IMG/VR virus record: IMGVR_UViG_3300043436_000818
Span: 1 to 61,996 of that record
DNA length: 61,996 nucleotides
From: a virus
Lineage: Duplodnaviria; Caudoviricetes
Direction: 5' to 3' (one strand)
Shown: positions 1 to 61,996 of the stretch, in pieces
How the letters are laid out: each line of letters starts with the position of its first letter
Position numbering within the stretch: position 1 is the stretch's first letter
Made by a program: the position numbers and the translations under genes
Notes under the pieces: generated by a model
Databases searched by the model: none
Told to the model about the DNA's origin: nothing
What the model saw: only the letters and a program-made list of their open reading frames with translations

Positions 1-157
1 AATGAGCAACAATAAACAAAGTATGAAACTATACACTAAAGAAGACTTTTTAAAAGCCGCTGAATTTTGCGAAGTGTCAATGATAGATGCGAAATATATA
101 ATTGAACGCATTGATGAAGTAAGCGACCCCATCGAACTACCAAGTGATGAGGAGATA
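1..157 (+). repeat. 157-bp exact repeat (copy at 31636-31792; first 127 bp also at 61870-61996)
   Basis: Direct comparison from aatgagcaacaataaacaaag to gatgaggagata. Confidence 0.95.
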
Positions 158-283
158 CGAGAAGAGCGATTATTACAATTTCCTGATTCTGAATATGCTA
201 ACAGGGCAAATGATAGACTTGCCTTTTATTGTGGCGCAAAATTCGTAATAAACAAATTCGGAAGTGATAATGAAATGGAGTAA
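2..283 (+). CDS. Hypothetical mosaic mini-protein
   Basis: N-half matches the 31637 ORF, C-half matches the 57604 ORF. Confidence 0.7.
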   Translation: MSNNKQSMKLYTKEDFLKAAEFCEVSMIDAKYIIERIDEVSDPIELPSDEEIREERLLQFPDSEYANRANDRLAFYCGAKFVINKFGSDNEME

Positions 284-647
284 GCAAGATTTGGAAAAAT
301 TCATGCAACTATATCCAGTAACCAATACTGAAGATTTAGTCAAGATATTCAATCGTAACGTTTCCGCATTACGAACTAAGGCACACGAATTAGGCATTCA
401 AAAGACAAATGAAACAATGGTTAATATGTGGTCACGGAGTAATAGCGGACAATTTAAACGAGGTCAAACCGCTTGGAACAAAGGCACAAAAGGACTAATG
501 GAATGTAACGCACCTACACGCTTCAAAAAAGGACAGATTCCACACAACAAGTTACCTGATAATATCCGAGCAATTACCAGTCAATTATCACGATTGAAGA
601 AAAACATAAAAGAAAGGGAGAAACGATATGCCACGCAACAAAATTGA
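264..647 (+). CDS. HNH-endonuclease-associated DNA-binding protein lacking the HNH core
   Basis: GQFKRGQTAWNKG and RFKKGQIPHN repeats; no HNH motif. Confidence 0.6.
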   Translation: MIMKWSKQDLEKFMQLYPVTNTEDLVKIFNRNVSALRTKAHELGIQKTNETMVNMWSRSNSGQFKRGQTAWNKGTKGLMECNAPTRFKKGQIPHNKLPDNIRAITSQLSRLKKNIKEREKRYATQQN

Positions 648-837
648 TGACTTACGCAACCATCTATTTGAAACGATTGAAATGCTCAAGGACAAAGAGA
701 TTGATGTCAACACCGCTAAGGCTATAAGCGAAGTAGCACAAGTCATTGTCAACACGGCAAAGGTTGAGATTCAATTCATCAATCGCCAAAATAGTAGCGA
801 AGAAATAGGATTTATGAAGTTGGAAAATAAGAAATAA
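628..837 (+). CDS. Conserved phage hypothetical protein
   Basis: NKIDDLRNHLFETIEML...AKAISEVAQVIVNTAKVE. Confidence 0.7.
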   Translation: MPRNKIDDLRNHLFETIEMLKDKEIDVNTAKAISEVAQVIVNTAKVEIQFINRQNSSEEIGFMKLENKK

Positions 838-850
838 ATACCTATATTTG
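819..850 (+). promoter_or_regulatory. Bacteroidota-type primary sigma promoter
   Basis: GTTG-N20-TATATTTG (843-850). Confidence 0.65.
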
Positions 851-854
851 AAGA

Positions 855-954
855 GTTAACTGAGATGTCGCATATCTCGAAAGTTACAAGATTTTTGCCC
901 GATTGGGTTAGTCTGCGATGCGACCGCAACTAATTCAGTTGGGCGTTTTTTTTT
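855..954 (+). ncRNA. Structured leader RNA with two hairpins, complementary 7-nt loops and a U-tract
   Basis: Loops GTCGCAT (867-873) and ATGCGAC (918-924); covarying counterpart at 59614-59711. Confidence 0.8.
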
Positions 955-955
955 A

Positions 956-1495
956 ATGAAAGAATCAATAATAATCTATCGCAGTTTTTATGAAGCGATT
1001 AAAGACTTGCCAAAAGAACAACAAGCAGACGCTTGGAATGCAATCTTTGAGTATGGTTTAAACCAAACCGAAGTACAATTAACTGGTATTGTTTCCACAG
1101 TATTTAAGTTAGTCAAACCTCAATTAGATGCCAATCTTAAACGCTATGAAAATGGCAATAAAGGAGGTAGACCAAAGAACCAAACAGAAACCAAACAAGA
1201 ACCTAACTATAACCAAACAATAACCAAAGTCGAACCTAATGTAAATGTTAATGTAAATGATAATGAAAAGGTTAATGTAAATAAGAAGTTTATTAAACCC
1301 ACACAAGACCAAATTAGAGAGTATATGTTAGAACAAAGAATGAACGATGAATCCGAACGCTTTTACAACTACTATGAGGCAGTAGGATGGAAAGTAGGAC
1401 GTAACCCAATGAAGAATTGGAAAGCAGCGGTAATTACTTGGAAGAAGAACCAACAACCTATACAAACCATTAACAACAATTATAGAGTATTATGA
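956..1495 (+). CDS. Replication initiator (DUF6291-like N-terminus)
   Basis: SIIIYRSFYEAIKDL N-terminus, FYNYYEAVGW..MKNWKAA C-terminus, internal iterons, next to helicase. Confidence 0.8.
   Translation: MKESIIIYRSFYEAIKDLPKEQQADAWNAIFEYGLNQTEVQLTGIVSTVFKLVKPQLDANLKRYENGNKGGRPKNQTETKQEPNYNQTITKVEPNVNVNVNDNEKVNVNKKFIKPTQDQIREYMLEQRMNDESERFYNYYEAVGWKVGRNPMKNWKAAVITWKKNQQPIQTINNNYRVL
1178..1282 (+). repeat. Putative replication origin A: six 11-bp iterons followed by AT-rich 6-mers
   Basis: AACC(A/T)AA at 1178, 1189, 1200, 1211, 1222, 1233, then (AATGTA)n-like tract. Confidence 0.75.
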
Positions 1496-2721
1496 ATTTA
1501 GAACTACACATCGTTAGCAACATAATGTTCTACGAAAAGAACTATGTTTATCTACCCCGAATTAAGGGTAATTGGTTTACTAACCCACTACACCAACAAA
1601 TAATCCAAGCAATGCAATTTTTGTACTTGCAGAACCAACCATTCGGTTTATACGAGATTGTTAACCACATCGGACAAGAGAAAGCCTACGAGGTATCAAT
1701 GATTCTAAATTCTGTTATGGGTACGGGAGAAATTGAACCACATATTAAACAACTCCAAGCGGTATCACTTAAACGTCAATTAGTAGATAAGTTAGGAGGA
1801 TTAGACTTAACACGCGATTTAAAGGCTATTACAAGCGATTTAACGCAATATGTCGAAGAAGCGATGATAGTACACGCAAAAGAATCAATTGCGATGAATA
1901 AGGTAACTGCAAAGACGTTTGACGATATGGTGTCAGCAATCGAGAGAGGTGATTCAATTAATGGTAGACCAACGGGATGGATTCGGTTAGATAGGGTTAT
2001 AGGTGGTTGGAATAAGGGAGACGTTGTTATTATAGCGGGGAGACCAGGTTCGGGGAAGACTTCCATAGCGTTAACCTTTATTCTAAACGCTGCTAAACTT
2101 GGTTCAAAGTGTTTGTTTCTATCATTGGAAATGAGCAACGAGCAAATTGCCAAGCGTTATATGAGTTTGATTTCTTCGGTTACAAACGGAAAGATACGTT
2201 CGGGTAATCTTGACAAACGAGACATTGAAACATTAGCGGTTGCTATTGTAAACGATGACAATGTATTCCACATAGACGATGAGGCGATAGTTGATATTAA
2301 CACAATTAAATCTAAGGTTAAGATTCACAAAGCGAAGTTCGGATTGGATGTATTGGTTATCGACTATTTACAATTGATTAAGGGGAACAAGCAAAACAGA
2401 GAGCAAGAGATATCCGACATAAGCCGCAACCTAAAAGTGTTAGCCAAAGAATTAGATATCACCGTTATTGCATTGGCTCAGTTATCGAGGAAGTGCGAGG
2501 AACGCTCAGACAAACGTCCTATGCTATCCGACATTAGAGAGAGTGGAAGTATAGAACAAGATGCAGACGTTATCTTATTTCCATTCCGTCAAAACTACTA
2601 CGATAGGCAATTACTCGATATTGAGGATAGTGAATTGATAGTTGCAAAGAACAGACACGGAGAGGTAGGAATGATTGAGACTGAATTTATACCATCACGA
2701 ACATATTACAGAGAAAAATAA
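1492..2721 (+). CDS. dnaB: Replicative DNA helicase (DnaB family)
   Basis: AGRPGSGKT, SLEM, IDYLQL, LAQLSR, SDIRESGSIEQDAD, KNRHG. Confidence 0.97.
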   Translation: MNLELHIVSNIMFYEKNYVYLPRIKGNWFTNPLHQQIIQAMQFLYLQNQPFGLYEIVNHIGQEKAYEVSMILNSVMGTGEIEPHIKQLQAVSLKRQLVDKLGGLDLTRDLKAITSDLTQYVEEAMIVHAKESIAMNKVTAKTFDDMVSAIERGDSINGRPTGWIRLDRVIGGWNKGDVVIIAGRPGSGKTSIALTFILNAAKLGSKCLFLSLEMSNEQIAKRYMSLISSVTNGKIRSGNLDKRDIETLAVAIVNDDNVFHIDDEAIVDINTIKSKVKIHKAKFGLDVLVIDYLQLIKGNKQNREQEISDISRNLKVLAKELDITVIALAQLSRKCEERSDKRPMLSDIRESGSIEQDADVILFPFRQNYYDRQLLDIEDSELIVAKNRHGEVGMIETEFIPSRTYYREK

Positions 2722-2743
2722 ATTAAAAATATTTTTGAAAAAG

Positions 2744-2774
2744 TTTGCATATTCAAAAAAAGGTTGTAGATTTG
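2744..2774 (+). promoter_or_regulatory. Bacteroidota-type promoter, probably giving a leaderless transcript
   Basis: TTTG-N19-TAGATTTG with ATG 4 nt downstream. Confidence 0.8.
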
Positions 2775-2778
2775 AATC

Positions 2779-3030
2779 ATGGAAACAATGAAAAAAACAA
2801 TAGAAAGAACAAATGACACAAATGTATCAATGGCTAACGGATATATTGCACATAACAACATAGTCCATAAAATTCGTATTGTTAGATATAACATTAATGG
2901 TCAAGATATGGTAAGCATGATACCTGTATGTGGAACATCATATAAACGTGGTCAAGAGAGACTAATAAAAAATGAATCACATATTAATTGTGAAAAGTGT
3001 TTAAAAAGATTATCTAAACAGGGTGCTTAA
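2779..3030 (+). CDS. Hypothetical protein (CxxC near C-terminus)
   Basis: ORF between a promoter and a hairpin. Confidence 0.65.
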   Translation: METMKKTIERTNDTNVSMANGYIAHNNIVHKIRIVRYNINGQDMVSMIPVCGTSYKRGQERLIKNESHINCEKCLKRLSKQGA

Positions 3031-3043
3031 TTGCACCCTTTTA
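3016..3043 (+). terminator. Intrinsic terminator-like hairpin
   Basis: GGGTGC-TTAATT-GCACCC-TTTT; identical 26 bp at 57109-57134. Confidence 0.7.
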
Positions 3044-3055
3044 AATATTATAGTA

Positions 3056-3232
3056 ATGAATAAAAAAGATAATCGAGGAGGCATTCGCATAAATGCAGGT
3101 GCTAAACCTAAATATAGTGAGCCTACTAAAACAATTGCATTTAGATGTCCAGTATCAAAAATAAATGAAATAAAGTTAGTTGTAAAAAATCAACTTGAAA
3201 AATGGGAGGTAAAAAATGAATTATCAAGTTAA
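3056..3232 (+). CDS. Small putative DNA-binding protein
   Basis: RGGIRINAGAKPK motif; start reassigned to ATG 3056. Confidence 0.6.
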   Translation: MNKKDNRGGIRINAGAKPKYSEPTKTIAFRCPVSKINEIKLVVKNQLEKWEVKNELSS

Positions 3233-3893
3233 ACCAATAGATTACCAAGATTGCAAAGAGTGGTTTTTAAAAAAACACTATTTAAAAAGGTTGCCATCAA
3301 TCACCTATTGTTTTGGTTTATATGACAATAATATTTTAATTGGGATATGTTCCTTTGGCAATGCAGTTCCTTTGACTATGAAACGAAGTGTATGCGGTGA
3401 AGAATACGAACATTTAGTATATGAGTTAAACAGATTGATTGTAAACGACAACCACGAGAAAAACATGACCAGTTATTTTGTGGCACAATGTTTAAGACAA
3501 TTACCGAAACCTTTAATTATTGTTTCCTATGCCGATAAATCACAAGGTCATAACGGATATATTTATCAATCTACTAATTTTATTTATTTAGGTTTATCAC
3601 ATACACAAAAGGATTGGAAGATAAAAGGCGAAGAAGATAAACACTCACGCACTTTAATGGATGAATTTGCATTTACTCCTAATCGAATACAACTACTAAA
3701 AGAAAAATATGGAGATAGATTATATCAAGTAGAACGTGAACCAAAACATAGATACGTTTACTTCTTAGGAAGTAAAACACAAAGACAAAAATTCATCAAA
3801 GCATTAAGGCATCAATCACAACCATATCCAAAAGGTGACAATCAACGCTATGATGCTTCTTATCAACCAACAACACAAGCAAAACTATTTTAA
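3216..3893 (+). CDS. mom: Mom-like DNA modification enzyme (GNAT fold)
   Basis: KHYLKR, ELNRL, IVSYAD..GH.GYIYQSTNF, KHRYVY. Confidence 0.75.
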   Translation: MNYQVKPIDYQDCKEWFLKKHYLKRLPSITYCFGLYDNNILIGICSFGNAVPLTMKRSVCGEEYEHLVYELNRLIVNDNHEKNMTSYFVAQCLRQLPKPLIIVSYADKSQGHNGYIYQSTNFIYLGLSHTQKDWKIKGEEDKHSRTLMDEFAFTPNRIQLLKEKYGDRLYQVEREPKHRYVYFLGSKTQRQKFIKALRHQSQPYPKGDNQRYDASYQPTTQAKLF

Positions 3894-3894
3894 A

Positions 3895-4395
3895 ATGGAA
3901 AACCCTTATCAGAAAATCTATGACCTTGAAAAACAAAACAAGTCATTACAATCAAAAATGGAACGTATGCGTAAGATGTACGAAGACAAGTTGGCAGAAC
4001 TCAGACACGAGATTCTTTACCCCAAAATCAAGTACACGAAAAAACTTGAAGATTGGGAGATTGTATTAGCGGAGATTTGCAAAGTGTACAACACAACCCC
4101 TGCAATGGTATTGAGCAACTCTCGTAAGATGGAATACACCGCACCTCGACATTTATTTTGCTACATCCTACGCTTTCACTACGGAATGAAAGTAGTTGCA
4201 ATAGGTCGGATATTAATAAAAGACCATACAACAGTGTTACACGCTTGTAAAACAATCGAATACTATTTAGAATATGACAAAATCCTCCAACGAAACTACG
4301 CCACCCTCCTTGAGGTATTGGGATTTAACAATGACAAAGGGAATCTACACCACAATAATCATTCTCTACAACGAGTCAGAAGTGGAGTATTATGA
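3895..4395 (+). CDS. Protein with DnaA C-terminal (domain IV) HTH
   Basis: SNSRK..PRHLFCY...IGRIL.KDHTTVLHA. Confidence 0.8.
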   Translation: MENPYQKIYDLEKQNKSLQSKMERMRKMYEDKLAELRHEILYPKIKYTKKLEDWEIVLAEICKVYNTTPAMVLSNSRKMEYTAPRHLFCYILRFHYGMKVVAIGRILIKDHTTVLHACKTIEYYLEYDKILQRNYATLLEVLGFNNDKGNLHHNNHSLQRVRSGVL

Positions 4396-4421
4396 GAAAA
4401 AATATAAAAAGTTAGGATACA

Positions 4422-4452
4422 TTTGTAAAATTGAAAAAAAGTTTTAAATTTG
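4422..4452 (+). promoter_or_regulatory. Bacteroidota-type promoter of the sigma-like gene
   Basis: TTTG-N19-TAAATTTG. Confidence 0.75.
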
Positions 4453-4455
4453 TGA

Positions 4456-4956
4456 ATCAAACGTAACGAGATTATACAATGGTTAACAACTGAGTCGTGG
4501 TTCTTAGAGGCGTGTTACAAGATAGCACCTAATAAGGACACGGCTGAGGAGTTGTACCAATATGCTTTCCTTGCGATTTTAGAAAAACCTAATAAACAAA
4601 TAGAGGAAATTTATGAGGGTGGTTATATACGCTTCTATGTTGTACGGCTCTTGTACAACGCAATACACGGAAAGTGCAGTCCATTTGCAAAACATCGAAT
4701 TCAAGAAAGCGATGAAGTGGAGGAGAGATTTTCAGATGAAGAATCCATACCTTACAAAGAGGCTCAGGAGATTAAGTACATCGCCATTGAACGAACCCTC
4801 CCGAAGTTACATTGGTATGAACGTAAAATCTTCGAGATATGGATGGAAGGAAATTCGGCTCGTGCCATTCACAGACAAACAAAAATCAGTATCAACGAAA
4901 TATTGAGAGTAATAAAAAAAGTAAAACAACAAATAAGAGATGAATACAATCCTTGA
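4456..4956 (+). CDS. ECF-like sigma factor (start uncertain: ATC 4456 or TTG 4552)
   Basis: AEELYQYAFL region-2-like segment; LHWYERKIF...SARAIHRQTKIS region-4 HTH. Confidence 0.7.
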   Translation: MKRNEIIQWLTTESWFLEACYKIAPNKDTAEELYQYAFLAILEKPNKQIEEIYEGGYIRFYVVRLLYNAIHGKCSPFAKHRIQESDEVEERFSDEESIPYKEAQEIKYIAIERTLPKLHWYERKIFEIWMEGNSARAIHRQTKISINEILRVIKKVKQQIRDEYNP

Positions 4957-5200
4957 AATTATAGGGGTAGCGTGTTTTGCGATTATCCTTGTGAACTTTG
5001 GAAAACCTGCGGACTATGTTAAGCGGTTTATCTACGGAAGTAATCCCTACCATTGGCAATCAATGAAACCCATCGATTGTGCGTTCTGTATGTCTTGGTG
5101 GATAGGGTTATCAATTTTCCTATTTACTTATGGATGGGTTGGCATTTTATACGCATCTATTTCCTCTGTAATTGTAGCACTATTAGATTCTAAAATATGA
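4940..5200 (+). CDS. Small membrane protein with CxxC
   Basis: Hydrophobic segments; DCAFCMSWW. Confidence 0.65.
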   Translation: MNTILEIIGVACFAIILVNFGKPADYVKRFIYGSNPYHWQSMKPIDCAFCMSWWIGLSIFLFTYGWVGILYASISSVIVALLDSKI

Positions 5201-5523
5201 AAGAACAACTATTATTTATACGCTCATTAGCACCCAAGTATGATGACTTTAAGAGGTCACAAGTATTGAACCTAACACCCGAAGAACAAGCGAAGTTAAA
5301 CAACGCATATAGAGAAATCTACGGACGTAATCTACCAGGTTGCTCATCTTGTTTTGCCGATGCCTTTTTGTCGCTACTAATATTCTCCCAACAACGATTG
5401 GATGAGATAGAAAAGGAAGAGAAAGCCGCTGCGATTGAATCAGAAATACAAACCGCATTCAACGAGATAGAGTTAGCACAATTAGCGGATGACGAGCAGA
5501 AACCAAGACGCAAAAGAAAATGA
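5197..5523 (+). CDS. Hypothetical protein (CSSC)
   Basis: Translationally coupled ORF. Confidence 0.65.
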   Translation: MKEQLLFIRSLAPKYDDFKRSQVLNLTPEEQAKLNNAYREIYGRNLPGCSSCFADAFLSLLIFSQQRLDEIEKEEKAAAIESEIQTAFNEIELAQLADDEQKPRRKRK

Positions 5524-6080
5524 ATAGTTTTGGAGGAAGTTGGGACGATAAAAAGTGTTTCAATAAAGAACTAGAATGGAACATACACTTAGACGATATG
5601 GGCTACGTTAACCTATTTAAGTCAACTGCGGAATATATAATCCCTATGTGTCACCCTAAAGAGTTTGTAGACTTAGGCGGTGGAATGGGTGGTTACTCAT
5701 TAGCAATGCGTGATAAAGGGGTAAGCGTGAGATACTACGACCAAAACAAATTTCACTATGAATATTACGTTGACAGAGTATTGAACACTATTGCGTACAA
5801 TTGTGACTTTACCGAAGAGAAAATACAAGGTGACTTAGTAGCATCAATAGAAGTGTTTGAACATATACCCGATTCCAAGTTAATACCATTTCTAAGTGAC
5901 TTACAATGTAATTACTTCCATTTCAGTTCAACTCCTAACACAAGCGAACTCGATAAAGAATGGGGACACATCAATATCAAGAATCGCCACCAATGGATAG
6001 ACCTATTTCAATTGTGCGGATTTAGATTTGAGAGGGATTTAATGATGCCTACTCCGTGGGCTATGCTATTCAGTAAATGA
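5520..6080 (+). CDS. Class I SAM-dependent methyltransferase
   Basis: VDLGGGMG, SIEVFEHI, WGHIN. Confidence 0.85.
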   Translation: MNSFGGSWDDKKCFNKELEWNIHLDDMGYVNLFKSTAEYIIPMCHPKEFVDLGGGMGGYSLAMRDKGVSVRYYDQNKFHYEYYVDRVLNTIAYNCDFTEEKIQGDLVASIEVFEHIPDSKLIPFLSDLQCNYFHFSSTPNTSELDKEWGHINIKNRHQWIDLFQLCGFRFERDLMMPTPWAMLFSK

Positions 6081-6328
6081 AGAAATACACCCGAACATAC
6101 CTAACCTATTTTGAATACGATGAAACCGATTTTATACCTTGCGAAGTATGCAACAAACAAGCAGTTGACATCCATCATATCGAGGCAAAGGGAATGGGAG
6201 GAAGTAAGACAAAGGACAACATAGAGAACATAATGGCACTATGTAGAGATTGTCATATGAAGTACGGAGATAAGAAACAATACAAGGATTTTTTAAAACA
6301 GATACACTCAACTAAAATTCGTAATTAA
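6077..6328 (+). CDS. HNH endonuclease (packaging-associated position)
   Basis: CEVC..DIHHI...N.MALCRDCH, directly upstream of TerS. Confidence 0.9.
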   Translation: MKKYTRTYLTYFEYDETDFIPCEVCNKQAVDIHHIEAKGMGGSKTKDNIENIMALCRDCHMKYGDKKQYKDFLKQIHSTKIRN

Positions 6329-6335
6329 TTCGTAA

Positions 6336-6716
6336 ATGGCAAAGCAAGTACCAGCAAGAAACGGAGGAACACTTACTCGCCCCGATAAAGGTGAAGTAAT
6401 GAATCCTCACGGAAGACCAAAGAAGTTAGTAACACAACTAAAAGAGATAGGTTATCACAAATCACAAGTAGAGGACACAATAAATGCAATGCTTACGATG
6501 TCACGGAAAGAGTTAGAGAAAATAGATAAGAGCGAAGAGTATACAATCCTTGAACGAATCATTGCAGGAACACTTTTGAAATCACACGATAAGAACTCAC
6601 TATTCAACCTTGACCTACTTTTAAACCGCAGTCAAGGCAAACCAAAAGAAACAATCGACCAAAATATCACAGAAAAATCAATCAAAATAACTTTAAATTT
6701 AAATGGAGAACAGTAA
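6336..6716 (+). CDS. terS: Terminase small subunit (putative)
   Basis: KGEVMNPHGRPK and LLNRSQGKPKETID motifs. Confidence 0.7.
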   Translation: MAKQVPARNGGTLTRPDKGEVMNPHGRPKKLVTQLKEIGYHKSQVEDTINAMLTMSRKELEKIDKSEEYTILERIIAGTLLKSHDKNSLFNLDLLLNRSQGKPKETIDQNITEKSIKITLNLNGEQ

Positions 6717-6936
6717 AACATTTGTCGGGACTGCGTGGGAAGACCAGTACGGAATCACATTGTCGTTATCAATGAAGCAACTACAAGAGGCAATCGAGAA
6801 TGGCAAAGCACAAGTTAACACTTACGGAGATGTAAGAATCAGAATCGGTAAGTTGCGTGAACCAAATGCCAAGAGTAAGGCTACACACTATGTGAGAATT
6901 TATGAATACAAAAATGAGAGCGAGATTGGATTTTGA
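6703..6936 (+). CDS. Hypothetical protein
   Basis: Coupled ORF. Confidence 0.65.
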   Translation: MENSKTFVGTAWEDQYGITLSLSMKQLQEAIENGKAQVNTYGDVRIRIGKLREPNAKSKATHYVRIYEYKNESEIGF

Positions 6937-7144
6937 TTTGCCCGAAGAACAGACAGAGTTTCAACTTGCGGTAAATGCCTCCAAGTTGCATTCAGTATTG
7001 TGGGAATTAGACTCATTCCTACGAGCAAAAGTAAAGTATGCTCAAGAAGAAGATAACGATATTGAGGTAGCCACCTATGACAAAGTACGGACGTGGTTAC
7101 ACAATGAACTAAGCGGACACAATTTAGACCTATACGAACTATGA
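6914..7144 (+). CDS. Conserved phage hypothetical protein
   Basis: MRARLDFDLPEE...LWELDSFLR. Confidence 0.7.
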   Translation: MRARLDFDLPEEQTEFQLAVNASKLHSVLWELDSFLRAKVKYAQEEDNDIEVATYDKVRTWLHNELSGHNLDLYEL

Positions 7145-7323
7145 AGAATAAAAAAGTACAAGAACTATTAGCACTAATTTTAGTGAATGTAATTGATGAG
7201 AATAATCAATCACAAGATAGTCAAGAGAATGAATTATGGAAACTTGGATATCAAGAAGCCTGTGATATGGTTATAGATATGTTACAAGAATTATCCAAAA
7301 ACTATGAAGAAGACGTGGCGTAG
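7141..7323 (+). CDS. Hypothetical protein
   Basis: ATGA-coupled ORF. Confidence 0.55.
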   Translation: MKNKKVQELLALILVNVIDENNQSQDSQENELWKLGYQEACDMVIDMLQELSKNYEEDVA

Positions 7324-7489
7324 TACATTAGACCAAGTACCCAATGACGATTTCCTTGTTTTGGTATCTCAAGACAACGGAGATAAAACCCTTGCCCGAT
7401 ACTATGAAGATATGTGGATTTGTGAGTTTACGAATCGGGTTATCTTCGTAGCGTATTGGATGCCTATACCTTTAACACCAACCGAATGA
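7304..7489 (+). CDS. DUF551-like protein
   Basis: W....P....VLV...VAYWMPIP; homolog at 34788. Confidence 0.7.
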   Translation: MKKTWRSTLDQVPNDDFLVLVSQDNGDKTLARYYEDMWICEFTNRVIFVAYWMPIPLTPTE

Positions 7490-8490
7490 ACCTACTACTA
7501 TTATGCGATGGAATGAACGGAGTAATCTATCATCGTATCGCAACACCTCACCTCCGTATGCAATTAATGGGATTGGCAAATGTAGACGTTTGCCAAAACC
7601 CTGCGGAGTTCTTAGACATCGATTACAAAGCATACGATTTAATTATATTCTCTCGGTGGTTAGGTGAGAAACACTATGATGTACTCAAGAAGATAGCACA
7701 GAGTGGCACGAAGTACGCGGTGGATGTGGACGATTATTGGGCTTTACCTCGTTACAATCCTGCATACCAAGCGTATCGGAAAGGAATCAAACAAGCCGTA
7801 AAGGATTCAATGCACTATGCAGACGCAGTAATTGCCACAACTCCACACCTACAATCCAAAGTATTCGAGTTTAACCGCAATTGTTACATAGTACCCAATT
7901 GCTTAGACTACGAACACGAACAATGGTCACAAGAGAAATGGAAGTCATATAACCTACGCATCGGATGGGTTGGAGGTGTAACACACTACGAGGATTTAAA
8001 GTTGTGTAACGAGGCTATAAATAGGCTACAATCGCATTATGACTTTGAGTTCTATATATGCGGTTATACCCCGAGCGAAGAATGGGACAAAATTGTCAAG
8101 TTATTCAACAACCCTAAGATAGTAGGCGGTGTGAACACCTTTGAATACGGACACGCTTATAAACACTTGGACTTTGTTATAGCACCCCTACTCAATGAAT
8201 CGTTCAACAACCACAAATCAGAGTTGAAGATATTAGAAGCGAGTGCATACCAATTGCCCATAGTGGTTAGTGATTGTTACCCTTACAAGTACTGCGAAAA
8301 CAACTTGGGTGTATTGTTTGCTGCAAACGACAAATGGGAAGATAGAATAGAAAAAATGATTCTAATGAGTGACGATGCAAGAATCGGAATGGGTCAACTA
8401 AACGGAGAGTATTCTCGTAAGCATTATAACTTAGAACATTGGTGTAGAGAGAGAGAGTTAATCTACAAGAAGATTATAAATGGAAATTGA
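7486..8490 (+). CDS. GT-B (GT4-like) glycosyltransferase
   Basis: DVDDYW, IGWVGG..H..DL, IAPL...FN..KSELKILE. Confidence 0.85.
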   Translation: MNLLLLCDGMNGVIYHRIATPHLRMQLMGLANVDVCQNPAEFLDIDYKAYDLIIFSRWLGEKHYDVLKKIAQSGTKYAVDVDDYWALPRYNPAYQAYRKGIKQAVKDSMHYADAVIATTPHLQSKVFEFNRNCYIVPNCLDYEHEQWSQEKWKSYNLRIGWVGGVTHYEDLKLCNEAINRLQSHYDFEFYICGYTPSEEWDKIVKLFNNPKIVGGVNTFEYGHAYKHLDFVIAPLLNESFNNHKSELKILEASAYQLPIVVSDCYPYKYCENNLGVLFAANDKWEDRIEKMILMSDDARIGMGQLNGEYSRKHYNLEHWCRERELIYKKIINGN

Positions 8491-9667
8491 GTACATCAGA
8501 CCATATTTAACAACATACCAACGGGAGATATTAGATGCTCCCGAACGCTATACTATTACCGCAGCATCAACCAAGACGGGTAAAACTGCATCCCATATTA
8601 TTTGGCTATTTGAACAAGCACTCACCCTCAAGACAAATCAATCTGTTTGGTGGGTTGCTCCCGTTTACAAACAAGCCGAGATTGCCTACCGAAGAATGAA
8701 AGCCCAAGTATCACACCGCGATTTCTTCCAATCCAACGAATCCAAGTTAGTACACATATTACCCAATGGAGCGAGGATAGAATTTAAGTCAGCAGAAAAC
8801 CCCGACAACCTATATGGAGAGGATGTATATGCAGCGGTATTCGATGAAGCCTCACGAGCGAGAGAAGAGAGTTGGTTTGCGTTACGTTCAACCCTAACCG
8901 CTACACGAGGCAAGTGTAAACTAATTGGAAACGTCAAGGGGAAAAAGAATTGGTTTTACAAATTAGGTGAACGAGCGAAACAAGGAGAACGAGATTATAA
9001 GTTCTTTAAAATAACTGCATACGATGCAGCGAGAGAGGGGATATTGTCATTGGACGAAATAGAACAAGCAAAACGTGATTTACCAAAGGCGGTATTCGAT
9101 GAATTGTACTTGGCTGAACCTGCTGACGATAAATCTAACCCATTCGGATTGGACAACATTGAAAAGTGCATCAGACCCGTTCAGAATAGTCAAGTAGTAG
9201 CGTATGGAGTTGACCTTGCAAAGTACACGGATTGGACGGTTATAATTGGTTTAAACGCTAATAACGAGGTAGCCTATGTAGATAGATTCCAAAATGATTG
9301 GGCAGCAACTACCGATAAGATAGTTTCTATCGTTGGAAACATCCCTGCGGTTATGGATAGTACAGGCGTAGGAGACCCTATCGTTGAGCAGATTCAGCGT
9401 AGATGCCCAAGAGTTAAGGGGTTTAAATTTACCTCAATAAGTAAGCAACAGATAATGGAGAACCTCGTAGCCCATTGTCATCAACAAAAGATATTCTTTC
9501 CATTAGACCCTATCGGGTATGAGATGCAGAATATAGAGTTTGAATACACCCAATCGGGTATAAGATACGCAGCACCATCAGGATTGCATGATGACTGCGT
9601 TATGAGTTTGGCATTAGCCTTAGAATGTAAACATACAAATCGACAAGGAACATTTTATTTTGCATAA
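8480..9667 (+). CDS. terL: Terminase large subunit (Terminase_6-like)
   Basis: ASTKTGKT Walker A variant, WWVAPVY, AVFDEA, GVDLA..D, HDDCVMSLALA. Confidence 0.93.
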   Translation: MEIEYIRPYLTTYQREILDAPERYTITAASTKTGKTASHIIWLFEQALTLKTNQSVWWVAPVYKQAEIAYRRMKAQVSHRDFFQSNESKLVHILPNGARIEFKSAENPDNLYGEDVYAAVFDEASRAREESWFALRSTLTATRGKCKLIGNVKGKKNWFYKLGERAKQGERDYKFFKITAYDAAREGILSLDEIEQAKRDLPKAVFDELYLAEPADDKSNPFGLDNIEKCIRPVQNSQVVAYGVDLAKYTDWTVIIGLNANNEVAYVDRFQNDWAATTDKIVSIVGNIPAVMDSTGVGDPIVEQIQRRCPRVKGFKFTSISKQQIMENLVAHCHQQKIFFPLDPIGYEMQNIEFEYTQSGIRYAAPSGLHDDCVMSLALALECKHTNRQGTFYFA

Positions 9668-10203
9668 TGAAATACACAATCGGACAAATACAAGAAGTAC
9701 ACTCATTAGGTGACTTAGGAAACTTAGATAAGAAAATAGAAGCGTTAGCAATTCTAACCAACCGAACTATTGACCAAGTAGAGGAGATGTCAATGGATGC
9801 TATTTTGGACGAGTTTAAGACACTCAATTTTATCCCAAGTAAGACAGAGCCTAAATTTGTTTTTAAGCACTTAGGGAAGAAATATAAACTACTTACTAAC
9901 CCATTAGAACTAAAGGCTCACCAATGGATTGAATTGCAGGAAATTTACAATGGTGACATTATCGAATCCCTTAATAAGATTATGGCGTTGTTGGCGGTAG
10001 AATCAAGTTTATTTAATCGTAAACGTGACATCGGTAAAAAGGAATTTGATAAACGATGTGAAGATTTCCTATCGTTGGATTTTGCCATTGCGTACAATTA
10101 CGCTCTTTTTTTTTCGAAAGTCTATCCCGAATTATTGAAGACTACCCTATCTTATTTGAAAACGGAAGTGGAGAAACTGCAACAGGAATTAGACCTACCC
10201 TAA
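9667..10203 (+). CDS. Putative tail assembly chaperone (G-like)
   Basis: Homolog of 38516; T9 slippery run at 10106-10114. Confidence 0.65.
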   Translation: MKYTIGQIQEVHSLGDLGNLDKKIEALAILTNRTIDQVEEMSMDAILDEFKTLNFIPSKTEPKFVFKHLGKKYKLLTNPLELKAHQWIELQEIYNGDIIESLNKIMALLAVESSLFNRKRDIGKKEFDKRCEDFLSLDFAIAYNYALFFSKVYPELLKTTLSYLKTEVEKLQQELDLP

Positions 10204-10403
10204 TATGGTTGGAGTTGGTAGATAAACTTTGCCGAGGGGATAGAACTAAATGGGATTACTTCCTACAGATGGGGTTGATTGAGTTCTTGAATACGGTTGC
10301 ATTTTATAAGTCCACCAAGAAAGAACAATCCAAGCGGTTAGAACAGGCAGCAAACAAAGGGTATCAAACCTATATCGTAGCGGTATTAAATGAGATGTTG
10401 TAA
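10106..10403 (+). CDS. -1 frameshift extension (T-like segment) of the 9667 gene
   Basis: -1 frame open from the T9 run to 10403; similar to 39001-39255. Confidence 0.7.
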
Positions 10404-10506
10404 CAAATAATAGTACAAATATGTTACGAGATTGTCGCAAAAATTGGCATAATATGCGACATAATAAAGTGTTATTTATGGCACAATTTGAATGATAATT
10501 GTGACA
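10399..10506. repeat. Three related imperfect palindromes
   Basis: GTAACA-N16-TGTTAC, TGTCGCA-N15-TGCGACA, TGGCACA-N14-TGTGACA. Confidence 0.65.
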
Positions 10507-10571
10507 TTAAATACAATTTATCGCATTAAAGTATGATTTAGGACGCATTACAACCAAAACTATTTTATAAC

Positions 10572-11708
10572 GTGAGTGTTACTATCAATCAAAAACCCGA
10601 ATTAACCACACCTGCTTACAATGATATGAATTTTGTTGTAAGCGAATCGAGTTCCGCAATCTACGAAAAAGACAATTTCAAATGGATTGGAGAGGTTGTG
10701 GTAGATTCTACTACCATCGCAAAACTAAAAGCACCTATCTACTATAATAGTACAAACAAAGGTGTGTTCAATATCGGTAGAATCTTAGAATCCTACGTTA
10801 CACACGATTTTAACCATTCCGATACATTGCCCAGTGGTTGCACAAATAGCACAAAGGAGTACAACTTCAAAGTAGGCTATGAGTATTCTACAAGCCCAAC
10901 GGGTACAGTTACCGAATACTTGAACCAAGCATCCGCAAGTGGTAGTATTTGGAACGCTGCATTAAATCCCTATGACTTTGTTTCATTCGATATCGACACC
11001 TACACCGATACTGCTCGTAAGTTCTTGACATCGGTTAGAACGCAGACAATCCACAGGACGCAAAAGGTATGGTTATACGCTCTAAGAGGTGCAGCAACCA
11101 ATTTAAGAATAGTTTACTCCGATGCGACAACTTCTACTTATACTTTGCCGAATGTGCGAATGGTACGAATACCAGTTAATTTGACTACTCCATCAGGTGC
11201 AACCTATTTTGATTGTTACTTGAGGGATGTAGACGGAGTTCAGATTTCAGAGACTTACCGATTCTACATTAAAGACGAGTGTTCCAAGTATGAGAACTAC
11301 GATTTATTTTGGTTAAATAGATTAGGTGGTTTTGATTCATTCAGATTCAATAGAGTATCTAAAACATCGCACGAAATAACACGCCAAATGTATAGGCAAA
11401 ACCCGTACACGCTTAACAATACCGCAGTAAGTTGGACGTATGGTACTGATTCTTTTAGCAACACGCAATTTTACGGGGAGAGTAAAGAGAAATTGACACT
11501 ATTCAGTAATTGGATAACCGATAGTGAGAGCATATGGTTAAGGGAATTAGTTGAATCTCCCGTTGTGTACATTTTGGATGGCTCAATGTTGCGTAGTTGT
11601 AATATCACAAACAACACCTACGAAGAAAAGAAATGGATTAACGACAAGATGTTCAACCTACAATTGGATTTAGAGTTTGCATTTGTTGACAAAGTACAGA
11701 GAAGATGA
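10572..11708 (+). CDS. Virion tail (distal/baseplate-like) protein
   Basis: Homolog of 40302 (WLNRLGGFD vs YLNNYGVYD); position. Confidence 0.65.
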   Translation: MSVTINQKPELTTPAYNDMNFVVSESSSAIYEKDNFKWIGEVVVDSTTIAKLKAPIYYNSTNKGVFNIGRILESYVTHDFNHSDTLPSGCTNSTKEYNFKVGYEYSTSPTGTVTEYLNQASASGSIWNAALNPYDFVSFDIDTYTDTARKFLTSVRTQTIHRTQKVWLYALRGAATNLRIVYSDATTSTYTLPNVRMVRIPVNLTTPSGATYFDCYLRDVDGVQISETYRFYIKDECSKYENYDLFWLNRLGGFDSFRFNRVSKTSHEITRQMYRQNPYTLNNTAVSWTYGTDSFSNTQFYGESKEKLTLFSNWITDSESIWLRELVESPVVYILDGSMLRSCNITNNTYEEKKWINDKMFNLQLDLEFAFVDKVQRR

Positions 11709-14446
11709 TAGAAATTTTAATAAATAATCAAAGAGTGGATGTTGGCGAAGTGTTCGACATCCTAATAAACAAGTCAATAGCAGACGTAAGAGAACCTGAA
11801 AAGCGGTCAAGTGATTGGACTAAGACAATTACTCTACCTGGCACGAAGAACAACAACAAGATATTCGGTCACATATTCGAGATTGAACACACGGTCTATG
11901 GTACTACTCCATTTAATTCTAATTTTAATCCAAATAGAAAAGCGAGTGCAGTAGTATTAATGGATGGATTGGAGCAGATACAAGGCTTTATTCGGTTAAT
12001 CAAAATCAAAGTAATTGACACCGCAAATATTGCCTACGAATGTTCGATTCACGGACAGACCGCAGATTTGTTTTCTTCTATCTCCGAAAAAAACTTATAC
12101 GAGTTAGATTTTAGCGAATACAATCACGAGTTAAGCATTGATAATGTCAAGAACTCTTGGGATACATCGATTAAGGTTAACAACTCAACTGTTTCTTTTC
12201 AATATGGTAATGGCTATGTATATGCGTTAATCGACAAGGACGATAGAAAGTTAAAAAGTCATTGGGTATGGTCTTTGGAAGACACAACTCCGTGTTTGTA
12301 TGCAAAGACGATTGTAGACAAGATTTTCACAGAGGAGGGCTACACCTATACCGATGATTCGTTCTTCAACACAGAGCGATTTAAACACTTAATTATCCCT
12401 GCTCCATCAGGATTGGCGGTCAATACCACCTCGGCAAATACCCGACTATTCCAAGCAACAAGAACAACTGCACAGAATATCGCTAATTACACTACTAATT
12501 GGATATTCGACAACGATTCAACGAGTGGTAATTTCGATAATGGCGGCAATTACAACCCATCAACAGGAGTTTATACAATCCCCGTAGGTGGTAATTACAC
12601 ATTTTTTGTCAATTTACAAGGCAATATCGATACAAGCGATTACGGATTTACCAATGATAAGGACATTTATCTGACAGTTGCAATCAAAGTAAACGGAAGT
12701 ATTAGAGCAACATCGGTAGTGAGTTGTGGTAGCGATGACGTGTATATGTTCAGCGGTGAGATATTGATGTTTCCTAACGTATATATGTACTCCAACGATG
12801 CAGTTTCAGTCGTTGTTTCTCGTGTGTATGACCTTGACAGACCGACTACACCGCTAATTGGTGACTTCGTGGTTAACGTAGAGGATTCGGTTTTTTACAA
12901 CAATATGTCTGCTATCAATTTTGGAACGGGTAACGTGGTTGATTTCGGTCAATTCTTCAATGCTGAGGGTAAGCAATCGGACTTCTTAGTGTCAATGATT
13001 AGGATGTTTAATCTATACGTTGAACCCGACAAGTATTTCCCAAAGAAGTTGCGTATTGTTCCACGAGATGAGTTCTACAATGAGCCAACAATTGACCTAT
13101 CTAAAAAATTAGACTATTCGCAGCCTTTGGAAATTATACCAATGGGTGAACTAAACGCCAATCCGTATTATTTGACATACAAAGACGGAGGCGATAGCGT
13201 TAACCAATCCTATCAATCGTATTACTCACAGACTTACGGAAGCCGAAAGTTTTTTATCGACAATCAGTTTGTCAAGGGTGAGAAAAAGATTGAGTTGATT
13301 TTTCAACCTACTCAGATGCGTAGTTATGGGAGCGAAAAGAACTTTGTGTTATCGTATGCACCAGGTGATAAATTAGGCTATCGCATTCTCTACTATTCGG
13401 GTTGTACACCTAATTTGAATCTATCATTAGTCACGGATTATAGTAGTCCATCACAGATTGCAAGTGGTCAACAAAACAAACTACCAATTACACTACACGT
13501 TGATTCGGTTAGTAATATGACGTTTGATTTGTCATTCGGTATGCCTCGTGAGGTCTTGTTAGGTGCAGGATATTCGTATTCTTCCAACAACCTATTCAAT
13601 CAGTATTGGTATAGGTTTATGTACGAAATTACCAATAGAAACTCCAAGATTATAAGCGGATATTTTAGACTAAGCCCTGCGGATTTTTACAACCTACGAT
13701 TTGCCAACAACTATTTTTTCGAGGGTCAATATTGGAAGTTAAACAAGGTAGAGGATTACAACCCTATGAGCGATGGAGTCTATAAGTGTGAGTTCTTGTT
13801 AAGCCAATACATACAACCATTTATCCCATCTAATAAAACGATAGGAGCGGAAACGGGAAGCGATACTATCACCAATGGTGAGACATATCCATACGGCTAC
13901 AAGTATACCACTCCCAATCAATCTTACATTAATATCGGGTTCAACAATGACGATGTAAATCAGTCAATGGGGATTATCAACGCATCGGGAACGTCTGCAA
14001 GTGATTTATCCTATAACAACACCATATTAGGCGGTAATGGTAATTACATCCCACCATTAATCAACAATAGCACCCTAATAGCGTGTGATGATTTTACACC
14101 TACGGAATCCGATACTTTATACTACGGAAACTACAAACTTTATCCATTATGGGTTAGTGCAGGTAAAGTTCAGACGTTAACGGCTAATCATACCGCAACC
14201 ACTACGGATTGGTTGTTTCTATGCGATACAACTACAGGTGCAATCACTATTACTTTACCCGACCCTGCAGGATTAAGCGGTAAGCATTGGATATTTAAAA
14301 AGATTGCATCAAGTCACTCTGTAAAAATTGACACCGCAGACGATAGTACAATTGATGGGTCTGCAACATTCACGATGAACGGCAATAATGAAACACATTG
14401 GATTGTGACCGATGGGAATAATTACTATTTAATAGCAGACAAGTAA
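11705..14446 (+). CDS. Large minor tail protein
   Basis: 913 aa, beta-rich, homolog of 41411, fibre-like C-terminus. Confidence 0.7.
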   Translation: MIEILINNQRVDVGEVFDILINKSIADVREPEKRSSDWTKTITLPGTKNNNKIFGHIFEIEHTVYGTTPFNSNFNPNRKASAVVLMDGLEQIQGFIRLIKIKVIDTANIAYECSIHGQTADLFSSISEKNLYELDFSEYNHELSIDNVKNSWDTSIKVNNSTVSFQYGNGYVYALIDKDDRKLKSHWVWSLEDTTPCLYAKTIVDKIFTEEGYTYTDDSFFNTERFKHLIIPAPSGLAVNTTSANTRLFQATRTTAQNIANYTTNWIFDNDSTSGNFDNGGNYNPSTGVYTIPVGGNYTFFVNLQGNIDTSDYGFTNDKDIYLTVAIKVNGSIRATSVVSCGSDDVYMFSGEILMFPNVYMYSNDAVSVVVSRVYDLDRPTTPLIGDFVVNVEDSVFYNNMSAINFGTGNVVDFGQFFNAEGKQSDFLVSMIRMFNLYVEPDKYFPKKLRIVPRDEFYNEPTIDLSKKLDYSQPLEIIPMGELNANPYYLTYKDGGDSVNQSYQSYYSQTYGSRKFFIDNQFVKGEKKIELIFQPTQMRSYGSEKNFVLSYAPGDKLGYRILYYSGCTPNLNLSLVTDYSSPSQIASGQQNKLPITLHVDSVSNMTFDLSFGMPREVLLGAGYSYSSNNLFNQYWYRFMYEITNRNSKIISGYFRLSPADFYNLRFANNYFFEGQYWKLNKVEDYNPMSDGVYKCEFLLSQYIQPFIPSNKTIGAETGSDTITNGETYPYGYKYTTPNQSYINIGFNNDDVNQSMGIINASGTSASDLSYNNTILGGNGNYIPPLINNSTLIACDDFTPTESDTLYYGNYKLYPLWVSAGKVQTLTANHTATTTDWLFLCDTTTGAITITLPDPAGLSGKHWIFKKIASSHSVKIDTADDSTIDGSATFTMNGNNETHWIVTDGNNYYLIADK

Positions 14447-16032
14447 TGAGTACAATAAAAACCGCGATAGAACTTGAGGTTAAAGAACCTAACCTCAAAG
14501 GATTTAGGCAGCAACTTCGGGAGTTGACATTAGCCGCACAAGAGGCGGTTGTTAAATTTGGGGAATTTTCACCTGAAGCGCAAGAAGCAGAAAGACGTGT
14601 TGCAGAGTTGCGAGATAGGATGGATGATTTCAATGACCGAGTTGCAGCGGTTAACCCTGATAAGTTTGCTCAAATTAATACGGTTGTTAGTGGTGTTGCT
14701 CGTGGATTCCAAGCGGCTCAAGGTGCTATGGCTTTATTCGGTAGTGAATCAGAAGATTTACAAAAGACTTTAGTACGATTGCAGGGTGCTATGGCATTGG
14801 CGGAGGGATTAGAGGGATTGGGTAAAGTACAACAACAATTTGGGGCAATTGCAGGAACAATAAAAGGTAGCGTAGTTAAGGCATTTTCGACTTTAAGAGG
14901 TGCAATTATAGCAACGGGAATTGGTGCTTTAGCGGTTGGACTTGCCTTAGTCGCTGCCAATTTTGACAAGGTAAAGACTGCAATTCTAAATATGTTCCCA
15001 TTCTTGGAAAAGTTTGGGAAGTTTATGGGTAACTTAATACAACGATTTACTGACTTCGTAGGAATAACATCGGAAAGCAATAGACAATTAGAGAAATTTA
15101 ATAAAACTACGAACACTCGTATTTTATTAATGGATAGAGAGATTGAATATCTACGAGCGCAAGGGAAAGAATTAGAAGCCTTTGCAAAAGAACGTGAAAA
15201 GTTAAATCTACAATTAGCACAAGCACGAGCAAACTATGGTAAAAACGCAGAAAAGGAATGGGGTAAAATTATTGGAGATACGAAGAACGCTTTACGAATC
15301 TTAGAAGTTAATGAGCGTAACTATTTAGCGGAACAGGCTAAATTAAGAGCAGACGCAAGGGCAAAAGAACTTGAAAAAGAAAAGCAACATCGTAAAGACT
15401 TAGAAGATGCCTTATCAGATATTCATCGTAAAGGCTTAGAAGAACGTAGTGCATTAGATGCGGAAGTATTAAGAATCTCAAGAACTACACAAGCACAGAT
15501 AGTTGTTGAATCACAACAATTAGAGGCAAGTAATTTGGAGCGTATGCGTATGTTTTGGGGTGCGCATTACACCGAGATTGTAGATTTAACAAGTCAAGCA
15601 TTTGGCGCAATTACTACTTTAAATCAATCGTTTGAAAAACAAGACGAAGCCTCAAGAAAACGAGCGTTTGAGAATAACAAAAAGTTACAGATTGCCAACA
15701 CAATTATAGGTACTCTTAATTCTATTGTTTCAATCTTTGCAAACGCTGCAAAAAATCCTGCATCTATTCCATTCCCTGCCTATCCTTATATACAAGCATC
15801 ATTGGCAGGTGTTTACGGATTTGCTAACGTACAACGCATAAGAAACACGCAATATAACGGAGGTAGTTCTGCTCCATCTGCTCCAACAATCGGAGGTTCT
15901 GCACCTACAATGACAAGCGGAAGCACACTAAATGAGAACACATCAGGCAATCAAGTATTCGTTCTTGAGGGTGATATCAGACGCACTCAGCAACGTGTAG
16001 GAATGAATAGAGGTGTATCAGTTGTCGAATAA
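14446..16032 (+). CDS. Tape measure protein
   Basis: Ala-rich helical, ATGIGALAVGL hydrophobic stretch, coiled coils. Confidence 0.75.
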   Translation: MSTIKTAIELEVKEPNLKGFRQQLRELTLAAQEAVVKFGEFSPEAQEAERRVAELRDRMDDFNDRVAAVNPDKFAQINTVVSGVARGFQAAQGAMALFGSESEDLQKTLVRLQGAMALAEGLEGLGKVQQQFGAIAGTIKGSVVKAFSTLRGAIIATGIGALAVGLALVAANFDKVKTAILNMFPFLEKFGKFMGNLIQRFTDFVGITSESNRQLEKFNKTTNTRILLMDREIEYLRAQGKELEAFAKEREKLNLQLAQARANYGKNAEKEWGKIIGDTKNALRILEVNERNYLAEQAKLRADARAKELEKEKQHRKDLEDALSDIHRKGLEERSALDAEVLRISRTTQAQIVVESQQLEASNLERMRMFWGAHYTEIVDLTSQAFGAITTLNQSFEKQDEASRKRAFENNKKLQIANTIIGTLNSIVSIFANAAKNPASIPFPAYPYIQASLAGVYGFANVQRIRNTQYNGGSSAPSAPTIGGSAPTMTSGSTLNENTSGNQVFVLEGDIRRTQQRVGMNRGVSVVE

Positions 16033-16047
16033 AACTATTTAATTACG

Positions 16048-17037
16048 ATGAAATTACCAGTTTATAAATTAGACATCAACGAATTTGATGAAGATAGCGG
16101 AATAGATTTTATCTCTTTGGTCGAAGCACCTGCAATCCAAAAGGACTTTGTAGCATTTAACCAAGCCTTTGTTGAACCCAAGCCAAACGAATCGGAGGAA
16201 GAATTTATATCTCGTTGCATACCCATATTAATAGGAGAGGGTAAAGAACAAGCCCAAGCGGTTGCAATATGCTATTCATATTTAGAGAAAAAGTTTGAAT
16301 CATATACGGACTATCCCGAAGCCGCTAAAGAGAACGCTAAACGTGGTATTCGATTGAACGAGGAATTAGGCAATAAATGTGCAACGCAAGTGGGTAAAGT
16401 AAGAGCGCAACAATTAGCCAATAGTGAGCCTATATCAGACGAAACTGTGAAGCGTGTATATTCCTACCTATCACGAGCAAAAGAGTATTACAAACCATCG
16501 GATGATACCGCTTGTGGTACAATCTCCTATCTACTATGGGGTGGTGAAGAAATGTTGAGATGGGCTGAATCTAAATTGAACTTTAATAAATTCTCAATCA
16601 CCAATGAAGAAAAGCGAATAGTTAGTGGTGTGGCAATGGTTGCAGATTTACCAATTTATCGGAGGGATTCTGTTCGCGGTGAGTATTATGTAATGTTCGA
16701 CAAAGAGGCTATTTTCAAACTTGCGAAGAAATGGGCAAGAAATGGTAAGTATTCAAGCGTTAACCAACACCACGAAAGCGAGGTTAAAGGTGTTCACTTA
16801 TTGGAATCCTACCTAATAGACAGAGAACGCGGTGTTAACCCTCCTATGGGCTTTGAAAAGATAGCCGATGGTTCTTGGTTTGTGTCCTACTTAGTAGACA
16901 ATGACGAAGTTTGGGCAAAAGTAAAGGACGGAGAATTTAAGGGATTTTCAGTTGAGGGTATGTTTGACTTCGTAGACGAGGAAACCGAACTTTACAACAA
17001 ATTAAAACGTGTTGTTAGTCAATGGAATGGGCAATAA
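16048..17037 (+). CDS. Prohead protease (XkdF-like serine protease) with inserted domains
   Basis: ISLVEAPAI, VNQHH, GSWFV, FKGFSVEG. Confidence 0.85.
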   Translation: MKLPVYKLDINEFDEDSGIDFISLVEAPAIQKDFVAFNQAFVEPKPNESEEEFISRCIPILIGEGKEQAQAVAICYSYLEKKFESYTDYPEAAKENAKRGIRLNEELGNKCATQVGKVRAQQLANSEPISDETVKRVYSYLSRAKEYYKPSDDTACGTISYLLWGGEEMLRWAESKLNFNKFSITNEEKRIVSGVAMVADLPIYRRDSVRGEYYVMFDKEAIFKLAKKWARNGKYSSVNQHHESEVKGVHLLESYLIDRERGVNPPMGFEKIADGSWFVSYLVDNDEVWAKVKDGEFKGFSVEGMFDFVDEETELYNKLKRVVSQWNGQ

Positions 17038-17074
17038 AACTATAACAATTTTTACACTTTAATATTTTACACAA

Positions 17075-17611
17075 ATGAACTCTAAAGAAGTTTTAACCGA
17101 AATTAGGTCATTGCTTGGATTCTCAAGCGAAGAACCTAAAACAGAGGTTGAGTTTGCGTCTGCAACCTTGACCGATGGAACTATTATTAAATGGGAGGGC
17201 GAATTAGCCGTAGGTACTGCAATTCTTGTAGAAACCGCTGAGGGTGATATTCCTGCTCCCGATGCAACTCACGAGGTAGAGGGTGGAATGTTGGTTACCA
17301 CAATGGATGGTATCGTAACTGAAATCGTTGAACCCGAAATCGAAGTTGAAGTTGAAATGAACGCTTTTGATTCTGCAATCGAATCTGTTAACCTAAGAGT
17401 TGACGAAAAAATCGCAGAATTAAACTCAAAGATTGACGCTTTAATCGCTGAGAAATCTCAAGTAAAAGAGGCAATGTCTAAAGTAGTTTCATTGGTTGAG
17501 GCATTAGCCGAAATGCCAAGTGCTGAACCTACTAAAACTCCTATCGCTCCAAGCAAGAAAGAGCAACAATTTGAAAATCTTTTAAAATTCGCAAAATCAA
17601 TTAACAAATAA
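17075..17611 (+). CDS. Scaffold protein (putative)
   Basis: Acidic coiled coil between protease and capsid genes. Confidence 0.7.
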   Translation: MNSKEVLTEIRSLLGFSSEEPKTEVEFASATLTDGTIIKWEGELAVGTAILVETAEGDIPAPDATHEVEGGMLVTTMDGIVTEIVEPEIEVEVEMNAFDSAIESVNLRVDEKIAELNSKIDALIAEKSQVKEAMSKVVSLVEALAEMPSAEPTKTPIAPSKKEQQFENLLKFAKSINK

Positions 17612-17615
17612 AACA

Positions 17616-18545
17616 ATGGCATTTAACGTACAAGGATTAGTTAACTACACTAACGAGCAACAATCCGAACTTTTAGTAAAAGCATTATTCGGAAGCAAAA
17701 CCGCTTCTGTTATGCAATCTGCAGGTCAGGTTCAACCTGGAATCAAATCTGCTTCTAAATTAGCATTGGTAGGTTCTACCGTGTTTTTCCAAGCCGATGG
17801 TTGCGGTTACAACCCAAGTGGAACTACTACTTTAACTCAACGTGCTATCACAGTAGGTGCGGTTAAGGTTGAAGAAACTCTTTGCCCTAAGACTTTGGAA
17901 GCAAAATGGATGCAAACTCAAATCGCTCCAGGTTCTGCAACTGCACTTCCTTTTGAGGCTCAATTCGGTGCTGAAAAAGCAGCCGTTATCGCTGAGCAAA
18001 TCGAAATCGCAATGTGGCAAGGTGACACCGCAAGTGGTGACCCTAACATCAATCGTTTTGATGGATTTGTAAAAGTAATTAGCGGTTCTTCTCCAACTTT
18101 GGGTAACTCTGCTCCTACTACTTTCACTTCAATCACTAACGCTAACGTAGACGATATCTTAGACCAAATCTACGGAGTATTACCTGCCCGTGTTGCTTCT
18201 AAAACTGACTTAGTTTGCTTCGTAGGTGTTGACGTATTTAAGTTGATGTTGGTTAACTTGAAGAACGCTAACTTGTTCCACTACACTCCTGAGGCTGCCG
18301 TAAACTTAGAAATGGTTTATCCTGGTTCTAATATGAAAGTAATCGCAGTAGGTGGTTTGAACGGTACTAATAAAATCGTTGCAGGTTCTTTGAGCAACTT
18401 CTTCGTAGGTACTGACCTTGCAAACGAAGAAGAGCAATATAAGTTCTGGTACTCTGAGGACAACGACGAGGTAAGATTCCGTGCATCTTTCAAATATGGT
18501 GTACAGGTTGCTTACCCTGCTGAAATCGTTTATTTCACCCTTTAA
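17616..18545 (+). CDS. Major capsid protein
   Basis: 309 aa, IEIAMWQGD, strong codon bias, position. Confidence 0.85.
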   Translation: MAFNVQGLVNYTNEQQSELLVKALFGSKTASVMQSAGQVQPGIKSASKLALVGSTVFFQADGCGYNPSGTTTLTQRAITVGAVKVEETLCPKTLEAKWMQTQIAPGSATALPFEAQFGAEKAAVIAEQIEIAMWQGDTASGDPNINRFDGFVKVISGSSPTLGNSAPTTFTSITNANVDDILDQIYGVLPARVASKTDLVCFVGVDVFKLMLVNLKNANLFHYTPEAAVNLEMVYPGSNMKVIAVGGLNGTNKIVAGSLSNFFVGTDLANEEEQYKFWYSEDNDEVRFRASFKYGVQVAYPAEIVYFTL

Positions 18546-18556
18546 TCTTATAAATA

Positions 18557-19063
18557 ATGGCTTGTTTACTAACTCAAGGATTTACACTTGACTGCAAAGA
18601 TTCAGTCGGTGGTATCAAGAGCATCCATTTGATGAATTGGACTGCTTCTAAATTTACTGTTGCCAGTGGGGAAGTAACTGCCACCACTTTGACTTCGGGC
18701 GATGTTTTCGATTACGAACTTCCAAAGGGTACAGGTTCAATGACTACAACTACTAACGTAAGCGTAGAAAATGGGACAGTATTCAACCAAGCGGACGTTG
18801 CGTTCAAATTGCGTAGATTGTCAACTGCTAAAAGAAACGAGATGAAATTATTGGCTCAAGGTCGCTGCTATGCGATTGTTAAAACTAATAACGATGACGC
18901 TTTCTTAGTTGGCTATGAGTACGGATGTGACGTTACTTCAATGGTTGCTAATACAGGTACTGCAATGGGAGATTCTACTGGTTATGAGGTAACTCTTTCC
19001 GCAATCGAATCTGAAGCCCCTTACAAAGTACAGAGCGGTGTATTGACCACATTAGGCATCTGA
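18557..19063 (+). CDS. Major tail (tube) protein, putative
   Basis: CKDSVGGI; homolog of 48760; followed by a terminator. Confidence 0.7.
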   Translation: MACLLTQGFTLDCKDSVGGIKSIHLMNWTASKFTVASGEVTATTLTSGDVFDYELPKGTGSMTTTTNVSVENGTVFNQADVAFKLRRLSTAKRNEMKLLAQGRCYAIVKTNNDDAFLVGYEYGCDVTSMVANTGTAMGDSTGYEVTLSAIESEAPYKVQSGVLTTLGI

Positions 19064-19087
19064 TTATAGGTTTTCATAGTTGTAAAG

Positions 19088-19114
19088 GGGAGGACTTCGG
19101 TTCTCCCTTTTTTT
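19088..19114 (+). terminator. Intrinsic terminator
   Basis: GGGAGGAC-TTCG-GTTCTCCC-T7. Confidence 0.9.
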
Positions 19115-19143
19115 ATTACATTTTTTTTGTTTACTATTTATAA

Positions 19144-19497
19144 ATGATGTTGACTATTACTAAGCAAGATTCAACCTATTGGTATGTGACCGCTACAGAA
19201 AAGGTTACGATATCAAACCCATACTTTTTGTTTAGTATAAAATCGCGTTTAACCGACACTACAAAGAACTTTCTATTAACCGATGTATCAACCCATATAG
19301 AGCGTTATAATAAGTTCTTATTCGATGAGGGAATTACAGACGCTAAAACATTGGAAATCGGTGAACACGAGTATAAGATTTACGCTCAAGTTTCATCAAC
19401 AAACCTAAACCCAAACAACGCTGATGAGTTGGTAGAAACTGGCATTTTGAAAGTTATACCATTAGTTAACGATGAACTATTTTATGAAGTATCGTGA
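19144..19497 (+). CDS. Virion structural protein (putative)
   Basis: Position in late region. Confidence 0.6.
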   Translation: MMLTITKQDSTYWYVTATEKVTISNPYFLFSIKSRLTDTTKNFLLTDVSTHIERYNKFLFDEGITDAKTLEIGEHEYKIYAQVSSTNLNPNNADELVETGILKVIPLVNDELFYEVS

Positions 19498-19715
19498 AGA
19501 AAATCTACACACATACAAGGTACAATAAAACTCACGATGTTACGGAGGAGGAGAAAATCTTCACAACAAATCGTGATATGGGGGTTGTCCACATTGTTGA
19601 TTTGGAAAAGAGAACATTTGAGGTTGACGCTTTAACTGCATTTTTTTTGATGCAAGAGGATAATAGTTTTTTGTTGTTAGAAGATGGTAGTAGAATTATT
19701 GATTATTACGGATAA
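19494..19715 (+). CDS. Small structural protein
   Basis: LMQEDNSFLLLEDGSRII motif. Confidence 0.6.
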   Translation: MKKIYTHTRYNKTHDVTEEEKIFTTNRDMGVVHIVDLEKRTFEVDALTAFFLMQEDNSFLLLEDGSRIIDYYG

Positions 19716-20521
19716 TGCCAAACAGGAAGATTTCACAACTTGACCCCATTGGAACTATTGACGCAAATCTCGATAGTATTCCTATTGTTGATTATTCGGA
19801 AGGCGTTACCAAGAGAACAAATCTTGCAAACATCGGACAACGTGTTTTAGAGGCTAATAACACCGATTCTTTAGACGAGGGTACTTCCAATCTATATTTC
19901 ACCAATACACGAGTTTATACCAAAGTTAAAGCTGCATTAGTTGCAGGTTCTAATGTGTCATTTACTTACAATGATGCACTACAAACCATAACTATCGCAG
20001 CAAGTGGAAACGTCCTAAGCGTTAACGGACAAACCGGAGCAGTTGTTTTAGATACGGATGACATAAACGAGGGTACAACCAACCAATATTTCACGGCTAC
20101 AAGGGTTAGAGATTTATTGCTAACGGGTTTATCTACCGCAACAAATGCAATAATTTCTGCAACTGATAGCGTATTGGTGGCGTTCGGTAAATTACAAGCA
20201 CAGATAACCGCTAATTTATCGACATTATCTGGGCATATAAGCAATACCTCAAATCCTCATAGCGTTACAAAATCGCAAGTTGGGTTGGGTGATGTTGCAA
20301 ACGTAGACACAACCAATGCAAGTAATATTTCAAGCGGTACTTTAAACGATTCTCGATTGTCTGCAAATGTAACCTTACAAGGCAATACATTTAACGCTGC
20401 TAACAAGTTGGTGCAGTTGGATGCATCTGCTAAACTTCCTGCGGTGGATGGTTCACAATTAACGAACTTAAACATTCCTCCATCAACGGGTGGGGATTTA
20501 TATTTATTCTATAACTACTAA
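19715..20521 (+). CDS. Tail fibre-like protein
   Basis: KISQL start, EGT.N.YFT repeats, SVNGQTGAV, NPHSVTKSQVGL. Confidence 0.75.
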   Translation: MPNRKISQLDPIGTIDANLDSIPIVDYSEGVTKRTNLANIGQRVLEANNTDSLDEGTSNLYFTNTRVYTKVKAALVAGSNVSFTYNDALQTITIAASGNVLSVNGQTGAVVLDTDDINEGTTNQYFTATRVRDLLLTGLSTATNAIISATDSVLVAFGKLQAQITANLSTLSGHISNTSNPHSVTKSQVGLGDVANVDTTNASNISSGTLNDSRLSANVTLQGNTFNAANKLVQLDASAKLPAVDGSQLTNLNIPPSTGGDLYLFYNY

Positions 20522-20523
20522 TA

Positions 20524-20928
20524 ATGGCTGCAAATACATCACCAATTTTCGCACTCGTTCCCGAAACTAAAATAGTAACGGTAACGGCTGCAACAACAGA
20601 TAGAACAGGGGCGACTACTACTAACTTGGTAGAGTTATTAACCGCTGCAACAGACGGGACTAAAATCACACAGATAGGGGCTAAGGTTGCAGGGAGTAAT
20701 TCTGCTACGAGTGTGTTGATTTTTATTACAAACACAAGCGGAACAAGCCCGAAGTTGTACGATGAAATTGCACTACCTGCTATTACTGCGAGTACAACAA
20801 CAACTTCGCAGCGACAAGTAACGGCTTATAGTGACTTGCAATTAAAATCAGGGCAAAAAGTTTTAGTTGGTATTACCGTTGCGGTTACAGACGGGGTAAA
20901 TATTTTCGCAATTAAAGGGGATTATTAA
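20524..20928 (+). CDS. Fibre-associated structural protein
   Basis: Thr/Ala-rich, coupled ORF. Confidence 0.6.
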   Translation: MAANTSPIFALVPETKIVTVTAATTDRTGATTTNLVELLTAATDGTKITQIGAKVAGSNSATSVLIFITNTSGTSPKLYDEIALPAITASTTTTSQRQVTAYSDLQLKSGQKVLVGITVAVTDGVNIFAIKGDY

Positions 20929-21767
20929 TGGCAGATTTTGGACAATTTCGCGGATTTGGAGATAAACTTTTTCAGGGGCAATTGCCTACGCAATTGGGAA
21001 CAATTGGAAGTGTTTCTGTTTTTAATCCAGATTCTATTTCATTTTTTGACAGAGTAACTACAGCTGGAGGTACATTGTCAACATTAGAAAAATCTGCAGT
21101 AGATACTTTAGTTAATGATTTACAATCTTATGGATTATGGTCAAAAATGAAAGCCATATATCCGATGGTTGGTGCAAGTGCAGCAGCATGTGCGCAGAAT
21201 TTAAAGAGTTCAAGTTTTACAGGTACTTTTAATGGAGGTATAACTTATGCAAGTACTGGAATTACAAGTAACGGTTCTAACGGATATATGAATACTAATT
21301 TAAACCCAAATACATCATTATCACTTAATAGTACTCATATTTCATTTTATTCAAGAACTAATAATTTAGATGATACTGATTTAGGTGCTTATAGTAGTGC
21401 CAATGTTGGATTACAATTATTAATACGTTCTAGTGCATTTAATGCTTTTGCTGCAAGGGTTAATAGTGGTTCAGCAATAACTCAATCTTTATCGGATGGT
21501 AGAGTATTTGCAATTGCTAATAGAAAATCAAGTACTCAAGTTGGAATTGTAATAAATGGAACAAATACAAATTATACTAATAATTCAGGCAGTTTGCCTA
21601 ACTTAAATGTATTTTTATTAGCCTTAAATTATCTTGGAAATCCTACAGATTATTCAATAAAAGAATGTGCATTTGCCTCAATTGGTGACGGATTAACCGA
21701 CACCGAAGCAAGTAATTTTTATACCGCAGTTCAAGCATTTCAAACAACACTTTCAAGAAACGTATGA
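20928..21767 (+). CDS. Putative receptor-binding or lectin-fold protein
   Basis: Asn/Ser-rich, very AT-rich central segment. Confidence 0.55.
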   Translation: MADFGQFRGFGDKLFQGQLPTQLGTIGSVSVFNPDSISFFDRVTTAGGTLSTLEKSAVDTLVNDLQSYGLWSKMKAIYPMVGASAAACAQNLKSSSFTGTFNGGITYASTGITSNGSNGYMNTNLNPNTSLSLNSTHISFYSRTNNLDDTDLGAYSSANVGLQLLIRSSAFNAFAARVNSGSAITQSLSDGRVFAIANRKSSTQVGIVINGTNTNYTNNSGSLPNLNVFLLALNYLGNPTDYSIKECAFASIGDGLTDTEASNFYTAVQAFQTTLSRNV

Positions 21768-21985
21768 TAGGATACATTTTAACAACCGAACAATATGAAG
21801 AAATTCAAGGCAAAGAATTTGCCCCATACGAGTATTTTAATTGTGTTCAAGATATCAATGACGTTTGGTTCAATTTTGTAACAGACCAACAATATCCTGA
21901 AATTGAAGCCTCCGAGTACGCTTGGTTATTAGATTTACCACAAGGCGAATATGTACCACCACCATCACCACCATTTCCATACTAA
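21764..21985 (+). CDS. Small acidic fibre-associated protein
   Basis: Same position as 55443; PPFPY end shared. Confidence 0.6.
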   Translation: MIGYILTTEQYEEIQGKEFAPYEYFNCVQDINDVWFNFVTDQQYPEIEASEYAWLLDLPQGEYVPPPSPPFPY

Positions 21986-22176
21986 TGAAAAACATTGATA
22001 ACGACACCACGGCAACGATAGCAACCGCAGTTAGTGGGAGTGCTACAATTATACATTTCTCGCAACAATGGCAACCCGTAGCCGCATTCGTGTTGGCTAT
22101 TGTAGGCATAGTTTCGGGATTGTTTGCGATAATATATTGGCACAAAAAAATCAAGTCATTAGATGGCAAAGGTTAA
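21985..22176 (+). CDS. Holin-like membrane protein
   Basis: Hydrophobic helices and basic tail; near-identical to 55681. Confidence 0.6.
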   Translation: MKNIDNDTTATIATAVSGSATIIHFSQQWQPVAAFVLAIVGIVSGLFAIIYWHKKIKSLDGKG

Positions 22177-22282
22177 AGCATCAATCGTATTATTTCGCAA
22201 AAAGCCAAAGAGGAAATTAGGCAGACATACCAAACATCAAAACAAACACAAATCATGCAAACCAAATCGCGGACAAGGGTGA
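22163..22282 (+). CDS. 39-aa basic peptide (not in ORF track)
   Basis: MAKVKASIVLFRKKPKRKLGRHTK...RGQG; synonymous changes versus 55859-55978. Confidence 0.7.
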   Translation: MAKVKASIVLFRKKPKRKLGRHTKHQNKHKSCKPNRGQG

Positions 22283-22458
22283 AGTTTAAACCCTATTTTT
22301 CGCCAACACCTAAAAGAATACGCATATTTGGCGATTCATTAGCCGCTGCATCTATAATGGTTGCAGGGTTTAATATGTCCGAACCTTCCGTAATGATAGG
22401 TTGTGCAGTCGTTGGTGGATTAGGTAAATTCCTATCAAACTTTTTCACAATCGAATAA
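22279..22458 (+). CDS. Holin-like membrane protein
   Basis: FSPTPKRIRIFGD plus two TM segments; GTGA-coupled start. Confidence 0.65.
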   Translation: MKFKPYFSPTPKRIRIFGDSLAAASIMVAGFNMSEPSVMIGCAVVGGLGKFLSNFFTIE

Positions 22459-22471
22459 ACCCTATTTATAA

Positions 22472-24352
22472 GTGATGTTTCATCGGATTAATTTTCACGA
22501 CAACAAACTACCTGCTTTCAAAGAGAACAAGGCAAAGGGTATCTATACATTCGGAGACGATAACTTATACCCTGAGTTCTTAATCGAAATGTACAATAAA
22601 TCCCCTAAGCATAATGCTATTGTTTCGGCAAAAGCATCGTATGTTGCAGGGGTTGGTACTTCCATAAAAGGACAAGACACCGCAGTAATCGCAAAGGCAC
22701 AACAAAAAGTTGATGCAATTAACGCTTACGAGAGTTTAGACGAGTTAAAAGTCAAGATTGCTGACGATTTAGAGTTATTCAATGGGTTTGCATTGGAGGT
22801 TATATGGTCACGCGACAAACAAAAGATTTCCGAGATTTATCATTTACCATTTCAAAAAATCCGTAAAACATTAGACGAGAAATTCGCATTTTGTGAGGAT
22901 TGGTCAGATAGGAAAGCCGAGATAATCCAATACAACCCATTTAATCCAATCACTCGTGAATCTAAGCAATTGTATTATTGCCAACTTTACAGAGCAGGTC
23001 AAGGAATCTACCCACTTCCCGACTATGTAGGTGGATTGAAGTACATTGAGATTGACACGGAGGTATCTAATTGGCATTTAAATAGCATTAAAAACGGATT
23101 TTCTGCTCAGACCCTAATCCAAATGTTCAAGGGTTATCCAACACCTGAAGAAGCGAGGAAGACTGAAAGAGCATTAAAGAAAAACTACACGGGTACGGAC
23201 AACGCAGGTGGATTGATTATTCAGTATAACGACCCGAACGAAAAAGAGAGCATAATCAACAACCTACAACCGAGCGATTTCGACAAGCAATTTGACATCT
23301 TAAACAAGACCGTACAACAAGAGATTTTCGTATCGCACAAGGTAAACTCACCAATGTTGTTTGGAGTGCGTGTAGAGGGTCAATTAGGCGGTAGAAGCGA
23401 ACTAATCGAAGCATACGAGATGTTTCAATCCGCTTACGTTGAACCAAGACAAAAAAAGTTAGACGATGCGTTGACTTACTTATTTGAATACATCGCACCT
23501 GTACAGATTAGAACAGAGAATAAACCACCATTAGGATTAGATTATAGCGAATTGTTTACTAAGGGTATTATAACCAACGAGGAAGCACGTCAAGAAATGG
23601 GATTACCTCAATTGTCAACCGTGAAAGTTCAATCATCTCTAAACGATGCTATCAATTCATTAAGTCCTTTGGTTGCTAACAACGTATTGTCAAATATGAC
23701 AATCAACGAAAAGCGTCAATTGGCAGGTTTACCACCTATCCCAAATGGTGACGCAATCGAATCCGCTGCTCCTGCGGCTTTCAGTAAGCAAAACCCATTT
23801 GGATGGGATGATGAGCGAGATTTACAAGTATTCGCTAAATACGGAGAATCTGCGGATTTATACGAGGAGGTAAAGTTTGAGTTTGGCGATGCGTTAAACA
23901 AAGCATTGTTAAATATATTAGCAGAAAATCCAGGTTTGCAGACAGGAGATTTGGTTAATTTGACGAAACAACCTGCACAGAACGTAATGGATGCACTAAC
24001 CGAGTTGATTAAATCCGATAGGTTAGCACCCGAAATGAATGGTTACAAAGTTACTGCCAAAGGTAGAGATTTGATAAAAGGATTACAGACAGAATTGGTT
24101 GTTAGATATCAGTACGAAAAAGCACCAGGCATTGAGGGTAATATATTATTGGAAACATCTCGTGATTTTTGCCGTAAAATAGTAGAATCAAAAAAGGTAT
24201 TTAGCCGCGAGGATATCAATCAGATGAGTTCAGAGTTGGGATATGACGTTTGGAAACGTCGTGGTGGATGGTATCACAATCCAAATACAGACACAACAAC
24301 TCCACAATGCAGACATTTGTGGGCGCAAAAGGTAATGATTAGAAAAAAATGA
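22472..24352 (+). CDS. Portal protein with C-terminal Cys/His extension
   Basis: FGDDNLYP..L..MYNKSPKHNA, YPLPDY, IFVSHKV.SPMLFG; SRDFCR...CRHLW. Confidence 0.88.
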   Translation: MMFHRINFHDNKLPAFKENKAKGIYTFGDDNLYPEFLIEMYNKSPKHNAIVSAKASYVAGVGTSIKGQDTAVIAKAQQKVDAINAYESLDELKVKIADDLELFNGFALEVIWSRDKQKISEIYHLPFQKIRKTLDEKFAFCEDWSDRKAEIIQYNPFNPITRESKQLYYCQLYRAGQGIYPLPDYVGGLKYIEIDTEVSNWHLNSIKNGFSAQTLIQMFKGYPTPEEARKTERALKKNYTGTDNAGGLIIQYNDPNEKESIINNLQPSDFDKQFDILNKTVQQEIFVSHKVNSPMLFGVRVEGQLGGRSELIEAYEMFQSAYVEPRQKKLDDALTYLFEYIAPVQIRTENKPPLGLDYSELFTKGIITNEEARQEMGLPQLSTVKVQSSLNDAINSLSPLVANNVLSNMTINEKRQLAGLPPIPNGDAIESAAPAAFSKQNPFGWDDERDLQVFAKYGESADLYEEVKFEFGDALNKALLNILAENPGLQTGDLVNLTKQPAQNVMDALTELIKSDRLAPEMNGYKVTAKGRDLIKGLQTELVVRYQYEKAPGIEGNILLETSRDFCRKIVESKKVFSREDINQMSSELGYDVWKRRGGWYHNPNTDTTTPQCRHLWAQKVMIRKK

Positions 24353-24906
24353 GCAACTTCGTATATTTTATAAGCACATCCTACCTCAAGGACAATTCCG
24401 CAATCAACGAGAATGTTGACGATAAACTATTAAAATCTGCGATTAAAGAGGCTCAAGAGATTTATATTCGTGACATCATTGGTTCGGGTTTGTACGATGA
24501 ATTGCAAACACAAGCCTTTGCAGGTACACTTACAAACGTAAATACAACGCTTTTAGATTCGTATATTGCACCTTGTTTGAAATACTACACAATAACTGAA
24601 TCGATGCTCCCTATGACCTTTAAAATGATGAATAAGAGCGTAGCAGCGAGAGAGGCAGAGAACGCAAGAGCGGTGAGTATAGATGAGTTGACAATGATTG
24701 AGAAGCGATTCCGTGATAAGGCTGAATATTACGCTAATAGATTAAGAGATTATCTCCGTGAAAACACAAATACATATCCTTTGTTCCTCAATCCTGGTAG
24801 CGGATTTGATACAATTCGACCTAAAAACACATCTTTTTATGGTGGGTTCTATCTTGGTGACGATATGGATAATTGCTATTGGAACTATGACTATCCGCAC
24901 GAATAA
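24349..24906 (+). CDS. Head-tail adaptor (putative)
   Basis: Follows portal; homolog of 52121. Confidence 0.65.
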   Translation: MSNFVYFISTSYLKDNSAINENVDDKLLKSAIKEAQEIYIRDIIGSGLYDELQTQAFAGTLTNVNTTLLDSYIAPCLKYYTITESMLPMTFKMMNKSVAAREAENARAVSIDELTMIEKRFRDKAEYYANRLRDYLRENTNTYPLFLNPGSGFDTIRPKNTSFYGGFYLGDDMDNCYWNYDYPHE

Positions 24907-24947
24907 ATGGCAGAAAAATAACGAAGCCAAACTAATTAAATTTCTCA

Positions 24948-25385
24948 ATGACGCTAAACCAAATAATCGCAAAGATTCAAACTCAAGCCGAAAGCCACAA
25001 GATGGTGGGAAAATTCGGAGTGGGTCAACAAAGTAATCTAACCGTTGAAAACATAGAATACTATCCGTTGGTGTGGTTGTACCCCGATGGATTCACTTTG
25101 GATTTAGCCAACAAACTACAAACCTACAACTTCGCTTTATTGGTGATGGATAGGGTATTTGAATCTGAATCTAACGTAATAGAGGTACTATCCGACACGG
25201 CTCAAATTATGGGTGATATATTTGCATTGTTGGATTCTGAATACCAAAACGAAGTTTGGCAATTAGTAGTCAATCAAAACGCCTCACCATTATACGATTC
25301 ACGCACAGATATATTAGCAGGATATGCAATTAACTTCAGTATACAAGTACCTTATTTGGCTGATACTTGCGTTGTGCCTGTATAA
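24948..25385 (+). CDS. Tail terminator-like protein
   Basis: YPLVW motif; similar to 39252. Confidence 0.55.
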   Translation: MTLNQIIAKIQTQAESHKMVGKFGVGQQSNLTVENIEYYPLVWLYPDGFTLDLANKLQTYNFALLVMDRVFESESNVIEVLSDTAQIMGDIFALLDSEYQNEVWQLVVNQNASPLYDSRTDILAGYAINFSIQVPYLADTCVVPV

Positions 25386-25596
25386 TTGTTTCATAAAGCG
25401 TGAAATAACGCATTATAAGCACACTACAGACACTCAAATAGTAAAGTGGACTGATAGTATAACCAAGTGGAAGAAAGTCCGTCAAACGCTTTTAAAATAT
25501 GACACGTTATATATTGATACTTTTACTCGTGATTCCATCGGTCTTAAAGGGGCAATTAGTTTGCATCGACACCTCGATAGTATCGAACGCCAATAA
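25324..25596 (+). CDS. Membrane-anchored protein (spanin-like candidate)
   Basis: N-terminal TM; overlaps next ORF. Confidence 0.45.
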   Translation: MQLTSVYKYLIWLILALCLYNCFIKREITHYKHTTDTQIVKWTDSITKWKKVRQTLLKYDTLYIDTFTRDSIGLKGAISLHRHLDSIERQ

Positions 25597-25834
25597 GTAC
25601 TTGGTAAAGGGTGCTAATGCTCGTAGAGATGTAATCCGATTAAACAAATTGGTTAAGGCTGATTCTATTATTATTAACTACCAAGATTCTGTAATTGAGC
25701 GTCTTGAAATTAAGACGGATTCATTAGGTGTTGAAATTCAAAATCGTAATAACACTATTTCATTACAGAAAGATGTCATAAAAGGAGTAGGAATGTGGGC
25801 GATATTGGTAACAATTATGGCAATATTCCTATGA
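25499..25834 (+). CDS. Signal-peptide coiled-coil protein with C-terminal TM (spanin-like candidate)
   Basis: Hydrophobic ends and coiled coil. Confidence 0.45.
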   Translation: MTRYILILLLVIPSVLKGQLVCIDTSIVSNANKYLVKGANARRDVIRLNKLVKADSIIINYQDSVIERLEIKTDSLGVEIQNRNNTISLQKDVIKGVGMWAILVTIMAIFL

Positions 25835-26817
25835 AAGACATAATCAAATCGTACTTAGAGAAGTACCCCGATGCACCAAATCGCACACTTGCAAAATTAA
25901 TCTTAGAAGAAAATCCACAACTTACATCTATTGAGAGACTAAGAGATAAGATTAGATATTTTAGGGGCGTAAAAGGAGACTATCTTTTTAAGGCTTTAAA
26001 AGATAAATCATTCGTGACTAATAAATCAACAATTCAAGAGGGGTTAGAAAAACTAAAGGTATTTTCGCACAACAAAGAGATGATTAACGTTCACTTAAAC
26101 GAGGGACGTTATCTAATCCTATCCGACATACACATCCCATACCACGATATGGACGCTTTGTCCACTGCCTTAGAATGGGGATTAAACAACGATGTAGATT
26201 GTATTGTTTTAAATGGCGATATTATGGATTGTTACCCAGTATCTTCATTTATTAAAGAGGTTGGGATGCCGTCACTACGAGAGGAAATAGAGATGACTAA
26301 AACCTTTTTTGCGTACTTGCGTGAACTATTCCCAATAATACCGATTTACTACAAGTTAGGAAACCACGAGGAGCGTGTTCGTAACTACTTATTACGCAAT
26401 GCCAAAGAGTTTTCCGATGTAGATAATTTAAAGTTTGAAAACCTATTAGGATTGAGTGAATTTAAAATCAACTTGGTTAATCGTGAGATAATTAAATTAG
26501 GTAAATTGAACGTATTGCACGGACACGAGATGGGAGAGAGTGTATTCTCACCTGTTAACCCTGCACGAGGTATGTTCCTAAAGGCTAAATCTTCTACTAT
26601 CTTCGGACACAACCACCAAGTATCCCACCACTCAGAAAACAATATCAACGGAGAATCTACTGGTGTTTGGTCAATGGGTTGTCTTTGCACTCTTTCACCC
26701 GATTACAGACCTTATGCTTATACCAAATGGAGTCACGGATTCGCTTGTGTAGATGTTAACCAAGATTTGACATTCCACGTTAACAATATGAAGATTATTA
26801 ACGGCAAAATAATATGA
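25831..26817 (+). CDS. Calcineurin-like metallophosphoesterase
   Basis: SDIH, GDIMD, GNHE, HGH, GHNH. Confidence 0.92.
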   Translation: MKDIIKSYLEKYPDAPNRTLAKLILEENPQLTSIERLRDKIRYFRGVKGDYLFKALKDKSFVTNKSTIQEGLEKLKVFSHNKEMINVHLNEGRYLILSDIHIPYHDMDALSTALEWGLNNDVDCIVLNGDIMDCYPVSSFIKEVGMPSLREEIEMTKTFFAYLRELFPIIPIYYKLGNHEERVRNYLLRNAKEFSDVDNLKFENLLGLSEFKINLVNREIIKLGKLNVLHGHEMGESVFSPVNPARGMFLKAKSSTIFGHNHQVSHHSENNINGESTGVWSMGCLCTLSPDYRPYAYTKWSHGFACVDVNQDLTFHVNNMKIINGKII

Positions 26818-27044
26818 GAATCTTAAAGGTAGAAATCGTACACCAAGAAAAACAAGACGACATTTACAAAGAGGTTGGATTAGGTGCGGATATTGTCGAA
26901 GTATTAGAGGACGGATACATCAATTTAGACGATGTTTCGGGAGCAATTGCCAACTACGATTATACTAATGTGCTTTTTAAAGGCGGTCAAATGTTACTAA
27001 TTACGATGGATATTAATACTTTTGTGGAGCAATGGATATCGTAA
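26814..27044 (+). CDS. Hypothetical protein
   Basis: Coupled ORF. Confidence 0.6.
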   Translation: MRILKVEIVHQEKQDDIYKEVGLGADIVEVLEDGYINLDDVSGAIANYDYTNVLFKGGQMLLITMDINTFVEQWIS

Positions 27045-27277
27045 ATAAACCAAGCCACTACAACAAAGGCGAAATCGAGGCAATGGATGCCATATTAACC
27101 GCTATTAAAGGACTACCACCTGATGAAGCGTACACAATTGGCAATGTAATTAAATATGTGTGGCGGTATGATATGAAAGGCGGTAAAACGGATTTACTTA
27201 AAGCCTCTTACTATTTAAATAAAACAATGGAGTTGTATGAAAAGCGTTCAAACATTTCTAAACCAACGGGGATATAA
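27032..27277 (+). CDS. DUF3310 (T7 gp1.7/SaV-like) protein
   Basis: VNKPSHY...GNVIKYVWR...DLLKASYYL. Confidence 0.88.
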   Translation: MDIVNKPSHYNKGEIEAMDAILTAIKGLPPDEAYTIGNVIKYVWRYDMKGGKTDLLKASYYLNKTMELYEKRSNISKPTGI

Positions 27278-27857
27278 TTTAAAGGTCGATGGAGTAATCG
27301 GTCAAAAGACATTGGACGCTGCAAACGAGTGGGTGCAAAACTATTTCTCAGTTAAAAGATGGATATGGACACCTAAGAGTTTAGTTTTTGTACGTACAGA
27401 TGATAAATTAACAAACACATTCGATGATTTTTTATTGGTAATTGTTAACGAGCGTGTTGTATCAATCGTTCCGTGTTCAACAACCGCAGGGAAATTCTAT
27501 GTTCAAAACCCAATCACACACGGAGGCGTAACAGGAACGGCAATCGCAATACCTGCTCAATATCTATGGTCACACCAATTTGTAACTTCATCCAATTGGA
27601 AGTCCCTTTGGTTAGGTATGCCATATTTTAAACAGATTAAGGCTATTGATATTTATCGAGATGGTAACAAAGATGGTGTAATTGATAAAACCAAAACTCA
27701 AAATGGGTTGTTTGGTATTAATTTCCACAGAGCAGGAGCAGGGAGTATAGTAGACCGATGGAGTGCAGGTTGTCAAGTTGTACCTGATGCGTATTGGAAA
27801 GAGGTAATAAAACATTTTACAAGTGGCGAACTAATACACTTCAATCTCATTGGCTAA
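27237..27857 (+). CDS. Endolysin candidate: peptidoglycan-binding segment plus Cys/His catalytic domain
   Basis: LKVDGVIGQKT; GINFH...WSAGCQV. Confidence 0.7.
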   Translation: MKSVQTFLNQRGYNLKVDGVIGQKTLDAANEWVQNYFSVKRWIWTPKSLVFVRTDDKLTNTFDDFLLVIVNERVVSIVPCSTTAGKFYVQNPITHGGVTGTAIAIPAQYLWSHQFVTSSNWKSLWLGMPYFKQIKAIDIYRDGNKDGVIDKTKTQNGLFGINFHRAGAGSIVDRWSAGCQVVPDAYWKEVIKHFTSGELIHFNLIG

Positions 27858-28389
27858 GACTATTCCCATAAATGACCTTATAAATCGTTTAGGAGAGGAC
27901 AAAAACCTTTTCACGGAAGAATCATCCCTATTACAACAGATAATCGCTGAGTGGAGCAATAAAGCGGTTAATTTGATGCGTAAGGAGTTGGACAATAAGA
28001 ACGCCAACGCATCGAGTTCGTTAAAGCAATCAATTCAACCTGGCGAAATAACTCAAACTCCTACTTCCTTACTGATTACTTTCCTAATGGAAGATTATTG
28101 GGAGCAAGTAGAGTTTGGACGTAAGCCGACAAAAGGCGGTCACAAAGAAGGTACTCCCTATCTATGGCAATCCATTAAAGAGTGGATGGCTTTCAAAGGT
28201 ATCAAACCAAACAAAGGTGTTTCATACGATACATTAGCCCGTGCAATTGCTCGTAAAATCCACAGACGCGGTTACAAAGGCAAACACTTTATCGAAGATT
28301 CATTCACGGAATCACTACAACAAGAACTTGCAAACGAATTAGCCTCTCAGTTGGGCAATATTATTTTTTCTCTTGATATTAAACAATAA
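27850..28389 (+). CDS. Neck/tail completion protein (HK97 gp10-like)
   Basis: SLKQSI, YWEQVEFGR, IARKIHRRG..GKHFI; homolog of 39743. Confidence 0.65.
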   Translation: MAKTIPINDLINRLGEDKNLFTEESSLLQQIIAEWSNKAVNLMRKELDNKNANASSSLKQSIQPGEITQTPTSLLITFLMEDYWEQVEFGRKPTKGGHKEGTPYLWQSIKEWMAFKGIKPNKGVSYDTLARAIARKIHRRGYKGKHFIEDSFTESLQQELANELASQLGNIIFSLDIKQ

Positions 28390-28390
28390 A

Positions 28391-28422
28391 TTTGCATAAT
28401 TGAAAGTTTAAGTTTACCTTTG
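28391..28422 (+). promoter_or_regulatory. Bacteroidota-type early promoter
   Basis: TTTG-N20-TACCTTTG. Confidence 0.8.
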
Positions 28423-28430
28423 CTTTCACT

Positions 28431-28637
28431 ATGACAATAGAACAAATCAGAGAAGAAATCCTAAAGAAACGCTATCACGGCATTTACAAGGACATTCAGC
28501 ACAGAACAGGGTTGAGTTTACCAACCATTCGTAGATACTTCCACGGAGATATCTATCAGAAAAACGCTAAAACAGTATTATCAACGGCTTACAAATTAAT
28601 TAGAGAAAATGAAGTGGGTAGCAGTTTTGGAGAATGA
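28431..28637 (+). CDS. HTH transcriptional regulator
   Basis: YKDIQHRTGLSLPTIRRYFHG. Confidence 0.75.
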   Translation: MTIEQIREEILKKRYHGIYKDIQHRTGLSLPTIRRYFHGDIYQKNAKTVLSTAYKLIRENEVGSSFGE

Positions 28638-28887
28638 TATAGTATTAGACTATCACTCCGTTCAGTATTACTTTCGTAAATCCGATGTAGAAGCTTATCT
28701 CGTTGGATTAGATGATTCATTAGTTAACCAATATTATAAATCTACCGCAGTACCTTTTGAGGATTGCATAGACTTTGAAAATTGGTTTGACTTTGAACAA
28801 TTTCACAAAGAGTATCACGATACTTTTGTTTGTCACCTTTATTTGGGGTGGATGTCAGGAAAATTAACACCATACAACTATGAATAA
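28609..28887 (+). CDS. Hypothetical protein
   Basis: Coupled ORF. Confidence 0.6.
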   Translation: MKWVAVLENDIVLDYHSVQYYFRKSDVEAYLVGLDDSLVNQYYKSTAVPFEDCIDFENWFDFEQFHKEYHDTFVCHLYLGWMSGKLTPYNYE

Positions 28888-29428
28888 ATCAGAATCAATC
28901 GCTAATCTTGCAGCAGCATTGTGCAAGTTCCAAGCCAACATCGGAAAGGTTAAAAAGGAAGCAACCAATCCGTTTTTTAAATCTAAGTATGCGTCACTTG
29001 CGAACATCTTAGACGTTATCCAAAAACCATTAGCAGATGCAGGGTTGTCGTTCTGTCAATTACCCGATGCAGATTGTTTAACAACCATTCTTATGCACGA
29101 TAGCGGAGAGTGGATTGAAGCAACCTATTGTATGCCAGTAGTCAAAACCAATGACCCACAAGCAATGGGTTCGGCTATTACCTACGCTCGTAGATATGCA
29201 CTTGGTTCTATTCTTGGATTGAACATTGACGAAGACGATGACGGAGAGAAAGCGATGCAGCGTAATACAAAACAAGATGTACCACAAGAGAAATTGTTTA
29301 TCAACCCTGCAATGATGCAATGGGAGAAAGCGGTTGAACACATCAAAGGTGGTGGAGCTATTGAGGATATCTTGAAGAAGTATCAACTCAAGCCCGAACA
29401 CTTGACTATTTTAAAGGCGGTTAAATGA
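28880..29428 (+). CDS. erf: ERF-family single-strand annealing protein
   Basis: NPFFKSKYASL, GSAITYARRYAL...EDDDG. Confidence 0.93.
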   Translation: MNKSESIANLAAALCKFQANIGKVKKEATNPFFKSKYASLANILDVIQKPLADAGLSFCQLPDADCLTTILMHDSGEWIEATYCMPVVKTNDPQAMGSAITYARRYALGSILGLNIDEDDDGEKAMQRNTKQDVPQEKLFINPAMMQWEKAVEHIKGGGAIEDILKKYQLKPEHLTILKAVK

Positions 29429-29445
29429 ATGATTGAGGAACAGAT

Positions 29446-30075
29446 ATGATATCTACAAACTTAACAGAAGAAGCGTGGTTGCAATTACGGCAGTCACGCT
29501 TTACAGGCAGCGAAATCTATAAACTAATGGGTAAACCTCGTAACAAATCAGAGTATCTAAGCGAAACGGCTAAATCTTACGTTTACGAAAAAGCAGGTGT
29601 TATCCTTACAGGTATTCAACCCGAAATCTTCGGACGTGCTTTAGAATGGGGTAAGAACTACGAGCGTCAAGCCTTTGATACTTTCGCAGCACAAGACTTT
29701 AAAGAGTACACGTACTATGGTGGTGAAACATTTACATTCATAGAGTTCAATGAGATTAGCGGATTTTCTCCCGATGGTTTAGGTGAAGATTCTATTATCG
29801 AGATTAAGTGTCCGTTCAATTCAGCTGTTCACCTACGGAATGCCACAATTACCGATGCAGAAAGTTTAAAGGATAACCACCCCGAGTACTACTGGCAAAT
29901 GCAATTTGGGATGCTATGTACTCAGACCGAATACGGAATCTTTGTGTCGTATGACCCTCGTATGCCTGAATCTCACAAACTATTTACATCCGTAATTGAG
30001 TTGGAAGATATCCGAGAGGAAGTAGAAGAGAAACTATACCACGCAGGTTTGATGTTAAATAGTATCATTCACTAA
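29446..30075 (+). CDS. YqaJ/lambda-type exonuclease
   Basis: W...R..RFTGSE, WG..YE, SPDGL, EIKCP, YYWQMQ. Confidence 0.92.
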   Translation: MISTNLTEEAWLQLRQSRFTGSEIYKLMGKPRNKSEYLSETAKSYVYEKAGVILTGIQPEIFGRALEWGKNYERQAFDTFAAQDFKEYTYYGGETFTFIEFNEISGFSPDGLGEDSIIEIKCPFNSAVHLRNATITDAESLKDNHPEYYWQMQFGMLCTQTEYGIFVSYDPRMPESHKLFTSVIELEDIREEVEEKLYHAGLMLNSIIH

Positions 30076-30133
30076 GGAAATTGTCCGTTTACTAAAAAAC
30101 GTAAATAAAAGTGAAAATAAATTGAAAGCAACT

Positions 30134-30164
30134 ATTGCAATATCAAAACTTATCTGTACTTTTG
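30134..30164 (+). promoter_or_regulatory. Bacteroidota-type promoter
   Basis: ATTG-N19-TACTTTTG. Confidence 0.7.
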
Positions 30165-30190
30165 AATCAACAAATAAGAAAACAAAAGAT

Positions 30191-30538
30191 ATGAATAGCG
30201 TAATCTTGTACTACAAAAAAAAGGATGGTATAATAGACATCAATAATTCAAAGTTGTTTATTGGAGATAATGAGTATTTAATTCAACACCTTACTAAAGG
30301 TGGTTATTTTTCAAAATCTGCTTTATTACCATTTTTTGAATATGAAGAAACAACTGATGGTGAAGGTGGTCAAATGTGTTTGTTTATAACTGATGAAGTT
30401 GCTGAAACTATTGTAAAATCGTATTGCAACCTTAAAGGTAAAGTTTGGGATAATAACCCACAACCAATATACGAAAGCATCGCAGAACGTAATGAAGTAA
30501 AATATGGAGATGGCGTAAATCTTGAATGGTTTAAATAA
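30191..30538 (+). CDS. Hypothetical protein (moron-like)
   Basis: Own promoter and downstream hairpin; start set at ATG 30191. Confidence 0.6.
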   Translation: MNSVILYYKKKDGIIDINNSKLFIGDNEYLIQHLTKGGYFSKSALLPFFEYEETTDGEGGQMCLFITDEVAETIVKSYCNLKGKVWDNNPQPIYESIAERNEVKYGDGVNLEWFK

Positions 30539-30553
30539 TAAAAAAAAAATAAT

Positions 30554-30574
30554 GGGAGGGGAAACCCTCCCTTT
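30554..30574 (+). terminator. Terminator-like hairpin
   Basis: GGGAGGG-GAAA-CCCTCCC-TTT; upstream A-tract allows reverse action. Confidence 0.7.
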
Positions 30575-30587
30575 AAAACCTAAAACT

Positions 30588-30800
30588 ATGTTACCTATAG
30601 AATTTTTAATCTTGTACCCAATCAGCCTACCCGTTGCATTTCTAATGCACAAGGCTTGGAAGAAGTTAACGACTAAAATTGAACTACCAGAGGCACAACC
30701 TTATCAGTTCGAGAAAGACCAACCAATTGCCAATTTTAATCAAGTCACTAAGCATTGGAAGAAAGAGGCTAATAGAATGTATCGAGGAGGTCAACTATGA
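30588..30800 (+). CDS. Small membrane-anchored protein
   Basis: MLPIEFLILYP; homolog at 57386. Confidence 0.7.
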   Translation: MLPIEFLILYPISLPVAFLMHKAWKKLTTKIELPEAQPYQFEKDQPIANFNQVTKHWKKEANRMYRGGQL

Positions 30801-31054
30801 GTATAATCTACAAACACCAATCCATCGTTAACAATGTTGAAGTTTATCGCGTTTGGAAAGATGGAGACTTAGTCGGTGAATTTAAAGAGGAGCATAAAGC
30901 CGACCACTTGTATTATTACCTATTATCTACACGAACAGACCATTTTAAACAAGCAATTATGGAAGCCTACACACAAGGACGTATCTCAATGTTGAAACAG
31001 AATGGTAGATTAGCAGACGAATATTATACTGAAACATATGAAAATAATAGTTAA
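30797..31054 (+). CDS. Hypothetical mini-array protein
   Basis: Ends ADEYYTETY like neighbouring genes. Confidence 0.65.
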   Translation: MSIIYKHQSIVNNVEVYRVWKDGDLVGEFKEEHKADHLYYYLLSTRTDHFKQAIMEAYTQGRISMLKQNGRLADEYYTETYENNS

Positions 31055-31202
31055 ACACAAAAACACGGAAGTTGTCATCGAGGATGGCGAAACTAAAACC
31101 GACACTAATTCCAATCTAATCTACTACAATCAGAAGTATTTATTAGAATTGTTGGACAAGATTTTTAAAGAGATTAAAGCATTGGACAATGAGCAACAAT
31201 AA
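31038..31202 (+). CDS. 54-aa hypothetical protein (not in ORF track)
   Basis: MKIIVKHKNTEVVIEDG; near-identical copy at 61720-61884. Confidence 0.7.
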   Translation: MKIIVKHKNTEVVIEDGETKTDTNSNLIYYNQKYLLELLDKIFKEIKALDNEQQ

Positions 31203-31206
31203 ACAA
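31050..31206 (+). repeat. 157-bp repeat shared with 61732-61888
   Basis: One mismatch seen (cagaag vs caaaag). Confidence 0.9.
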
Positions 31207-31434
31207 CAAACGGCAGTAGAGTGGTTTGCCCAAGAAAGTTGGAAACTACGTGTTGAATTAGAGGGTGGCAAAATATCTTTGGGTGAATATGCCAATAAAT
31301 ATTACCAACTAAAGGAACAAGCCAAAGAAATGGAGAAGGAGCAGATAATAAATGCGGTTGACGGTTTCCCATTAGCCAATAGGAATTTAGATGGTAGTGA
31401 GTATTATGAAAAAACATACGGAGGTGACAAATGA
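31189..31434 (+). CDS. QTAVEW/AKEMEKEQ-family mini-protein
   Basis: Conserved blocks shared with 31890. Confidence 0.7.
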   Translation: MSNNKQQTAVEWFAQESWKLRVELEGGKISLGEYANKYYQLKEQAKEMEKEQIINAVDGFPLANRNLDGSEYYEKTYGGDK

Positions 31435-31640
31435 GCAACGAAACACAACAAACAATAGTTCAGTGGATTAGACACCAAATAAAACAACAAGGTGTTAGTC
31501 ATTATTTTACAACAAGGGAAATACTTGATAGAGCTGAACAAATGGAAAATGAGCAACGTAAAAAAATTTGGAACGAAGCATTAAAATCAGTTGAAAAAAA
31601 ATTAGAATTATTAAAAGAAATCTACGGAGGTAACAAATGA
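31431..31640 (+). CDS. QTAVEW-like mini-protein
   Basis: QQTIVQW, AEQMENEQ, YGGNK end. Confidence 0.65.
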   Translation: MSNETQQTIVQWIRHQIKQQGVSHYFTTREILDRAEQMENEQRKKIWNEALKSVEKKLELLKEIYGGNK

Positions 31641-31792
31641 GCAACAATAAACAAAGTATGAAACTATACACTAAAGAAGACTTTTTAAAAGCCGCTGAAT
31701 TTTGCGAAGTGTCAATGATAGATGCGAAATATATAATTGAACGCATTGATGAAGTAAGCGACCCCATCGAACTACCAAGTGATGAGGAGATA
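31636..31792 (+). repeat. Internal copy of the 157-bp repeat (A/B junction)
   Basis: Identical to 1-157. Confidence 0.95.
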
Positions 31793-31900
31793 GGAAAGGA
31801 ATTTAAGCATAGTAGTGAAAATTGGGAAGTTAGACAAGCACTTGAAGTAGGTGCAAAATGGATGCGTGACAAAATACATGGAGGTAACAATGAGCAATAA
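31637..31900 (+). CDS. PIELPSDEEI-family mini-protein
   Basis: Shares N-half with 2-283. Confidence 0.7.
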   Translation: MSNNKQSMKLYTKEDFLKAAEFCEVSMIDAKYIIERIDEVSDPIELPSDEEIGKEFKHSSENWEVRQALEVGAKWMRDKIHGGNNEQ

Positions 31901-32135
31901 ACAACAAACGGCAGTAGAGTGGTTGATTGACCAATTAATTGAACACCGAATTATCATTGTTGATAAAACAACATACCAAGTCAAATACAAACATGAAATC
32001 CTTTTAGAACAAGCCAAAGAAATGGAGAAAGAACAAATGGAAAATGCACAATGTGGCTATATTGGTGGTTGGAATGAAGGTGAATTTGATGAATGGTACG
32101 AACAAACATACGGAGGTAACAATGACAATCCTTAA
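31890..32135 (+). CDS. QTAVEW/AKEMEKEQ-family mini-protein
   Basis: Start set at ATG 31890 after GGAGG. Confidence 0.7.
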   Translation: MSNKQQTAVEWLIDQLIEHRIIIVDKTTYQVKYKHEILLEQAKEMEKEQMENAQCGYIGGWNEGEFDEWYEQTYGGNNDNP

Positions 32136-32247
32136 ATTTATGTTGGACTACCTCTTAATTTTTGTACTGGGTGGGTTTGTTGTATTCGTATTCCTGTACT
32201 TATTAATTGATTTAATTAGAAGCTTGGTTAGATATTACAAAAAATGA
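32122..32247 (+). CDS. Small membrane peptide
   Basis: Single TM; GGAGG upstream. Confidence 0.55.
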   Translation: MTILKFMLDYLLIFVLGGFVVFVFLYLLIDLIRSLVRYYKK

Positions 32248-32585
32248 GGCATTTAGAATCTAAATTACAGATTCATTGCGTAAAATGGTTTAGATACGAA
32301 CACCCCGATTTGGTTTTGTTTTCAATTCCGAATGGGGGTTATCGTACAGCCATTACTGCGAAGATTATGAAAGCCGAAGGGCAATTGGCGGGAGTGGCGG
32401 ATATCTTCCTAATGTACCCCAATAACAAATATCATGGATTATGGATTGAGTTAAAGACCGACAAAGGCAGACAGAACGAAAATCAAAAGTTATTCCAAAC
32501 CAAGGCAGAGCAATTTGGGTACAAGTATTGTATCGTGAAATCTTTTGAGGAATTTATTACAACCATAACCGAATATTTAAAATAA
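32244..32585 (+). CDS. VRR-NUC domain nuclease
   Basis: ESKLQ, IPNGG.R, EG..AGVAD, IELK...GRQ..NQ. Confidence 0.9.
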   Translation: MRHLESKLQIHCVKWFRYEHPDLVLFSIPNGGYRTAITAKIMKAEGQLAGVADIFLMYPNNKYHGLWIELKTDKGRQNENQKLFQTKAEQFGYKYCIVKSFEEFITTITEYLK

Positions 32586-32611
32586 ATTGTTTATTTTGCC
32601 AATGTAAAAAG

Positions 32612-33202
32612 GTGCTAACATTGGAACACATAGCCCACATGGATGTCAAATGGAGGAAGATGGCTAATTACCTTGGTGCAAGGTGGGGGGATATTGACGA
32701 TTGTGTTCAAAATATGTATTTAAAATTAGCGGAAATACAGGAAACAGAGGGTTCATTGCAACGATTGGAAACACCATCAGGTGGTGTGAATACCTTTTAC
32801 ATTTTTAAAATTCTACAATCGGCAGTTATTAACGTATATCGTGCAGAGAACAAGGTATATGACCATGAGGCACAATTTAACCCAATAGAATCTCCCGAAG
32901 AATCCGAATACAGGTATCAACAATTGATGGCACGGATTAAGGAGGTAATTGACACGATGCATGAATATGACCAAATGATTTTGGAATTGTATTTTGTCTA
33001 TGGGCATAGTTTACGGCAAATTGAAAAGCGTACAGGGATAACAGTTACATCGGTTTATAACACCTTGAAAAACGCCAAACAACACATTAAAAACCATTCA
33101 AAAGAATTATATGAGCAATACATACAACAGAAAGCAGACGAAGAAACCATCGCAAGGATTGGGGGATTCGGTGGAGAAGTTCACGGAAGCGACTGGGATT
33201 AA
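32612..33202 (+). CDS. ECF-like sigma factor
   Basis: DDCVQNMYLKL; YDQMILELY...SLRQIEKRTGITVTSVYNTLK. Confidence 0.8.
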   Translation: MLTLEHIAHMDVKWRKMANYLGARWGDIDDCVQNMYLKLAEIQETEGSLQRLETPSGGVNTFYIFKILQSAVINVYRAENKVYDHEAQFNPIESPEESEYRYQQLMARIKEVIDTMHEYDQMILELYFVYGHSLRQIEKRTGITVTSVYNTLKNAKQHIKNHSKELYEQYIQQKADEETIARIGGFGGEVHGSDWD

Positions 33203-33500
33203 AGAGGTAGTAAAATTTGTAGCAGGTGAGGACTGCGGATGCGATGAGCGTAAGAATAAGTTAAATGCATTATTCCCACGGAGGCAACCCCTATGTATGA
33301 CAGAGGAAGAATACAATTGGTGGACTGCGTTCAGGGATAAAAATAGCACCGAAATTATGCCTGATGAAACCAATCACATTGCACAGATGTACACCCGTTT
33401 ATTTCAGCGTAAAAAGATATACCATCCCTGCCATTGCAATCCCAAGGCATGGCAAGAAATGATTAACCACCTAAATTACATTTGGGATACCTACCAATAG
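33111..33500 (+). CDS. Conserved phage Cys-rich protein
   Basis: GLGDSVEK...DCGCDERK..LN; PCHC. Confidence 0.75.
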   Translation: MSNTYNRKQTKKPSQGLGDSVEKFTEATGIKEVVKFVAGEDCGCDERKNKLNALFPRRQPLCMTEEEYNWWTAFRDKNSTEIMPDETNHIAQMYTRLFQRKKIYHPCHCNPKAWQEMINHLNYIWDTYQ

Positions 33501-33501
33501 A

Positions 33502-33681
33502 ATGGAGAAACCAATTATAACAAAATCGTATTGGTGTGATAGATGGTATTTTGCGGTATGGTATAAGGGGTTAAGGCGTGGATTGTATGACACCAAACAA
33601 GAGGCACAATTAAAAGTAAAAGAATATGAAACAGGAATTAGTACACATAACCAAGTTGGTAAACAACAAGGGGCAAATTGA
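33502..33681 (+). CDS. Hypothetical protein (59 aa, not in ORF track)
   Basis: Fills the gap between coupled genes. Confidence 0.4.
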   Translation: MEKPIITKSYWCDRWYFAVWYKGLRRGLYDTKQEAQLKVKEYETGISTHNQVGKQQGAN

Positions 33682-34801
33682 GGGTTTACCCAAAAACCCA
33701 AGGTTTTGTAAGGATCACAAATTCGTGCAATTAAAACAATCCATCAAGGAAGACCCCGAGATGTTGGAATTACGTGAGGTTATTGCCGTGGATTACAATG
33801 GGGAATTGGTTGTTATTGCTGGGAATATGCGATTGAATGCGTGTTTGGAATTGGGCATTAAGGAAGTACCATGTAAGATATTGCCCCAAGATACGCCTAT
33901 TGATAAATTGAAAGCCATTACTATTAAAGACAATGTTGGATTTGGTGAGCATGATTGGGACGCATTGGCAAACGATTGGGATGTGGAAGAGTTAGCCCAT
34001 TGGGGATTGGATTTGCCTTTGGATTTTGAGGATGATGCATTGGAGGTAGATGCCGTTGAGGATGACTATGAAATGCCCGAGCAGATTGAAACGGATATTG
34101 TGGTGGGTGATTTGTTTGAGATAGGTGAACACCGATTGTTATGTGGTGATTCCACGGATAGTGATGCGGTGGCGAAATTGATGGATGGTGAAAAGGCAGA
34201 CATGGTTTTTACTGATCCTCCGTATGGAATTTCACATAGTGGTAAAGGGATTGATGGTTCAACAAAAGGCAATGATTTTGGGCAGATATTAGGGGATAAT
34301 GATGTTACTATTGCAATAGATTCATTTAATCTATGTATTTCAATGTTTCCAGAATCAACAATGATTTTTTGGGGGGCAAATTATTATTCATCATGTATCC
34401 CAAATGGATTTGGTTGGTTGATTTGGGATAAACAAAGAGAAGGTAATACATTTAGTGGTGCAGAAATTGCGTTTGTAAATAAAGGAGTTAAAGTTGATGT
34501 ATTTCGTCATCAATGGCATGGGATGATAAAAGCAAGTGAGCATGGAGAAAAAAGAGTACATCCAACACAAAAGCCAGTAGCATTAGTAGAATGGTGTTTT
34601 AATAATTATCAGGCAGGTAATTTAATTTTGGATTTATTTCTTGATAGCGGTTCAACAATGGTAGCATCCCACCAACTTAAACGCAAGTGTTATGGCATGG
34701 AACTAGACCCTAAATATTGCCAAGTGATTATTGACCGAATGCGTAAACTTGACCCGACAATAAAAATAACAAAGAACGGACAACCTTATGAAAGCATATA
34801 G
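33626..34801 (+). CDS. ParB-like N-terminus fused to an N6A/N4C DNA methyltransferase
   Basis: KNPR..AGNMRL; HRLLCGDST, DPPY, HPTQKP, DLFLDSGST. Confidence 0.9.
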   Translation: MKQELVHITKLVNNKGQIEGLPKNPRFCKDHKFVQLKQSIKEDPEMLELREVIAVDYNGELVVIAGNMRLNACLELGIKEVPCKILPQDTPIDKLKAITIKDNVGFGEHDWDALANDWDVEELAHWGLDLPLDFEDDALEVDAVEDDYEMPEQIETDIVVGDLFEIGEHRLLCGDSTDSDAVAKLMDGEKADMVFTDPPYGISHSGKGIDGSTKGNDFGQILGDNDVTIAIDSFNLCISMFPESTMIFWGANYYSSCIPNGFGWLIWDKQREGNTFSGAEIAFVNKGVKVDVFRHQWHGMIKASEHGEKRVHPTQKPVALVEWCFNNYQAGNLILDLFLDSGSTMVASHQLKRKCYGMELDPKYCQVIIDRMRKLDPTIKITKNGQPYESI

Positions 34802-34973
34802 ACACCCAAGCAAACAATTACCATCCGATGGGTTGCACGTATTAATCGTGGATATATACGACAATAAATTTATTGCCTATTACGATGGAGAGGATTGGTT
34901 TGATGTTCATACCGAAGAACATATCCAACACGTTGAATGGTGGATGTATATTCCAATAACACCAAGCGAATGA
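34788..34973 (+). CDS. DUF551-like protein
   Basis: Homolog of 7304. Confidence 0.65.
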   Translation: MKAYRHPSKQLPSDGLHVLIVDIYDNKFIAYYDGEDWFDVHTEEHIQHVEWWMYIPITPSE

Positions 34974-35968
34974 AAGTGTGTGTAATAATGGATGGCATGA
35001 GTGCCGTTACCTACCATCGATTAGCAATGCCGTGGGCAATGATTCGTTTCCATCAACAATTGGATGTAACATTTGCCATCACCAAGCCCGAAATAGAGGC
35101 GGTAAATGTTCAGGATTACGATGCTATTGTAATATCTCGATACCTACGATTCAATACCAAACTTATAACCGATTGTAAAAAGTACGGTGTCAAATTCATT
35201 GTTGATAATGATGACCATTGGATTATTCCAAAACATAACCCTGCCTATTCCTCATACAAGAAAAAGGCAAAGGATGGTGTAATATCATGCATAAAGGCAG
35301 CCGATGCGTTAATTGTTACCACCCCACAATTGGCAGAGAAAACAAAAGAAATCAACCCAAAGGTTTACATTGCCCCCAACGCATTGGATTTGGAAGAACC
35401 ACAATGGAACGCCAAGGCAGCACACCCCTTTACAATTGGATATGTTACAGGCTCATCCCACCTATATGATGTGAAGCTATTAGAGAATCAGTTATCCCAT
35501 GTACTGAAACGCAATCAATGTAATTTTCTATTGGCTGGTTATGCACCAATGGAACGAATATCACAGATGATGGAATACTACATCACGGGCGAAAAGGAAC
35601 GCCCTACGTGGTTCTATATCGGTGAGGGTGTCAATGTGTTAAACTATGGTAAATACTATGCATTTATGGATGCCGTTATTGCACCATTGGAAAAAACATC
35701 GTTCAATAAGTATAAATCGGAATTGAAGATAATTGAAGCTGCGGCATATAGATTACCCATCTTTGTTAGTGCCGTTGAACCATACACCAACCATAGAAAA
35801 AACAAAGGCGTGATTTTTGTAGAGAATAACGATTGGAGTATATTGGATAAATATTTAGCCGATAAAGCGTTATTAAAAGAGTTGGGTGAAGCCAATTACC
35901 AGTATTGTAAAGAACACCACAATTTATACCAAGTAAATGAACAACGAATTAAAGCGGTTACAGATTGA
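34970..35968 (+). CDS. GT-B (GT4-like) glycosyltransferase
   Basis: Homolog of 7486; DNDDHW, IAPL...FNKYKSELKIIE. Confidence 0.85.
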   Translation: MKVCVIMDGMSAVTYHRLAMPWAMIRFHQQLDVTFAITKPEIEAVNVQDYDAIVISRYLRFNTKLITDCKKYGVKFIVDNDDHWIIPKHNPAYSSYKKKAKDGVISCIKAADALIVTTPQLAEKTKEINPKVYIAPNALDLEEPQWNAKAAHPFTIGYVTGSSHLYDVKLLENQLSHVLKRNQCNFLLAGYAPMERISQMMEYYITGEKERPTWFYIGEGVNVLNYGKYYAFMDAVIAPLEKTSFNKYKSELKIIEAAAYRLPIFVSAVEPYTNHRKNKGVIFVENNDWSILDKYLADKALLKELGEANYQYCKEHHNLYQVNEQRIKAVTD

Positions 35969-36752
35969 GAAGGCAACCATTGCCGATGATGAACAACCCA
36001 TAAGATTAAAGACAGTATTACAATCGGGACACCTTGGGGATTTAATATATTCCCTATCCGCAGTTCAGGCAATCGGTGAACCTGTGCATTTTTACGTTGG
36101 CTTTAAATTATCCAATGGTGTTCCAAACCACCCAAGTGGTAGGTATTGCATGAATAGTGATATGTATGCCTACATCAAACCATTGTTAAAGGCACAACCC
36201 TACATTTCGCAAGTATCAATACATGATTCAAAAATTGTAGATTATAATTTTGACCAATTCAGGAACATCGGTTTAAATTTAGCGTGTGGTGATTTGAGGC
36301 GTTCACATTTCCAAGTGTACCCCGAACTTGCAACCGATTTAACACAACCTGCATTATTTGTTGAACAGACATTCCCACAATTTAATGATTCCATTGTAAT
36401 TAATTTTAGTAGTCGGTATAGAAATAGGAACATGAATTATTCGTTCCTCCAAAATTACAATGTGATATTCGTGGGGTTAGATCAGGAATATGATGAATTT
36501 GTTTCCCGTAACCATTGGCAACCAAAACGAATATTGATTGATGATGCACTACAAATGGCAATGCTGGTTAAATCCTGTAAACTATTTATCGGAAATCAAT
36601 CCTCTACCTATGCAATCGCAGAGCAATTGAAAGTACCAAGATTATTGGAATCATACCAACCATGCCCTAATGTTATTCCGATGGGTGCAAATGGATATGA
36701 TTACACAAATCAAAGTACATTAGAATATTTTGTTAAAAAATTAATCAATTAA
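35937..36752 (+). CDS. GT9/heptosyltransferase-like glycosyltransferase
   Basis: GHLGDLIYSL, LFIGNQSS.YAIAE.LKVP. Confidence 0.7.
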   Translation: MNNELKRLQIEKATIADDEQPIRLKTVLQSGHLGDLIYSLSAVQAIGEPVHFYVGFKLSNGVPNHPSGRYCMNSDMYAYIKPLLKAQPYISQVSIHDSKIVDYNFDQFRNIGLNLACGDLRRSHFQVYPELATDLTQPALFVEQTFPQFNDSIVINFSSRYRNRNMNYSFLQNYNVIFVGLDQEYDEFVSRNHWQPKRILIDDALQMAMLVKSCKLFIGNQSSTYAIAEQLKVPRLLESYQPCPNVIPMGANGYDYTNQSTLEYFVKKLIN

Positions 36753-36994
36753 TGAAAACTATGACACCACAACAAAAAGCAAACAAATTGGTTGAAAAAT
36801 TTTACCAAACAACACCAAATGAAGCTTGGATAAATCAACCTATTGGATTAGCAAAAGAATATAAAGCCTATAATCAAGCTAAAGAATGTGCGTTAATTAT
36901 GGTTGATGAACTATTAAGTAATTCAACATTCCTATTGAGCAATGGCGAATTATATTTTTGGAATCAAGTCAAAGAAGAAATCAATAAATTGTAA
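36752..36994 (+). CDS. Conserved phage hypothetical protein
   Basis: MTPQQKANKL..AKECALI.VDE..WNQVKEEI. Confidence 0.7.
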   Translation: MKTMTPQQKANKLVEKFYQTTPNEAWINQPIGLAKEYKAYNQAKECALIMVDELLSNSTFLLSNGELYFWNQVKEEINKL

Positions 36995-37015
36995 TTCGAG
37001 AATAATTCGACAAAT

Positions 37016-37360
37016 ATGGCAAACGAACAAAACTTAATTCCACCTGCACAACTTGGTGAGGTACGAAACCCAAACGGCAGACCCAAAGGGAGTAAGAACC
37101 GCAGTACCATTGCCCGTAAGTGGTTAGAGGTTATGCAGGATGCCAAGAATCCCATCACGGGAGAATTGGAAAAACTATCCCAAGAGGATTTGATTACCCT
37201 TGCAATGATTCATAAAGCCCGAAAGGGTGATGTCAATGCGTATAAGCAATTAATGGATTCAGGCTTTGGAATGCCTACCCAACAGATTGATGTTAATACG
37301 GAAACACCAATATTTAATGGAATAAATTTGGATGTTGCAAAAGACAACGGCACAAAATAA
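37016..37360 (+). CDS. terS: Terminase small subunit (putative)
   Basis: GEVRNPNGRPKGSKN, KARKGDV.AY; abuts TerL. Confidence 0.8.
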   Translation: MANEQNLIPPAQLGEVRNPNGRPKGSKNRSTIARKWLEVMQDAKNPITGELEKLSQEDLITLAMIHKARKGDVNAYKQLMDSGFGMPTQQIDVNTETPIFNGINLDVAKDNGTK

Positions 37361-38489
37361 GATAGCGGCATTACGGAAACGAGTGCGAATAGTTAGGGGT
37401 GGAACATCCAGTTCAAAGACCTTTTCAATTATTCCTATGCTTATTACCTATGCGGTTCAGAAACCAAGCACGGAGATAAGTATTGTAGCGGAATCCATCC
37501 CCCATTTGCGTAGGGGTGCTATCCGTGATTTCCTTAAAATTATGCAGATGGTAGGCATGTACGATGATAACAAATGGAATAAATCATCCTTGACCTATAC
37601 ATTTAACAACGATTCATTCATTGAGTTTTTTTCAGCCGATCAACCCGACAAATTGAGAGGTGCAAGGCGTGATGTGTTATTCGTTAACGAGTGCAACAAC
37701 ATAGAATGGGAATCATATTACCAAATGGCAATCCGTACACGGAAGTTTATTTATTTGGATTACAACCCAGTTACTGAATTTTGGGTGGATACGGAATTGA
37801 TTGGTGATGCAGATTCCGAAATGATTGTGTTAACCTACAAGGATAATGAGGCATTGGATGAATCATTGGTTCGGGAAATTGAGAAAGCCCGTGATAAAGC
37901 CGAAACAAGTGAGTATTGGCGTAACTGGTGGGCAGTTTACGGATTAGGGCAAATCGGTAATTTAGAGGGTGTTATATTTAGCAACTACAAAACGATTGAT
38001 ACCATCCCAAAGGAGGCACGATTAATTGGGTGTGGTTTGGACTTTGGTTATTCAGTTGACCCCACGGCAATTGTAGAGATATACCAATACAACAACCAAC
38101 GTATTGTTAATGAGCTTTGTTACAGAACAGGGATGTTAAACACCGATATTGCCAAGGTATTACCCAAAGGAGTTCCGATATATGCAGATAGTGCCGAACC
38201 TAAATCCATTGAAGAGATACGGAGGTTTGGGATACAGATTAAACCCGTTACCAAGGGCAAGGATTCAATCAATTATGGTATTCAAGTAATGCAATCCCAA
38301 GAGTACCTAATTACCAAAGATTCCACCAACTTAATAAAAGAATTGCGTGGGTATTGTTGGGACAAAGGCAAGGATGGTAAACAATTACCCATTCCCATTG
38401 GTGTTGATCATGCCATTGATGCATTTAGGTATCACGAAATGGAAACATTAGGACTTAAAAAGAATTACGGGCAATACGATGTTCGCTAA
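37332..38489 (+). CDS. terL: Terminase large subunit (PBSX/Terminase_3-like)
   Basis: RGGTSSSKT, FVNECN, DYNP, GLDFGY..DPTA, ADSAEPKSI, DHAIDA.RY. Confidence 0.95.
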   Translation: MLQKTTAQNKIAALRKRVRIVRGGTSSSKTFSIIPMLITYAVQKPSTEISIVAESIPHLRRGAIRDFLKIMQMVGMYDDNKWNKSSLTYTFNNDSFIEFFSADQPDKLRGARRDVLFVNECNNIEWESYYQMAIRTRKFIYLDYNPVTEFWVDTELIGDADSEMIVLTYKDNEALDESLVREIEKARDKAETSEYWRNWWAVYGLGQIGNLEGVIFSNYKTIDTIPKEARLIGCGLDFGYSVDPTAIVEIYQYNNQRIVNELCYRTGMLNTDIAKVLPKGVPIYADSAEPKSIEEIRRFGIQIKPVTKGKDSINYGIQVMQSQEYLITKDSTNLIKELRGYCWDKGKDGKQLPIPIGVDHAIDAFRYHEMETLGLKKNYGQYDVR

Positions 38490-38509
38490 CAATTACAAAT
38501 TCAATCGTT
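38488..38509 (+). promoter_or_regulatory. ECF-type late promoter B1
   Basis: AAC-N15-CGTT; one of five copies. Confidence 0.75.
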
Positions 38510-38515
38510 AATAAT

Positions 38516-39262
38516 ATGATGACCACACAAACCCTATCAGTACCATCCTGTTTAAATGACATCCCATTGGTGCGTATGCAAGAATACGAGCAACTGCCAA
38601 AGGATTTGGATGAGTTTGATAAGACAATTCAGGCAGTTTCAATTTTCTGTAACATCTCAATCAAGGAAGTAAAGGCAATGCCTATGGATGTACTGAATAA
38701 AGTTGCAGCCATTTTAGTTAAGGCATTATCCGAAAAGCCAAAGTTTGAATCCAAGTTTGAATTGAACGGAATTAAATACGGGTTTGTGCCTAATATGGAT
38801 GATTTAACCACAGGGGAATTTATCGATATAGAGAATTACAACAAGGCAGGGGATATGTATAAGACATTATCGGTGCTATACAGACCTATTACAATTGAGG
38901 GGCAGGGTGGTAGATACGATATTGAGCCGTACAATGGCAAGATAAATGAGGAATTTAAAATGATACCATCAGGGGTTGCCTATGGTGCGATGGTTTTTTT
39001 TTGGACTATCGGAGCCGACTTACTCAACTCTATCCTGAAGTTCTTGGAAACGAATCCGAGGGTACAGATTCCGAATACGGTATTCAACAAAAGTGGGGAT
39101 GGTTTAGCTTTGTCCATTGGTTATGTGAAGGAGATATTACAAGAGTTGACATTGTTACAAAATACCCCATTTCAAAAACCCTCCTTTGGGGTTGTTACAA
39201 AAGCGACATGGCGGACTTGGAAAAACAAACAATCCAAAAATCATTTAAACGATGAACAATAA
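38516..39262 (+). CDS. Putative tail assembly chaperone (G-like)
   Basis: Homolog of 9667; T9 run at 38994-39002. Confidence 0.65.
   Translation: MMTTQTLSVPSCLNDIPLVRMQEYEQLPKDLDEFDKTIQAVSIFCNISIKEVKAMPMDVLNKVAAILVKALSEKPKFESKFELNGIKYGFVPNMDDLTTGEFIDIENYNKAGDMYKTLSVLYRPITIEGQGGRYDIEPYNGKINEEFKMIPSGVAYGAMVFFWTIGADLLNSILKFLETNPRVQIPNTVFNKSGDGLALSIGYVKEILQELTLLQNTPFQKPSFGVVTKATWRTWKNKQSKNHLNDEQ
38994..39255 (+). CDS. -1 frameshift extension of the 38516 gene
   Basis: -1 frame similar to the 10106-10403 product. Confidence 0.7.
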
Positions 39263-39743
39263 TCACATAGGTACGGCATTCCAAATATTCAAGGAAATAG
39301 CCGATGAATTAGGGTGGAATTATAGCCACGGCACATTGGATGAGCATTCGTTGAAAGCTATCACCGTATATCCATTGTTGCACGTTACAATGCAAACTGC
39401 ATCCCTAACCGATGTAACCGAGCAATTTAATTTTAATATCCTGATTGCCGATATTACCAACTATTTGAAAGGTGAAAATGAGCAACAAGATTTGGTGGAT
39501 GTATATTCTGAAATAGGGTATACAGAGAATCAAAACTATGCCCATATATTACAAAATCTATACGTTGAATTTTCACGTTTGGTGTATGCCAAGGAAAAGG
39601 AATATTTCAGCCAAATACAATGGATTAGACCGATTGCATTCACCCCATTCACCGAGGGTGGACAAGATGTATTAACTGGATACAATGTATCTATTACAAT
39701 TGAATTACAGAACCCTTGGGTAACTGATGGGACTTGTTACTAA
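39252..39743 (+). CDS. Tail terminator-like protein
   Basis: YPLLHV, FNFNILIAD; similar to 24948. Confidence 0.55.
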   Translation: MNNNHIGTAFQIFKEIADELGWNYSHGTLDEHSLKAITVYPLLHVTMQTASLTDVTEQFNFNILIADITNYLKGENEQQDLVDVYSEIGYTENQNYAHILQNLYVEFSRLVYAKEKEYFSQIQWIRPIAFTPFTEGGQDVLTGYNVSITIELQNPWVTDGTCY

Positions 39744-40318
39744 TGGCAATTAAATACACCAATACCGAGCAGGTTGCACAACAGATGGCTAATTTCTATG
39801 CCTCACAGGCACGATTGGAATTAGAGGCCAAACACACCCGTACTGCTATCCGTGCCAAGTGGAAAAAGGTTGGTAGTGATTGGCAACCTGTGAATGTAAC
39901 CAAACAAAAAGTAAAGGCAAATTATGTTGTATCGGGTAACTTGGTGCGTTCAATCAAACCATTTGTGGATGGGATGGAATTTGGTATAACAATGGATTGG
40001 TATGGTGAGGCAATTCGTAGAGGTCGGCAACCTTGGGGGAAGTTTAGAGGTGGTAAAGGTATTCCACTCCGTGCAATGGATGCATGGATAATGAATAAGA
40101 GGTTAAGGCCAAGAGATCCCGAATCAGGACAATTCCTAAAAAATACCCGTGCAAATAAAAAGGCAATGGGATTTATGATGAATAGAAAAATCAAACACTT
40201 TGGAATCGAACCTTTTGATTTCATTAAAAAGGCAACGGTATCCACCAATTTTAAATTTAAAAATGCCTTAACCGAGGCAGTAAAAAAAGATATTCAAAAT
40301 TATGTCGCTAACATTTGA
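39743..40318 (+). CDS. Neck/tail completion protein (HK97 gp10-like)
   Basis: SGNLVRSI, RKIKHFGIEPFDFI. Confidence 0.65.
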   Translation: MAIKYTNTEQVAQQMANFYASQARLELEAKHTRTAIRAKWKKVGSDWQPVNVTKQKVKANYVVSGNLVRSIKPFVDGMEFGITMDWYGEAIRRGRQPWGKFRGGKGIPLRAMDAWIMNKRLRPRDPESGQFLKNTRANKKAMGFMMNRKIKHFGIEPFDFIKKATVSTNFKFKNALTEAVKKDIQNYVANI

Positions 40319-41411
40319 AGTACAACCACAAGGCAATATGGGGGCAATGTCCCCGATAATATACCAAGTTTATGACACGGATTATACAAAAACAGGATTT
40401 TACTACCTATTTGATGTTTATGTTTGGAATGGTTCTGCATCGTTTCCAGCATTTCCAAATTATTCGATTACAAGAGATGCCGATTCTTTTGCAAATAATC
40501 GTGCGTGGATTGACATTCATAAATTAGTTAACCAAGCGTTAACCGAGGATTTCTTGGATGTTGGCACATACAAACCAAATGTAACGGGCGGAGCTTGTTA
40601 TTTTGGAGTTAAGGCAAAAGGGGTATGGGCAACGGGTTCAGGTTCGTACGTTTCTTCCAACATCAAATTGGCAACAAATGGTTGGTCATACACCTTTGAT
40701 GGGTTTAACCATAGTTATGGAACGCAACGGGTATTCACAGACAAAACCACCTTTTACATCACCGCACAAACGCCAAGTTATTATGTGTGGTATGATGCCA
40801 ATCTAATTACATCCATAACCATTGGCAGTACATCGGTTACACCCGTGGCAGTTACATCATCATCCAATTACATACAGGGGATTGATGTAGTGCAATTATT
40901 AGCAGCCGCAGGGGTTGCATCGGACACCACAATAACATTTGCATATTCAGGTGGTACACAAGTGTATAACATCGATTACCAATGTCAAAATAAATACGGA
41001 AGCGTAACCATCCATTACCTTAATAATTATGGGGTGTATGATACGATGGTATTTAATGCCCTATCAAAAAAGGTATTCAATTATGAGCGTGAAACGTACC
41101 AAAAACCAATATTCTTAACACAGAATATGGCTAATGCGTGGACATATGGGGTTCATCAAACACAAAATTTCCTAACCAATGCAACCACAACAATGGTGGT
41201 AAATACCGACTACATCCCCGAAGCTTACAATGATATTATTCAGCAACTATTCGCATCGGATAATTTATTGATTGATGAGAATAATATTTCGTATTCGGCA
41301 CGGATAGTGGATTCAACATTTAATCGATTAACCCGAATTAACGATAAATTGATTCAGTACACATTAACCATAGAATACAACCAACCCTTAATCAATAAAA
41401 TCGTAAGATAA
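40302..41411 (+). CDS. Virion tail protein
   Basis: Homolog of 10572. Confidence 0.65.
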   Translation: MSLTFEVQPQGNMGAMSPIIYQVYDTDYTKTGFYYLFDVYVWNGSASFPAFPNYSITRDADSFANNRAWIDIHKLVNQALTEDFLDVGTYKPNVTGGACYFGVKAKGVWATGSGSYVSSNIKLATNGWSYTFDGFNHSYGTQRVFTDKTTFYITAQTPSYYVWYDANLITSITIGSTSVTPVAVTSSSNYIQGIDVVQLLAAAGVASDTTITFAYSGGTQVYNIDYQCQNKYGSVTIHYLNNYGVYDTMVFNALSKKVFNYERETYQKPIFLTQNMANAWTYGVHQTQNFLTNATTTMVVNTDYIPEAYNDIIQQLFASDNLLIDENNISYSARIVDSTFNRLTRINDKLIQYTLTIEYNQPLINKIVR

Positions 41412-44077
41412 TGAATGTTAGGTTTTCGATGACCATTGCAGGTCAACCAATTGATTTATTCCAAGATGAGGTTGTAAAGTTAACACGGCAAGTTAAGGAT
41501 GTTAGCGACCTATCACAGGCACGGACAGATTTTACACAACAATTTACCATCCCAAGTTCACCAACCAATGATGAGGTATTTTCCAACTACTTTGAGGAGA
41601 ATATTGTATTAGGCAATTGGAACGCATACCTAAAATTGGATGCAACCATTTTTATTCACGGATTGCCAGTATTCGTTGGATGTGTGGAATTAAGTGGGGT
41701 GAAGTACGCCAATGGACTTGCACGGCAATATGATATTATATTTTATGGACAGGCAAAAAACGCATTTGCCCTATTCGGGGAAGATACGTTGATTGATGTT
41801 GATTGGAGTGAATTAGAACATAGTGTAAGTGCAACCAATATCACTAATAGTTGGCAACAGACATTTTTAAATGGGGATATCATTTACCCAATAATTGATT
41901 GGCACGTTGGGTACACATATAGCAGTCAATTTCAGATTAAAAATAATATTGGTAGTGATGATGTAGGTGGTATTCAAATTAATGATTTACGGCCTATTAT
42001 TCGTATTCGTAAAATGTTGGAGTTGTGTTTTGCCAATGCAGGGTACACATTAAACGGAAGTTTATTAGACCGACCCGAATTTGATGATTGGTATGTTGCA
42101 CCGATGGGTGTTGCAGGGCCTGTACAGAATTACACCAATGAACAAGCCAAAATTGAAGTTACAAGAGGCAGTTTTACAATAGCCGCACAAACCGCAGTAA
42201 CTGGGAATGGTGGGTATTTGGTTTACCCATATAACACGGAGGTAACAGACCCTTTAAATCTATATAGTACCTCTACACATATTTATCAAGTACCCTACAA
42301 TGGGGAATATACTATTGAATTAGAATGGGTTATTGGGGCATTGCCTACACCACCAACCGCAGGTTATGTAAATGTGTTTGCCACGGCAATTTTAGTTAAT
42401 GGAAATCCTGTTGAACGTATTGGTTATACATTGGTTCAGACATATACTAAAACAACCACATTGACTTTAAATCAGGGTGATCAAGTAACGATTGGATATG
42501 CCAATTTATGGGGGGCAACCATTACGAGTGCCAAATTTAAAATTACACAAGTTCCATATGGTATTGCCGATTCGTTATTGAATTTAAAATGGATAATGCC
42601 TACAACTAAAATTGTTGATTTTATTAGGTCATTCATGCAAATGACAAATTCAATATTAGTTCCTGTTGATGCTACCACATTTGAGCTTCACAATATTGAG
42701 GATTGGTACGCCAATGCGGTAACCAAGGATTGGACAAAATACATCGATACAAAAGAAATATCCCATCAAAAGATGGATATACCAAAGGCAATCATGATGA
42801 GCCATGCCGAGGGGTTGGATTTGGCAAATCAGGAAATTATATCAAAGTATAACAGAAAATTTGGGATGATAGATTTTAGCCCACAAGTTGACTTTGCCCG
42901 TGAGGAATTTACCATCGAAACAATTTTTAATATATCCGTGCCATCGGTTATGCGAGAGATTAACGATGTGGGGAATGTAATTGGATTAACCGATTTACAG
43001 ATTCCTGTAATGTTGGATAAGGATAATAAACCCGTTCAACAACCATTAACGATGTTTTTCTATGCAGGGTATAACCAAGTATTTTTCCCTTATTATTTTA
43101 ATGGAACACAATATTATGATTTAGCCATTGTTTCACCTTATTCAGGTAGCCCAGTAGCCAAAACAAGCTATTCGTTGGCGTATGGCCTTGAAAACGTGTT
43201 GGCAGGTGATATGGCATTGAATACATTGTTTAAATTGTATTACGAAAATTACCTATCACGTTATTACTCTACAAAATCCCGTATCGTTACAATGGATGCG
43301 GTGATTCCTGTGGGGGAGTGGTTAAATTTATCATTAAATGACACTATCGATATATCAGGGAATTATTATAAGATACAGAAAATTGATTATGATATTTTAA
43401 ACGAACGTGCCGTAATTGAATTTATAACCTACAATGATGTTACCACCATCACATTGGATTCCGATGGGAATACCGCGGAATGGACTGATGGCACAACCGA
43501 CCCAAGCCGTGGGGCAACATTAATCGGCAATGGCATTGTAGGGAGACAATTGACAAATTCACGCCCATGGGATGCATTAAACTATACAGGAATACCACAA
43601 CAGACAACCTACAATGACCAAAACGTGGGTGGTATGAAAGTGATTACCAACCAATTGTTCAATAGGTTCAGGCGTACCGTAATGACTGCCTACAATGATA
43701 CACCCGTTGCAACGGCAACCATTGGGGATGATCCTGTATTTATTGGATTTGAGGGATATGAATTGATGGGGCAAGAACGTATGGTGTGTTCGTTGGTAGA
43801 TAGTTGGATTTATGACGAATACGGGGGGCAATTTAGGTTAACGGCAATTGTATCGGTTGATAAAACAGCAAACAAACACGATGGATTTGCCATTTTTGTT
43901 GATGGTGTTCGTACATTGGCATACACATCCTTGGACAAAACCAATGGTTCAGTAACAATAACAACTATGTTAAATTTAGGTGCGGAACAAAAGGTTCAAG
44001 TTGCATTTTGGAATGAAGATAATGAATCTCACTCCATCACTATTCATAATGTGCGTTTAATAGTAGAGCTACAATGA
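41411..44077 (+). CDS. Large minor tail protein
   Basis: Homolog of 11705. Confidence 0.7.
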   Translation: MNVRFSMTIAGQPIDLFQDEVVKLTRQVKDVSDLSQARTDFTQQFTIPSSPTNDEVFSNYFEENIVLGNWNAYLKLDATIFIHGLPVFVGCVELSGVKYANGLARQYDIIFYGQAKNAFALFGEDTLIDVDWSELEHSVSATNITNSWQQTFLNGDIIYPIIDWHVGYTYSSQFQIKNNIGSDDVGGIQINDLRPIIRIRKMLELCFANAGYTLNGSLLDRPEFDDWYVAPMGVAGPVQNYTNEQAKIEVTRGSFTIAAQTAVTGNGGYLVYPYNTEVTDPLNLYSTSTHIYQVPYNGEYTIELEWVIGALPTPPTAGYVNVFATAILVNGNPVERIGYTLVQTYTKTTTLTLNQGDQVTIGYANLWGATITSAKFKITQVPYGIADSLLNLKWIMPTTKIVDFIRSFMQMTNSILVPVDATTFELHNIEDWYANAVTKDWTKYIDTKEISHQKMDIPKAIMMSHAEGLDLANQEIISKYNRKFGMIDFSPQVDFAREEFTIETIFNISVPSVMREINDVGNVIGLTDLQIPVMLDKDNKPVQQPLTMFFYAGYNQVFFPYYFNGTQYYDLAIVSPYSGSPVAKTSYSLAYGLENVLAGDMALNTLFKLYYENYLSRYYSTKSRIVTMDAVIPVGEWLNLSLNDTIDISGNYYKIQKIDYDILNERAVIEFITYNDVTTITLDSDGNTAEWTDGTTDPSRGATLIGNGIVGRQLTNSRPWDALNYTGIPQQTTYNDQNVGGMKVITNQLFNRFRRTVMTAYNDTPVATATIGDDPVFIGFEGYELMGQERMVCSLVDSWIYDEYGGQFRLTAIVSVDKTANKHDGFAIFVDGVRTLAYTSLDKTNGSVTITTMLNLGAEQKVQVAFWNEDNESHSITIHNVRLIVELQ

Positions 44078-44229
44078 TAAATTTAATTATACAATTGGCA
44101 ATTAGTCAGGAATGGCATGGGGTATCTAAATCGGTAGACCTTGCCAAAGGTGGAAATCAATACATCACATCATACAAACAATTTTGGAAAATAATTAAAA
44201 GGGAATACTACTCATGGCGGAAGATATAA
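44074..44229 (+). CDS. 51-aa hypothetical protein (not in ORF track)
   Basis: MINLIIQL...DLAKG; ATGA-coupled. Confidence 0.55.
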   Translation: MINLIIQLAISQEWHGVSKSVDLAKGGNQYITSYKQFWKIIKREYYSWRKI

Positions 44230-46088
44230 AATATGCGATAAAAGTTGATACTGGTGGCGTTGATACGGCTACCAATGCAATTAATAATTTAGGCAAAGCC
44301 ACAAAACAAGCCGTAGAAAAATCATCGGATAAATTAGGCAATTTATCGGAGAAGTTTGAATCAATGCCAGGCCCTATTGGCAATGTGGCAAGTTCATTAG
44401 GTGGTTTAGGTAAATCAATGATGGCATTAGTTACTAACCCATTAGGTGCGGTGCTAACGGGATTAGTTGGAATATTTATGACCTTACGTTCTGCATTAAA
44501 GCAGACGGATGATGGGATGGATTCATTGGAACAACTTACATCGGCATTTAGTGCGGTAATTAATCCATTGATACAAGCGGTGTCCAAACTTGCCGCAACA
44601 TTAGTTGGTGGACTTGCTAAAGGATTGGAATTGGTAACATCATTATTTAGTGATGCTGCGGAACAGGGTGCAAACCTTGCTAAAATTCAACAAGATTTAG
44701 ATGATGTTGAATTACAATTAGCGGAATCAAGAGCTCAACAAAATAAAACATTAGCCGAGGCAAGAGAATTACTATCCGATACCAATGCTACATTACAGGA
44801 ACGTAGAAAGGCATTAAAACAAGTTGCCGATTCCGAAACAGATTTAGCAACCAAGGAATTAAAGTACGCAAAGGATAGGTTAAAGGCTGCACAATTAGAC
44901 CAAAAATTAAATGGTGAAACCGAAGAATCAAAAAAGAAAGTAAGCCAAGCGGTTATTGATGTAGCAAATGCGGAAACAGATTTAGCGGCAAAGCGTAGGT
45001 TATTTAATCGTGAACAAAAGAAATTAGATTCCGAGGAAAAAGCATCGGCAAAAGAACGTGCAGACAAAGCAAAAGAATATGCCGAAGAGCGTAAAGCGGC
45101 AAGTGATAAAATCCGTGAATTAGAGCAACAAAATATTATTGCATCTATAAAAGGTGAGGAACAAAGAGCAGTAAAACAAGCGGAAATAGATTTAGAAAAT
45201 GCCAAGCGTGAAATTGAACGTGGTAAATACACCAAGCAAGAAAAAAATCGGTTAATTCAGGAACTGGATGAACAACATCAATTAAAATTAACACAGATTG
45301 CAGTTGATGGAGAGAAAAAACGCAATGATGAAGTAAAGGCATTCCAAGACAAAGCCGCATCAGATGAACAGGCGTTTATTGATTTGCAGTATCAAAAAAA
45401 GCAATTGGAAATTGAGCGTACAATTACTGATGAAAAGAAATTGCAAGAGGAGTTATTTAAGTTAGAGGCAGATAGAATACAAAATCAAATTCAAGCGGCA
45501 AAGGATGCAGGTAAAGACACCACGGCATTAGAGGCACAATTATTAGCAAATTACAAAGCAAGTAATAAATTTAAACAAGAATCCGATAATCAAACTGCGG
45601 CAAATAAAAAGAAAGCAGAGGCACAAACGTTAGATGCAGTATCACAAGCATTGGGAGGTGTAATTGATTTGGTTGGTGCTGAATCAAAGTGGGGTAAATC
45701 ATTGGCAGTTGGACAGGCAATTATAAATACTTATGTAGGTGCATCCAAGGCAATTGCCGAGGGTGGAACGATAGGCCCTATATTAGCCGCTGGGGTTATT
45801 GCATCGGGGTTGGCACAGGTTCGACAAATTACTATGACTAAATTACCCGATCCACCATCCGAGTTTGGTGGTGGCGGTGGTGGTGATGCATCTGCATCCG
45901 TACCCACTCCATCATTTGCCCCAAGTGTGGGAATCGTTGGCGGACAGATAGGCAACAATGCACAATTGGCACAAGCATTTGGTGGGGTAATGCGTAAACC
46001 GATAAAGGCCTATGCCGTAGGTCAGGATATGACATCACAACAATCCTTGGACAGGCATATTTCACAAAATGCAACATTGGGTAAATAA
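44214..46088 (+). CDS. Tape measure protein
   Basis: Ala-rich coiled coil, NPLGAVL hydrophobic stretch. Confidence 0.75.
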   Translation: MAEDIKYAIKVDTGGVDTATNAINNLGKATKQAVEKSSDKLGNLSEKFESMPGPIGNVASSLGGLGKSMMALVTNPLGAVLTGLVGIFMTLRSALKQTDDGMDSLEQLTSAFSAVINPLIQAVSKLAATLVGGLAKGLELVTSLFSDAAEQGANLAKIQQDLDDVELQLAESRAQQNKTLAEARELLSDTNATLQERRKALKQVADSETDLATKELKYAKDRLKAAQLDQKLNGETEESKKKVSQAVIDVANAETDLAAKRRLFNREQKKLDSEEKASAKERADKAKEYAEERKAASDKIRELEQQNIIASIKGEEQRAVKQAEIDLENAKREIERGKYTKQEKNRLIQELDEQHQLKLTQIAVDGEKKRNDEVKAFQDKAASDEQAFIDLQYQKKQLEIERTITDEKKLQEELFKLEADRIQNQIQAAKDAGKDTTALEAQLLANYKASNKFKQESDNQTAANKKKAEAQTLDAVSQALGGVIDLVGAESKWGKSLAVGQAIINTYVGASKAIAEGGTIGPILAAGVIASGLAQVRQITMTKLPDPPSEFGGGGGGDASASVPTPSFAPSVGIVGGQIGNNAQLAQAFGGVMRKPIKAYAVGQDMTSQQSLDRHISQNATLGK

Positions 46089-46094
46089 TTCGTT
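46073..46094 (+). promoter_or_regulatory. ECF-type late promoter B2
   Basis: AAC-N15-CGTT. Confidence 0.75.
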
Positions 46095-46104
46095 ATTAAG
46101 ATAA

Positions 46105-46716
46105 ATGAAGATAGTTGAATTAATATTGGATGAACAACAATTGGCTACGGGCATTGAGGCAATTAGTATTGTTGAATCACCCGCCATTGAATCCAATTTC
46201 ATTGCGTTAAATTCACACAAGTTGGAGTTTAAAACAATGGATTCCGAAAAGCGTGTGTTGTTAGGTCCTGCATTAATTCCAAACAAGCCAATTTATCGCC
46301 ATCAAGAATTAAATGGCAAAGAGGAGGAATTCTACGTTTATTTTTCCAAGGCAACCATAGAAAAGGCATCCCAATTGTACATGATGCGTGGCAACCAAGC
46401 CAAGACAACCATTGAACACCAATTTGGAGTGGATGGGGCAATCGTGGTTGAAACGTGGTTAAAGGTGGATGAGGTGAATGATAAATCCGTTGCGTATGGG
46501 TTCAACGATCCCGTAGGTACGTGGTATGTTGCAATGAAGATTGTGAACGATGAGATTTGGAACGATTTTGTAAAAACTGGTAAGGTTAAAGGGTTTAGTA
46601 TCGAAGGATTCTTTGCCGATAAATCTATGCCCACAGAAATGAGCAAGATAGAAACCGAACAAGATAAATTGGATAAAATAGTAAACATTTTAAAAGAATA
46701 TATAAATGGAAAATAA
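46105..46716 (+). CDS. Prohead protease (XkdF-like)
   Basis: ISIVESPAIE, TIEH, GTWYV, VKGFSIEG. Confidence 0.88.
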   Translation: MKIVELILDEQQLATGIEAISIVESPAIESNFIALNSHKLEFKTMDSEKRVLLGPALIPNKPIYRHQELNGKEEEFYVYFSKATIEKASQLYMMRGNQAKTTIEHQFGVDGAIVVETWLKVDEVNDKSVAYGFNDPVGTWYVAMKIVNDEIWNDFVKTGKVKGFSIEGFFADKSMPTEMSKIETEQDKLDKIVNILKEYINGK

Positions 46717-47047
46717 CAAGACATCATTCCATAAATTTATGGATGCCACCCAAGGGGTAAATGTGGAATTGGGGTTAATTGAGGACATTAATGCACAATT
46801 ACAAAATGCATTTAAAATATATGATGTTCAATCACCTTTGATTTCTGCACAAATGCAAGTTAAAAAAGCAAAAGGGGAATATGTGAACGCATTGGCAAAG
46901 GCAGAAGATGCACTAAAAAAGGCAAAAGATTTAGGAAGTGAAATGTTAGTTGGTGCATTCCAGAAAACAGTAAGTGAGGCAAAAGGTGCAATTGGGATGT
47001 GCGATAGATTAATTGCCGCCATTGATAAAGCAATTCAAGCAGTTTAA
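46706..47047 (+). CDS. Helical head-associated protein
   Basis: NVELG motif; lies between protease and scaffold. Confidence 0.55.
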   Translation: MENNKTSFHKFMDATQGVNVELGLIEDINAQLQNAFKIYDVQSPLISAQMQVKKAKGEYVNALAKAEDALKKAKDLGSEMLVGAFQKTVSEAKGAIGMCDRLIAAIDKAIQAV

Positions 47048-47053
47048 AAATAC

Positions 47054-47075
47054 AACACAAAACAAATTAATCGTA
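47054..47075 (+). promoter_or_regulatory. ECF-type late promoter B3
   Basis: AAC-N15-CGTA. Confidence 0.7.
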
Positions 47076-47083
47076 TAACTAAT

Positions 47084-47725
47084 ATGAGCAATGCAAAAGA
47101 TACCTTGAATCGTGTACTTGATGTACTTGGTTTGGGTAAAGCCGATGCCACTATTGAAGTGGAAATGGCTCAAAAGAAAACAATGGATGGCGAAGTGGTT
47201 TTAGATAGCGAAAATTTCGCAATTGGTGAACCTGTATTCATTGTAACCGAGGAAGGTAATATCCCAGTACCAATGGGTGAATACATCCTTGAAGACGGAA
47301 TGAAAATCGAAACCGATGAAAAGGGGGTAATTGTTGAGGTGTCAACTGAAAAAGAAGAAGAAGTTACCGAAGAGGTAGTTGAGGAAGTTGAAGCCAAAGA
47401 CATGATTGAAAAAGAAGAAACAGGAATGATGGGTAAAGATTCAATGCCTAAAAAGGTTGTTAAATCTAAAACCGAAATGGAGGAATCTTATTTCTCTAAA
47501 ATCGATGCCCGTTTGTCCGCAATTGAATTAAGCAACGAATCGTTAAAGGCTGAAAACATCAAGTTATCTGCTGAAAATGACGAATTGAAAAAGCAATTAG
47601 CGGAAACACCTGCACCCCATGCATCATTCAGCCCCGAAGCCGAAACCAAAACTGAATTGAAATTCAAGATTGGTGCAAAGCGTGAAGTGTCTATTAAGGA
47701 CAGAGTATTTGATTCATTATTTTAA
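47084..47725 (+). CDS. Scaffold protein (putative)
   Basis: Acidic; homolog of 17075. Confidence 0.7.
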   Translation: MSNAKDTLNRVLDVLGLGKADATIEVEMAQKKTMDGEVVLDSENFAIGEPVFIVTEEGNIPVPMGEYILEDGMKIETDEKGVIVEVSTEKEEEVTEEVVEEVEAKDMIEKEETGMMGKDSMPKKVVKSKTEMEESYFSKIDARLSAIELSNESLKAENIKLSAENDELKKQLAETPAPHASFSPEAETKTELKFKIGAKREVSIKDRVFDSLF

Positions 47726-47749
47726 ACATTAAAAACACACTAAATAAAA

Positions 47750-48673
47750 ATGAGAAATAAATTTGCATTTAGCGGCCCAACTATTAACCCGAACACCTAT
47801 GCAGGTTTGTTCGCAAATAAGTACATTGCGGCTGCCCTTTTGTCGGGTGATACCCTTGCAAAAGAATTGATTACCGTTCACCCCAATGTTGCTTACAAAG
47901 AGGTGATTCGTAACTACCAAAATTCCATCGTTATTGCCGATGCAACTTGTGATTTCACAGATTCATCAAGCGTAACTTTGGGCGAATACGTGTTGACTAC
48001 CGTAGAAAAGCAAGTGAACTTACAATTGTGTAAGAACCAATTGCGTACTACATGGGAGGCAGCACAAGCAGGATTTTCCGCATTTGAGAAATTGCCCGCT
48101 ACTTTCGAAGAGTTCGCATTAGCACAAACTGCCGCTGAGGTTGCACAAGCCGTTGAATTAGGTATTTGGAAAACTACTTTGTTCTACAATGGTACTGCCG
48201 ATGAAGGTATGGTTGGTTATTTGTTGGATAATTCAGCAATTACCGTAACTGCCACTGGTGTAACTACTGGTTCAAACGTAGTTGCTCGTTTACAAGCAAT
48301 GTTGGATGCATCTCCATCCGCTTTGTATGGTAAAGAGGGATATCAGTTCTATGTAGGCCCTACAACAATGAAAGCTTACCAAGCCGCATTGTCAGCAGGT
48401 AACTACAATTTCCAATTCTATGTTGGTGAGAAACCAATGAATTTCCAAGGTATTCCTGTTACTATGTGCCCAGGCCTTAACGATTCCGATTGCGTATTGG
48501 GATTAAAATCAGACCTACACTTTGGTACAGGTTTATTGAGTGATTATAACGAAGTGAAATTTATCGACATGAGCGATATTGATGGTTCACAGAACGTGCG
48601 TATCATCATGCGTTTCACAGGTGGTTTGATTGCTACTAACCCAACTCAACAAGTTGTATTAAATATTTCTTAA
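47750..48673 (+). CDS. Major capsid protein
   Basis: 307 aa, distant homolog of 17616 (VELGIW, FGTGL, VR..MRF). Confidence 0.85.
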   Translation: MRNKFAFSGPTINPNTYAGLFANKYIAAALLSGDTLAKELITVHPNVAYKEVIRNYQNSIVIADATCDFTDSSSVTLGEYVLTTVEKQVNLQLCKNQLRTTWEAAQAGFSAFEKLPATFEEFALAQTAAEVAQAVELGIWKTTLFYNGTADEGMVGYLLDNSAITVTATGVTTGSNVVARLQAMLDASPSALYGKEGYQFYVGPTTMKAYQAALSAGNYNFQFYVGEKPMNFQGIPVTMCPGLNDSDCVLGLKSDLHFGTGLLSDYNEVKFIDMSDIDGSQNVRIIMRFTGGLIATNPTQQVVLNIS

Positions 48674-48700
48674 TTAATTAGGAAATAGAGATTGAATAAT

Positions 48701-48735
48701 GGGGGAGGGAAACACAAGCCCCTCCCCTTTTTTTT
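48701..48735 (+). terminator. Intrinsic terminator
   Basis: GGGGAGGG...CCCTCCCC-T8. Confidence 0.85.
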
Positions 48736-48759
48736 AAACACAAATAAATAAAAATAGAA

Positions 48760-49323
48760 ATGTCTTGTAATACATTAGCTAATAGATACGAACCATGTAA
48801 ACAATTCGTGGGTGGTATTCGTGGTGCATTTTTCGTACCCTATGTTTTTAGTAACGTAGTAACCAAAGATGCAAGTGGATTGGTAACATCAATCAACAAT
48901 GGTGCCAGTCCTACCCCTGTAAATGTTACAGGTTGGTTTTGGGAACTAAAAGGTTTATCAACCTTGGAAGTTGCCCCAACCGTTTCTCGTGATAACGGAA
49001 ACACTATGTACACACAAACCTTTACCCTATCTTTTAAACCAAGTGGAGTAACTCCCAATGCTGGTGATTTAGATATGGACACCATCCAAACTTTAAACCA
49101 AGGTCGTTGGAGAATTATTCTATGGGATCGAAACGATCAGTTTTGGTTATTGGGTGAAGATGAGGGATGTGATTCAACTGGTGGTTCTTTATCTTGGGGA
49201 ACACAGATGGGTGATGCCCGATTAAATACCCTTACCTTTGTAGGTAGTGAAAAGGCAGCCCCTACACCCGTAGATGCTGAAACCTATTCAGAGGTATTGA
49301 CAGTTATCACCGTACCCGCTTAA
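48760..49323 (+). CDS. Major tail (tube) protein, putative
   Basis: CKQFVGGI; homolog of 18557. Confidence 0.7.
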   Translation: MSCNTLANRYEPCKQFVGGIRGAFFVPYVFSNVVTKDASGLVTSINNGASPTPVNVTGWFWELKGLSTLEVAPTVSRDNGNTMYTQTFTLSFKPSGVTPNAGDLDMDTIQTLNQGRWRIILWDRNDQFWLLGEDEGCDSTGGSLSWGTQMGDARLNTLTFVGSEKAAPTPVDAETYSEVLTVITVPA

Positions 49324-49354
49324 TCTCAATTAAGGTTTTCATATTTGAATGGTT

Positions 49355-49385
49355 AGACCCTCACCAATGGTGGGGGTTTTTCTTT
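49355..49385 (+). terminator. Intrinsic terminator
   Basis: ACCCTCACC-AAT-GGTGGGGGT plus T-tract. Confidence 0.8.
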
Positions 49386-49392
49386 ATAATGG

Positions 49393-49414
49393 AACGATAA
49401 TTTAATTTTGCGTT
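49393..49414 (+). promoter_or_regulatory. ECF-type late promoter B4
   Basis: AAC-N15-CGTT. Confidence 0.75.
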
Positions 49415-49424
49415 TATTAAATAG

Positions 49425-49865
49425 ATGGTTATAAATCTATCCACGGCCAATATTTCATTCTATCCCTTTGTTTCGTTTGAGAATGTAACACAAGGGGGTG
49501 CAACATCGTATTTATTGCAACAGGATGGATTTTATATCTTACAACAAAATGGTAGTAAGATTATTACAAGTGAGGGTGGTGGAGTTGTAAACGTTCAGGT
49601 ATGGCATAAGAATACCAAAACTATGGTTGAGGCTAATGCAACACCTGTTGAAACAGGCACTAAAATTAGTGTAGCATTACCATCGTTAACCGATATTGCA
49701 GATGTTGCACAGGATTTAGATGTGTGCTTAATTCGTGTATTTAATGGTGATACCCTATTATGGGAATACCTTGCCACATGGTCGAATGAATCTACCAACA
49801 TCAATAAGACATTTAAAAATTGGGATACCACATCAAACATTAGTCCACAATGGATAACACTATAA
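49425..49865 (+). CDS. Virion structural protein
   Basis: Same position as 19144; carries LLQQDGFYILQQNGSKI. Confidence 0.6.
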   Translation: MVINLSTANISFYPFVSFENVTQGGATSYLLQQDGFYILQQNGSKIITSEGGGVVNVQVWHKNTKTMVEANATPVETGTKISVALPSLTDIADVAQDLDVCLIRVFNGDTLLWEYLATWSNESTNINKTFKNWDTTSNISPQWITL

Positions 49866-52117
49866 AACAGAATTTTTCGTTTATGCAATTTGCATCCTAC
49901 ACCGCACCTGCGATTGTAGAGCATAAGAATAAACATTGGGTTGAATACGGAGAGGATAACGATTATTATCAGTATTTAATTGATTTGTATCTTGGTTCAC
50001 CAACCAACAATGCCGCAATTAAAGGTATTGCAGATTTGGTGTATGGATTAGGTTTGGAGGTTGTAAAATCCGATAGGAACTTAAAAGGTTACATAGAGTT
50101 TAAAAAGCTTATTAAGCCTGATTGCATCCGTGCCGTTACATTGGATTTGAAGATGTTGGGGCAATATGCTTTTCATTGTGTTAAATCCAAGGACAAGAAA
50201 TCCTATGTTAAGGTATCTCATTGGCCTATTCAAACCCTACGCCCTGAACGATGCAACGATAAAGGTGAAATTGAGGGATGGTATTTCTGTGCCGATTGGA
50301 GTAAATTAAAAAGAGGTCAGCAACCTAAACGATTTGCATCATTTGGATTTGATGAGAATGAGAATGAATGTATATTGGTGGTTAAACCATATTCAACAGG
50401 ATCGTACTACTTTGCACCCGTAGATTATCAGGGTGGTACACAATGGGCAGATTTAGAATGTGAAATTAGCAACTACCATATTAACAACATCAAAAATGGT
50501 TTAGCACCATCGATGTTAATTAACTTTAATAATGGTCAACCACCCGAAGAGGTTAGAAATGCAATAGAGGGGCAAATTAACGCCAAATGGAGTGGTTCTT
50601 CCAATGCAGGTAGAGCAATTATATCATTTAACGATTCCAAGGAAACGGCAACCGAAATAACACCAGTACAATTATCCGATGCTCATAATCAGTACGAATT
50701 CTTATCAAGGGAATCCACCCAAAAGATAATGTTAGCCCACCGCATTGTATCACCAATGTTGTTGGGGATTAAAGACAATACAGGATTAGGGAATAATGCC
50801 GATGAGTTGCGTAGTGCATCTATACTATTCGATAACATCGTTATAAGACCATTTCAACGATTAATTATTGAGGGTGTAGAGAAAGTATTAAACGCCAATG
50901 GAATATCGTTGGAAATGTACTTTAAAACGTTGCAACCTTTGGAATTTACCGACCTATCGGGCAAGGAAGTTACCGAGGAAGTTAAGGAACAAGAAATGGG
51001 ATTTAGTTCCCAAAAAAAAAAGTATGATTTTGTAAAACCCAATGCAGGGGAATCGGAAGATGATTTTATTTCCCGATGTATTGGCGTGGTAGTTGGCGAG
51101 GGTAAAGAACAAGACCAAGCGGCTGCAATATGTTACAATTATTGGGAGGGTTCTGTTCAATTGGCAGAATCATACACCGACTATCCCGAAAGTGCCTCTA
51201 ACAACGCTAAAAAGGCATTAGAATGGGCAGAGAAAAACGGATGGGGTGATTGTGGTACACCAGTAGGCAAACAACGTGCAAACCAACTTGCAAAGCGTGA
51301 ACCAATATCTCGTGAAACTATTGCACGAATGGCGGCATTCCGTAGACACCAACAAAACAAAGATGTACCATATTCCGAGGGGTGTGGTGGATTGATGTGG
51401 GATGCATGGGGTGGTGAATCAGGTATTCAATGGGCTGAAAATAAATTAAAACAGATTGACGCTAAATTGAGTGTTGATAGACCTGAATTTACACAAGAAG
51501 CCGAACAAGAATGGATTGAATACCTAAAAGACAAAGGTCAAGTGATTGATGAATCGGTTTGGGAGTTAATTGATGAATATCCTGTGGATGATCCCGACAA
51601 CGAACAACACCTATCACGCCACGAATTTTTTAAACGATTTGCCAACCCTGATGAGAAATCCAAGGATGACAAGGGTATTTATTTGATTCGTTATCGATAC
51701 GCACCATTCCGTGTTCAAGAGAATAGCCGCATATTTTGTAAAGATATGGTTGCCAATGCCAAGCTTGGTGTAACCTATCGCAGGGAAGATATTGATGTAA
51801 TGGGTGATGCTGGTATTAATGGACAATTTGCACCATCAGGAAAATCAAGTTACTCAATTTGGAAATATAAGGGTGGGGTTTATTGTAAGCACCAATGGTT
51901 CAGATTGACATACCGCAGAAAAAAGATTAATGGTAAAATCATACCATTGACATCGGAAGAAAAAGAACAGAACATGAGGGATATAGTGGACAATTATGAC
52001 CGAGTATCTTCACAGAGTGCAGATAGAGCAGGTGTACCATTTGACCCACCATCTTGGGATATAGCATCCGTAAAAACAAACGATTTACCTAATAGAGGCT
52101 CATTAAAAAACAAATAA
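49850..52117 (+). CDS. Portal protein with inserted domains
   Basis: YGEDNDYYQYL...SPTNNA, IMLAHRIVSPMLLG; SRIFCK...CKHQW. Confidence 0.88.
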   Translation: MDNTIKQNFSFMQFASYTAPAIVEHKNKHWVEYGEDNDYYQYLIDLYLGSPTNNAAIKGIADLVYGLGLEVVKSDRNLKGYIEFKKLIKPDCIRAVTLDLKMLGQYAFHCVKSKDKKSYVKVSHWPIQTLRPERCNDKGEIEGWYFCADWSKLKRGQQPKRFASFGFDENENECILVVKPYSTGSYYFAPVDYQGGTQWADLECEISNYHINNIKNGLAPSMLINFNNGQPPEEVRNAIEGQINAKWSGSSNAGRAIISFNDSKETATEITPVQLSDAHNQYEFLSRESTQKIMLAHRIVSPMLLGIKDNTGLGNNADELRSASILFDNIVIRPFQRLIIEGVEKVLNANGISLEMYFKTLQPLEFTDLSGKEVTEEVKEQEMGFSSQKKKYDFVKPNAGESEDDFISRCIGVVVGEGKEQDQAAAICYNYWEGSVQLAESYTDYPESASNNAKKALEWAEKNGWGDCGTPVGKQRANQLAKREPISRETIARMAAFRRHQQNKDVPYSEGCGGLMWDAWGGESGIQWAENKLKQIDAKLSVDRPEFTQEAEQEWIEYLKDKGQVIDESVWELIDEYPVDDPDNEQHLSRHEFFKRFANPDEKSKDDKGIYLIRYRYAPFRVQENSRIFCKDMVANAKLGVTYRREDIDVMGDAGINGQFAPSGKSSYSIWKYKGGVYCKHQWFRLTYRRKKINGKIIPLTSEEKEQNMRDIVDNYDRVSSQSADRAGVPFDPPSWDIASVKTNDLPNRGSLKNK

Positions 52118-52120
52118 ACC

Positions 52121-52636
52121 ATGTACGCAAACGATGATGTTTTATTAATTACCAAGGATGACTTGTTCAAGTACACCCAGTTAAGTGGTAATTTTGATAT
52201 TGACAAGATAACGCCATTCATTAAGGTGGCACAGGATATTGAGGTTCAACAATTATTGGGTACGTTATTGTATCGTAAAATCTTGACCGATGTAAAGAAT
52301 AACGTATTAACAGGCAATTACCTTACATTGGTATCCGATTATGTACAACCGATGCTAATCCATTATTCAATGGCTGATTTGTTGTTGTTTCACGGGTATG
52401 AGGTATCTAATGCAGGGATTGTAAGAAATACCCCCGAAGGTACTCAATTACCCGATGCAGGTGAAATTAGTACATTGGTGGAACGTACACGGGCAATGGC
52501 GGATACCTACCGCAGAAGATTGGTAGATTATTTGAGCTATTACCCTCAATTATTCCCTGAATATACTGCTAACCAAAATGCAGGGCAATACCCAACCTCA
52601 TACCCAACTAACTATACTGGATGGAATCTAATGTAA
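52121..52636 (+). CDS. Head-tail adaptor (putative)
   Basis: Homolog of 24349. Confidence 0.65.
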   Translation: MYANDDVLLITKDDLFKYTQLSGNFDIDKITPFIKVAQDIEVQQLLGTLLYRKILTDVKNNVLTGNYLTLVSDYVQPMLIHYSMADLLLFHGYEVSNAGIVRNTPEGTQLPDAGEISTLVERTRAMADTYRRRLVDYLSYYPQLFPEYTANQNAGQYPTSYPTNYTGWNLM

Positions 52637-53142
52637 AAAAAACCTATGCCCCAAAGGCAAATAAGGTTGCAAAGCTTAAAACATACATGGCAAGTGTAAA
52701 AGTTGCTAATGTGGTAAAATGTGATTTATTCACAAAAACCACCAAGATAATTGCCATATTGATATTATTAAGTGGTTGTTCTGCACAATATCACATCGAA
52801 AAGGCGTGTAAGAAACAACCTGATTTATGCAAGGTGAAAGTTAGGATTGATACATTTGTTGTTAGGGATTCAATTTATTTCCATGATACGTTTACGACCA
52901 AGGAAATTGACACTATTACCATTGACACGGGTTCTATTAGGGTTAAGGTTGTACGCCATTACAATAAAATCAAAGTATGGGTAAGGCAAAACCCCGACAC
53001 CATAAGAATAACACAAACCATTACCCTACCACCAAAAGTTGTTATGGATGCAAAGAAACAGGCGTGGACTACGGCACATAGTGTGTTTTTTTGGGTGGGA
53101 GTGATATTATGTGCATTCGGATTGTATAGATTATTCAAATAG
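52621..53142 (+). CDS. Lipoprotein with C-terminal TM (unimolecular spanin candidate)
   Basis: Lipobox LLSGC and C-terminal TM; true start may be downstream. Confidence 0.5.
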   Translation: MESNVKKTYAPKANKVAKLKTYMASVKVANVVKCDLFTKTTKIIAILILLSGCSAQYHIEKACKKQPDLCKVKVRIDTFVVRDSIYFHDTFTTKEIDTITIDTGSIRVKVVRHYNKIKVWVRQNPDTIRITQTITLPPKVVMDAKKQAWTTAHSVFFWVGVILCAFGLYRLFK

Positions 53143-53164
53143 AACATTCAATAAAAAAATCGTT
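53143..53164 (+). promoter_or_regulatory. ECF-type late promoter B5
   Basis: AAC-N15-CGTT. Confidence 0.75.
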
Positions 53165-53172
53165 TTAAAAGT

Positions 53173-53331
53173 ATGACCAAAACTTGGGTAACACCATCAC
53201 GAAGCTCCCCAAAGCCTGGGGGGAATAGAGCTTGTCTATGTAAGAATGGCAAGTATTCACGCAAGTGTTGTGATGGTTCATTACAAGCCCAAGGGGTTGG
53301 TTCAGTAACAGGAGTACAAGTAACACCATAA
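53173..53331 (+). CDS. 52-aa Cys-rich late protein (not in ORF track)
   Basis: RACLCKNGKYSRKCCDGSLQAQG directly after promoter B5. Confidence 0.7.
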   Translation: MTKTWVTPSRSSPKPGGNRACLCKNGKYSRKCCDGSLQAQGVGSVTGVQVTP

Positions 53332-53336
53332 ACATT

Positions 53337-54623
53337 ATGCCCGATCAGAAAATAACGCAACTAACTGCGATAACCACAATTGATAATTCCGACCCACTAC
53401 CCATAGTGGATTTAACGGATGATACTACCAAAAAAATTACCATTGCACAATTAAAGGCACAAGCTCCCGTACAATCGGTAGCAGGTAAAACGGGTGCAGT
53501 TACATTGGCGGCATCGGATATTGGTGCAGGTACTGTGGACAATACCGAATATGGGTATTTAAATGGCGTTACCTCCGCAATCCAAAACCAATTAAATGCA
53601 AAACAAGGTGCATTGACATTAACAACAACGGGTTCAAGTGGTGCAGCTACGTTGGTAGGTGATACATTGAACATCCCACAATATAGTGGAGGTGGTTCAA
53701 TTCCTGATGGAGATAAGGGAGATATAACCGTAAGCAATAGCGGTGCAACTTGGACAATTGATAATGGAGTTGTAAGCGATGCAAAAATAGCCACGGGCAT
53801 TGATGCCGCTAAGATTGGTGCAGGTACGGTGAGTAATACTGAATTTGGTTATTTGGATGGGGTAACGAGTGCGATTCAAACGCAATTAGATTCTAAGGTA
53901 GACGAAAACGCAGCGATTACAGGAGCAACAAAAACTAAAATAACTTACGATTCTAAGGGTTTAGTAACCGCAGGAGCAGACGCAACCACTGCGGATATTG
54001 CCGATAGTTCAAATAAGCGATATGTAACCGATGCTCAATTAGTAGTTATTGGAAATACAAGCGGAACGAATACGGGTGATAATGCAGTAAATAGTTTATA
54101 TAGCGGATTGGCTACGAGCAAACAGGACACACTTGTAAGCGGTACCAATATTAAGACAATTAACTCTACATCATTGTTAGGGACGGGTAATATATCCGTA
54201 GCCCCTGCGAGTGGAATTGATGCAACTGCAATTGGTTCGGGTTCTGTATCAAATACGGAGTTCGGGTATCTCGATGGCGTTACGAGTGCAATCCAAACGC
54301 AAATCGACACCAAAACAAATAAACTAATTACCGCTAACAGACAGACTGCATCCTACACATTGGTTGCATCTGATGCGGATAAGTTGGTGGAAATGAATGT
54401 AGCAAGTGCTAATAACTTGACCGTACCTGCATCGGTATTTACAGCAGGGACACAGATTTTATTGGCACAATACGGAGCAGGACAGACCACAATCGTTGCA
54501 GGTTCAGGGATGACAATAAGAAGCAATGGCGGTAAATTAAAATTATCGGCTCAATATAGTGGAGCTACGTTGGTTTTCATATCGGCTACGGAAGCGTATT
54601 TATTTGGGGATATTGCGTCATGA
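53337..54623 (+). CDS. Tail fibre-like protein with three internal repeats
   Basis: IG.G.V.NTE(Y/F)GYL(N/D)GVTSAIQ.Q three times. Confidence 0.78.
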   Translation: MPDQKITQLTAITTIDNSDPLPIVDLTDDTTKKITIAQLKAQAPVQSVAGKTGAVTLAASDIGAGTVDNTEYGYLNGVTSAIQNQLNAKQGALTLTTTGSSGAATLVGDTLNIPQYSGGGSIPDGDKGDITVSNSGATWTIDNGVVSDAKIATGIDAAKIGAGTVSNTEFGYLDGVTSAIQTQLDSKVDENAAITGATKTKITYDSKGLVTAGADATTADIADSSNKRYVTDAQLVVIGNTSGTNTGDNAVNSLYSGLATSKQDTLVSGTNIKTINSTSLLGTGNISVAPASGIDATAIGSGSVSNTEFGYLDGVTSAIQTQIDTKTNKLITANRQTASYTLVASDADKLVEMNVASANNLTVPASVFTAGTQILLAQYGAGQTTIVAGSGMTIRSNGGKLKLSAQYSGATLVFISATEAYLFGDIAS

Positions 54624-55456
54624 TAATAGCAACACACGGGATTATTGCTTCGCAGATAGCATCATATGCTTTTTTATTGGATTTATATCCATCGGCTGCG
54701 GCTGCTTATTCATTGCGTAAATTACGCACTGCTTACACAGGTAGTGCTATTCAAGTGCGTAGGTCAAGTGATAACACAACGCAAGATATTGGATTTGTTA
54801 ATAATGTACTTGATACATCTTCTTTAACGACATTTTGTGGGAGTGGGAATGGATTTATTACAACTTGGTACGACCAATCGGGGAATGCCTATAATGCAAC
54901 TCAATCAACTGCATCTCAACAACCGCAAATTGTTAGTAGTGGAAGTGTAATTTTAGAAAATAGTAAACCTACATTACAATTTGATGGTTCAAACGATTGG
55001 TTAATAAATGCAACTATTAATATATCTCAACCAATAACAAGATTTAGTATTGCTAAATCAACAAATACGGGTACAGGTGCTTTAGTTGATTCTAATACAA
55101 CTAATAGATTTATCTTGTACAAAGGCGGTGGATTAGACCAAAACGGAAATTTTGTTGCTTCATACAATAATACAGGTAATGCATTGACCGTGACTAATAA
55201 TTCAAATAGAAATTTATTTTATGAGTTAGCAAATAGCGGCAGTAATGAATTTGCAATTAATGGCAATACAGCAACTATTGGTAACAATGGAACTAATGGA
55301 ATGAATCAGTTAAGTATTGGCAATATAAGAACTAATATAGTGGGCGGTTATACATTAGCAGGAAATTTTCAAGAATTAGTAATATATTCATCTAATCAAT
55401 CCTCCAACCGCACAGGCATTCAATCAAATATAAACACATACTATGCCATTTATTAA
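54620..55456 (+). CDS. Lectin/LamG-like putative receptor-binding protein
   Basis: AAYSLRKL, VRRSSDN, WYDQSGN. Confidence 0.65.
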   Translation: MIIATHGIIASQIASYAFLLDLYPSAAAAYSLRKLRTAYTGSAIQVRRSSDNTTQDIGFVNNVLDTSSLTTFCGSGNGFITTWYDQSGNAYNATQSTASQQPQIVSSGSVILENSKPTLQFDGSNDWLINATINISQPITRFSIAKSTNTGTGALVDSNTTNRFILYKGGGLDQNGNFVASYNNTGNALTVTNNSNRNLFYELANSGSNEFAINGNTATIGNNGTNGMNQLSIGNIRTNIVGGYTLAGNFQELVIYSSNQSSNRTGIQSNINTYYAIY

Positions 55457-55694
55457 CGGATATTACTACCCTACCGAACAAGAAGCAATCGCAGCACGTG
55501 AAGCATGTGACACTTACTATGGAATACCCGTTTCCCCTGATGATGTTACCCAAAATTGGGTTGATTATCAGTTTGCAGAATTGAACGAGCCGCAGTTTTG
55601 GTACATAGTTTTTGACGAATCATTAATTCCAATATTAGGGCAGCCCACAGAATTTGAAGTAATACAACCACCATTTCCTTATGAAACACATTGA
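55443..55694 (+). CDS. Small acidic fibre-associated protein
   Basis: Coupled ORF. Confidence 0.6.
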   Translation: MPFINGYYYPTEQEAIAAREACDTYYGIPVSPDDVTQNWVDYQFAELNEPQFWYIVFDESLIPILGQPTEFEVIQPPFPYETH

Positions 55695-55872
55695 TAACGA
55701 CACCACGGCAACGATAGCAACCGCAGTTAGTGGGAGTGCTACAATTATACATTTCTCCCAAACTTGGCAGCCTGTAGCCGCATTCGTGTTGGCTATTGTA
55801 GGCATAGTTTCGGGATTGTTTGCGATAATATATTGGCATAAGAAAATTAAGCATTTAGATGGCAAAGGTTAA
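55681..55872 (+). CDS. Holin-like membrane protein
   Basis: Near-identical to 21985. Confidence 0.6.
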   Translation: MKHIDNDTTATIATAVSGSATIIHFSQTWQPVAAFVLAIVGIVSGLFAIIYWHKKIKHLDGKG

Positions 55873-55978
55873 GGCATCAGTAACACTATTTCGTAAGAAG
55901 CCAAAGAGGAAACTCGGACGGCATACCAAACACATTAATAAACATAAATCGTGGAAACCAAACAGAGGTCAAGGGTGA
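55859..55978 (+). CDS. 39-aa basic peptide (not in ORF track)
   Basis: Homolog of 22163. Confidence 0.7.
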   Translation: MAKVKASVTLFRKKPKRKLGRHTKHINKHKSWKPNRGQG

Positions 55979-56169
55979 AATTCAAACCCTATTTTTCGCC
56001 AACACCTAAAAGAATACGCATATTTGGCGATTCATTAGCCGCTGCATCTATAATGGTTGCAGGGTTTAATATGGATCATCCATCCGTAATGATAGGTTGT
56101 GCAGTCGTTGGTGGATTAGGTAAATTCCTATCCAATTTCTTTACCATAGAACAAGAGAATGAAAACTAA
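55975..56169 (+). CDS. Holin-like membrane protein
   Basis: Near-identical to 22279; abuts amidase. Confidence 0.7.
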   Translation: MKFKPYFSPTPKRIRIFGDSLAAASIMVAGFNMDHPSVMIGCAVVGGLGKFLSNFFTIEQENEN

Positions 56170-56788
56170 ACAAATTACTTTCCGTGGGTATTACCACGAA
56201 GCCAAGAATAAATCACAGGTATATTTACACCATACCGCAGGTAATGACAATGCACAATCGGTATTTAATTGGTGGGAATCACAAGGCAAAAAAATTGCTA
56301 CCTGTGTTGTGATAAATTCCAAGGGTGAAATTATACAGGGGTTTGGTTCACAATACTGGGGATATCACCTTGGTTTAACCAATGATGTATTCCGCAAAAA
56401 TGGTTGTACATTCATCCCATTGGATAAATCATCCATAGGTATTGAGATTTGTTGTTGGGGGCAGTTAACAAAAAAGGGTGATAAATTCTATAATTACGTT
56501 AACAAGGAAGTTCCAGCCGATGAGGTTTGCACATTGGATAAACCATTTAAAGGATATAAGTATTTCCATAACTACACCGATGCACAGATTGAAGCCGTAG
56601 AGGCATTATTAAAGCATTGGGGGCAAAAATACGGCATAGACCTTACCTACCATCAGGATGTATGGGATGTTACGCCACGAGCCTTAAAAAACGTTAATGG
56701 AGTATATACCCATAATTCGGTACGTTACGATAAAATTGATGTATATCCGCACCCAAAATTGGTGGATATGCTGAAAAATCTTAAATAA
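56159..56788 (+). CDS. N-acetylmuramoyl-L-alanine amidase endolysin
   Basis: LHHTAG, SIGIEI, YTDAQ, THNSVR.DK.D..P. Confidence 0.9.
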   Translation: MKTKQITFRGYYHEAKNKSQVYLHHTAGNDNAQSVFNWWESQGKKIATCVVINSKGEIIQGFGSQYWGYHLGLTNDVFRKNGCTFIPLDKSSIGIEICCWGQLTKKGDKFYNYVNKEVPADEVCTLDKPFKGYKYFHNYTDAQIEAVEALLKHWGQKYGIDLTYHQDVWDVTPRALKNVNGVYTHNSVRYDKIDVYPHPKLVDMLKNLK

Positions 56789-56893
56789 TTCATTCGTTTA
56801 CTAAACATTTTGATACGTTCACTAAAAAAAGTGTCCTATCTTTTTTGTTTTTACAAAATAAAATACCATATTTGAATCATAATACAAACGGAT

Positions 56894-57088
56894 ATGAAAA
56901 ACAACACATTAAAAATTGGACAAATTGTAACTTACAAGGTATGTAATTCTATATACCAAGGAACTATTGTAAAAATCAACAATGACAAATTAGTAATTAT
57001 TGATTGCAAAGATGGAATGACATTGTTTAATGCTGGATATGCTATTGGAGATGAAATTTCAAAAAGTCAAATTCTGTATAAAAACTAA
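56894..57088 (+). CDS. Hypothetical early protein (moron-like)
   Basis: Between a TTTGAATCA promoter-like site and the shared hairpin. Confidence 0.6.
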   Translation: MKNNTLKIGQIVTYKVCNSIYQGTIVKINNDKLVIIDCKDGMTLFNAGYAIGDEISKSQILYKN

Positions 57089-57108
57089 ATTCAGATTATT
57101 TTAAAAAC

Positions 57109-57134
57109 AAACAGGGTGCTTAATTGCACCCTTT
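57109..57134 (+). terminator. Terminator-like hairpin
   Basis: Identical to 3016-3041. Confidence 0.7.
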
Positions 57135-57147
57135 AAATTAAACGAAT

Positions 57148-57375
57148 ATGGAAACAACAATAAAAGTATTATGCACGGCACAGGAAGCCTTTGCATTAAT
57201 TGATTTACTACCAAAAGAATCATTCATTCAATTGGTACAGAACGATCCTACCTACGGGTTGAATGGTTCAGGGGATTTCTATGTGGTGTGCATAGACAAT
57301 TCAAACTATTATTTTTCGCATTCCCGATTATTCAATTTGGGTATGCAGGTTCAAAAAAAGATTGCTAATAAGTAA
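57148..57375 (+). CDS. Hypothetical protein
   Basis: ORF. Confidence 0.6.
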   Translation: METTIKVLCTAQEAFALIDLLPKESFIQLVQNDPTYGLNGSGDFYVVCIDNSNYYFSHSRLFNLGMQVQKKIANK

Positions 57376-57385
57376 AATATTGATT

Positions 57386-57607
57386 ATGTTGCCAATAGAA
57401 TTTTTAATACTATATCCTATGAGCCTCCCAGTTGCTTTTTTATTGAGCAAGTTATGGGCGAAGATTAGCCGCAAGAGATATGTAGATACGCCCGAAGCTA
57501 CACCCTACGAGTTTGAAAAAGACAAGCCCGTAAAGAATTACAACCAAGTGATGAACCACATCCATTGTGAAACCAAAAGAATGTATAGGGGAAAACTATT
57601 ATCATGA
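57386..57607 (+). CDS. Small membrane-anchored protein
   Basis: Homolog of 30588. Confidence 0.7.
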   Translation: MLPIEFLILYPMSLPVAFLLSKLWAKISRKRYVDTPEATPYEFEKDKPVKNYNQVMNHIHCETKRMYRGKLLS

Positions 57608-57855
57608 AACTATACACAGAGGATCAAGTTGTAAATGCTTTACAAAAAGTATTTTTAGAATCAATAACATTTGAAGATGTTAACGAGGTTGTTAGAAATT
57701 TAACACCCATTGAACTACCAAGTGAGGAGGAGATACGAGAAGAGAGATTATTACAATTTCCTGATTCTGAATATGCTAACAGGGCAAATGATAGACTTGC
57801 CTTTTATTGTGGCGCAAAATTCGTAATAAACAAAATACAAGGAGGTAACAAATGA
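57604..57855 (+). CDS. PIELPS-family mini-protein
   Basis: C-half matches 2-283; GGNK end. Confidence 0.7.
   Translation: MKLYTEDQVVNALQKVFLESITFEDVNEVVRNLTPIELPSEEEIREERLLQFPDSEYANRANDRLAFYCGAKFVINKIQGGNK
57706..57834 (+). repeat. 129-bp repeat shared with 128-256
   Basis: Three mismatches seen; encodes PIELPS...CGAKFVINK. Confidence 0.9.
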
Positions 57856-58040
57856 TACGTTACGAGAAAAAAGATTCCCTACAATGGAAAATGGAATGGT
57901 TGGAGAATATCAGGGAGTATGTCTATGTAATAACCGATGGTGGATATTCTGAAAAGTATATGATATACGATTGGAGTTTACACGATGCGATTAAAGATTT
58001 TAAAACTAAATTAAAAGTAAAATATGCAGTTAAGTATTGA
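57852..58040 (+). CDS. Hypothetical protein
   Basis: GGAGG-ATGA coupled. Confidence 0.6.
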   Translation: MIRYEKKDSLQWKMEWLENIREYVYVITDGGYSEKYMIYDWSLHDAIKDFKTKLKVKYAVKY

Positions 58041-58224
58041 TAGGGCAATGGGATTGCCAAAGGGAACATCCATCATTTATACGCACTTGGATACAAACGA
58101 TAGCGAGGAAATGAAATGGGTGGGAATGGACTTTTCACCTACTGGATTAATTCGTGGAATTGTAGAGGATGAAGATGGTAACCATTGGTGGGGTTATCTT
58201 ACACAATTTCATACATTTGATTGA
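58024..58224 (+). CDS. Hypothetical protein
   Basis: Coupled ORF. Confidence 0.55.
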   Translation: MQLSIDRAMGLPKGTSIIYTHLDTNDSEEMKWVGMDFSPTGLIRGIVEDEDGNHWWGYLTQFHTFD

Positions 58225-58230
58225 TATAAT

Positions 58231-58262
58231 TTTGTATATTCTAAAAATAAAAAGTATATTTG
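58231..58262 (+). promoter_or_regulatory. Bacteroidota-type promoter
   Basis: TTTG-N20-TATATTTG. Confidence 0.8.
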
Positions 58263-58270
58263 TAAACGAT

Positions 58271-58489
58271 ATGATTGACACGGATTCGGCATTAAGAGAG
58301 ATATTTACCAAGTACACCAATACTGAATTGGAGGTGTTGATGGGTGAGAATTATTACACCATTGCAACTTGGAAGTTTAAATTCAAGAAACACGAATTAT
58401 CAATTGAAAAGAAAATAGAGATCCTTACCAAGCTTAATTATAGGGTATGGACAAATTTAACATGGCAAAAACCAATTAATTCAAAATAA
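58271..58489 (+). CDS. Putative HTH regulator
   Basis: TNTELEVLMGENYYTIATWK; start set after the promoter. Confidence 0.55.
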   Translation: MIDTDSALREIFTKYTNTELEVLMGENYYTIATWKFKFKKHELSIEKKIEILTKLNYRVWTNLTWQKPINSK

Positions 58490-58490
58490 A

Positions 58491-58982
58491 ATGGAAACAA
58501 TTAAATCAGCAAAAGTTACCCAAGTAAGTGGTAACGGCAAATGGGATTCACAACAGTATGGAACTTTTTATAAGTTCGAAATTGTATTTGACAATGGGGA
58601 TAGTGGACAATATATGTCCAAAGAACCCGAGCAAAACAAATTCAAGGTAGGGGATGAGGCATCGTACACCATCACATCCAAGGATGTAAACGGCAAATTG
58701 TATTACACGATTAAACCTGCAATGAATTTACAACAGGGCAAAGGTGGATGGAAACCACAGGCAGCCGACCCCGAAAAGGAAGCTCGTATCTCACGGATGA
58801 GTGTGTTAAAGGTTGCAACGGATATTTACATCAACCACGGCAAAATGGAGATTAATGAGATTATCCCATTGGCACAGATTTTTGAACAATGGGTGATGAC
58901 TGGTGTTAATCCAACAAGTAAAACCGAACCAAAGAAATCGGAAACAGAACACCCATTGTTTAACGATGAACCCCCATTCTAA
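58491..58982 (+). CDS. Putative single-stranded DNA-binding protein
   Basis: Beta-rich N-terminus, acidic DEPPF C-terminus. Confidence 0.6.
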   Translation: METIKSAKVTQVSGNGKWDSQQYGTFYKFEIVFDNGDSGQYMSKEPEQNKFKVGDEASYTITSKDVNGKLYYTIKPAMNLQQGKGGWKPQAADPEKEARISRMSVLKVATDIYINHGKMEINEIIPLAQIFEQWVMTGVNPTSKTEPKKSETEHPLFNDEPPF

Positions 58983-58984
58983 CC

Positions 58985-59392
58985 ATGAGCAACAATATAA
59001 TTGAAACAATCAACACAACCCTGTATAATGCGATACAGGGCAATATCTCACCATTTGATACATACATAGACCTAAAAGAGGTAGAAAATGCCTTAAATGA
59101 TGCTATAAATGCGTTAAAAGAGGCTGCAATGGATGAGGCAATCAGGTACAATGGACAACAACACCGTGGGTATGAGATAAAGGTAGGTAGTGTTGGAGGT
59201 CGGTATTCCTATGACCATATACCTGAATATGTAGAACTCAAAGAACAATTGAAAGGTATGGAATCAAGTTATCAGGATGCATTTAAGCAATACGAAAAAG
59301 GATTGCAGATTGTAACCGATGATGGTGAATTGATGCCAATTGCAAACTATAAACCTAATGCAATAAGTATCCAATTGAAGAAAAAGTTATAA
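58985..59392 (+). CDS. Conserved phage hypothetical protein
   Basis: Coiled coil, RYSYDH, VTDDGE. Confidence 0.7.
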   Translation: MSNNIIETINTTLYNAIQGNISPFDTYIDLKEVENALNDAINALKEAAMDEAIRYNGQQHRGYEIKVGSVGGRYSYDHIPEYVELKEQLKGMESSYQDAFKQYEKGLQIVTDDGELMPIANYKPNAISIQLKKKL

Positions 59393-59421
59393 AAAAATAG
59401 GGGGTTATTACACCCCCTATA
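59391..59421. terminator. Hairpin, possibly a bidirectional terminator
   Basis: ATAGGGGG...CCCCCTAT preceded by an A-tract. Confidence 0.7.
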
Positions 59422-59476
59422 AATCTATGAACGGATAATTTTGAAAACAATCGGCACAAATATAATGAATTTCTAT

Positions 59477-59577
59477 AAACAAAAACAGCCCCGTAAGGAG
59501 CTGCAATTTGTAACGGCATCAGTCAGTCCGTTTGATAATTTTTGTTTACATTTTAGAAGGATGTGTTTAACGACTGC
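59477..59577 (-). ncRNA. Putative ~100-nt divergent small RNA
   Basis: Minus-strand TATATTTG (59589-59582) and minus-strand terminator CAGCTCC-TTAC-GGGGCTG-TTTTT. Confidence 0.45.
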
Positions 59578-59601
59578 GGTACAAATATAAAATTATTTTC
59601 G

Positions 59602-59609
59602 TATATTTG
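59602..59609 (+). promoter_or_regulatory. -7 promoter element upstream of leader RNA B
   Basis: TATATTTG 4 nt before GTTAACT, as in genome A. Confidence 0.65.
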
Positions 59610-59613
59610 TATT

Positions 59614-59711
59614 GTTAACTGGAATGTGAGAGATTCCGAAAGTTAAAAGACTATTGCCCGTTGGGTTTGCGTGTACTCTCACTACCGCAGATTCGATGGG
59701 CTTTTTTATTT
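59614..59711 (+). ncRNA. Structured leader RNA (counterpart of 855-954)
   Basis: Loops GTGAGAG (59626-59632) and CTCTCAC (59676-59682). Confidence 0.8.
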
Positions 59712-60458
59712 ATGGAAGAAACAAACTATTTTGTAATATTTCCAACCGAGTTACTGGAAGTATTAACGCCCCGACAAGCAATATTAATCGGGATCATCAC
59801 AGGTATGGCAAAAAAACAAGGTTACGCATACCCAAGCAACCAAACATTATCAAACCTATTGAACGTGAGTATTGATTGTATTAAACGTGATTTAGCGGAA
59901 TTGGAGGAAAAGAAACACATTTATCGTGAAATCATTAGGAACGATAAACAAGAAGTAATACAACGCAGAATTTACCCTACGCATTTAAAACGCACCGAGG
60001 TGGGTGCAGAAATACCCCGAGGGGTGGGTGCAAATTTACACGGAGGGTCGGTGCAAAAATCCGCCATAGATAATAATAATAGTTATAATAATAAATTAGA
60101 TAAAGATAATTATATAACTATCGCAGGGCGATTGTATGATAGGGATGAACTTTTTGAACTATGTTGGAAAGCATATCCAAGAAAAGAGGGAAAGGCCGCA
60201 GCACGGAAAACGTGGGGGAAATTGAAAGTGGAGGATATCCAGTTAATACAAAAGCATCTACCATTATTTAAAAAAGAAAGTTCCGCAAAAGAAAAAAGAT
60301 ACATCCCACATTTTTCAACCTACCTAAACCAACGCAGATTTGAGGATGAGTTAGAACCATCCAATATGGGCGGCATCCTAATGGATAAAATAAACAAGCT
60401 TACTAATGAAATCGGTCATTCACTAAATAACACTTTACAAATCATTACAAATCAATAA
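59712..60458 (+). CDS. Replication initiator (N-terminal winged HTH)
   Basis: GYAYPSNQTLS...IKRDLAELE; WKAYPRKEGKAAA...HFSTYLNQRRF; internal iterons; start set at ATG 59712. Confidence 0.85.
   Translation: MEETNYFVIFPTELLEVLTPRQAILIGIITGMAKKQGYAYPSNQTLSNLLNVSIDCIKRDLAELEEKKHIYREIIRNDKQEVIQRRIYPTHLKRTEVGAEIPRGVGANLHGGSVQKSAIDNNNSYNNKLDKDNYITIAGRLYDRDELFELCWKAYPRKEGKAAARKTWGKLKVEDIQLIQKHLPLFKKESSAKEKRYIPHFSTYLNQRRFEDELEPSNMGGILMDKINKLTNEIGHSLNNTLQIITNQ
59999..60118 (+). repeat. Putative replication origin B: three 23-24-bp iterons plus an AT-rich tract
   Basis: GGT(G/C)GGTGCA at 59999, 60023, 60046. Confidence 0.72.
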
Positions 60459-60468
60459 TATTTGAACC

Positions 60469-61140
60469 ATGTTTATAAAAGACATAACCCCCGAGATGCT
60501 CGATTTGCACATTACTAAATTTTGTGCATTAACTGGAATGGAGTACATCGACCTAACATCAATGATTTACCCAATGGTATTGGAGAAATATGGCAAGTAT
60601 GATGCGGCAATATTTCCGAATGCATTTAAGGATTTTGTAATATCAGGTCGCAAAGCCCCATCAAAGTTTGCATTTAACTTTATCTGTGGCGTTCTAAACG
60701 AATATATACAGGATAACCATACCAAGATACCACGGGTGGAAAATAAACGTGAATACACCCCAAAACTGCCATCCCCCGATGAAATGGAAAAGATATTCCA
60801 AAATAACTTTTCACGGTGTACTACAACTTGGATAAATGTATGGTATAGCCAAAAGATGGAAATGTTATCATTGATGGTAATGAACATTGTTTTTAAGGGA
60901 TTGGTAGAACGTGGATTGGTAGAGGATAATTTTGATCAAGGCGAAGTGTACCAAATGATGGATTGGGTATCTAATTATGAGCAAAAATACATCCAGCACC
61001 TGAAAGGATTGAATCGCAACCCATACGCCAAAACAATATATGAAACATTGACTTTGGTTGCCGATAAGAACAAACAGGATAAGACATTAGAGGGAGCGGC
61101 TAAATTTGCAATATACATAAACACAAAAAACAATATTTAA
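60469..61140 (+). CDS. Hypothetical protein (possible helicase loader by position)
   Basis: Follows initiator. Confidence 0.6.
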   Translation: MFIKDITPEMLDLHITKFCALTGMEYIDLTSMIYPMVLEKYGKYDAAIFPNAFKDFVISGRKAPSKFAFNFICGVLNEYIQDNHTKIPRVENKREYTPKLPSPDEMEKIFQNNFSRCTTTWINVWYSQKMEMLSLMVMNIVFKGLVERGLVEDNFDQGEVYQMMDWVSNYEQKYIQHLKGLNRNPYAKTIYETLTLVADKNKQDKTLEGAAKFAIYINTKNNI

Positions 61141-61145
61141 ACGAT

Positions 61146-61481
61146 ATGTTAAAAGTAGAAACAATCACATCAAGTTACTTTTCACCACGAGTGGTCGACA
61201 AGGTAAGAGACATTTTAACCCGATTCCCTGAAACACGGGATTCCAACAACCAATTATTGGCAAAGTATTTTCATTTCTATTGCCCCGAACCCGTGCAGTA
61301 CATTACAGGTGAGGAATTTTTAAACCATCTTGCCGCTGGTAACTTGGGTAAATTGGAGGTAATTACACGAGCATCACGAAAGTTACAACAGGATTACCCT
61401 GAATTGCGTGGGTATCTATGGGAAAAACGCCAACGGAAGGAAACGGAAGTTAGGGATGAAGTAAGAACATGGGAGGTATAA
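61146..61481 (+). CDS. Conserved phage hypothetical protein
   Basis: PETRDSN..L; ITRASRKLQQDYPELRG. Confidence 0.7.
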   Translation: MLKVETITSSYFSPRVVDKVRDILTRFPETRDSNNQLLAKYFHFYCPEPVQYITGEEFLNHLAAGNLGKLEVITRASRKLQQDYPELRGYLWEKRQRKETEVRDEVRTWEV

Positions 61482-61483
61482 CA

Positions 61484-61723
61484 ATGACTGCAATAAACAC
61501 ATTAATTGATTGGGTTCAAGAAATACAATCATGTAGCCCCGAATCATCTTGTTTCATCGATGCACAGGAAATTATTGATCACGCCAACCGATATGCAATG
61601 GATGATGAGATGCAGGTAATTAAATACCTTGGTATTTTAACCGACATCATAAATGCCCATCCTGATATTACACGGGAGGAAATATTGTATGAAATCAATC
61701 GAATTAAGGAGATTTTATTATGA
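61484..61723 (+). CDS. Hypothetical mini-array protein
   Basis: GGAGG upstream. Confidence 0.6.
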   Translation: MTAINTLIDWVQEIQSCSPESSCFIDAQEIIDHANRYAMDDEMQVIKYLGILTDIINAHPDITREEILYEINRIKEILL

Positions 61724-61884
61724 GAATTGTTGTTAAACACAAAAACACGGAAGTTGTCATCGAGGATGGCGAAACTAAAACCGACACTAATTCCAATCTA
61801 ATCTACTACAATCAAAAGTATTTATTAGAATTGTTGGACAAGATTTTTAAAGAGATTAAAGCATTGGACAATGAGCAACAATAA
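61720..61884 (+). CDS. 54-aa hypothetical protein
   Basis: Near-identical to 31038. Confidence 0.7.
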   Translation: MRIVVKHKNTEVVIEDGETKTDTNSNLIYYNQKYLLELLDKIFKEIKALDNEQQ

Positions 61885-61996
61885 ACAAAGTATGAAACTA
61901 TACACTAAAGAAGACTTTTTAAAAGCCGCTGAATTTTGCGAAGTGTCAATGATAGATGCGAAATATATAATTGAACGCATTGATGAAGTAAGCGAC
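61870..61996 (+). repeat. 127-bp terminal overlap (circular assembly signature)
   Basis: Identical to 1-127; 127 is a common maximum assembler k-mer. Confidence 0.95.

Follow-up and report, generated by a model that had tools for sequence, protein, structure and literature searches.

Does the 61,996-bp viral record analysed here over its full length (the window), which is classed as circular and 100% complete with direct terminal repeats, represent the genome of one phage or of two? The initial annotation had read it as two phage genomes fused through a shared repeat, a figure-of-eight assembly chimera, and this reading is supported by the repeat itself, by relatives that are specific to each half, by alternative joins in other contigs, and by depths that do not covary in three other runs. 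Very probably the assembler combined two different phages of one lake-water community, both probably tailed and only distantly related, into a chimeric record, and its halves, A (31,635 bp) and B (30,234 bp), are each most likely a complete, separate phage genome (Table 1).

Genes for a terminase, a portal, a prohead protease, a capsid-like protein and replication are present in each half, and with the fibre-like proteins, which are also present in both, the doubling of hallmark genes that had been noted at first is borne out. The copies are divergent, as had been stated, the homologous structural protein pairs being only 21-36% identical between A and B. The two large terminases were initially described as Terminase_6-like and PBSX-like, which agrees with the Pfam families found here, and the best cultured matches of the A terminase have less than 34% identity and lie in unrelated phages. 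Both portal proteins stay below the cut-off of the Pfam family Phage_portal (27.7 bits against a cut-off of 39.1 for the portal of A), and the N-terminal domain of the A prohead protease is 49% identical to part of the B portal protein. The two phrog_11320 proteins are probably the major capsid proteins of A and B; the structure model of the A protein is poor (pLDDT 38.3) and gave no match in the PDB. Other assignments fared less well. The halves had been credited with different endolysins, but only the amidase of B was found, and no endolysin was found in A. They had also been credited with different initiators, which is only partly borne out: B has a PHROG replication initiator, and A has a DnaB-like helicase behind an unnamed protein of 179 amino acids. 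The hosts of both A and B are probably Bacteroidota.

Table 1. Positions of the features discussed in the text, in the numbering of the 61,996-bp window
Feature	Position	Strand	Remarks
Half A (most likely a separate genome)	1..31635	+	58 ORFs of at least 40 aa kept on the + strand; 37.6% GC; closure 31635 to 1
Half B (most likely a separate genome)	31636..61869	+	52 ORFs; 37.8% GC; closure 61869 to 31636
Large terminase A	8480..9667	+	Terminase_6N, 37.5 bits (cut-off 22)
Large terminase B	37332..38489	+	Terminase_3 and Terminase_3C, PBSX type; passes Pfam cut-off
Portal A	22472..24352	+	phrog_33693, E = 1.7e-36
Portal B	49850..52117	+	phrog_33693, E = 2.1e-100; extra C-terminal domain (phrog_2859)
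Prohead protease A	16048..17037	+	Peptidase_S78_2, passes Pfam cut-off
Prohead protease B	46105..46716	+	Peptidase_S78_2, passes Pfam cut-off
Probable major capsid protein A	17616..18545	+	phrog_11320; Atlas neighbour cluster named major capsid protein
Probable major capsid protein B	47750..48673	+	phrog_11320; 24% identical to A counterpart
Fibre-like proteins	A 19715..20521; B 53337..54623	+	
DnaB-like replicative helicase A	1492..2721	+	behind unnamed 179-aa protein
Recombination module A	28880..30075	+	ERF-family annealing protein 28880-29428; exonuclease 29446-30075
Replication initiation protein B	59661..60458	+	PHROG replication initiator
Amidase_2 endolysin B	56159..56788	+	
Terminal overlap	61870..61996	.	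exact copy of 1-127
R1 copy 1	1..157	+	5' part of small gene 2-283
R1 copy 2	31636..31792	+	A-to-B join site; 5' part of small gene 31637-31900
R2 copy in A	31037..31206	+	54-aa gene 31038-31202
R2 copy in B	61719..61888	+	54-aa gene 61720-61884, running directly into R1
R3 copy in A	128..256	+	3' part of gene 2-283
R3 copy in B	57706..57834	+	inside B gene 57604-57855; 98% identical to A copy
R4 copy in A	21967..22458	+	two small genes, 21922-22176 and 22255-22458, just before portal gene
R4 copy in B	55667..56154	+	two small genes just before amidase
Small overlapping genes, 54-94 aa	30522..32247	+	array holding both joins

Two diverged copies of every module could also belong to a genuine single phage genome of 62 kb, a reading that agrees with the classification of the record as terminally repeated and 100% complete, with the location of all genes on one strand and with the uniform GC content (37.6 vs 37.8%). 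However, the two gene sets are each complete and mostly non-interchangeable, with terminases of different Pfam families, and the relatives of the two halves in IMG/VR are shorter. Among the best 80 of 439 loci related to the A terminase, the longest contig measures 33,049 bp and 14 contigs measure 30.6-33.0 kb, and among the best 80 of 83 loci related to the B terminase the longest measures 31,770 bp, so that none of these 160 best loci lies on a contig near 62 kb.

Each half is moreover found alone, in records of 31-32 kb that CheckV rates as complete or nearly so. Three A-type records (G001-G003; 30,624-32,344 bp, CheckV 97-100%, with terminal repeats in G003) show 70-90% nucleotide identity to half A, and match half B only in patches of at most 724 bp, the longest of which falls at the R4 genes that are common to A and B. 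Two other records, G004 (31,013 bp, CheckV 98) and G005 (31,770 bp, CheckV 100, with terminal repeats), are 89-97% identical to half B and collinear across most of it, and match half A only in patches of at most 855 bp, the longest around R4. These near-complete records close end-to-start without material of the other half; G005 goes from window position 61874 straight to 32118, that is from the end of B to the start of B with no A material in between, and in G003 the matches to A 30883 and A 1246 are separated by 778 bp. As the exact A sequence also occurs, with other depths, alongside another strain of B (see below), a single 62-kb genome is hardly credible, the least probable of the readings considered here. 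The closest cultured relatives found are the Nonlabens phages P12024S and P12024L (NC_018271, NC_018272; 35.7 kb, from a marine flavobacterium), whose portal is 38% identical to that of B over 59% of the B portal length. They are very distant, hundreds of much closer uncultured relatives being present in IMG/VR, and with genomes of about 36 kb they are comparable in size to a single half rather than to the complete record.

The geometry of the record points to the way in which the halves could have become joined. Positions 1-127 are identical to 61870-61996, with a third exact copy at 31636-31762, and the classification as circular and complete results from reading this 127-bp overlap as a direct terminal repeat. 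The repeat R1 extends further, being exact over 157 bp (157/157) from positions 1 and 31636 and thus longer than the overlap, as had been reported at first; the left flanks of its two copies diverge from the first base, and it is the sole exact repeat of at least 127 bp in the record, the next longest measuring 90, 89 and 83 bp. The starts of the R1 copies are spaced 31,635 and 30,234 bp apart, which agrees with the circle sizes proposed in the initial annotation. Judging from the 127-bp terminal overlap alone, the assembler appears to have used a word of 127 bases. R1, with which a small early gene begins in both phages, is longer than this word and would therefore collapse in the assembly graph into one shared edge with two entries and two exits. 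The assembler would then have followed A, R1, B and R1 as a closed walk, rather than closing A and B separately, and such a walk would give the record the appearance of a single circular genome that ends in a 127-bp 'terminal repeat'. I infer that sequencing reads from the source sample would give no support to the A-to-B and B-to-A joins. A 157-bp repeat should not normally defeat an assembler working with read pairs, which speaks against a chimera.

Both joins are located in an array of small overlapping genes. Most of the proteins encoded there begin with MSN(N)KQ or MSNETQ, the gene boundaries have an RBS-stop-start sequence in common, and none of the genes has a match in PHROG at E <= 1e-3 except for one weak match to an unnamed family. 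In the probable source run, the summed contig depth over this array is 5-13 times that of its flanks.

The second 157-bp repeat that had been described, at 31050 and 61732, is present but is not exact: 31050-31206 and 61732-61888 are identical at 156/157 positions, the single mismatch being at 31133, where G is the A-type variant, A at 61815 being the B-type. As a match of 170 bp (31037-31206 vs 61719-61888) this repeat, R2, has five mismatches, and its longest runs of perfect identity measure 83 and 73 bp; the last 19 nt of its copy in A are the first 19 nt of R1. The true break of the same chimera could conceivably lie in R2 rather than in R1, in which case the circles would measure about 31,187 and 30,682 bp and the two small genes at 31189-31640 would be assigned to B. 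The 97% identity of the R2 copies would fit this, as would a contig closely related to A (L167; order A-end, R2, R1, A-start), in which R2 is followed directly by R1 and the start of A, without 31207-31635. However, as the exact stretches of R2 are shorter than the 127-base word, its two copies would stay separate in the final graph. A second contig (L170) joins the end of A, 31561-31635 (75/75), to R1 (157/157) and the start of A (285/300), in a third (L169; order B-end, R2, R1, B-start) the R2 of B goes directly into R1 and the start of B, and the A-type record G002 carries a homologue of gene 31189-31434. I therefore regard a break in R2 as very improbable, and R1 as the probable place where the two genomes were joined.

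The full 157 bp of R1 are present at 100% identity in five contigs (L167, L168, L169, L170 and L173). None of the eight contigs with a 100% match to the R1 peptide or core (L166-L173) shows the joins of the window, A-end-R1-B-start and B-end-R1-A-start, and alternative joins are seen in three of these independent contigs, A-end to A-start in L170 and L167 and B-end to B-start in L169. In a tblastn survey of end-to-start transitions, the end of A is followed by the start of A in 16 of 17 transitions at loci of the A terminase; at loci of the B terminase, the end of B is followed by the start of B in 8 of 13. Against the chimera reading, six of the 30 transitions are mixed (L036, L096, L159, L142, L144 and L154); each involves one gene, with 29-60% identity, and the contigs concerned are no longer than 30,163 bp.

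The depth of the two halves was compared in four runs on the basis of Logan contigs, whose assembly is interrupted by short repeats. In the probable source run, X1, A is present at 31.3x on a piece of 7,730 bp and at 35.8x on one of 973 bp, and B at 29.0-32.6x on six pieces, a ratio of about 1:1; the contigs of this run break in the junction region, where pieces stop at 31079 and restart at 32008. In the three other lake runs, the ratio of A to B-like contig depths is 1:3 to 1:10: pieces of A without mismatches at 5.8-18.5x next to B-like pieces with a divergence of about 2% at 44-49x in X4, 4.9-9.8x next to 50-104x in X3, and 3.7-6.3x next to 22-27x in X5. These depths indicate that A occurs without this B, and at other ratios. 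The coverage of the halves, which the initial annotation had named as a check, hence gives a divided answer in contig depths, with no covariation across X3-X5 and equality in X1. Such equal depth is what would be expected of one molecule, and equality by chance is a priori unlikely.

The equal depth in X1 could point to a real heterodimeric cointegrate, in which A and B, having infected the same cell, recombined by homology at R1 into a 62-kb replicative molecule that was abundant enough to be assembled, either circles or concatemers being joined; the ERF-family annealing protein of A (93.3 bits) and its exonuclease may have helped. The path chosen by the assembler agrees with this, A and B or B-like phages co-occur in all four runs examined, and the two have exchanged DNA before, as four patches of 88-100% identity are found in otherwise unalignable genomes. 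However, the best 160 relatives of the two lineages stop at 31-33 kb, the joins of the window are missing from the eight other contigs that bear R1, three of which show the alternative joins, and the depth ratios shift in the three other runs. Capsids built for 31-33 kb could not package 62 kb, so that a cointegrate would only be possible as a minority intracellular form. I consider such a molecule unlikely, although, given the equal depth in X1, the caveat to this effect in the initial annotation stands.

Two of the near-identical patches, R3 and R4, had not been noticed before. R4 has 88% nucleotide identity between A and B, and its two proteins are 95% and 93% identical. Gene 2-283 is a mosaic of natural origin that combines two modules of the B type, since its 5' part is R1 and its 3' part is 98% identical to the B gene 57604-57855; the same mosaic gene recurs in L167, where the protein is 100% identical. 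According to the modular theory of phage evolution, co-infecting phages exchange DNA at short conserved gene boundaries. The patches shared by A and B resemble such exchange, as they are 88-100% identical and stop abruptly at the borders of genes or domains, the proteins of the two genomes being otherwise 21-36% identical, and as A encodes an ERF and exonuclease module. Mosaicism accounts for the presence of R1 in both phages, but alone it yields no 62-kb double genome.

Chimeric assembly of the two phages can also be compared with known artefacts. CheckV-type tools flag contigs that are concatemers of the same genome, that is two copies of one genome, which are caught by their repeated k-mers. 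Like these, the record is a 'circular' contig of about twice the true genome length, but its halves differ, so that a k-mer multiplicity test would miss it and only a comparison of its length with that of its relatives would flag it. In simulated viromes, Roux et al. (2017, PMC5610896) observed contigs that combined two different viral genomes, and metaSPAdes and IDBA-UD produced them more often than MEGAHIT did. As in the cases described there and for viralFlye (PMC8862349), the window is collinear with two concatenated complete viral genomes, from co-existing viruses with a highly similar region. It would differ from those cases in being a closed walk with a false terminal repeat that was rated 100% complete, and in that its shared region is only 157 bp long, the rest being unalignable at the nucleotide level. 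The viralFlye cases stem from chimeric long reads, whereas a collapsed repeat would be responsible here.

The record is thus most likely an artefact of the database that does not represent a novel type of phage, and it should be flagged as such.

The record, 61,996 bases long and classified as a complete genome (100%) with direct terminal repeats, starts and ends with the same 127 bases, and a third copy of these is found at 31636-31762. This internal copy belongs to a longer repeat (R1), as positions 31636-31792 are identical to 1-157 over all 157 bases, with left flanks that diverge from the first base. A scan of the unique 61,869 bases for exact repeats of at least 31 bases gave eight, among which R1 is the only one of at least 127 bases, the remaining ones being 50-90 bases long. 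From start to start, the R1 copies are 31,635 and 30,234 bases apart, which agrees with the spacings in the initial annotation, where the simplest reading of the record was two phage genomes (A, 1-31635, and B, 31636-61869) joined by an assembler through this repeat. A second repeat listed there, 31050-31206 versus 61732-61888, is nearly identical (156/157) but carries one mismatch; it can be extended to 31037-31206 versus 61719-61888 (R2, 170 bases, 5 mismatches), and its final 19 bases are the first 19 bases of R1. Two similar patches had not been listed, 128-256 versus 57706-57834 (R3, 98% identical) and 21967-22458 versus 55667-56154 (R4, 88% identical). Outside R1-R4 and a few weak matches, A and B cannot be aligned at the nucleotide level.

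All long open reading frames of the window are on the + strand, and a simple + strand caller assigns 58 of them to A and 52 to B. The observation that two genomes are present holds: terminase, portal, protease, capsid-like and fibre-like genes all occur twice (see table), and the structural proteins of A and B are 21-36% identical. At E < 1e-3, 21 A proteins have a homologue in B, and identities of 61-96% are reached only by small genes within the shared patches. As the proteins are this diverged, and the halves are similar in composition (GC content 37.6% in A vs 37.8% in B, tetranucleotide r 0.89), A and B are distinct, distantly related phages of like make-up. In addition, A encodes a DnaB-like helicase, a Mom-like protein, an ERF annealing protein, an exonuclease and a metallophosphoesterase, and B a replication initiator, a ParB-methyltransferase fusion, a sigma-like protein and an Amidase_2 endolysin. 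PHROG or Pfam scans of 43 window proteins showed no endolysin in A, and no tRNA genes were detected in the window.

Genes occurring in both halves of the record, with the families they match
Gene	Half	Position	Strand	Match
Large terminase	A	8480-9667	+	Terminase_6N, 37.5 bits
Large terminase	B	37332-38489	+	Terminase_3 and Terminase_3C
Portal	A	22472-24352	+	PHROG portal families; under Pfam cut-off
Portal	B	49850-52117	+	PHROG portal families; under Pfam cut-off
Prohead protease	A	16048-17037	+	Peptidase_S78_2
Prohead protease	B	46105-46716	+	Peptidase_S78_2
Capsid-like protein, ~308 aa	A	17616-18545	+	phrog_11320
Capsid-like protein, ~308 aa	B	47750-48673	+	phrog_11320
Fibre-like protein	A	19715-20521	+	
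Fibre-like protein	B	53337-54623	+	

Among the Atlas neighbours of the capsid-like protein is a cluster that bears the name major capsid protein. The AlphaFold2 model of the A copy, built from a 15-sequence alignment, reached a pLDDT of only 38.3 and a pTM of 0.33, and the alignment profile had no match among PDB sequences at E up to 1. The capsid assignment is therefore a probable one, drawn from where the gene lies, from a PHROG family whose function is unknown and from the Atlas lead.

Several smaller features of the gene sets deserve mention. The domain phrog_2859, about 100 aa long, is carried by the portal in B (residues about 441-555) and by the N-terminal part of the prohead protease in A; over 141 aa, the two share 49% identity. 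Haloarchaeal tailed viruses (HGTV-1, HRTV-28, HRTV-4, BLv36) have head-morphogenesis, portal or protease proteins with portions 41-58% identical to this domain. The ERF-family gene and adjoining exonuclease of A (28880-30075) have no recognised counterpart in B, and an ERF-like gene (33-34% identical) precedes the B-start genes in three distant B-lineage contigs (L142, L144, L154). A G+C-rich hairpin followed by a T run, resembling a terminator, is found at 3016-3047 in A and 57109-57140 in B (94% identical over 32 bases), and also in two relatives of B (G004, G005). In the fibre-like gene of B, an 83-base unit encoding a repeated peptide motif occurs in three diverged copies (53520-54313, 69-73% identical). 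The small-gene pair in R4, 88% identical in DNA and 93-95% in protein, precedes the portal in A and the amidase in B; from the latter position, they may function in lysis, for example as holins.

Both halves are found alone in other records. The A terminase has 439 relatives in IMG/VR, and the contigs of the best 80 loci reach at most 33,049 bases, 14 of them measuring 30.6-33.0 kb; the B terminase has 83 relatives, the longest contigs among the best 80 being 31,770, 31,013, 30,163 and 29,528 bases. None of these 160 loci (best 80 of 439 and best 80 of 83) lies on a contig near 62 kb, and a true single genome of this length is the least probable of the readings considered. Five whole relatives were searched with four stretches jointly spanning the entire window. 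Those of A type, G001 (30,624 bases, CheckV 97%), G002 (32,344 bases, 100%) and G003 (31,743 bases, 100%, terminal repeats), match A at 70-90% identity throughout and B only in patches of at most 724 bases, the longest at the R4 genes. Those of B type, G004 (31,013 bases, CheckV 98%) and G005 (31,770 bases, 100%, terminal repeats), match most of B at 89-97% and A in patches of at most 855 bases, the longest near R4. G005 is collinear with the entire B circle, so that window position 61874 adjoins 32118, and in G003 only 778 bases lie between the parts that match A at 30883 and at 1246. Judged from these alignments, the space at the closure points of both lineages is too small for the other genome.

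A similar pattern emerges when gene order is surveyed by tblastn of the 110 window ORFs against the 160 terminase loci (+ strand, at least half of the query covered, eight ambiguous cassette genes excluded). At loci with the A terminase, A-end leads to A-start in 16/17 end-to-start transitions, and at those with the B terminase, B-end leads to B-start in 8/13. Each of the six mixed transitions (L036, L096, L159, L142, L144, L154) involves one replication or recombination gene, 29-60% identical, and the contigs do not exceed 30,163 bases in length; these transitions do not represent genome fusions.

The joins themselves can be followed in other contigs. A 38-base core of R1 is present in four further IMG/VR contigs, and the R1 peptide is found at 100% identity in four metagenome contigs (among 48 loci, mostly distant). 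I compared the junction contexts of the eight R1-bearing contigs (L166-L173) with the window by BLAST and directly. In L170, the A-end (31561-31635, 75/75) is followed by R1 (157/157) and then by the A-start (285/300), onward to 1260 at 98.7%; its junction is exactly the one expected if A closes on itself as proposed. The order A-end, R2, R1, A-start is found in L167, which is closely related to A and shares many 100% identical proteins with it. L169, 95% identical to B, has B-end, R2, R1, then 31793-31893 and then 32102 onward, which is the junction of the proposed B circle. A break in R2 instead of R1 was considered and rejected as highly improbable. R1 stands in other contexts in L166, L168, L171, L172 and L173, and the joins of the window (A-end/R1/B-start or B-end/R1/A-start) occur in none of the eight contigs. 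In L167-L170 and L173, all from other assemblies, R1 is 100% identical with flanks 1-15% diverged from the window, and the modules downstream differ in L168 and L173, which suggests that R1 is a module either conserved or spread recently, perhaps a mobile gene segment.

Sequencing depth gives a more divided answer. The stretch 26636-36635 is covered to 0.98 and 0.97 of sampled words in two runs, a possible source, and to 0.27-0.55 in 22 further runs, as expected where just one half is near-identical; the runs containing window sequence are mostly labelled lake-water or freshwater metagenomes. Logan contigs of four such runs were placed on 21636-41635. In X4, A is exact (0 mismatches in 640, 1369, 506 and 523 bases) at 5.8-18.5x, next to B-like pieces 2% diverged and with gaps at 44-49x; the corresponding depths are 4.9-9.8x and 50-104x in X3, and 3.7-6.3x and 22-27x in X5. 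The A:B ratio in these three runs, for B-like strains, is thus 1:3 to 1:10. Exact A beside diverged B-like pieces at other depths means that A is present without the B strain of the window, at varying ratio. In X1, the probable source, both halves are exact and equal in depth within noise (A 31.3x in a 7,730-base piece and 35.8x in a 973-base piece, B 29.0-32.6x in six pieces). The comparison of coverage proposed in the initial annotation, here made with contig depths, therefore favours a chimera in X3-X5 and speaks against it in X1.

Equal depth in X1 is what a true 62-kb heterodimer would show, in which two phages in one host had fused at R1 by recombination, perhaps through the ERF and exonuclease system of A, and were present at full depth in the sample; the junctions were followed here in assembled contigs. 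Against it, both lineages top out at 31-33 kb and its joins are absent from other contigs, and I consider such a cointegrate unlikely.

At the junction, none of the four runs has a Logan contig piece bridging R1 in either resolution. The long pieces listed do not reach the junction region (in X1, one stops at 31079 and the following one starts at 32008), and 31211-32121 is filled with many short joints and loose ends from other genomes sharing cassette sequences, summed depth in the bins of 30974-32307 being 167-417 in X1 and 676-1107 in X3. As this region is common to many other lake genomes, any assembler path through it is fragile. A 41-base stretch at 31315-31355 (also 32007-32047), encoding EQAKEMEKEQ, is where many contigs break in all four lake runs; in each run, 5-12 loose ends lie ahead of it and 6-17 follow it. 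These agree in only about 50% of their sequence, and the summed depth far exceeds that of the flanks. The stretch is a motif common to many genomes of these communities.

At 30522-32247, 1-283 and 57148-58224, the cassettes in question form hyperplastic arrays in which small genes of 49-94 aa overlap. Most of those around the junction start with MSN(N)KQ or MSNETQ and finish with GG(N/D)K, and these recurrent termini amount to one conserved boundary of stop, ribosome-binding site and next start. Domains are shuffled among the genes; gene 2-283, for example, joins the 52 N-terminal residues of B gene 31637-31900 to the C-terminal portion of another B gene, 57604-57855. Eight of ten cassette proteins lack any PHROG match and the other two match weakly (E = 0.009 and E = 0.00066), the only match at E <=1e-3 (1/10) being to an unnamed family.

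Taken together, the record is very probably an assembly chimera of two phage genomes, as initially proposed; the alternative joins in L167, L169 and L170 and the separate relatives of 31-32 kb support this. A and B would be separate phages of one community that both acquired R1 through past exchange. At a word size of 127, as deduced from the overlap, R1 would collapse into one shared edge, and equal depth of both loops would give a balanced figure of eight in the graph, from which the assembler could output a single closed walk. PMC5610896 describes contigs that merge two viral genomes as an error affecting <5% of contigs of at least 10 kb in simulated viromes, and one that was rarer with MEGAHIT than with either metaSPAdes or IDBA-UD. 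In PMC8862349, a contig is treated as potentially chimeric when it is collinear with two terminal-repeat references placed end to end. Most likely, the 62-kb genome is not a real feature, and the record should be divided at R1 to give two circles, one of 31,635 and one of 30,234 bases.

Cultured relatives are remote. The portal of B is 38% identical to that of the Nonlabens phages P12024S and P12024L (35.7 kb), which are yet among the closest, and the terminases of assorted cultured phages are at most 33% identical to that of A. Relatives of the B terminase were binned in a Bacteroidia MAG (77%, 2.9-kb contig) and a Flavobacteriales MAG (47%, 41-kb contig), a weak hint of a host in the Bacteroidota.

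Uncorrected, the record inflates genome-length estimates, and two lineages would merge in clustering and host assignment. Because the halves differ, this kind of failure is invisible to a k-mer multiplicity check, and it can be detected by comparing length with relatives or by checking for duplicated hallmark genes. The lasting value of the case is a lesson in curation, together with a small chance of a real recombination intermediate. If the joins were real, they would offer a rare direct view of such an intermediate between phages, and a true cointegrate would be a possible route for the DNA of one phage into packaging by the terminase of the other. The patches of 88-100% identity between two distantly related freshwater phages point to a common host and recent exchange.

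What the first reader, a model, noticed from the sequence alone, without database searches (positions are those of the whole stretch)
843..958. Kissing-loop leader RNA with a phage-specific 7-nt code upstream of the replication initiator (copy A)
Seen: a TATATTTG promoter element, 4 nt, then hairpin 1 TAACT-GAGAT-[GTCGCAT]-ATCTC-gaa-AGTTA. After a 10-nt linker comes hairpin 2: a 16-bp stem (897-912 with 929-944, four G-U pairs), a 1-nt bulge, TGCG-[ATGCGAC]-CGCA, then a T9 tract and the initiator ATG. The two 7-nt loops are exact reverse complements. Genome B has the same fold with changed stems and a different complementary loop pair, in front of a non-homologous initiator. G-U pairs indicate an RNA structure on the + strand. 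Inference: a loop-loop switch controlling termination or translation of the replication operon; a released short RNA could act in trans as a sequence-specific immunity or incompatibility signal. Known analogies are P1 c4, P4 CI RNA and IncI/IncB rep-leader pseudoknots, but I do not recognise this fold.
Basis: partly seen in the sequence, partly recalled or inferred. Interest (0 to 1): 0.92.

Follow-up and report, generated by a model that had tools for sequence, protein, structure and literature searches.

The report
Kissing-loop leader RNA before phage replication genes
A roughly 100-base structured RNA sits in front of the replication genes of many uncultured freshwater phages; its two hairpin loops always match each other while their sequence changes from phage to phage, which suggests an RNA-to-RNA recognition code controlling replication genes.

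Summary
Copy A spans 843-954 and copy B 59602-59707. Each has a Bacteroidetes-type -7 promoter box, a bulged hairpin 1, a 10-nt linker, a 20-bp hairpin 2 with a U-run (an intrinsic terminator), and then the start codon of a replication-module gene. The two 7-nt loops are exact reverse complements.

It is a family, not a chance pair. 63 viral and 8 metagenome contigs were found by pattern. A covariance model hit 12 of 13 helicase-anchored loci and 56 of 80 DUF6291-anchored loci. Across 44 distinct sequences the loop-loop helix is 99.7% paired. All 7 of its pairs show double substitutions and none shows a G-U pair, while the stems carry many G-U pairs. I read at least 22 different loop pairs. 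Only the + strand folds well. Rfam 15 has no match.

Function is inferred. My best reading is a self-contained attenuator leader that also yields a small RNA, which gates the replication operon by RNA-RNA loop recognition and probably also acts in trans (as with P4 CI, IsrK or plasmid incompatibility RNAs). "Phage-specific" is overstated: one code recurs in many contigs with different initiators. No transcription data, host or cultured phage was found.

The parts
843..850 (+). Copy A: Bacteroidetes sigma-A type -7 promoter box TATATTTG. The predicted transcription start is G855.
   Evidence: Sequence. The box is conserved at fixed spacing in 39 aligned homologues (T3, A4, T7, T8 invariant; G10 in at least 90%). 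The -7 box lies at -12 to -5 from the start site in Flavobacterium (PMC6847099 passages; PMC9723704 passages).
856..887 (+). Copy A hairpin 1: outer stem, 3-nt 3' bulge (GAA 879-881), 5-bp inner stem, 7-nt loop GTCGCAT (867-873).
   Evidence: The inner stem is 97-100% paired, with compensatory changes at 4-5 of its 5 pairs.
887..896 (+). Copy A: A/U-rich 10-nt linker between the hairpins.
   Evidence: It is partly conserved (consensus close to AAAAGATATTT).
897..944 (+). Copy A hairpin 2: 16-bp lower stem with 4 G-U pairs, 1-nt bulge, 4-bp upper stem, 7-nt loop ATGCGAC (918-924) complementary to loop 1.
   Evidence: 17 of its 19 pairs show compensatory changes in A4.
946..954 (+). Copy A: T9 run. 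Together with hairpin 2 it forms an intrinsic terminator. The start codon of the DUF6291 gene follows at 956.
   Evidence: The U-run is conserved in 44 of 45 aligned members. DUF6291 assignment.
956..1495 (+). Copy A downstream gene: DUF6291 protein, first gene of the replication module. A DnaB-like helicase follows at 1492-2721.
59602..59609 (+). Copy B: -7 promoter box TATATTTG. The predicted start is G59614.
59615..59646 (+). Copy B hairpin 1 with loop GTGAGAG (59626-59632).
59656..59701 (+). Copy B hairpin 2 with loop CTCTCAC (59676-59682), followed by T6 at 59702-59707.
59712..60458 (+). Copy B downstream gene: HTH_36 / phrog_270 replication initiation protein.

Best explanation
The element is a self-contained transcription unit of about 96-100 nt that also serves as the leader of the phage replication operon. 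A Bacteroidetes-type promoter starts the RNA one base before hairpin 1. Ten bases later comes a long hairpin 2 with a U-run, which is an intrinsic terminator ending 0-13 nt before the first replication-module start codon. RNA polymerase must therefore read through hairpin 2 to express the replication genes, and most transcripts should end there as a small RNA. The feature under strongest selection is a 7-bp, Watson-Crick-only helix between the two apical loops. Its central three base pairs are hypervariable between phages. I infer that loop-loop recognition sets how much transcription, and then translation, passes into the replication genes. I also infer that terminated leaders act in trans on nascent or read-through leaders carrying the same code. 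That would make a dosage-sensing, code-specific feedback comparable to plasmid copy-number RNAs, the P4 CI RNA and IsrK. Shown: the anatomy, the covariation, the strand specificity, the genomic position and the conserved promoter box. Inferred: the start and end of the RNA, the read-through requirement, the effect of the kiss, and the trans action.
For: Structure and covariation. In A1 (39 distinct sequences) the loop-loop helix is 100% paired, 6 of 7 pairs have double changes, and the whole structure is 99.3% paired against 84.6% in shuffles (0 of 500 reach it) and 31-48% when slid. In A4 (44 distinct sequences, including divergent members retrieved through proteins rather than through the motif) the loop-loop helix is 99.7% paired, 7 of 7 pairs have double changes and there are 0 one-sided changes. 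Hairpin 2 is 96.4% paired with abundant G-U. The covariance model that made A4 holds no pseudoknot, so the loop pairing is not an artefact of fitting.

Loop diversity. I read at least 22 loop pairs: 7 and 15 more by eye.

Strand. + strand folds are -36.3, -33.1, -29.9, -28.3 and -27.9 kcal/mol; the - strand gives -23.2, -19.7, -16.4, -16.2 and -21.4.

Promoter. The -7 box is conserved at fixed spacing, and its known position at -12 to -5 places +1 at G855 and G59614.

Position. In the 65 pattern-found elements the next ORF starts 0-13 nt after the U-run in 64; the 65th locus ends there. Downstream genes are DUF6291, HTH_36 initiators, Lin1244_N and unknowns. R1 hits 12 of 13 helicase-anchored loci and 56 of 80 DUF6291-anchored loci, nearly all ending about 10 nt before the gene. 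There is one copy per genome in the window.

For trans action. The loop motifs have no other enriched target in the window. The core of the loop helix is as variable as the most variable stem positions, yet shows no G-U intermediates. From A-form geometry, two complete hairpins (about 11 and 20 bp) plus a coaxial 7-bp kiss cannot be bridged by a 10-12-nt linker within one molecule, whereas a head-to-tail dimer fits (inference, not computed).

Co-transcriptional pairing is plausible: without the 3' arm of hairpin 2, the MFE of copy B and of L354 pairs loop 1 with the loop 2 segment.

Precedents. In IsrK the short terminated isoform acts in trans on its own read-through isoform, and the P4 CI RNA pairs with seqA and seqC to terminate the replication operon (passages of PMC4825925).
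Against: No transcription evidence: the only RNA-labelled runs hold contigs of relatives and show no ends. No alternative antiterminator helix is predicted, and hairpin 2 is far more stable than a 7-bp kiss, so how read-through is achieved is open. Codes are not phage-specific: GTAGAAG occurs in 38 and GTAAGAG in 18 of the 65 elements, in front of different genes. Much of the code turnover may reflect exchange of whole modules. Helicases 96-99% identical to A's sit behind elements with other codes, while a contig whose helicase is only 72% identical carries an element identical to copy A. At least 14 DUF6291 loci have no element, so it is dispensable for that gene family. No integrase or repressor was seen in the 30 ORFs scanned, so a lysogenic immunity role is unlikely. 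The steric argument was not modelled.
Confidence: 0.45

Rival explanations
1. A purely cis-acting kissing loop or pseudoknot. Loop 1 pairs with the loop 2 segment within the same nascent transcript. This either delays completion of the terminator (read-through) or locks hairpin 2 over the translation initiation region. There is no trans role, and the loop diversity is drift plus module exchange.
For: Both partners lie 44 nt apart on one RNA in every member. Truncated transcripts favour the loop 1 to loop 2 pairing. Regulatory kissing loops between a 5' domain and the expression-platform hairpin are known in cobalamin riboswitches (recalled, not read here). In Bacteroidetes, structure within -20 to +20 of the start codon lowers translation (PMC6847099 passages), and the 3' arm of hairpin 2 ends 7-9 nt before the AUG.
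Against: By simple A-form geometry the full fold with a complete kiss is strained (inference). Drift alone does not explain a Watson-Crick-only helix whose core varies as much as the stems without any G-U intermediate.
Confidence: 0.27
The terminator merely ends it, and the position before the replication genes is incidental.
For: It has its own promoter and terminator. Two mutually complementary loops on one RNA is the design of the phi29 pRNA (recalled). In the phage-associated ROOL and GOLLD RNAs, kissing loops previously detected by covariation proved to be intermolecular (passages of bioRxiv 10.1101/2024.12.08.627333). A head-to-tail dimer fits the hairpin and linker lengths (inference).
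Against: The U-run abuts the start codon of a replication-module gene in 64 of 65 elements, which points to coupling with that gene. There is no Rfam pRNA match. The genomes encode a DnaB-type helicase and initiators rather than a phi29-type protein-primed module.
Confidence: 0.13
3. A DNA-level signal. The two 7-bp motifs are inverted half-sites for a sequence-specific protein, or part of the replication origin or a single-strand initiation signal. The RNA fold would then be secondary.
For: The loop-loop 'helix' has no G-U pair in any of about 290 cells, which is what inverted DNA repeats would give. The site lies beside the initiator and helicase genes.
Against: The motifs sit exactly in the apical loops of two hairpins whose stems carry many G-U pairs and fold well on the + strand only. 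The code does not track the downstream initiator family: GTAGAAG occurs with DUF6291, a 74-aa ORF and a 235-aa protein; GTCGCAT with DUF6291 and Lin1244_N; GTGAGAG with HTH_36 and a 272-aa protein. There are no repeated copies or iterons of the motif elsewhere in the window.
Confidence: 0.06
4. An ordinary terminator of the upstream operon plus a chance upstream hairpin. The complementarity has no function.
For: Hairpin 2 with its U-run is a textbook intrinsic terminator. In copy A the upstream ORF ends 6 nt before the promoter box.
Against: There are at least 22 covarying loop pairs with 99.7-100% pairing, and 0 of 500 shuffles reach the observed values.
Confidence: 0.01

Closest known systems
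Bacteriophage P4 CI RNA with seqA/seqC, and P1/P7 c4 RNA (same-strand antisense control)
   Same: The complementary partners are encoded on the same strand within the leader of the operon they control. In P4 that operon holds the replication genes, and pairing causes premature termination (PMC4825925 passages). Specificity can differ between related elements (recalled for P1/P7).
   Different: There is no Rfam match to the C4, IsrK or SeqA models. Here both partners are 7-nt hairpin loops inside one 96-100-nt unit that has its own promoter and intrinsic terminator, so no processing step is needed. The phages show no lysogeny genes in the ORFs scanned.
IsrK of the Gifsy-1 prophage
   Same: One promoter gives a short terminated RNA and a read-through mRNA, and the short form acts in trans on the long form (PMC4825925 abstract and passages).
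   Different: IsrK activates translation by opening a long-range helix. It has no kissing-loop pair and no hypervariable code. It is enterobacterial and has no sequence relation to this element.
Plasmid copy-number and incompatibility RNAs (ColE1 RNA I/RNA II, R1 CopA/CopT, IncI-alpha/IncB Inc RNA with the rep-leader pseudoknot)
   Same: Fully complementary 6-7-nt loops initiate recognition, the target is the replication primer or initiator leader, and loop changes create new specificity groups (recalled knowledge).
   Different: Those effectors are countertranscripts from the opposite strand. Here neither copy contains a Bacteroidetes -7 box on the minus strand (read directly), the minus strand folds poorly, and both loops are on the sense RNA.
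phi29-family pRNA
   Same: One RNA carries two mutually complementary loops that covary between phages (recalled).
   Different: There is no three-way junction or packaging-motor context, no Rfam hit, and a different replication module.
Cobalamin-riboswitch regulatory kissing loop
   Same: A loop of a 5' element pairs with the loop of the hairpin that controls expression (recalled).
   Different: There is no ligand-binding aptamer; hairpin 1 is only about 30 nt. No Rfam match.

Membership tests
Intrinsic (Rho-independent) terminator | A stable G+C-clamped hairpin immediately followed by a U-run | tested here: met
   Hairpin 2 has 19-20 bp plus T9 in copy A and T6 in copy B. The U-run is conserved in 44 of 45 aligned members. 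The simple scanner missed it.
P4 CI / P1 c4 / IsrK-SeqA type same-strand antisense RNAs | Match to the curated Rfam models of these RNAs | tested here: not met
   0 matches at gathering score in the whole window. Only noise (E of 0.2 or more, scores far below gathering) in 780-1010.
P4 CI / P1 c4 / IsrK-SeqA type same-strand antisense RNAs | Complementary segments on the same strand in the leader of the controlled (replication) operon | tested here: met
P4 CI / P1 c4 / IsrK-SeqA type same-strand antisense RNAs | The effector RNA accumulates and pairs in trans, causing termination or translational change | not testable with these tools
   The RNA-labelled runs held only contigs of relatives.
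P4 CI / P1 c4 / IsrK-SeqA type same-strand antisense RNAs | Temperate element in which the RNA confers immunity | tested here: inconclusive
   No integrase or repressor among the 30 ORFs scanned against Pfam and PHROGs. Not all ORFs were scanned.
Plasmid antisense copy-control RNAs (ColE1, R1, IncI-alpha/IncB) | The effector is transcribed from the opposite strand across the target loops | tested here: not met
   No CAAA core of an antisense -7 box lies within 855-954 or 59614-59707 (reading). Minus-strand folds have z of -1.0 to -2.5 against -2.3 to -5.2 for the + strand. Promoters of other types were not excluded.
Plasmid antisense copy-control RNAs (ColE1, R1, IncI-alpha/IncB) | Recognition through fully complementary 6-7-nt hairpin loops upstream of a replication initiator | tested here: met
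phi29-type pRNA | Rfam pRNA model match and a phi29-like genome context | tested here: not met
   No Rfam hit. The module has a DnaB-like helicase and DUF6291 or HTH_36 initiators.
   Only a geometric argument is available. The script machine was lost, so no co-folding was run.
Riboswitch with regulatory kissing loop (cobalamin type) | A conserved ligand-binding aptamer upstream of the kissing hairpin | tested here: not met
   The RNA starts 1 nt before the roughly 30-nt hairpin 1. No Rfam riboswitch match.

The most novel reading that the evidence does not exclude
Effector and target are the same molecule. The terminated leader of the replication operon recognises nascent leaders of its own code through two reciprocal kissing loops (a head-to-tail dimer). 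The hypervariable 3-bp core of the loops is then an orthogonal address code that lets related, co-infecting and apparently virulent phages meter their own genome copy number and replication-gene expression without cross-talk. This would be an RNA-only incompatibility system in phages that needs neither an antisense promoter nor RNA processing.
Probability: 0.3. Interest if true: 0.85.

Novelty: new variant of a known kind. Interest (0 to 1): 0.72.

Why it matters
If the reading holds, this compact, modular RNA part of about 100 nt controls the replication genes of a widespread group of freshwater phages. The hosts are probably Bacteroidota, a phylum that lacks Shine-Dalgarno-based control and where RNA regulation is little explored. 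It would be a natural set of more than 20 potentially orthogonal kissing-loop pairs on one scaffold. That makes it directly usable for testing how loop sequence sets RNA-RNA specificity, and useful as orthogonal regulators in Bacteroidota. It would also extend plasmid-style incompatibility logic to phages that look virulent. Even if the function differs, the family is a clean case of a covariation-proven loop-loop contact whose intra- or intermolecular nature can be settled with simple experiments.

Tried and rejected
- **Rfam.** The gathering-score scan of the window gave 0 hits. The permissive scan of 780-1010 gave only noise.
- **Other targets of the loops.** The four 7-mers occur 1-3 times each in the window, at chance level, and show no extended pairing elsewhere.
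- **Hosts and prophages.**
  - R1 found nothing in 5 Bacteroidota genomes.
  - R1 found nothing in 151 genomes of the family of G001, but few candidates were scored, so this says little.
- **Cultured phages.**
  - The DUF6291 relatives in Riemerella phages GRNRAP2 and PJN03 and in one faecal contig have no element.
  - blastn of two elements against 50,697 GenBank phage records gave only short chance matches.
- **Expression.** Of 22 runs listed, the 5 RNA-labelled ones hold small shares. I laid 4 of them (X16, X17, X19, X20). They are contigs of relatives at 90-99% identity and show no informative ends, and one 185-nt contig that spans 799-974 comes from a run that is probably DNA. There is no evidence either way.
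- **Metagenome pattern scan.** Only 8 are true elements and none adds a new code.
- **Literature.**
  - DUF6291: 0 papers.
  - Searches on kissing loop, terminator, phage, replication and on Bacteroidetes, phage, structured RNA found no description of this motif.
  - The main text of the IMG/VR catalogue of 8,495 candidate RNAs (PMC10690425) does not mention it among the terms searched.
- The script machine was lost. As a result, three planned analyses were not done: correlating codes with other genes, an exhaustive tally of codes, and RNA co-folding.
- **Chance or plain terminator.** Rejected.

Full report
**What is in the window**

The window is a 61,996-base virus record that IMG/VR classes as having direct terminal repeats. 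It consists of two related phage genomes laid end to end, 1-31635 ("A") and 31636-61869 ("B"). An identical 127-nt stretch occurs at 1-127, 31636-31762 and 61870-61996. All long ORFs are on the + strand.

The finding lies in A at 843-958.
- TATATTTG at 843-850.
- Hairpin 1 at 857-886 with loop GTCGCAT (867-873) and a GAA bulge.
- A 10-nt linker.
- Hairpin 2, pairing 897-912 with 929-944 (16 bp, four G-U pairs), with bulge C913, TGCG/CGCA and loop ATGCGAC (918-924).
- T9 at 946-954 and ATG at 956.

RNAfold reproduces hairpin 2 exactly (-39 kcal/mol, z = -4.5, 0 of 200 shuffles as good). The second copy is at 59602-59707, with loops GTGAGAG and CTCTCAC.

**It is a family**

A pattern made from the two conserved flanks of hairpin 1 found 77 IMG/VR loci. 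Of these, 64 have the 15-nt spacing. Together with the two window copies, 65 of 66 carry the exact reverse complement of their own loop 1 within 60 nt downstream. The exception, L037, is an unrelated chance match. Seven loop pairs occur in this set.

That pattern forces conservation of hairpin 1, so I also retrieved loci through neighbouring proteins and searched them with a covariance model (R1).
- 12 of 13 loci found with A's DnaB-like helicase have the element. The thirteenth is cut at the gene.
- 56 of 80 loci found with a DUF6291 alignment have a hit, nearly always ending about 10 nt before the gene.
- Folding 20 of the 24 non-hit loci showed three more members by eye (L361, L339, L397), at least 14 loci with no element because the gene sits inside an operon, and three unclear cases. 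The other four non-hit loci (L375, L376, L379, L408) were not folded.

The divergent members lose the outer stem and the bulge of hairpin 1 but keep complementary loops. They add 15 further loop pairs (read by eye).

**Covariation**

| Measure | A1, 39 distinct sequences | A4, 44 distinct sequences including the divergent protein-anchored ones |
|---|---|---|
| Loop-loop helix paired | 100% | 99.7% |
| Loop pairs with changes on both sides | 6 of 7 | 7 of 7 |
| One-sided (G-U) changes in the loop helix | none | none |
| Whole structure paired | 99.3% | 96.6% |
| Shuffled control | 84.6% (0 of 500 reach the observed value) | 69.1% (0 of 500) |
| Slid controls | 31-48% | 34-47% |

In A4 hairpin 2 is 96.4% paired with many G-U pairs, and the hairpin 1 inner and outer stems are 97.1% and 92.5% paired. 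R1 contains no pseudoknot, so the loop columns were aligned as unpaired positions. The loop pairing is therefore not produced by model fitting.

The two outer positions on each side of the loop helix are mostly constant (G, U ... A, G in loop 1). The three central pairs are changed in 16-22 of 44 sequences.

The fold belongs to the + strand. Five elements give -36.3 to -27.9 kcal/mol (z = -5.2 to -2.3) on the + strand, against -23.2 to -16.2 (z = -2.5 to -1.0) for their complements.

**Context**

The -7 box TAnnTTTG is conserved at fixed spacing. In Flavobacterium this box lies at -12 to -5 from the start site (passages of PMC6847099; PMC9723704). That predicts +1 at G855 and G59614, one base before the hairpin 1 stem, and an RNA of about 96-100 nt ending in the U-run.

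The next ORF starts 0-13 nt after the U-run in 64 of 65 elements. That ORF is one of:
- a DUF6291 protein (the majority, and copy A, where a DnaB-like helicase follows);
- an HTH_36 / phrog_270 replication initiator (copy B);
- a Lin1244_N protein;
- one of several unknown small proteins.

The initiators of A and B show no significant similarity (E = 0.42). Each genome in the window has exactly one element.

The loop 7-mers are not enriched anywhere else in the window. No integrase or repressor turned up in the 30 ORFs scanned. The scans did find terminase, Erf and exonuclease recombination genes, methyltransferases, an endolysin and a sigma/Q-like protein. The phages therefore look virulent, and they come from lake-water metagenomes.

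**How it most likely works**

Shown: a promoter-proximal hairpin and a terminator hairpin, with loops that must pair, placed so that polymerase has to pass the terminator to reach the replication genes.

Inferred:
- Most transcripts end at the U-run and accumulate as a small RNA.
- Read-through transcripts keep the 3' arm of hairpin 2 only 7-9 nt from the AUG. In a phylum without Shine-Dalgarno sequences, where structure in the initiation region lowers translation, this should also damp translation.

I could not decide with these tools whether the kiss forms within one molecule or between molecules. Three points favour an intermolecular component.
- With standard A-form dimensions, an 11-bp and a 20-bp hairpin stacked on a 7-bp kiss span about 100 Å. 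A 10-12-nt linker cannot bridge that, whereas two RNAs head to tail fit comfortably.
- The helix core is hypervariable but strictly Watson-Crick. This looks like selection on specificity rather than drift.
- In ROOL and GOLLD, kissing loops first inferred from covariation proved to be intermolecular (passages).

A transient intramolecular pairing during transcription is also plausible. Without the 3' arm of hairpin 2, the best fold of copy B and of L354 pairs loop 1 with the loop 2 segment.

My preferred model combines the two. The nascent leader can pair in cis, and accumulated terminated leaders of the same code compete or dimerise with it. Passage into the replication genes would then fall as genome copies rise. 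The closest documented logic is the P4 CI RNA acting on its replication operon, and IsrK, whose short isoform acts on its own read-through isoform (PMC4825925). Plasmid copy-number RNAs are a further parallel (recalled).

**Against this reading**

- There is no transcription evidence.
- No alternative antiterminator helix is predicted.
- The same code is shared by many contigs and by different downstream genes.
- Code differences between close relatives may come from exchange of the whole leader-initiator module. Helicases 96-99% identical to A's lie behind other codes, while a contig whose helicase is only 72% identical carries copy A's element unchanged.
- The element is absent from at least 14 DUF6291 loci.

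**Comparison with known systems and novelty**

No Rfam 15 family matches. No GenBank phage record contains the element at blastn sensitivity, and the nearest cultured relatives (Riemerella phages) lack it.

It works most like the same-strand antisense systems (P4 CI, P1 c4, IsrK) and like kissing-loop copy-control RNAs. It fails their membership tests in three ways: it matches no model, it has no opposite-strand effector, and it needs no processing. It shares only the two-complementary-loop design with pRNA.

I class it as a new variant of a known kind. I found no description of it in print (searches, and the term search of PMC10690425).

**Limits**

The script machine was lost. Loop codes beyond one search were read by eye. 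Host assignment to Bacteroidota rests on the promoter box and distant protein relatives only.

Noticed in passing
window 1-127, 31636-31762, 61870-61996: Three identical 127-nt copies of the start of a small gene. The record looks like two related genomes of about 31.6 kb and 30.2 kb joined head to tail, with a 127-nt terminal overlap. That is compatible with an assembly path through a shared repeat rather than one 62-kb phage. IMG/VR calls it DTR and 100% complete.
   Followed up: partly
window 3016-3072 and 57109-57165: A shared hairpin-plus-T-run (terminator-like) sequence begins both copies of a 57-nt repeat that is 75% identical between genomes A and B (family D9).
   Followed up: no
window 53520-54313: Three diverged copies (69-73% identity) of an 83-nt unit lie inside the 428-aa tail or virion-structural gene 53337-54623. 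This looks like an internal repeat of a fibre-like protein.
   Followed up: no
window 3216-3893: A Mom-like DNA modification protein (Pfam Mom 1e-40; phrog_1384) sits just downstream of genome A's replication module.
   Followed up: no
window 32612-33202: Genome B encodes a 196-aa protein with weak matches to RNA polymerase sigma factor and Q-like antiterminator PHROGs. It could bear on how the leader terminator is read through.
   Followed up: no
window 59393-59600: In genome B the element is preceded by about 200 nt of non-coding DNA containing further hairpins, including a G5/C5 stem at about 59400-59418 just after the upstream ORF (read). Genome A has only 5 nt between the upstream stop codon and the promoter box.
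   Followed up: no
L339:1385-1470, L397:1375-1490: Divergent versions of the element have different loop lengths: an 8-nt complement in L339 and a 6-nt complement in a G+C-rich L397 with a branched hairpin 2. The family is therefore wider than model R1 detects.
   Followed up: partly
window 956-1492 versus 59712-60455: The two otherwise unrelated initiators share a short C-terminal W-K...K-A-A...T-W-K-like stretch (BLASTP segment with E = 0.42, not significant). Both hit phrog_16304 in different regions.
   Followed up: no

What the first reader, a model, noticed from the sequence alone, without database searches (positions are those of the whole stretch)
59602..59714. Second copy of the leader RNA shows compensatory change in stems and loops (copy B)
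Seen: TATATTTG, 4 nt, TTAACT-GGAAT-[GTGAGAG]-ATTCC-gaa-AGTTAA, linker, a 16-bp stem (59656-59671 with 59686-59701, five G-U pairs), a 1-nt bulge, GTA-[CTCTCAC]-TAC, T-tract, ATG 59712. Relative to A, GAGAT/ATCTC became GGAAT/ATTCC and the loop pair GTCGCAT/ATGCGAC became GTGAGAG/CTCTCAC. The GAA bulge, GTTAACT start and GCCCG/TGGGC base are retained. The element stays tied to initiator function rather than initiator family. It also shows that the ORF-track start at 59661 is probably wrong.
Basis: partly seen in the sequence, partly recalled or inferred. Interest (0 to 1): 0.88.

Follow-up and report, generated by a model that had tools for sequence, protein, structure and literature searches.

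The report
Phage leader RNA with coded kissing loops
A roughly 95-base structured leader RNA sits between a promoter and the replication genes of a group of uncultured lake-water phages, and its two hairpin tips always stay complementary to each other while their sequence changes from phage to phage, which marks it as an undescribed regulatory RNA family.

Summary
The region 59602-59714 holds a TAnnTTTG promoter box, a 5' hairpin P1 and a long terminator-like hairpin P2 with a T-run, followed by ATG 59712. The 7-nt loops of P1 and P2 are exact reverse complements.

It is not chance. A covariance model finds two sites in the window, at 99.7 and 79.3 bits, against 13.8 bits for the next best. 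It also finds 63 pattern-selected viral contigs and 55 of 80 loci fetched through the downstream protein alone.

On 51 distinct sequences, all 7 loop-loop pairs show double compensatory changes and 99.7% of cells are paired. This helix was not part of the model. About 19-23 loop codes exist. Rfam has no match.

The element always heads a replication module, whatever the initiator family (DUF6291, HTH_36, Lin1244_N, primase-helicase).

Two corrections apply:
- **Record structure.** The 62-kb record is two ~31-kb genome units joined at an identical 127-nt repeat. Copies A and B are therefore probably leaders of two related phages. Six near-complete or complete relatives have one copy each.
- **Cassette swap.** A relative with near-identical flanks carries a leader only 58% identical.

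Best reading: a terminator-containing leader or attenuator whose fold needs the loop-loop contact. The mechanism is inferred; no transcript data were obtained.

The parts
59602..59609 (+). Promoter -7 box TATATTTG, of the type I recall as the Bacteroidota sigma-A consensus TAnnTTTG. It lies 4 nt before P1.
   Evidence: Read directly. An exact TAnnTTTG ends 3-7 nt upstream in 48 of 52 distinct family members, at exactly 4 nt in 43 of them.
59614..59646 (+). Hairpin P1. It has a 6-bp base, the conserved 3-nt GAA bulge on the 3' side (59638-59640), a 5-bp upper stem and the 7-nt loop L1 GTGAGAG (59626-59632).
   Evidence: Fold. Covariation in both P1 helices: 6 of 6 and 5 of 5 pairs show double changes.
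59647..59655 (+). Single-stranded linker, 9 nt here and 9-10 nt across the family. Its first A and its last two T are nearly invariant.
   Evidence: Column counts.
59656..59701 (+). Long hairpin P2, terminator-like. It has a 16-bp lower stem with five G-U pairs, bulged T 59672, 3 bp GTA/TAC and the 7-nt loop L2 CTCTCAC (59676-59682), which is complementary to L1.
   Evidence: Fold. 17 of 19 pairs show double changes. The L1-L2 helix has 7 of 7 pairs with double changes and 99.7% of cells paired.
59702..59711 (+). T-run TTTTTT followed by ATTT, directly abutting the start codon.
   Evidence: Read. An ATG lies within 5 nt of the T-run in 47 of 52 distinct members.
59712..60458 (+). Downstream gene of 248 aa with an HTH_36 domain, matching PHROG 270 'replication initiation protein'. 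The true start is ATG 59712, not TTG 59661.
   Evidence: Family matches. L242 has an in-frame stop 4 codons before the same ATG.
843..955 (+). Homologous element, copy A. Box at 843-850, P1 from 855, L1 GTCGCAT at 867-873, L2 ATGCGAC at 918-924, T-run at 946-954. It precedes the DUF6291 gene 956-1495 and DnaB 1492-2721.
   Evidence: (79.3 bits).
31636..31762 (+). Middle copy of a 127-nt sequence that is identical at 1-127 and 61870-61996. It marks the boundary between genome unit P (1-31635, holding copy A) and unit Q (31636-61869, holding copy B).
   Evidence: Repeat family D2. Paralogue synteny at an offset of ~30 kb. Unit Q is collinear with the 31-kb records G006 and G003, and unit P is not.

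Best explanation
The element is the promoter-proximal leader of the phage's replication (early) module and contains a built-in intrinsic terminator.

**Proposed sequence of events**
1. A host-type promoter (TAnnTTTG) starts transcription at or next to the first base of P1, about 59614.
2. P1 folds first.
3. P2 plus the U-run then either stops RNA polymerase, releasing a ~95-nt RNA that ends near 59707, or is read through.
4. There is no room for another promoter before the ATG. Read-through transcripts are therefore the only mRNA for the initiator and the genes behind it.

Selection maintains a 7-bp loop-loop (kissing) helix between the tip of P1 and the tip of the terminator hairpin. The 3-nt bulge in P1 and the fixed 9-10-nt linker are read as the hinge and tether that let the tips meet.

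**Shown**
- the structure
- its strand specificity
- the tertiary pair
- the fixed promoter / terminator / ATG geometry
- the association with replication modules

**Inferred**
- That transcripts start and stop where predicted.
- That the kiss tunes how often P2 terminates. My preferred version: the kiss in cis, held by a taut linker, hinders closure of the GCCC/GGGC base and allows read-through. Free terminated leader RNA with the same code competes in trans and restores termination. This would give dosage- or time-dependent shut-off.
For: **Structure and significance.** The fold matches the description (z -4.4, 0 of 200 shuffles). The opposite strand is much weaker. Model R1 finds 2 strong hits in 61,996 bases searched on both strands with filters off, at 99.7 and 79.3 bits. 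The next best hit scores 13.8 bits.

**Family.**
- 63 of 63 pattern-selected viral loci searched have one hit each. Five chance pattern matches (L004, L008, L030, L035, L036) were left out before that search.
- 53 of 80 loci fetched only through the DUF6291 protein have it at E<=1. Two more, L100 and L114, appear with filters off.

**Covariation.** 51 distinct rows give 96.7% paired cells, against 72.0% in shuffles (0 of 500 reach it) and 38-50% with slid partners. The loop-loop helix has 7 of 7 pairs with double changes and 99.7% paired. It was not in the model, so the alignment was not fitted to it.

**Loop codes.** 46 of 53 aligned rows have exact reverse-complement loops. The other 7 rows have gapped loop columns; read by eye they show 5-6 complementary bases.

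**Geometry.** The promoter box is exact in 48 of 52 members, with 4-nt spacing in 43. An ATG lies within 5 nt of the T-run in 47 of 52.

**Context.** Initiator or primase genes of at least four families follow the element, mostly with DnaB after them.

**Autonomy of the cassette.** Window versus L242: 200 of 200 identical bases upstream and about 99% downstream, but 58 of 100 identical within the element.
Against: - No transcript evidence was obtained. Only assembled contigs of two possible RNA runs were available, and these cannot show RNA ends.
- The simple terminator scan did not list P2 on the + strand. I attribute this to the bulge 3 bp below the loop, which I did not test.
- No alternative (antiterminator) secondary structure is predicted. 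The minimum-energy fold and the centroid are identical. A switch would therefore have to rest on the tertiary kiss or on an unknown factor.
- No phage NusG-like protein was found in the record, and no conserved upstream partner gene exists.
- The element is not obligatory for DUF6291 genes. In 25 of 80 loci R1 finds nothing. Three of these have divergent look-alikes by eye, and most of the others sit inside operons without an intergenic space.
- My distance estimate for a cis kiss is hand geometry, not a model.
Confidence: 0.55

Rival explanations
1. The ~95-nt terminated RNA is a stand-alone small RNA and is the functional product. Read-through into the initiator gene is secondary.
For: - A 5' hairpin plus a 3' terminator hairpin is the usual build of a stable small RNA (my recollection).
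- Both loops are displayed on stems, and their codes differ between related phages.
- My hand estimate gives ~60-100 A between the helix bases for a 9-10-nt linker. A fully paired 7-bp kiss with both stems formed is therefore strained in cis (inference).
- phi29-type pRNAs multimerise by intermolecular kissing between identical molecules (abstract of PMC4201828 in the listing).
- The leader is swapped as a cassette in otherwise identical DNA.
Against: - The ATG abuts the T-run in 47 of 52 members. The downstream gene therefore depends on read-through of this very RNA, which argues that the cis role is not incidental.
- The 7-mers are not enriched elsewhere in the window. They occur 1-3 times each, against 1.4-3.8 expected, so no other target is evident.
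- No RNA data are available.
Confidence: 0.15
2. The element is a put-like processive antitermination RNA. The two-hairpin nascent RNA binds RNA polymerase in cis and makes it resistant to terminators further down the early operon.
For: - It is promoter-proximal, has two hairpins and sits at the head of the early/replication operon.
- One copy per ~30-kb genome was found in 6 of 6 records examined, 5 of them rated 97-100% complete and one 87%.
- The record encodes no NusG-like factor.
- RNA-only antitermination by HK022 put and by EAR is described in passages of PMC11658703.
Against: - The second hairpin is itself followed by a 6-9-nt T-run and looks like a terminator, which put RNAs, as I recall them, do not contain.
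- The loop sequences vary freely, whereas put depends on specific nucleotides (recalled).
- This reading gives no obvious role to a loop-loop helix.
- No Rfam family matches the region, even at E<=10.
Confidence: 0.1
3. The element works at the DNA level, as an origin, iteron or operator. The complementary 7-mers would be an inverted repeat bound by the initiator or a repressor, or the hairpins would form in single-stranded DNA at an origin.
For: It lies next to initiator genes, and an inverted 7-mer repeat is present.
Against: - The stems contain many G-U pairs that are mismatches on the other strand. The fold is -34.9 kcal/mol on the + strand and -19.5 on the - strand.
- Pairing is conserved while sequence is not.
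- The same loop code occurs with different initiator families. GTCGCAT occurs with DUF6291 in copy A and with Lin1244_N in L054. GTAGAAG occurs with DUF6291, with an HTH_36-like protein in L015 (no Pfam hit of its own) and with a 74-aa ORF.
- An identical initiator occurs with different codes.
- The promoter box and T-run frame the element as a transcript.
Confidence: 0.03
4. The element is a riboswitch or a protein-dependent attenuator. A small ligand or a conserved phage or host protein would bind P1 (the conserved GUUAACU...GAA...AGUUAA part) and set termination at P2.
For: The P1 base and the bulge are the most sequence-conserved parts, with 43-46 of 51 rows keeping the commonest pair. The bulge and linker positions are conserved. 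The terminator serves as an expression platform.
Against: - Very few conserved unpaired nucleotides are available to form a ligand pocket.
- In divergent members the P1 base covaries and the bulge changes sequence.
- No single conserved neighbouring gene could encode a protein partner.
- The downstream genes are replication genes, not metabolic genes.
Confidence: 0.1

Closest known systems
Same-strand 'immunity' RNAs of phage P4 (CI RNA) and, as I recall, P1/P7 (C4) and N15 (CA)
   Same: In P4, a short RNA made from the untranslated leader of the replication operon is complementary to sequences in that same leader. It causes premature termination that keeps replication genes off (passage in PMC4825925). 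The element here also lies in the leader of replication genes, is encoded on the same strand, carries complementary segments within one transcript and has a terminator.
   Different: Here the complementary segments are the two hairpin loops of one ~95-nt unit, and one of them is the terminator's own loop. No processing is implied. The phages show no tyrosine integrase, and 48 of 50 long ORFs lie on one strand, so lysogenic immunity is unlikely. There is no sequence or model similarity.
Countertranscript-driven attenuation of plasmid rep genes (pT181/pIP501 type) and kissing control by ColE1 RNA I/RNA II or R1 CopA/CopT. All recalled, except that kissing and rep control in pMV158 appear in the listing.
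   Same: Expression of a replication initiator is gated by a terminator in its leader. Recognition is by loop-loop kissing of ~7-nt loops. Loop sequence acts as a specificity code.
   Different: Those regulators are antisense RNAs transcribed from the opposite strand. Here both partners are on the sense strand, and no antisense promoter was examined within the element.
HK022 put RNA and other RNA-only processive antiterminators (EAR, canT)
   Same: A promoter-proximal, cis-acting, folded nascent RNA at the head of an early or long operon (passages of PMC11658703).
   Different: The element contains a terminator-like hairpin with a U-run and a covarying loop-loop helix. No effect on downstream terminators has been tested.
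phi29-family prohead RNA (pRNA)
   Same: A phage non-coding RNA with two loops in one molecule that are complementary to each other (abstracts). As I recall, these loops covary between phages.
   Different: pRNA is a packaging-motor component with a three-way junction and 4-nt loop pairing. It has no terminator role and is not a leader of replication genes.
Lysine riboswitch L2-L3 kissing loops (recalled, not looked up)
   Same: An intramolecular loop-loop helix of about 6 bp, made possible by a sharp kink in one helix. The conserved 3-nt bulge in P1 could play that part.
   Different: There is no conserved ligand pocket. The bulge here is not a canonical kink-turn, because Watson-Crick pairs follow it.

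Membership tests
Any Rfam 15 family (including phage antisense/immunity RNAs, Bacteroidota motifs and riboswitches) | A match to the family's covariance model | tested here: not met
   The whole window gave 0 hits at gathering thresholds. Region 59550-59760 in E-value mode gave only 7 chance-level hits at E 1.4-10, all far below their gathering scores.
Intrinsic (factor-independent) terminator | A G+C-rich stem base directly followed by a U-run on the transcribed strand | tested here: met
   The GCCC/GGGC base is invariant or nearly so (41-51 of 51 rows). A T-run of 6-9 follows in both copies. The simple scan did not list it on the + strand, and I attribute this to the bulged stem without having tested it. 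Actual termination is not testable here.
Intrinsic (factor-independent) terminator | RNA 3' ends at the U-run | not testable with these tools
   Only contigs of runs were available. They cannot show RNA ends.
RNA kissing-loop / pseudoknot tertiary pair | Covariation that keeps Watson-Crick pairing between the two loops | tested here: met
   7 of 7 pairs show double changes and 99.7% of cells are paired on 51 distinct rows. The helix was not part of the model used for the alignment. 46 of 53 rows have exact reverse-complement loops.
Classical alternative-hairpin attenuator | An antiterminator helix mutually exclusive with the terminator | tested here: not met
   A single dominant fold is predicted, with the minimum-energy structure equal to the centroid. 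The bases flanking L1 and L2 do not extend the complementarity (read).
HK022 put-type antiterminator RNA | Two promoter-proximal stem-loops at the head of early operons | tested here: met
   One element per ~30-kb genome.
HK022 put-type antiterminator RNA | Makes RNA polymerase read through downstream terminators without protein factors | not testable with these tools
   This needs transcription assays.
P4 CI / P1 C4-type immunity RNA | An RNA from the leader pairs with complementary sites in the same leader and causes premature termination | tested here: inconclusive
   Complementary sites and a terminator in the leader are present. Action in trans and any effect on termination remain untested.
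P4 CI / P1 C4-type immunity RNA | Serves prophage immunity in a temperate element | tested here: not met
   No Phage_integrase match in the record. 48 of 50 ORFs of at least 150 aa lie on one strand. Model R1 gave 0 hits in the 80 representative bacterial-genome loci that were searched, out of 84 pattern matches.
Riboswitch | Conserved unpaired nucleotides forming a ligand pocket, and association with metabolic or transport genes | tested here: not met
   Loops, bulge and linker vary, apart from a few A/U positions. The downstream genes are replication genes.

The most novel reading that the evidence does not exclude
The leader may be a self-titrating, code-specific switch, a sense-strand counterpart of plasmid countertranscripts and of P4-type immunity RNAs.

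- **Early, at low copy.** L1 kisses L2 of the same nascent RNA. Because the 9-10-nt tether is taut, the terminator base closes poorly and the replication genes are read.
- **Later.** Terminated leader RNA accumulates, and its loops occupy the nascent loops in trans. The terminator then closes and the module shuts off.
- **Specificity.** The central three loop bases would act as a specificity code. This would explain why closely related or co-occurring phages carry different codes, and why the 95-nt cassette is replaced inside otherwise identical DNA.
Probability: 0.15. Interest if true: 0.85.

Novelty: new variant of a known kind. Interest (0 to 1): 0.65.

Why it matters
The element would add a well-supported structured RNA family to phages of uncultured freshwater bacteria. 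Their regulation is essentially unknown, and I found no cultured relative. The hosts are probably Bacteroidota, judged from the promoter type, which I recall rather than tested.

A terminator whose own loop is held by a covarying 7-bp kiss to an upstream hairpin is not a described design, as far as my Rfam scans and text searches could show.

If the kiss sets termination, it would be a protein-free way to time or dose replication genes. If the codes act in trans, they would define cross-regulation groups among co-infecting phages.

Practically, the family gives three things. It provides a clean marker for the start of the replication module. It corrects start codons that gene callers place inside the hairpin. 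It also revealed that this 62-kb record is two genomes.

Tried and rejected
No earlier notes were seen.
I used handles instead.
- **Sequence searches with no match:** the phage collection by DNA and plasmids by DNA.
- **Cultured phages with a DUF6291-like N-domain** (Riemerella phages GRNRAP2 and PJN03) lack the element. Their best scores are 8.6 and 11.5 bits.
- **Scan of representative bacterial genomes with the P1 pattern.** It returned 84 pattern matches. Model R1 gave 0 hits in the 80 loci searched, so these are chance matches. The scan used the exact P1 sequence, so divergent prophage copies are not excluded.
- **RNA evidence.** The two possible RNA runs are held only as contigs with small shares. 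Their low or absent cover over 59453-59803, compared with neighbouring bins, says nothing about transcription.
- **Loops pairing with other sites in the genome:** the 7-mers are not enriched.
- **An internal promoter in the linker.** The linker only loosely resembles the -7 box. The column counts give 'AA....TT' rather than TAnnTTTG, so I dropped the idea.
- **A conserved upstream partner gene:** the upstream ORFs fall into several unrelated families.
- **A phage NusG-like factor:** none found.
- **A search for close relatives of the copy-B initiator** gave only 2 near-identical loci, so the 'function not family' claim rests on the other loci.
- **One literature query was rejected** for a term that was too short and was re-sent in longer words.
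- **Supplementary files of papers** were not opened.
Full report
**What is in the sequence.** Reading 59300-60200 confirms each element of the finding at the stated coordinates.
- TATATTTG at 59602-09, then 4 nt.
- Hairpin P1 at 59614-46. It has a 6-bp base, a 5-bp upper stem GGAAT/ATTCC, the 7-nt loop L1 GTGAGAG at 59626-32 and a 3-nt GAA bulge on the 3' side.
- A 9-nt linker.
- Hairpin P2 at 59656-701. It has a 16-bp lower stem with five G-U pairs, a bulged T, GTA/TAC and the 7-nt loop L2 CTCTCAC at 59676-82.
- A T-run at 59702-07 and ATG at 59712.

L1 and L2 are exact reverse complements. The minimum-energy fold is exactly this structure, at -34.9 kcal/mol with z = -4.4, and 0 of 200 shuffles fold as well. 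The complementary strand reaches only -19.5 kcal/mol with z = -2.25, and the middle of P2 is lost. This is what G-U pairs predict for a structure selected on the + strand as RNA. Copy A lies at 843-955 with the same plan and different helix and loop sequences.

**It is a family, and the structure covaries.** A pattern made from the conserved P1 base matched 68 viral contigs. Five are chance matches without the rest of the element. The other 63 all carry the full element. Together with the window's two copies they give 25 distinct 100-nt cores and 7 loop codes, and every core has perfectly complementary loops.

I built covariance model R1 from these 25 sequences, leaving the loops unpaired.
- In the window it finds only the two copies, at 99.7 and 79.3 bits, with the next best hit at 13.8 bits.
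- It finds one hit in each of the 63 loci.

To escape the bias of my own pattern, I fetched 80 loci through an alignment of the downstream DUF6291 protein alone. R1 finds the element just upstream of the gene in 53 of 80, and in 2 more with filters off. Scores go down to 26-38 bits, where P1 has a different sequence.

On the resulting alignment of 53 matches (51 distinct rows), one search gives the following.
- 96.7% of cells are standard pairs, against 72.0% in column shuffles (0 of 500 reach the observed value) and 38-50% when partners are slid by 1-3 columns.
- 35 of 37 pairs show changes on both sides.
- The loop-loop helix, which the model did not contain, has 7 of 7 pairs with double changes and 99.7% of cells paired.

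Its outer pairs are mostly conserved (L1 = G U n n n A G, L2 = C U n n n A C). The central three positions carry most of the variation. One search lists 19 code classes. 46 of 53 rows are exact reverse complements in the aligned columns. The other 7 rows have gaps in the loop columns, and by eye they keep 5-6 complementary bases.

Among the 27 loci without a default-filter hit, the folds I printed show more divergent versions that still keep a complementary pair of segments:
- L100 and L114 have almost no linker and a large internal loop in P1.
- L141 and L147 have a branched terminator with L2 in an internal loop.
- L145 has an extra hairpin between P1 and the terminator.

Most of the remaining loci have the gene inside an operon with no intergenic space.

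**Context.** One search examined 52 distinct members.
- An exact TAnnTTTG box ends 3-7 nt before P1 in 48 of them, at exactly 4 nt in 43.
- Three of the other four differ from the box by one or two bases.
- A TTG lies 14-27 nt further upstream in 39 of the 48.
- An ATG follows the T-run within 5 nt in 47 of 52.

TAnnTTTG with an upstream TTG is what I recall as the Bacteroidota housekeeping promoter, and I did not look this up. The spacing puts the transcription start at about the first base of P1. Because the ATG abuts the T-run, there is no room for another promoter. The downstream gene must therefore be transcribed through P2.

The downstream genes are replication genes of several unrelated families:
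- DUF6291 proteins in most loci.
- HTH_36 / PHROG 270 'replication initiation protein' in copy B and L037. L015 is of the same type by its N-terminal sequence, but has no Pfam hit of its own.
- Lin1244_N in L054.
- A 97-aa ORF followed by a BT4734-like primase-helicase in L060.
- A 74-aa ORF followed by a 206-aa protein in L002.

A DnaB-type helicase usually follows. The upstream genes vary.

**Start codon.** The relative L242 encodes a protein 100% identical from the ATG onward. It has a TAG four codons upstream in the same frame. The start is therefore ATG 59712, and the TTG at 59661 lies inside the P2 stem.

**The record is two genomes.**
- A 127-nt sequence is identical at 1-127, 31636-31762 and 61870-61996.
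- ORFs at 7-25 kb have diverged paralogues at 35-56 kb, in the same order.
- Window 31.5-51.5 kb is collinear at 91-97% identity with two independent records of 31,770 bp (terminal repeats, rated 100% complete) and 31,013 bp.
- Window 0.3-20.3 kb has essentially no nucleotide similarity to those two records.

The record thus consists of unit P (1-31635, holding copy A) and unit Q (31636-61869, holding copy B). Most likely these are two related phages co-assembled through the shared repeat. A real heterodimer is not excluded.

The six ~26-32-kb records I examined each have exactly one R1 hit. Five are rated 97-100% complete and one 87%. 'Copy A' and 'copy B' are therefore better read as the corresponding leaders of two phages. 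The comparison between them remains valid as evidence of compensatory change.

The record has no tyrosine integrase match, and 48 of 50 ORFs of at least 150 aa lie on one strand. The phage occurs in lake-water and freshwater metagenomes from many studies.

**Cassette exchange.** Between the window and L242, the 200 bases before the element are identical (200 of 200) and the 1.8 kb after it are about 99% identical. The element itself is only 58 of 100 identical. It has another P1, another P2 and another loop code.

A pairwise survey of 52 members found further pairs in which the element is more diverged than the two flanks:
- L126 / L142: identities 0.91, 0.76 and 0.96 for upstream flank, element and downstream flank.
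- L131 / L129: 0.95, 0.88 and 0.97, differing by one compensated loop pair.
- L075 against L041, L007 and L052: upstream flanks at only 0.84-0.86, element 0.75-0.76, downstream flanks 0.91-0.94.

Metagenome contigs also break or change partner exactly at the promoter box and just after P1 (loose ends at 59602, 59627 and 59648). The leader therefore behaves as an exchangeable unit.

**How it most likely works.**
- **Shown:** a strand-specific, covarying two-hairpin RNA structure with a loop-loop tertiary helix. It is framed by a promoter box and a U-run and sits immediately before replication genes.
- **Inferred:** transcription starts at P1 and partly stops at P2. Read-through transcripts are the mRNA, and the kiss influences that choice.

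No alternative secondary structure is predicted, so any switch must rest on the tertiary contact or on a factor. My hand estimate used A-form rise and plausible bends at the bulges and at the kiss. With both stems formed and the loops fully paired, it puts the two helix bases about 60 A or more apart. A 9-10-nt linker can only just span that distance.

This fits the tightly conserved linker length and the conserved 3-nt bulge acting as tether and hinge. It also suggests that the kiss and closure of the terminator base strain each other. From this I prefer a model in which the cis kiss lowers termination, and accumulated free leader of the same code restores it in trans. This is inference, and the opposite sign, or a purely structural or stability role, is equally testable. 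Rival readings are weighed in their own sections: a stand-alone or self-assembling small RNA, a put-like antiterminator, a DNA-level site, and a riboswitch or protein operator.

**Comparison with known systems.**
- No Rfam 15 family matches.
- Text searches for kissing loops with terminators in phages or Bacteroidetes, for DUF6291, and for loop-loop contacts with intrinsic terminator leaders returned nothing describing this element. I read listings and abstracts only.
- Functionally closest are leader-encoded, same-strand immunity RNAs such as P4 CI, which terminates the replication operon by pairing with sites in its own leader (passage in PMC4825925).
- Plasmid rep attenuation by kissing countertranscripts is also close. 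I recall these systems; pMV158 appears in the listing.
- RNA-only antiterminators such as HK022 put are a further comparison (passages in PMC11658703).
- The self-complementary loops of phi29 pRNA are another (abstracts).

The element differs from all of these. Both partners are hairpin loops on the sense strand of one small unit, and one of them is the terminator's own loop.

**Limits.**
- No transcript ends, no host and no experiment are available.
- The notes of earlier readers could not be consulted.

Noticed in passing
window 1-127, 31636-31762, 61870-61996: An identical 127-nt sequence occurs three times. The 62-kb record consists of two diverged, syntenic ~31-kb genome units. Unit Q matches independent 31-kb records at 91-97% identity, so the record is probably a co-assembly of two phages.
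   Followed up: yes
window 59387-59589, minus strand: A perfect TAnnTTTG box reads on the minus strand (59589 to 59582). Two minus-strand terminator-like hairpins with T-runs follow it (59504-59485 and 59420-59397), although almost no genes lie on that strand. This is a candidate divergent small RNA of ~100-190 nt upstream of copy B. Its fold is -25 kcal/mol with z = -2.6. The region is identical in L242.
   Followed up: partly
L242 1111-1195 (record G006): A relative with an identical initiator gene and identical upstream DNA carries a very different allele of the leader, with another loop code.
   Followed up: yes
window 32612-33202: Unit Q encodes a 196-aa protein with a Sigma-70 region 4 domain, downstream of the replication module. 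This may be a phage sigma factor.
   Followed up: no
window 59602, 59627, 59648: Contigs from other lake metagenomes change partner exactly at the promoter box and just after P1. One continues with a different loop code. The element is therefore a mosaic joint between phage modules (table 7).
   Followed up: partly
L039, L054, L106, L128, L137 just after the T-run: In several relatives the T-run is followed by ATGCAAAAA(AAA)TG, a 3-4-codon mini-ORF or A-tract, before the real gene start.
   Followed up: no
window 53520-54313: Three diverged copies of an 83-nt unit (69-73% identical) lie inside the 428-aa ORF 53337-54623 (family D5).
   Followed up: no
window 128-256 and 57706-57834: A 129-nt stretch is 98% identical between the first gene of unit P and a small gene near the end of unit Q. 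The 93-aa ORF 2-283 is therefore a mosaic of two unit-Q genes.
   Followed up: no
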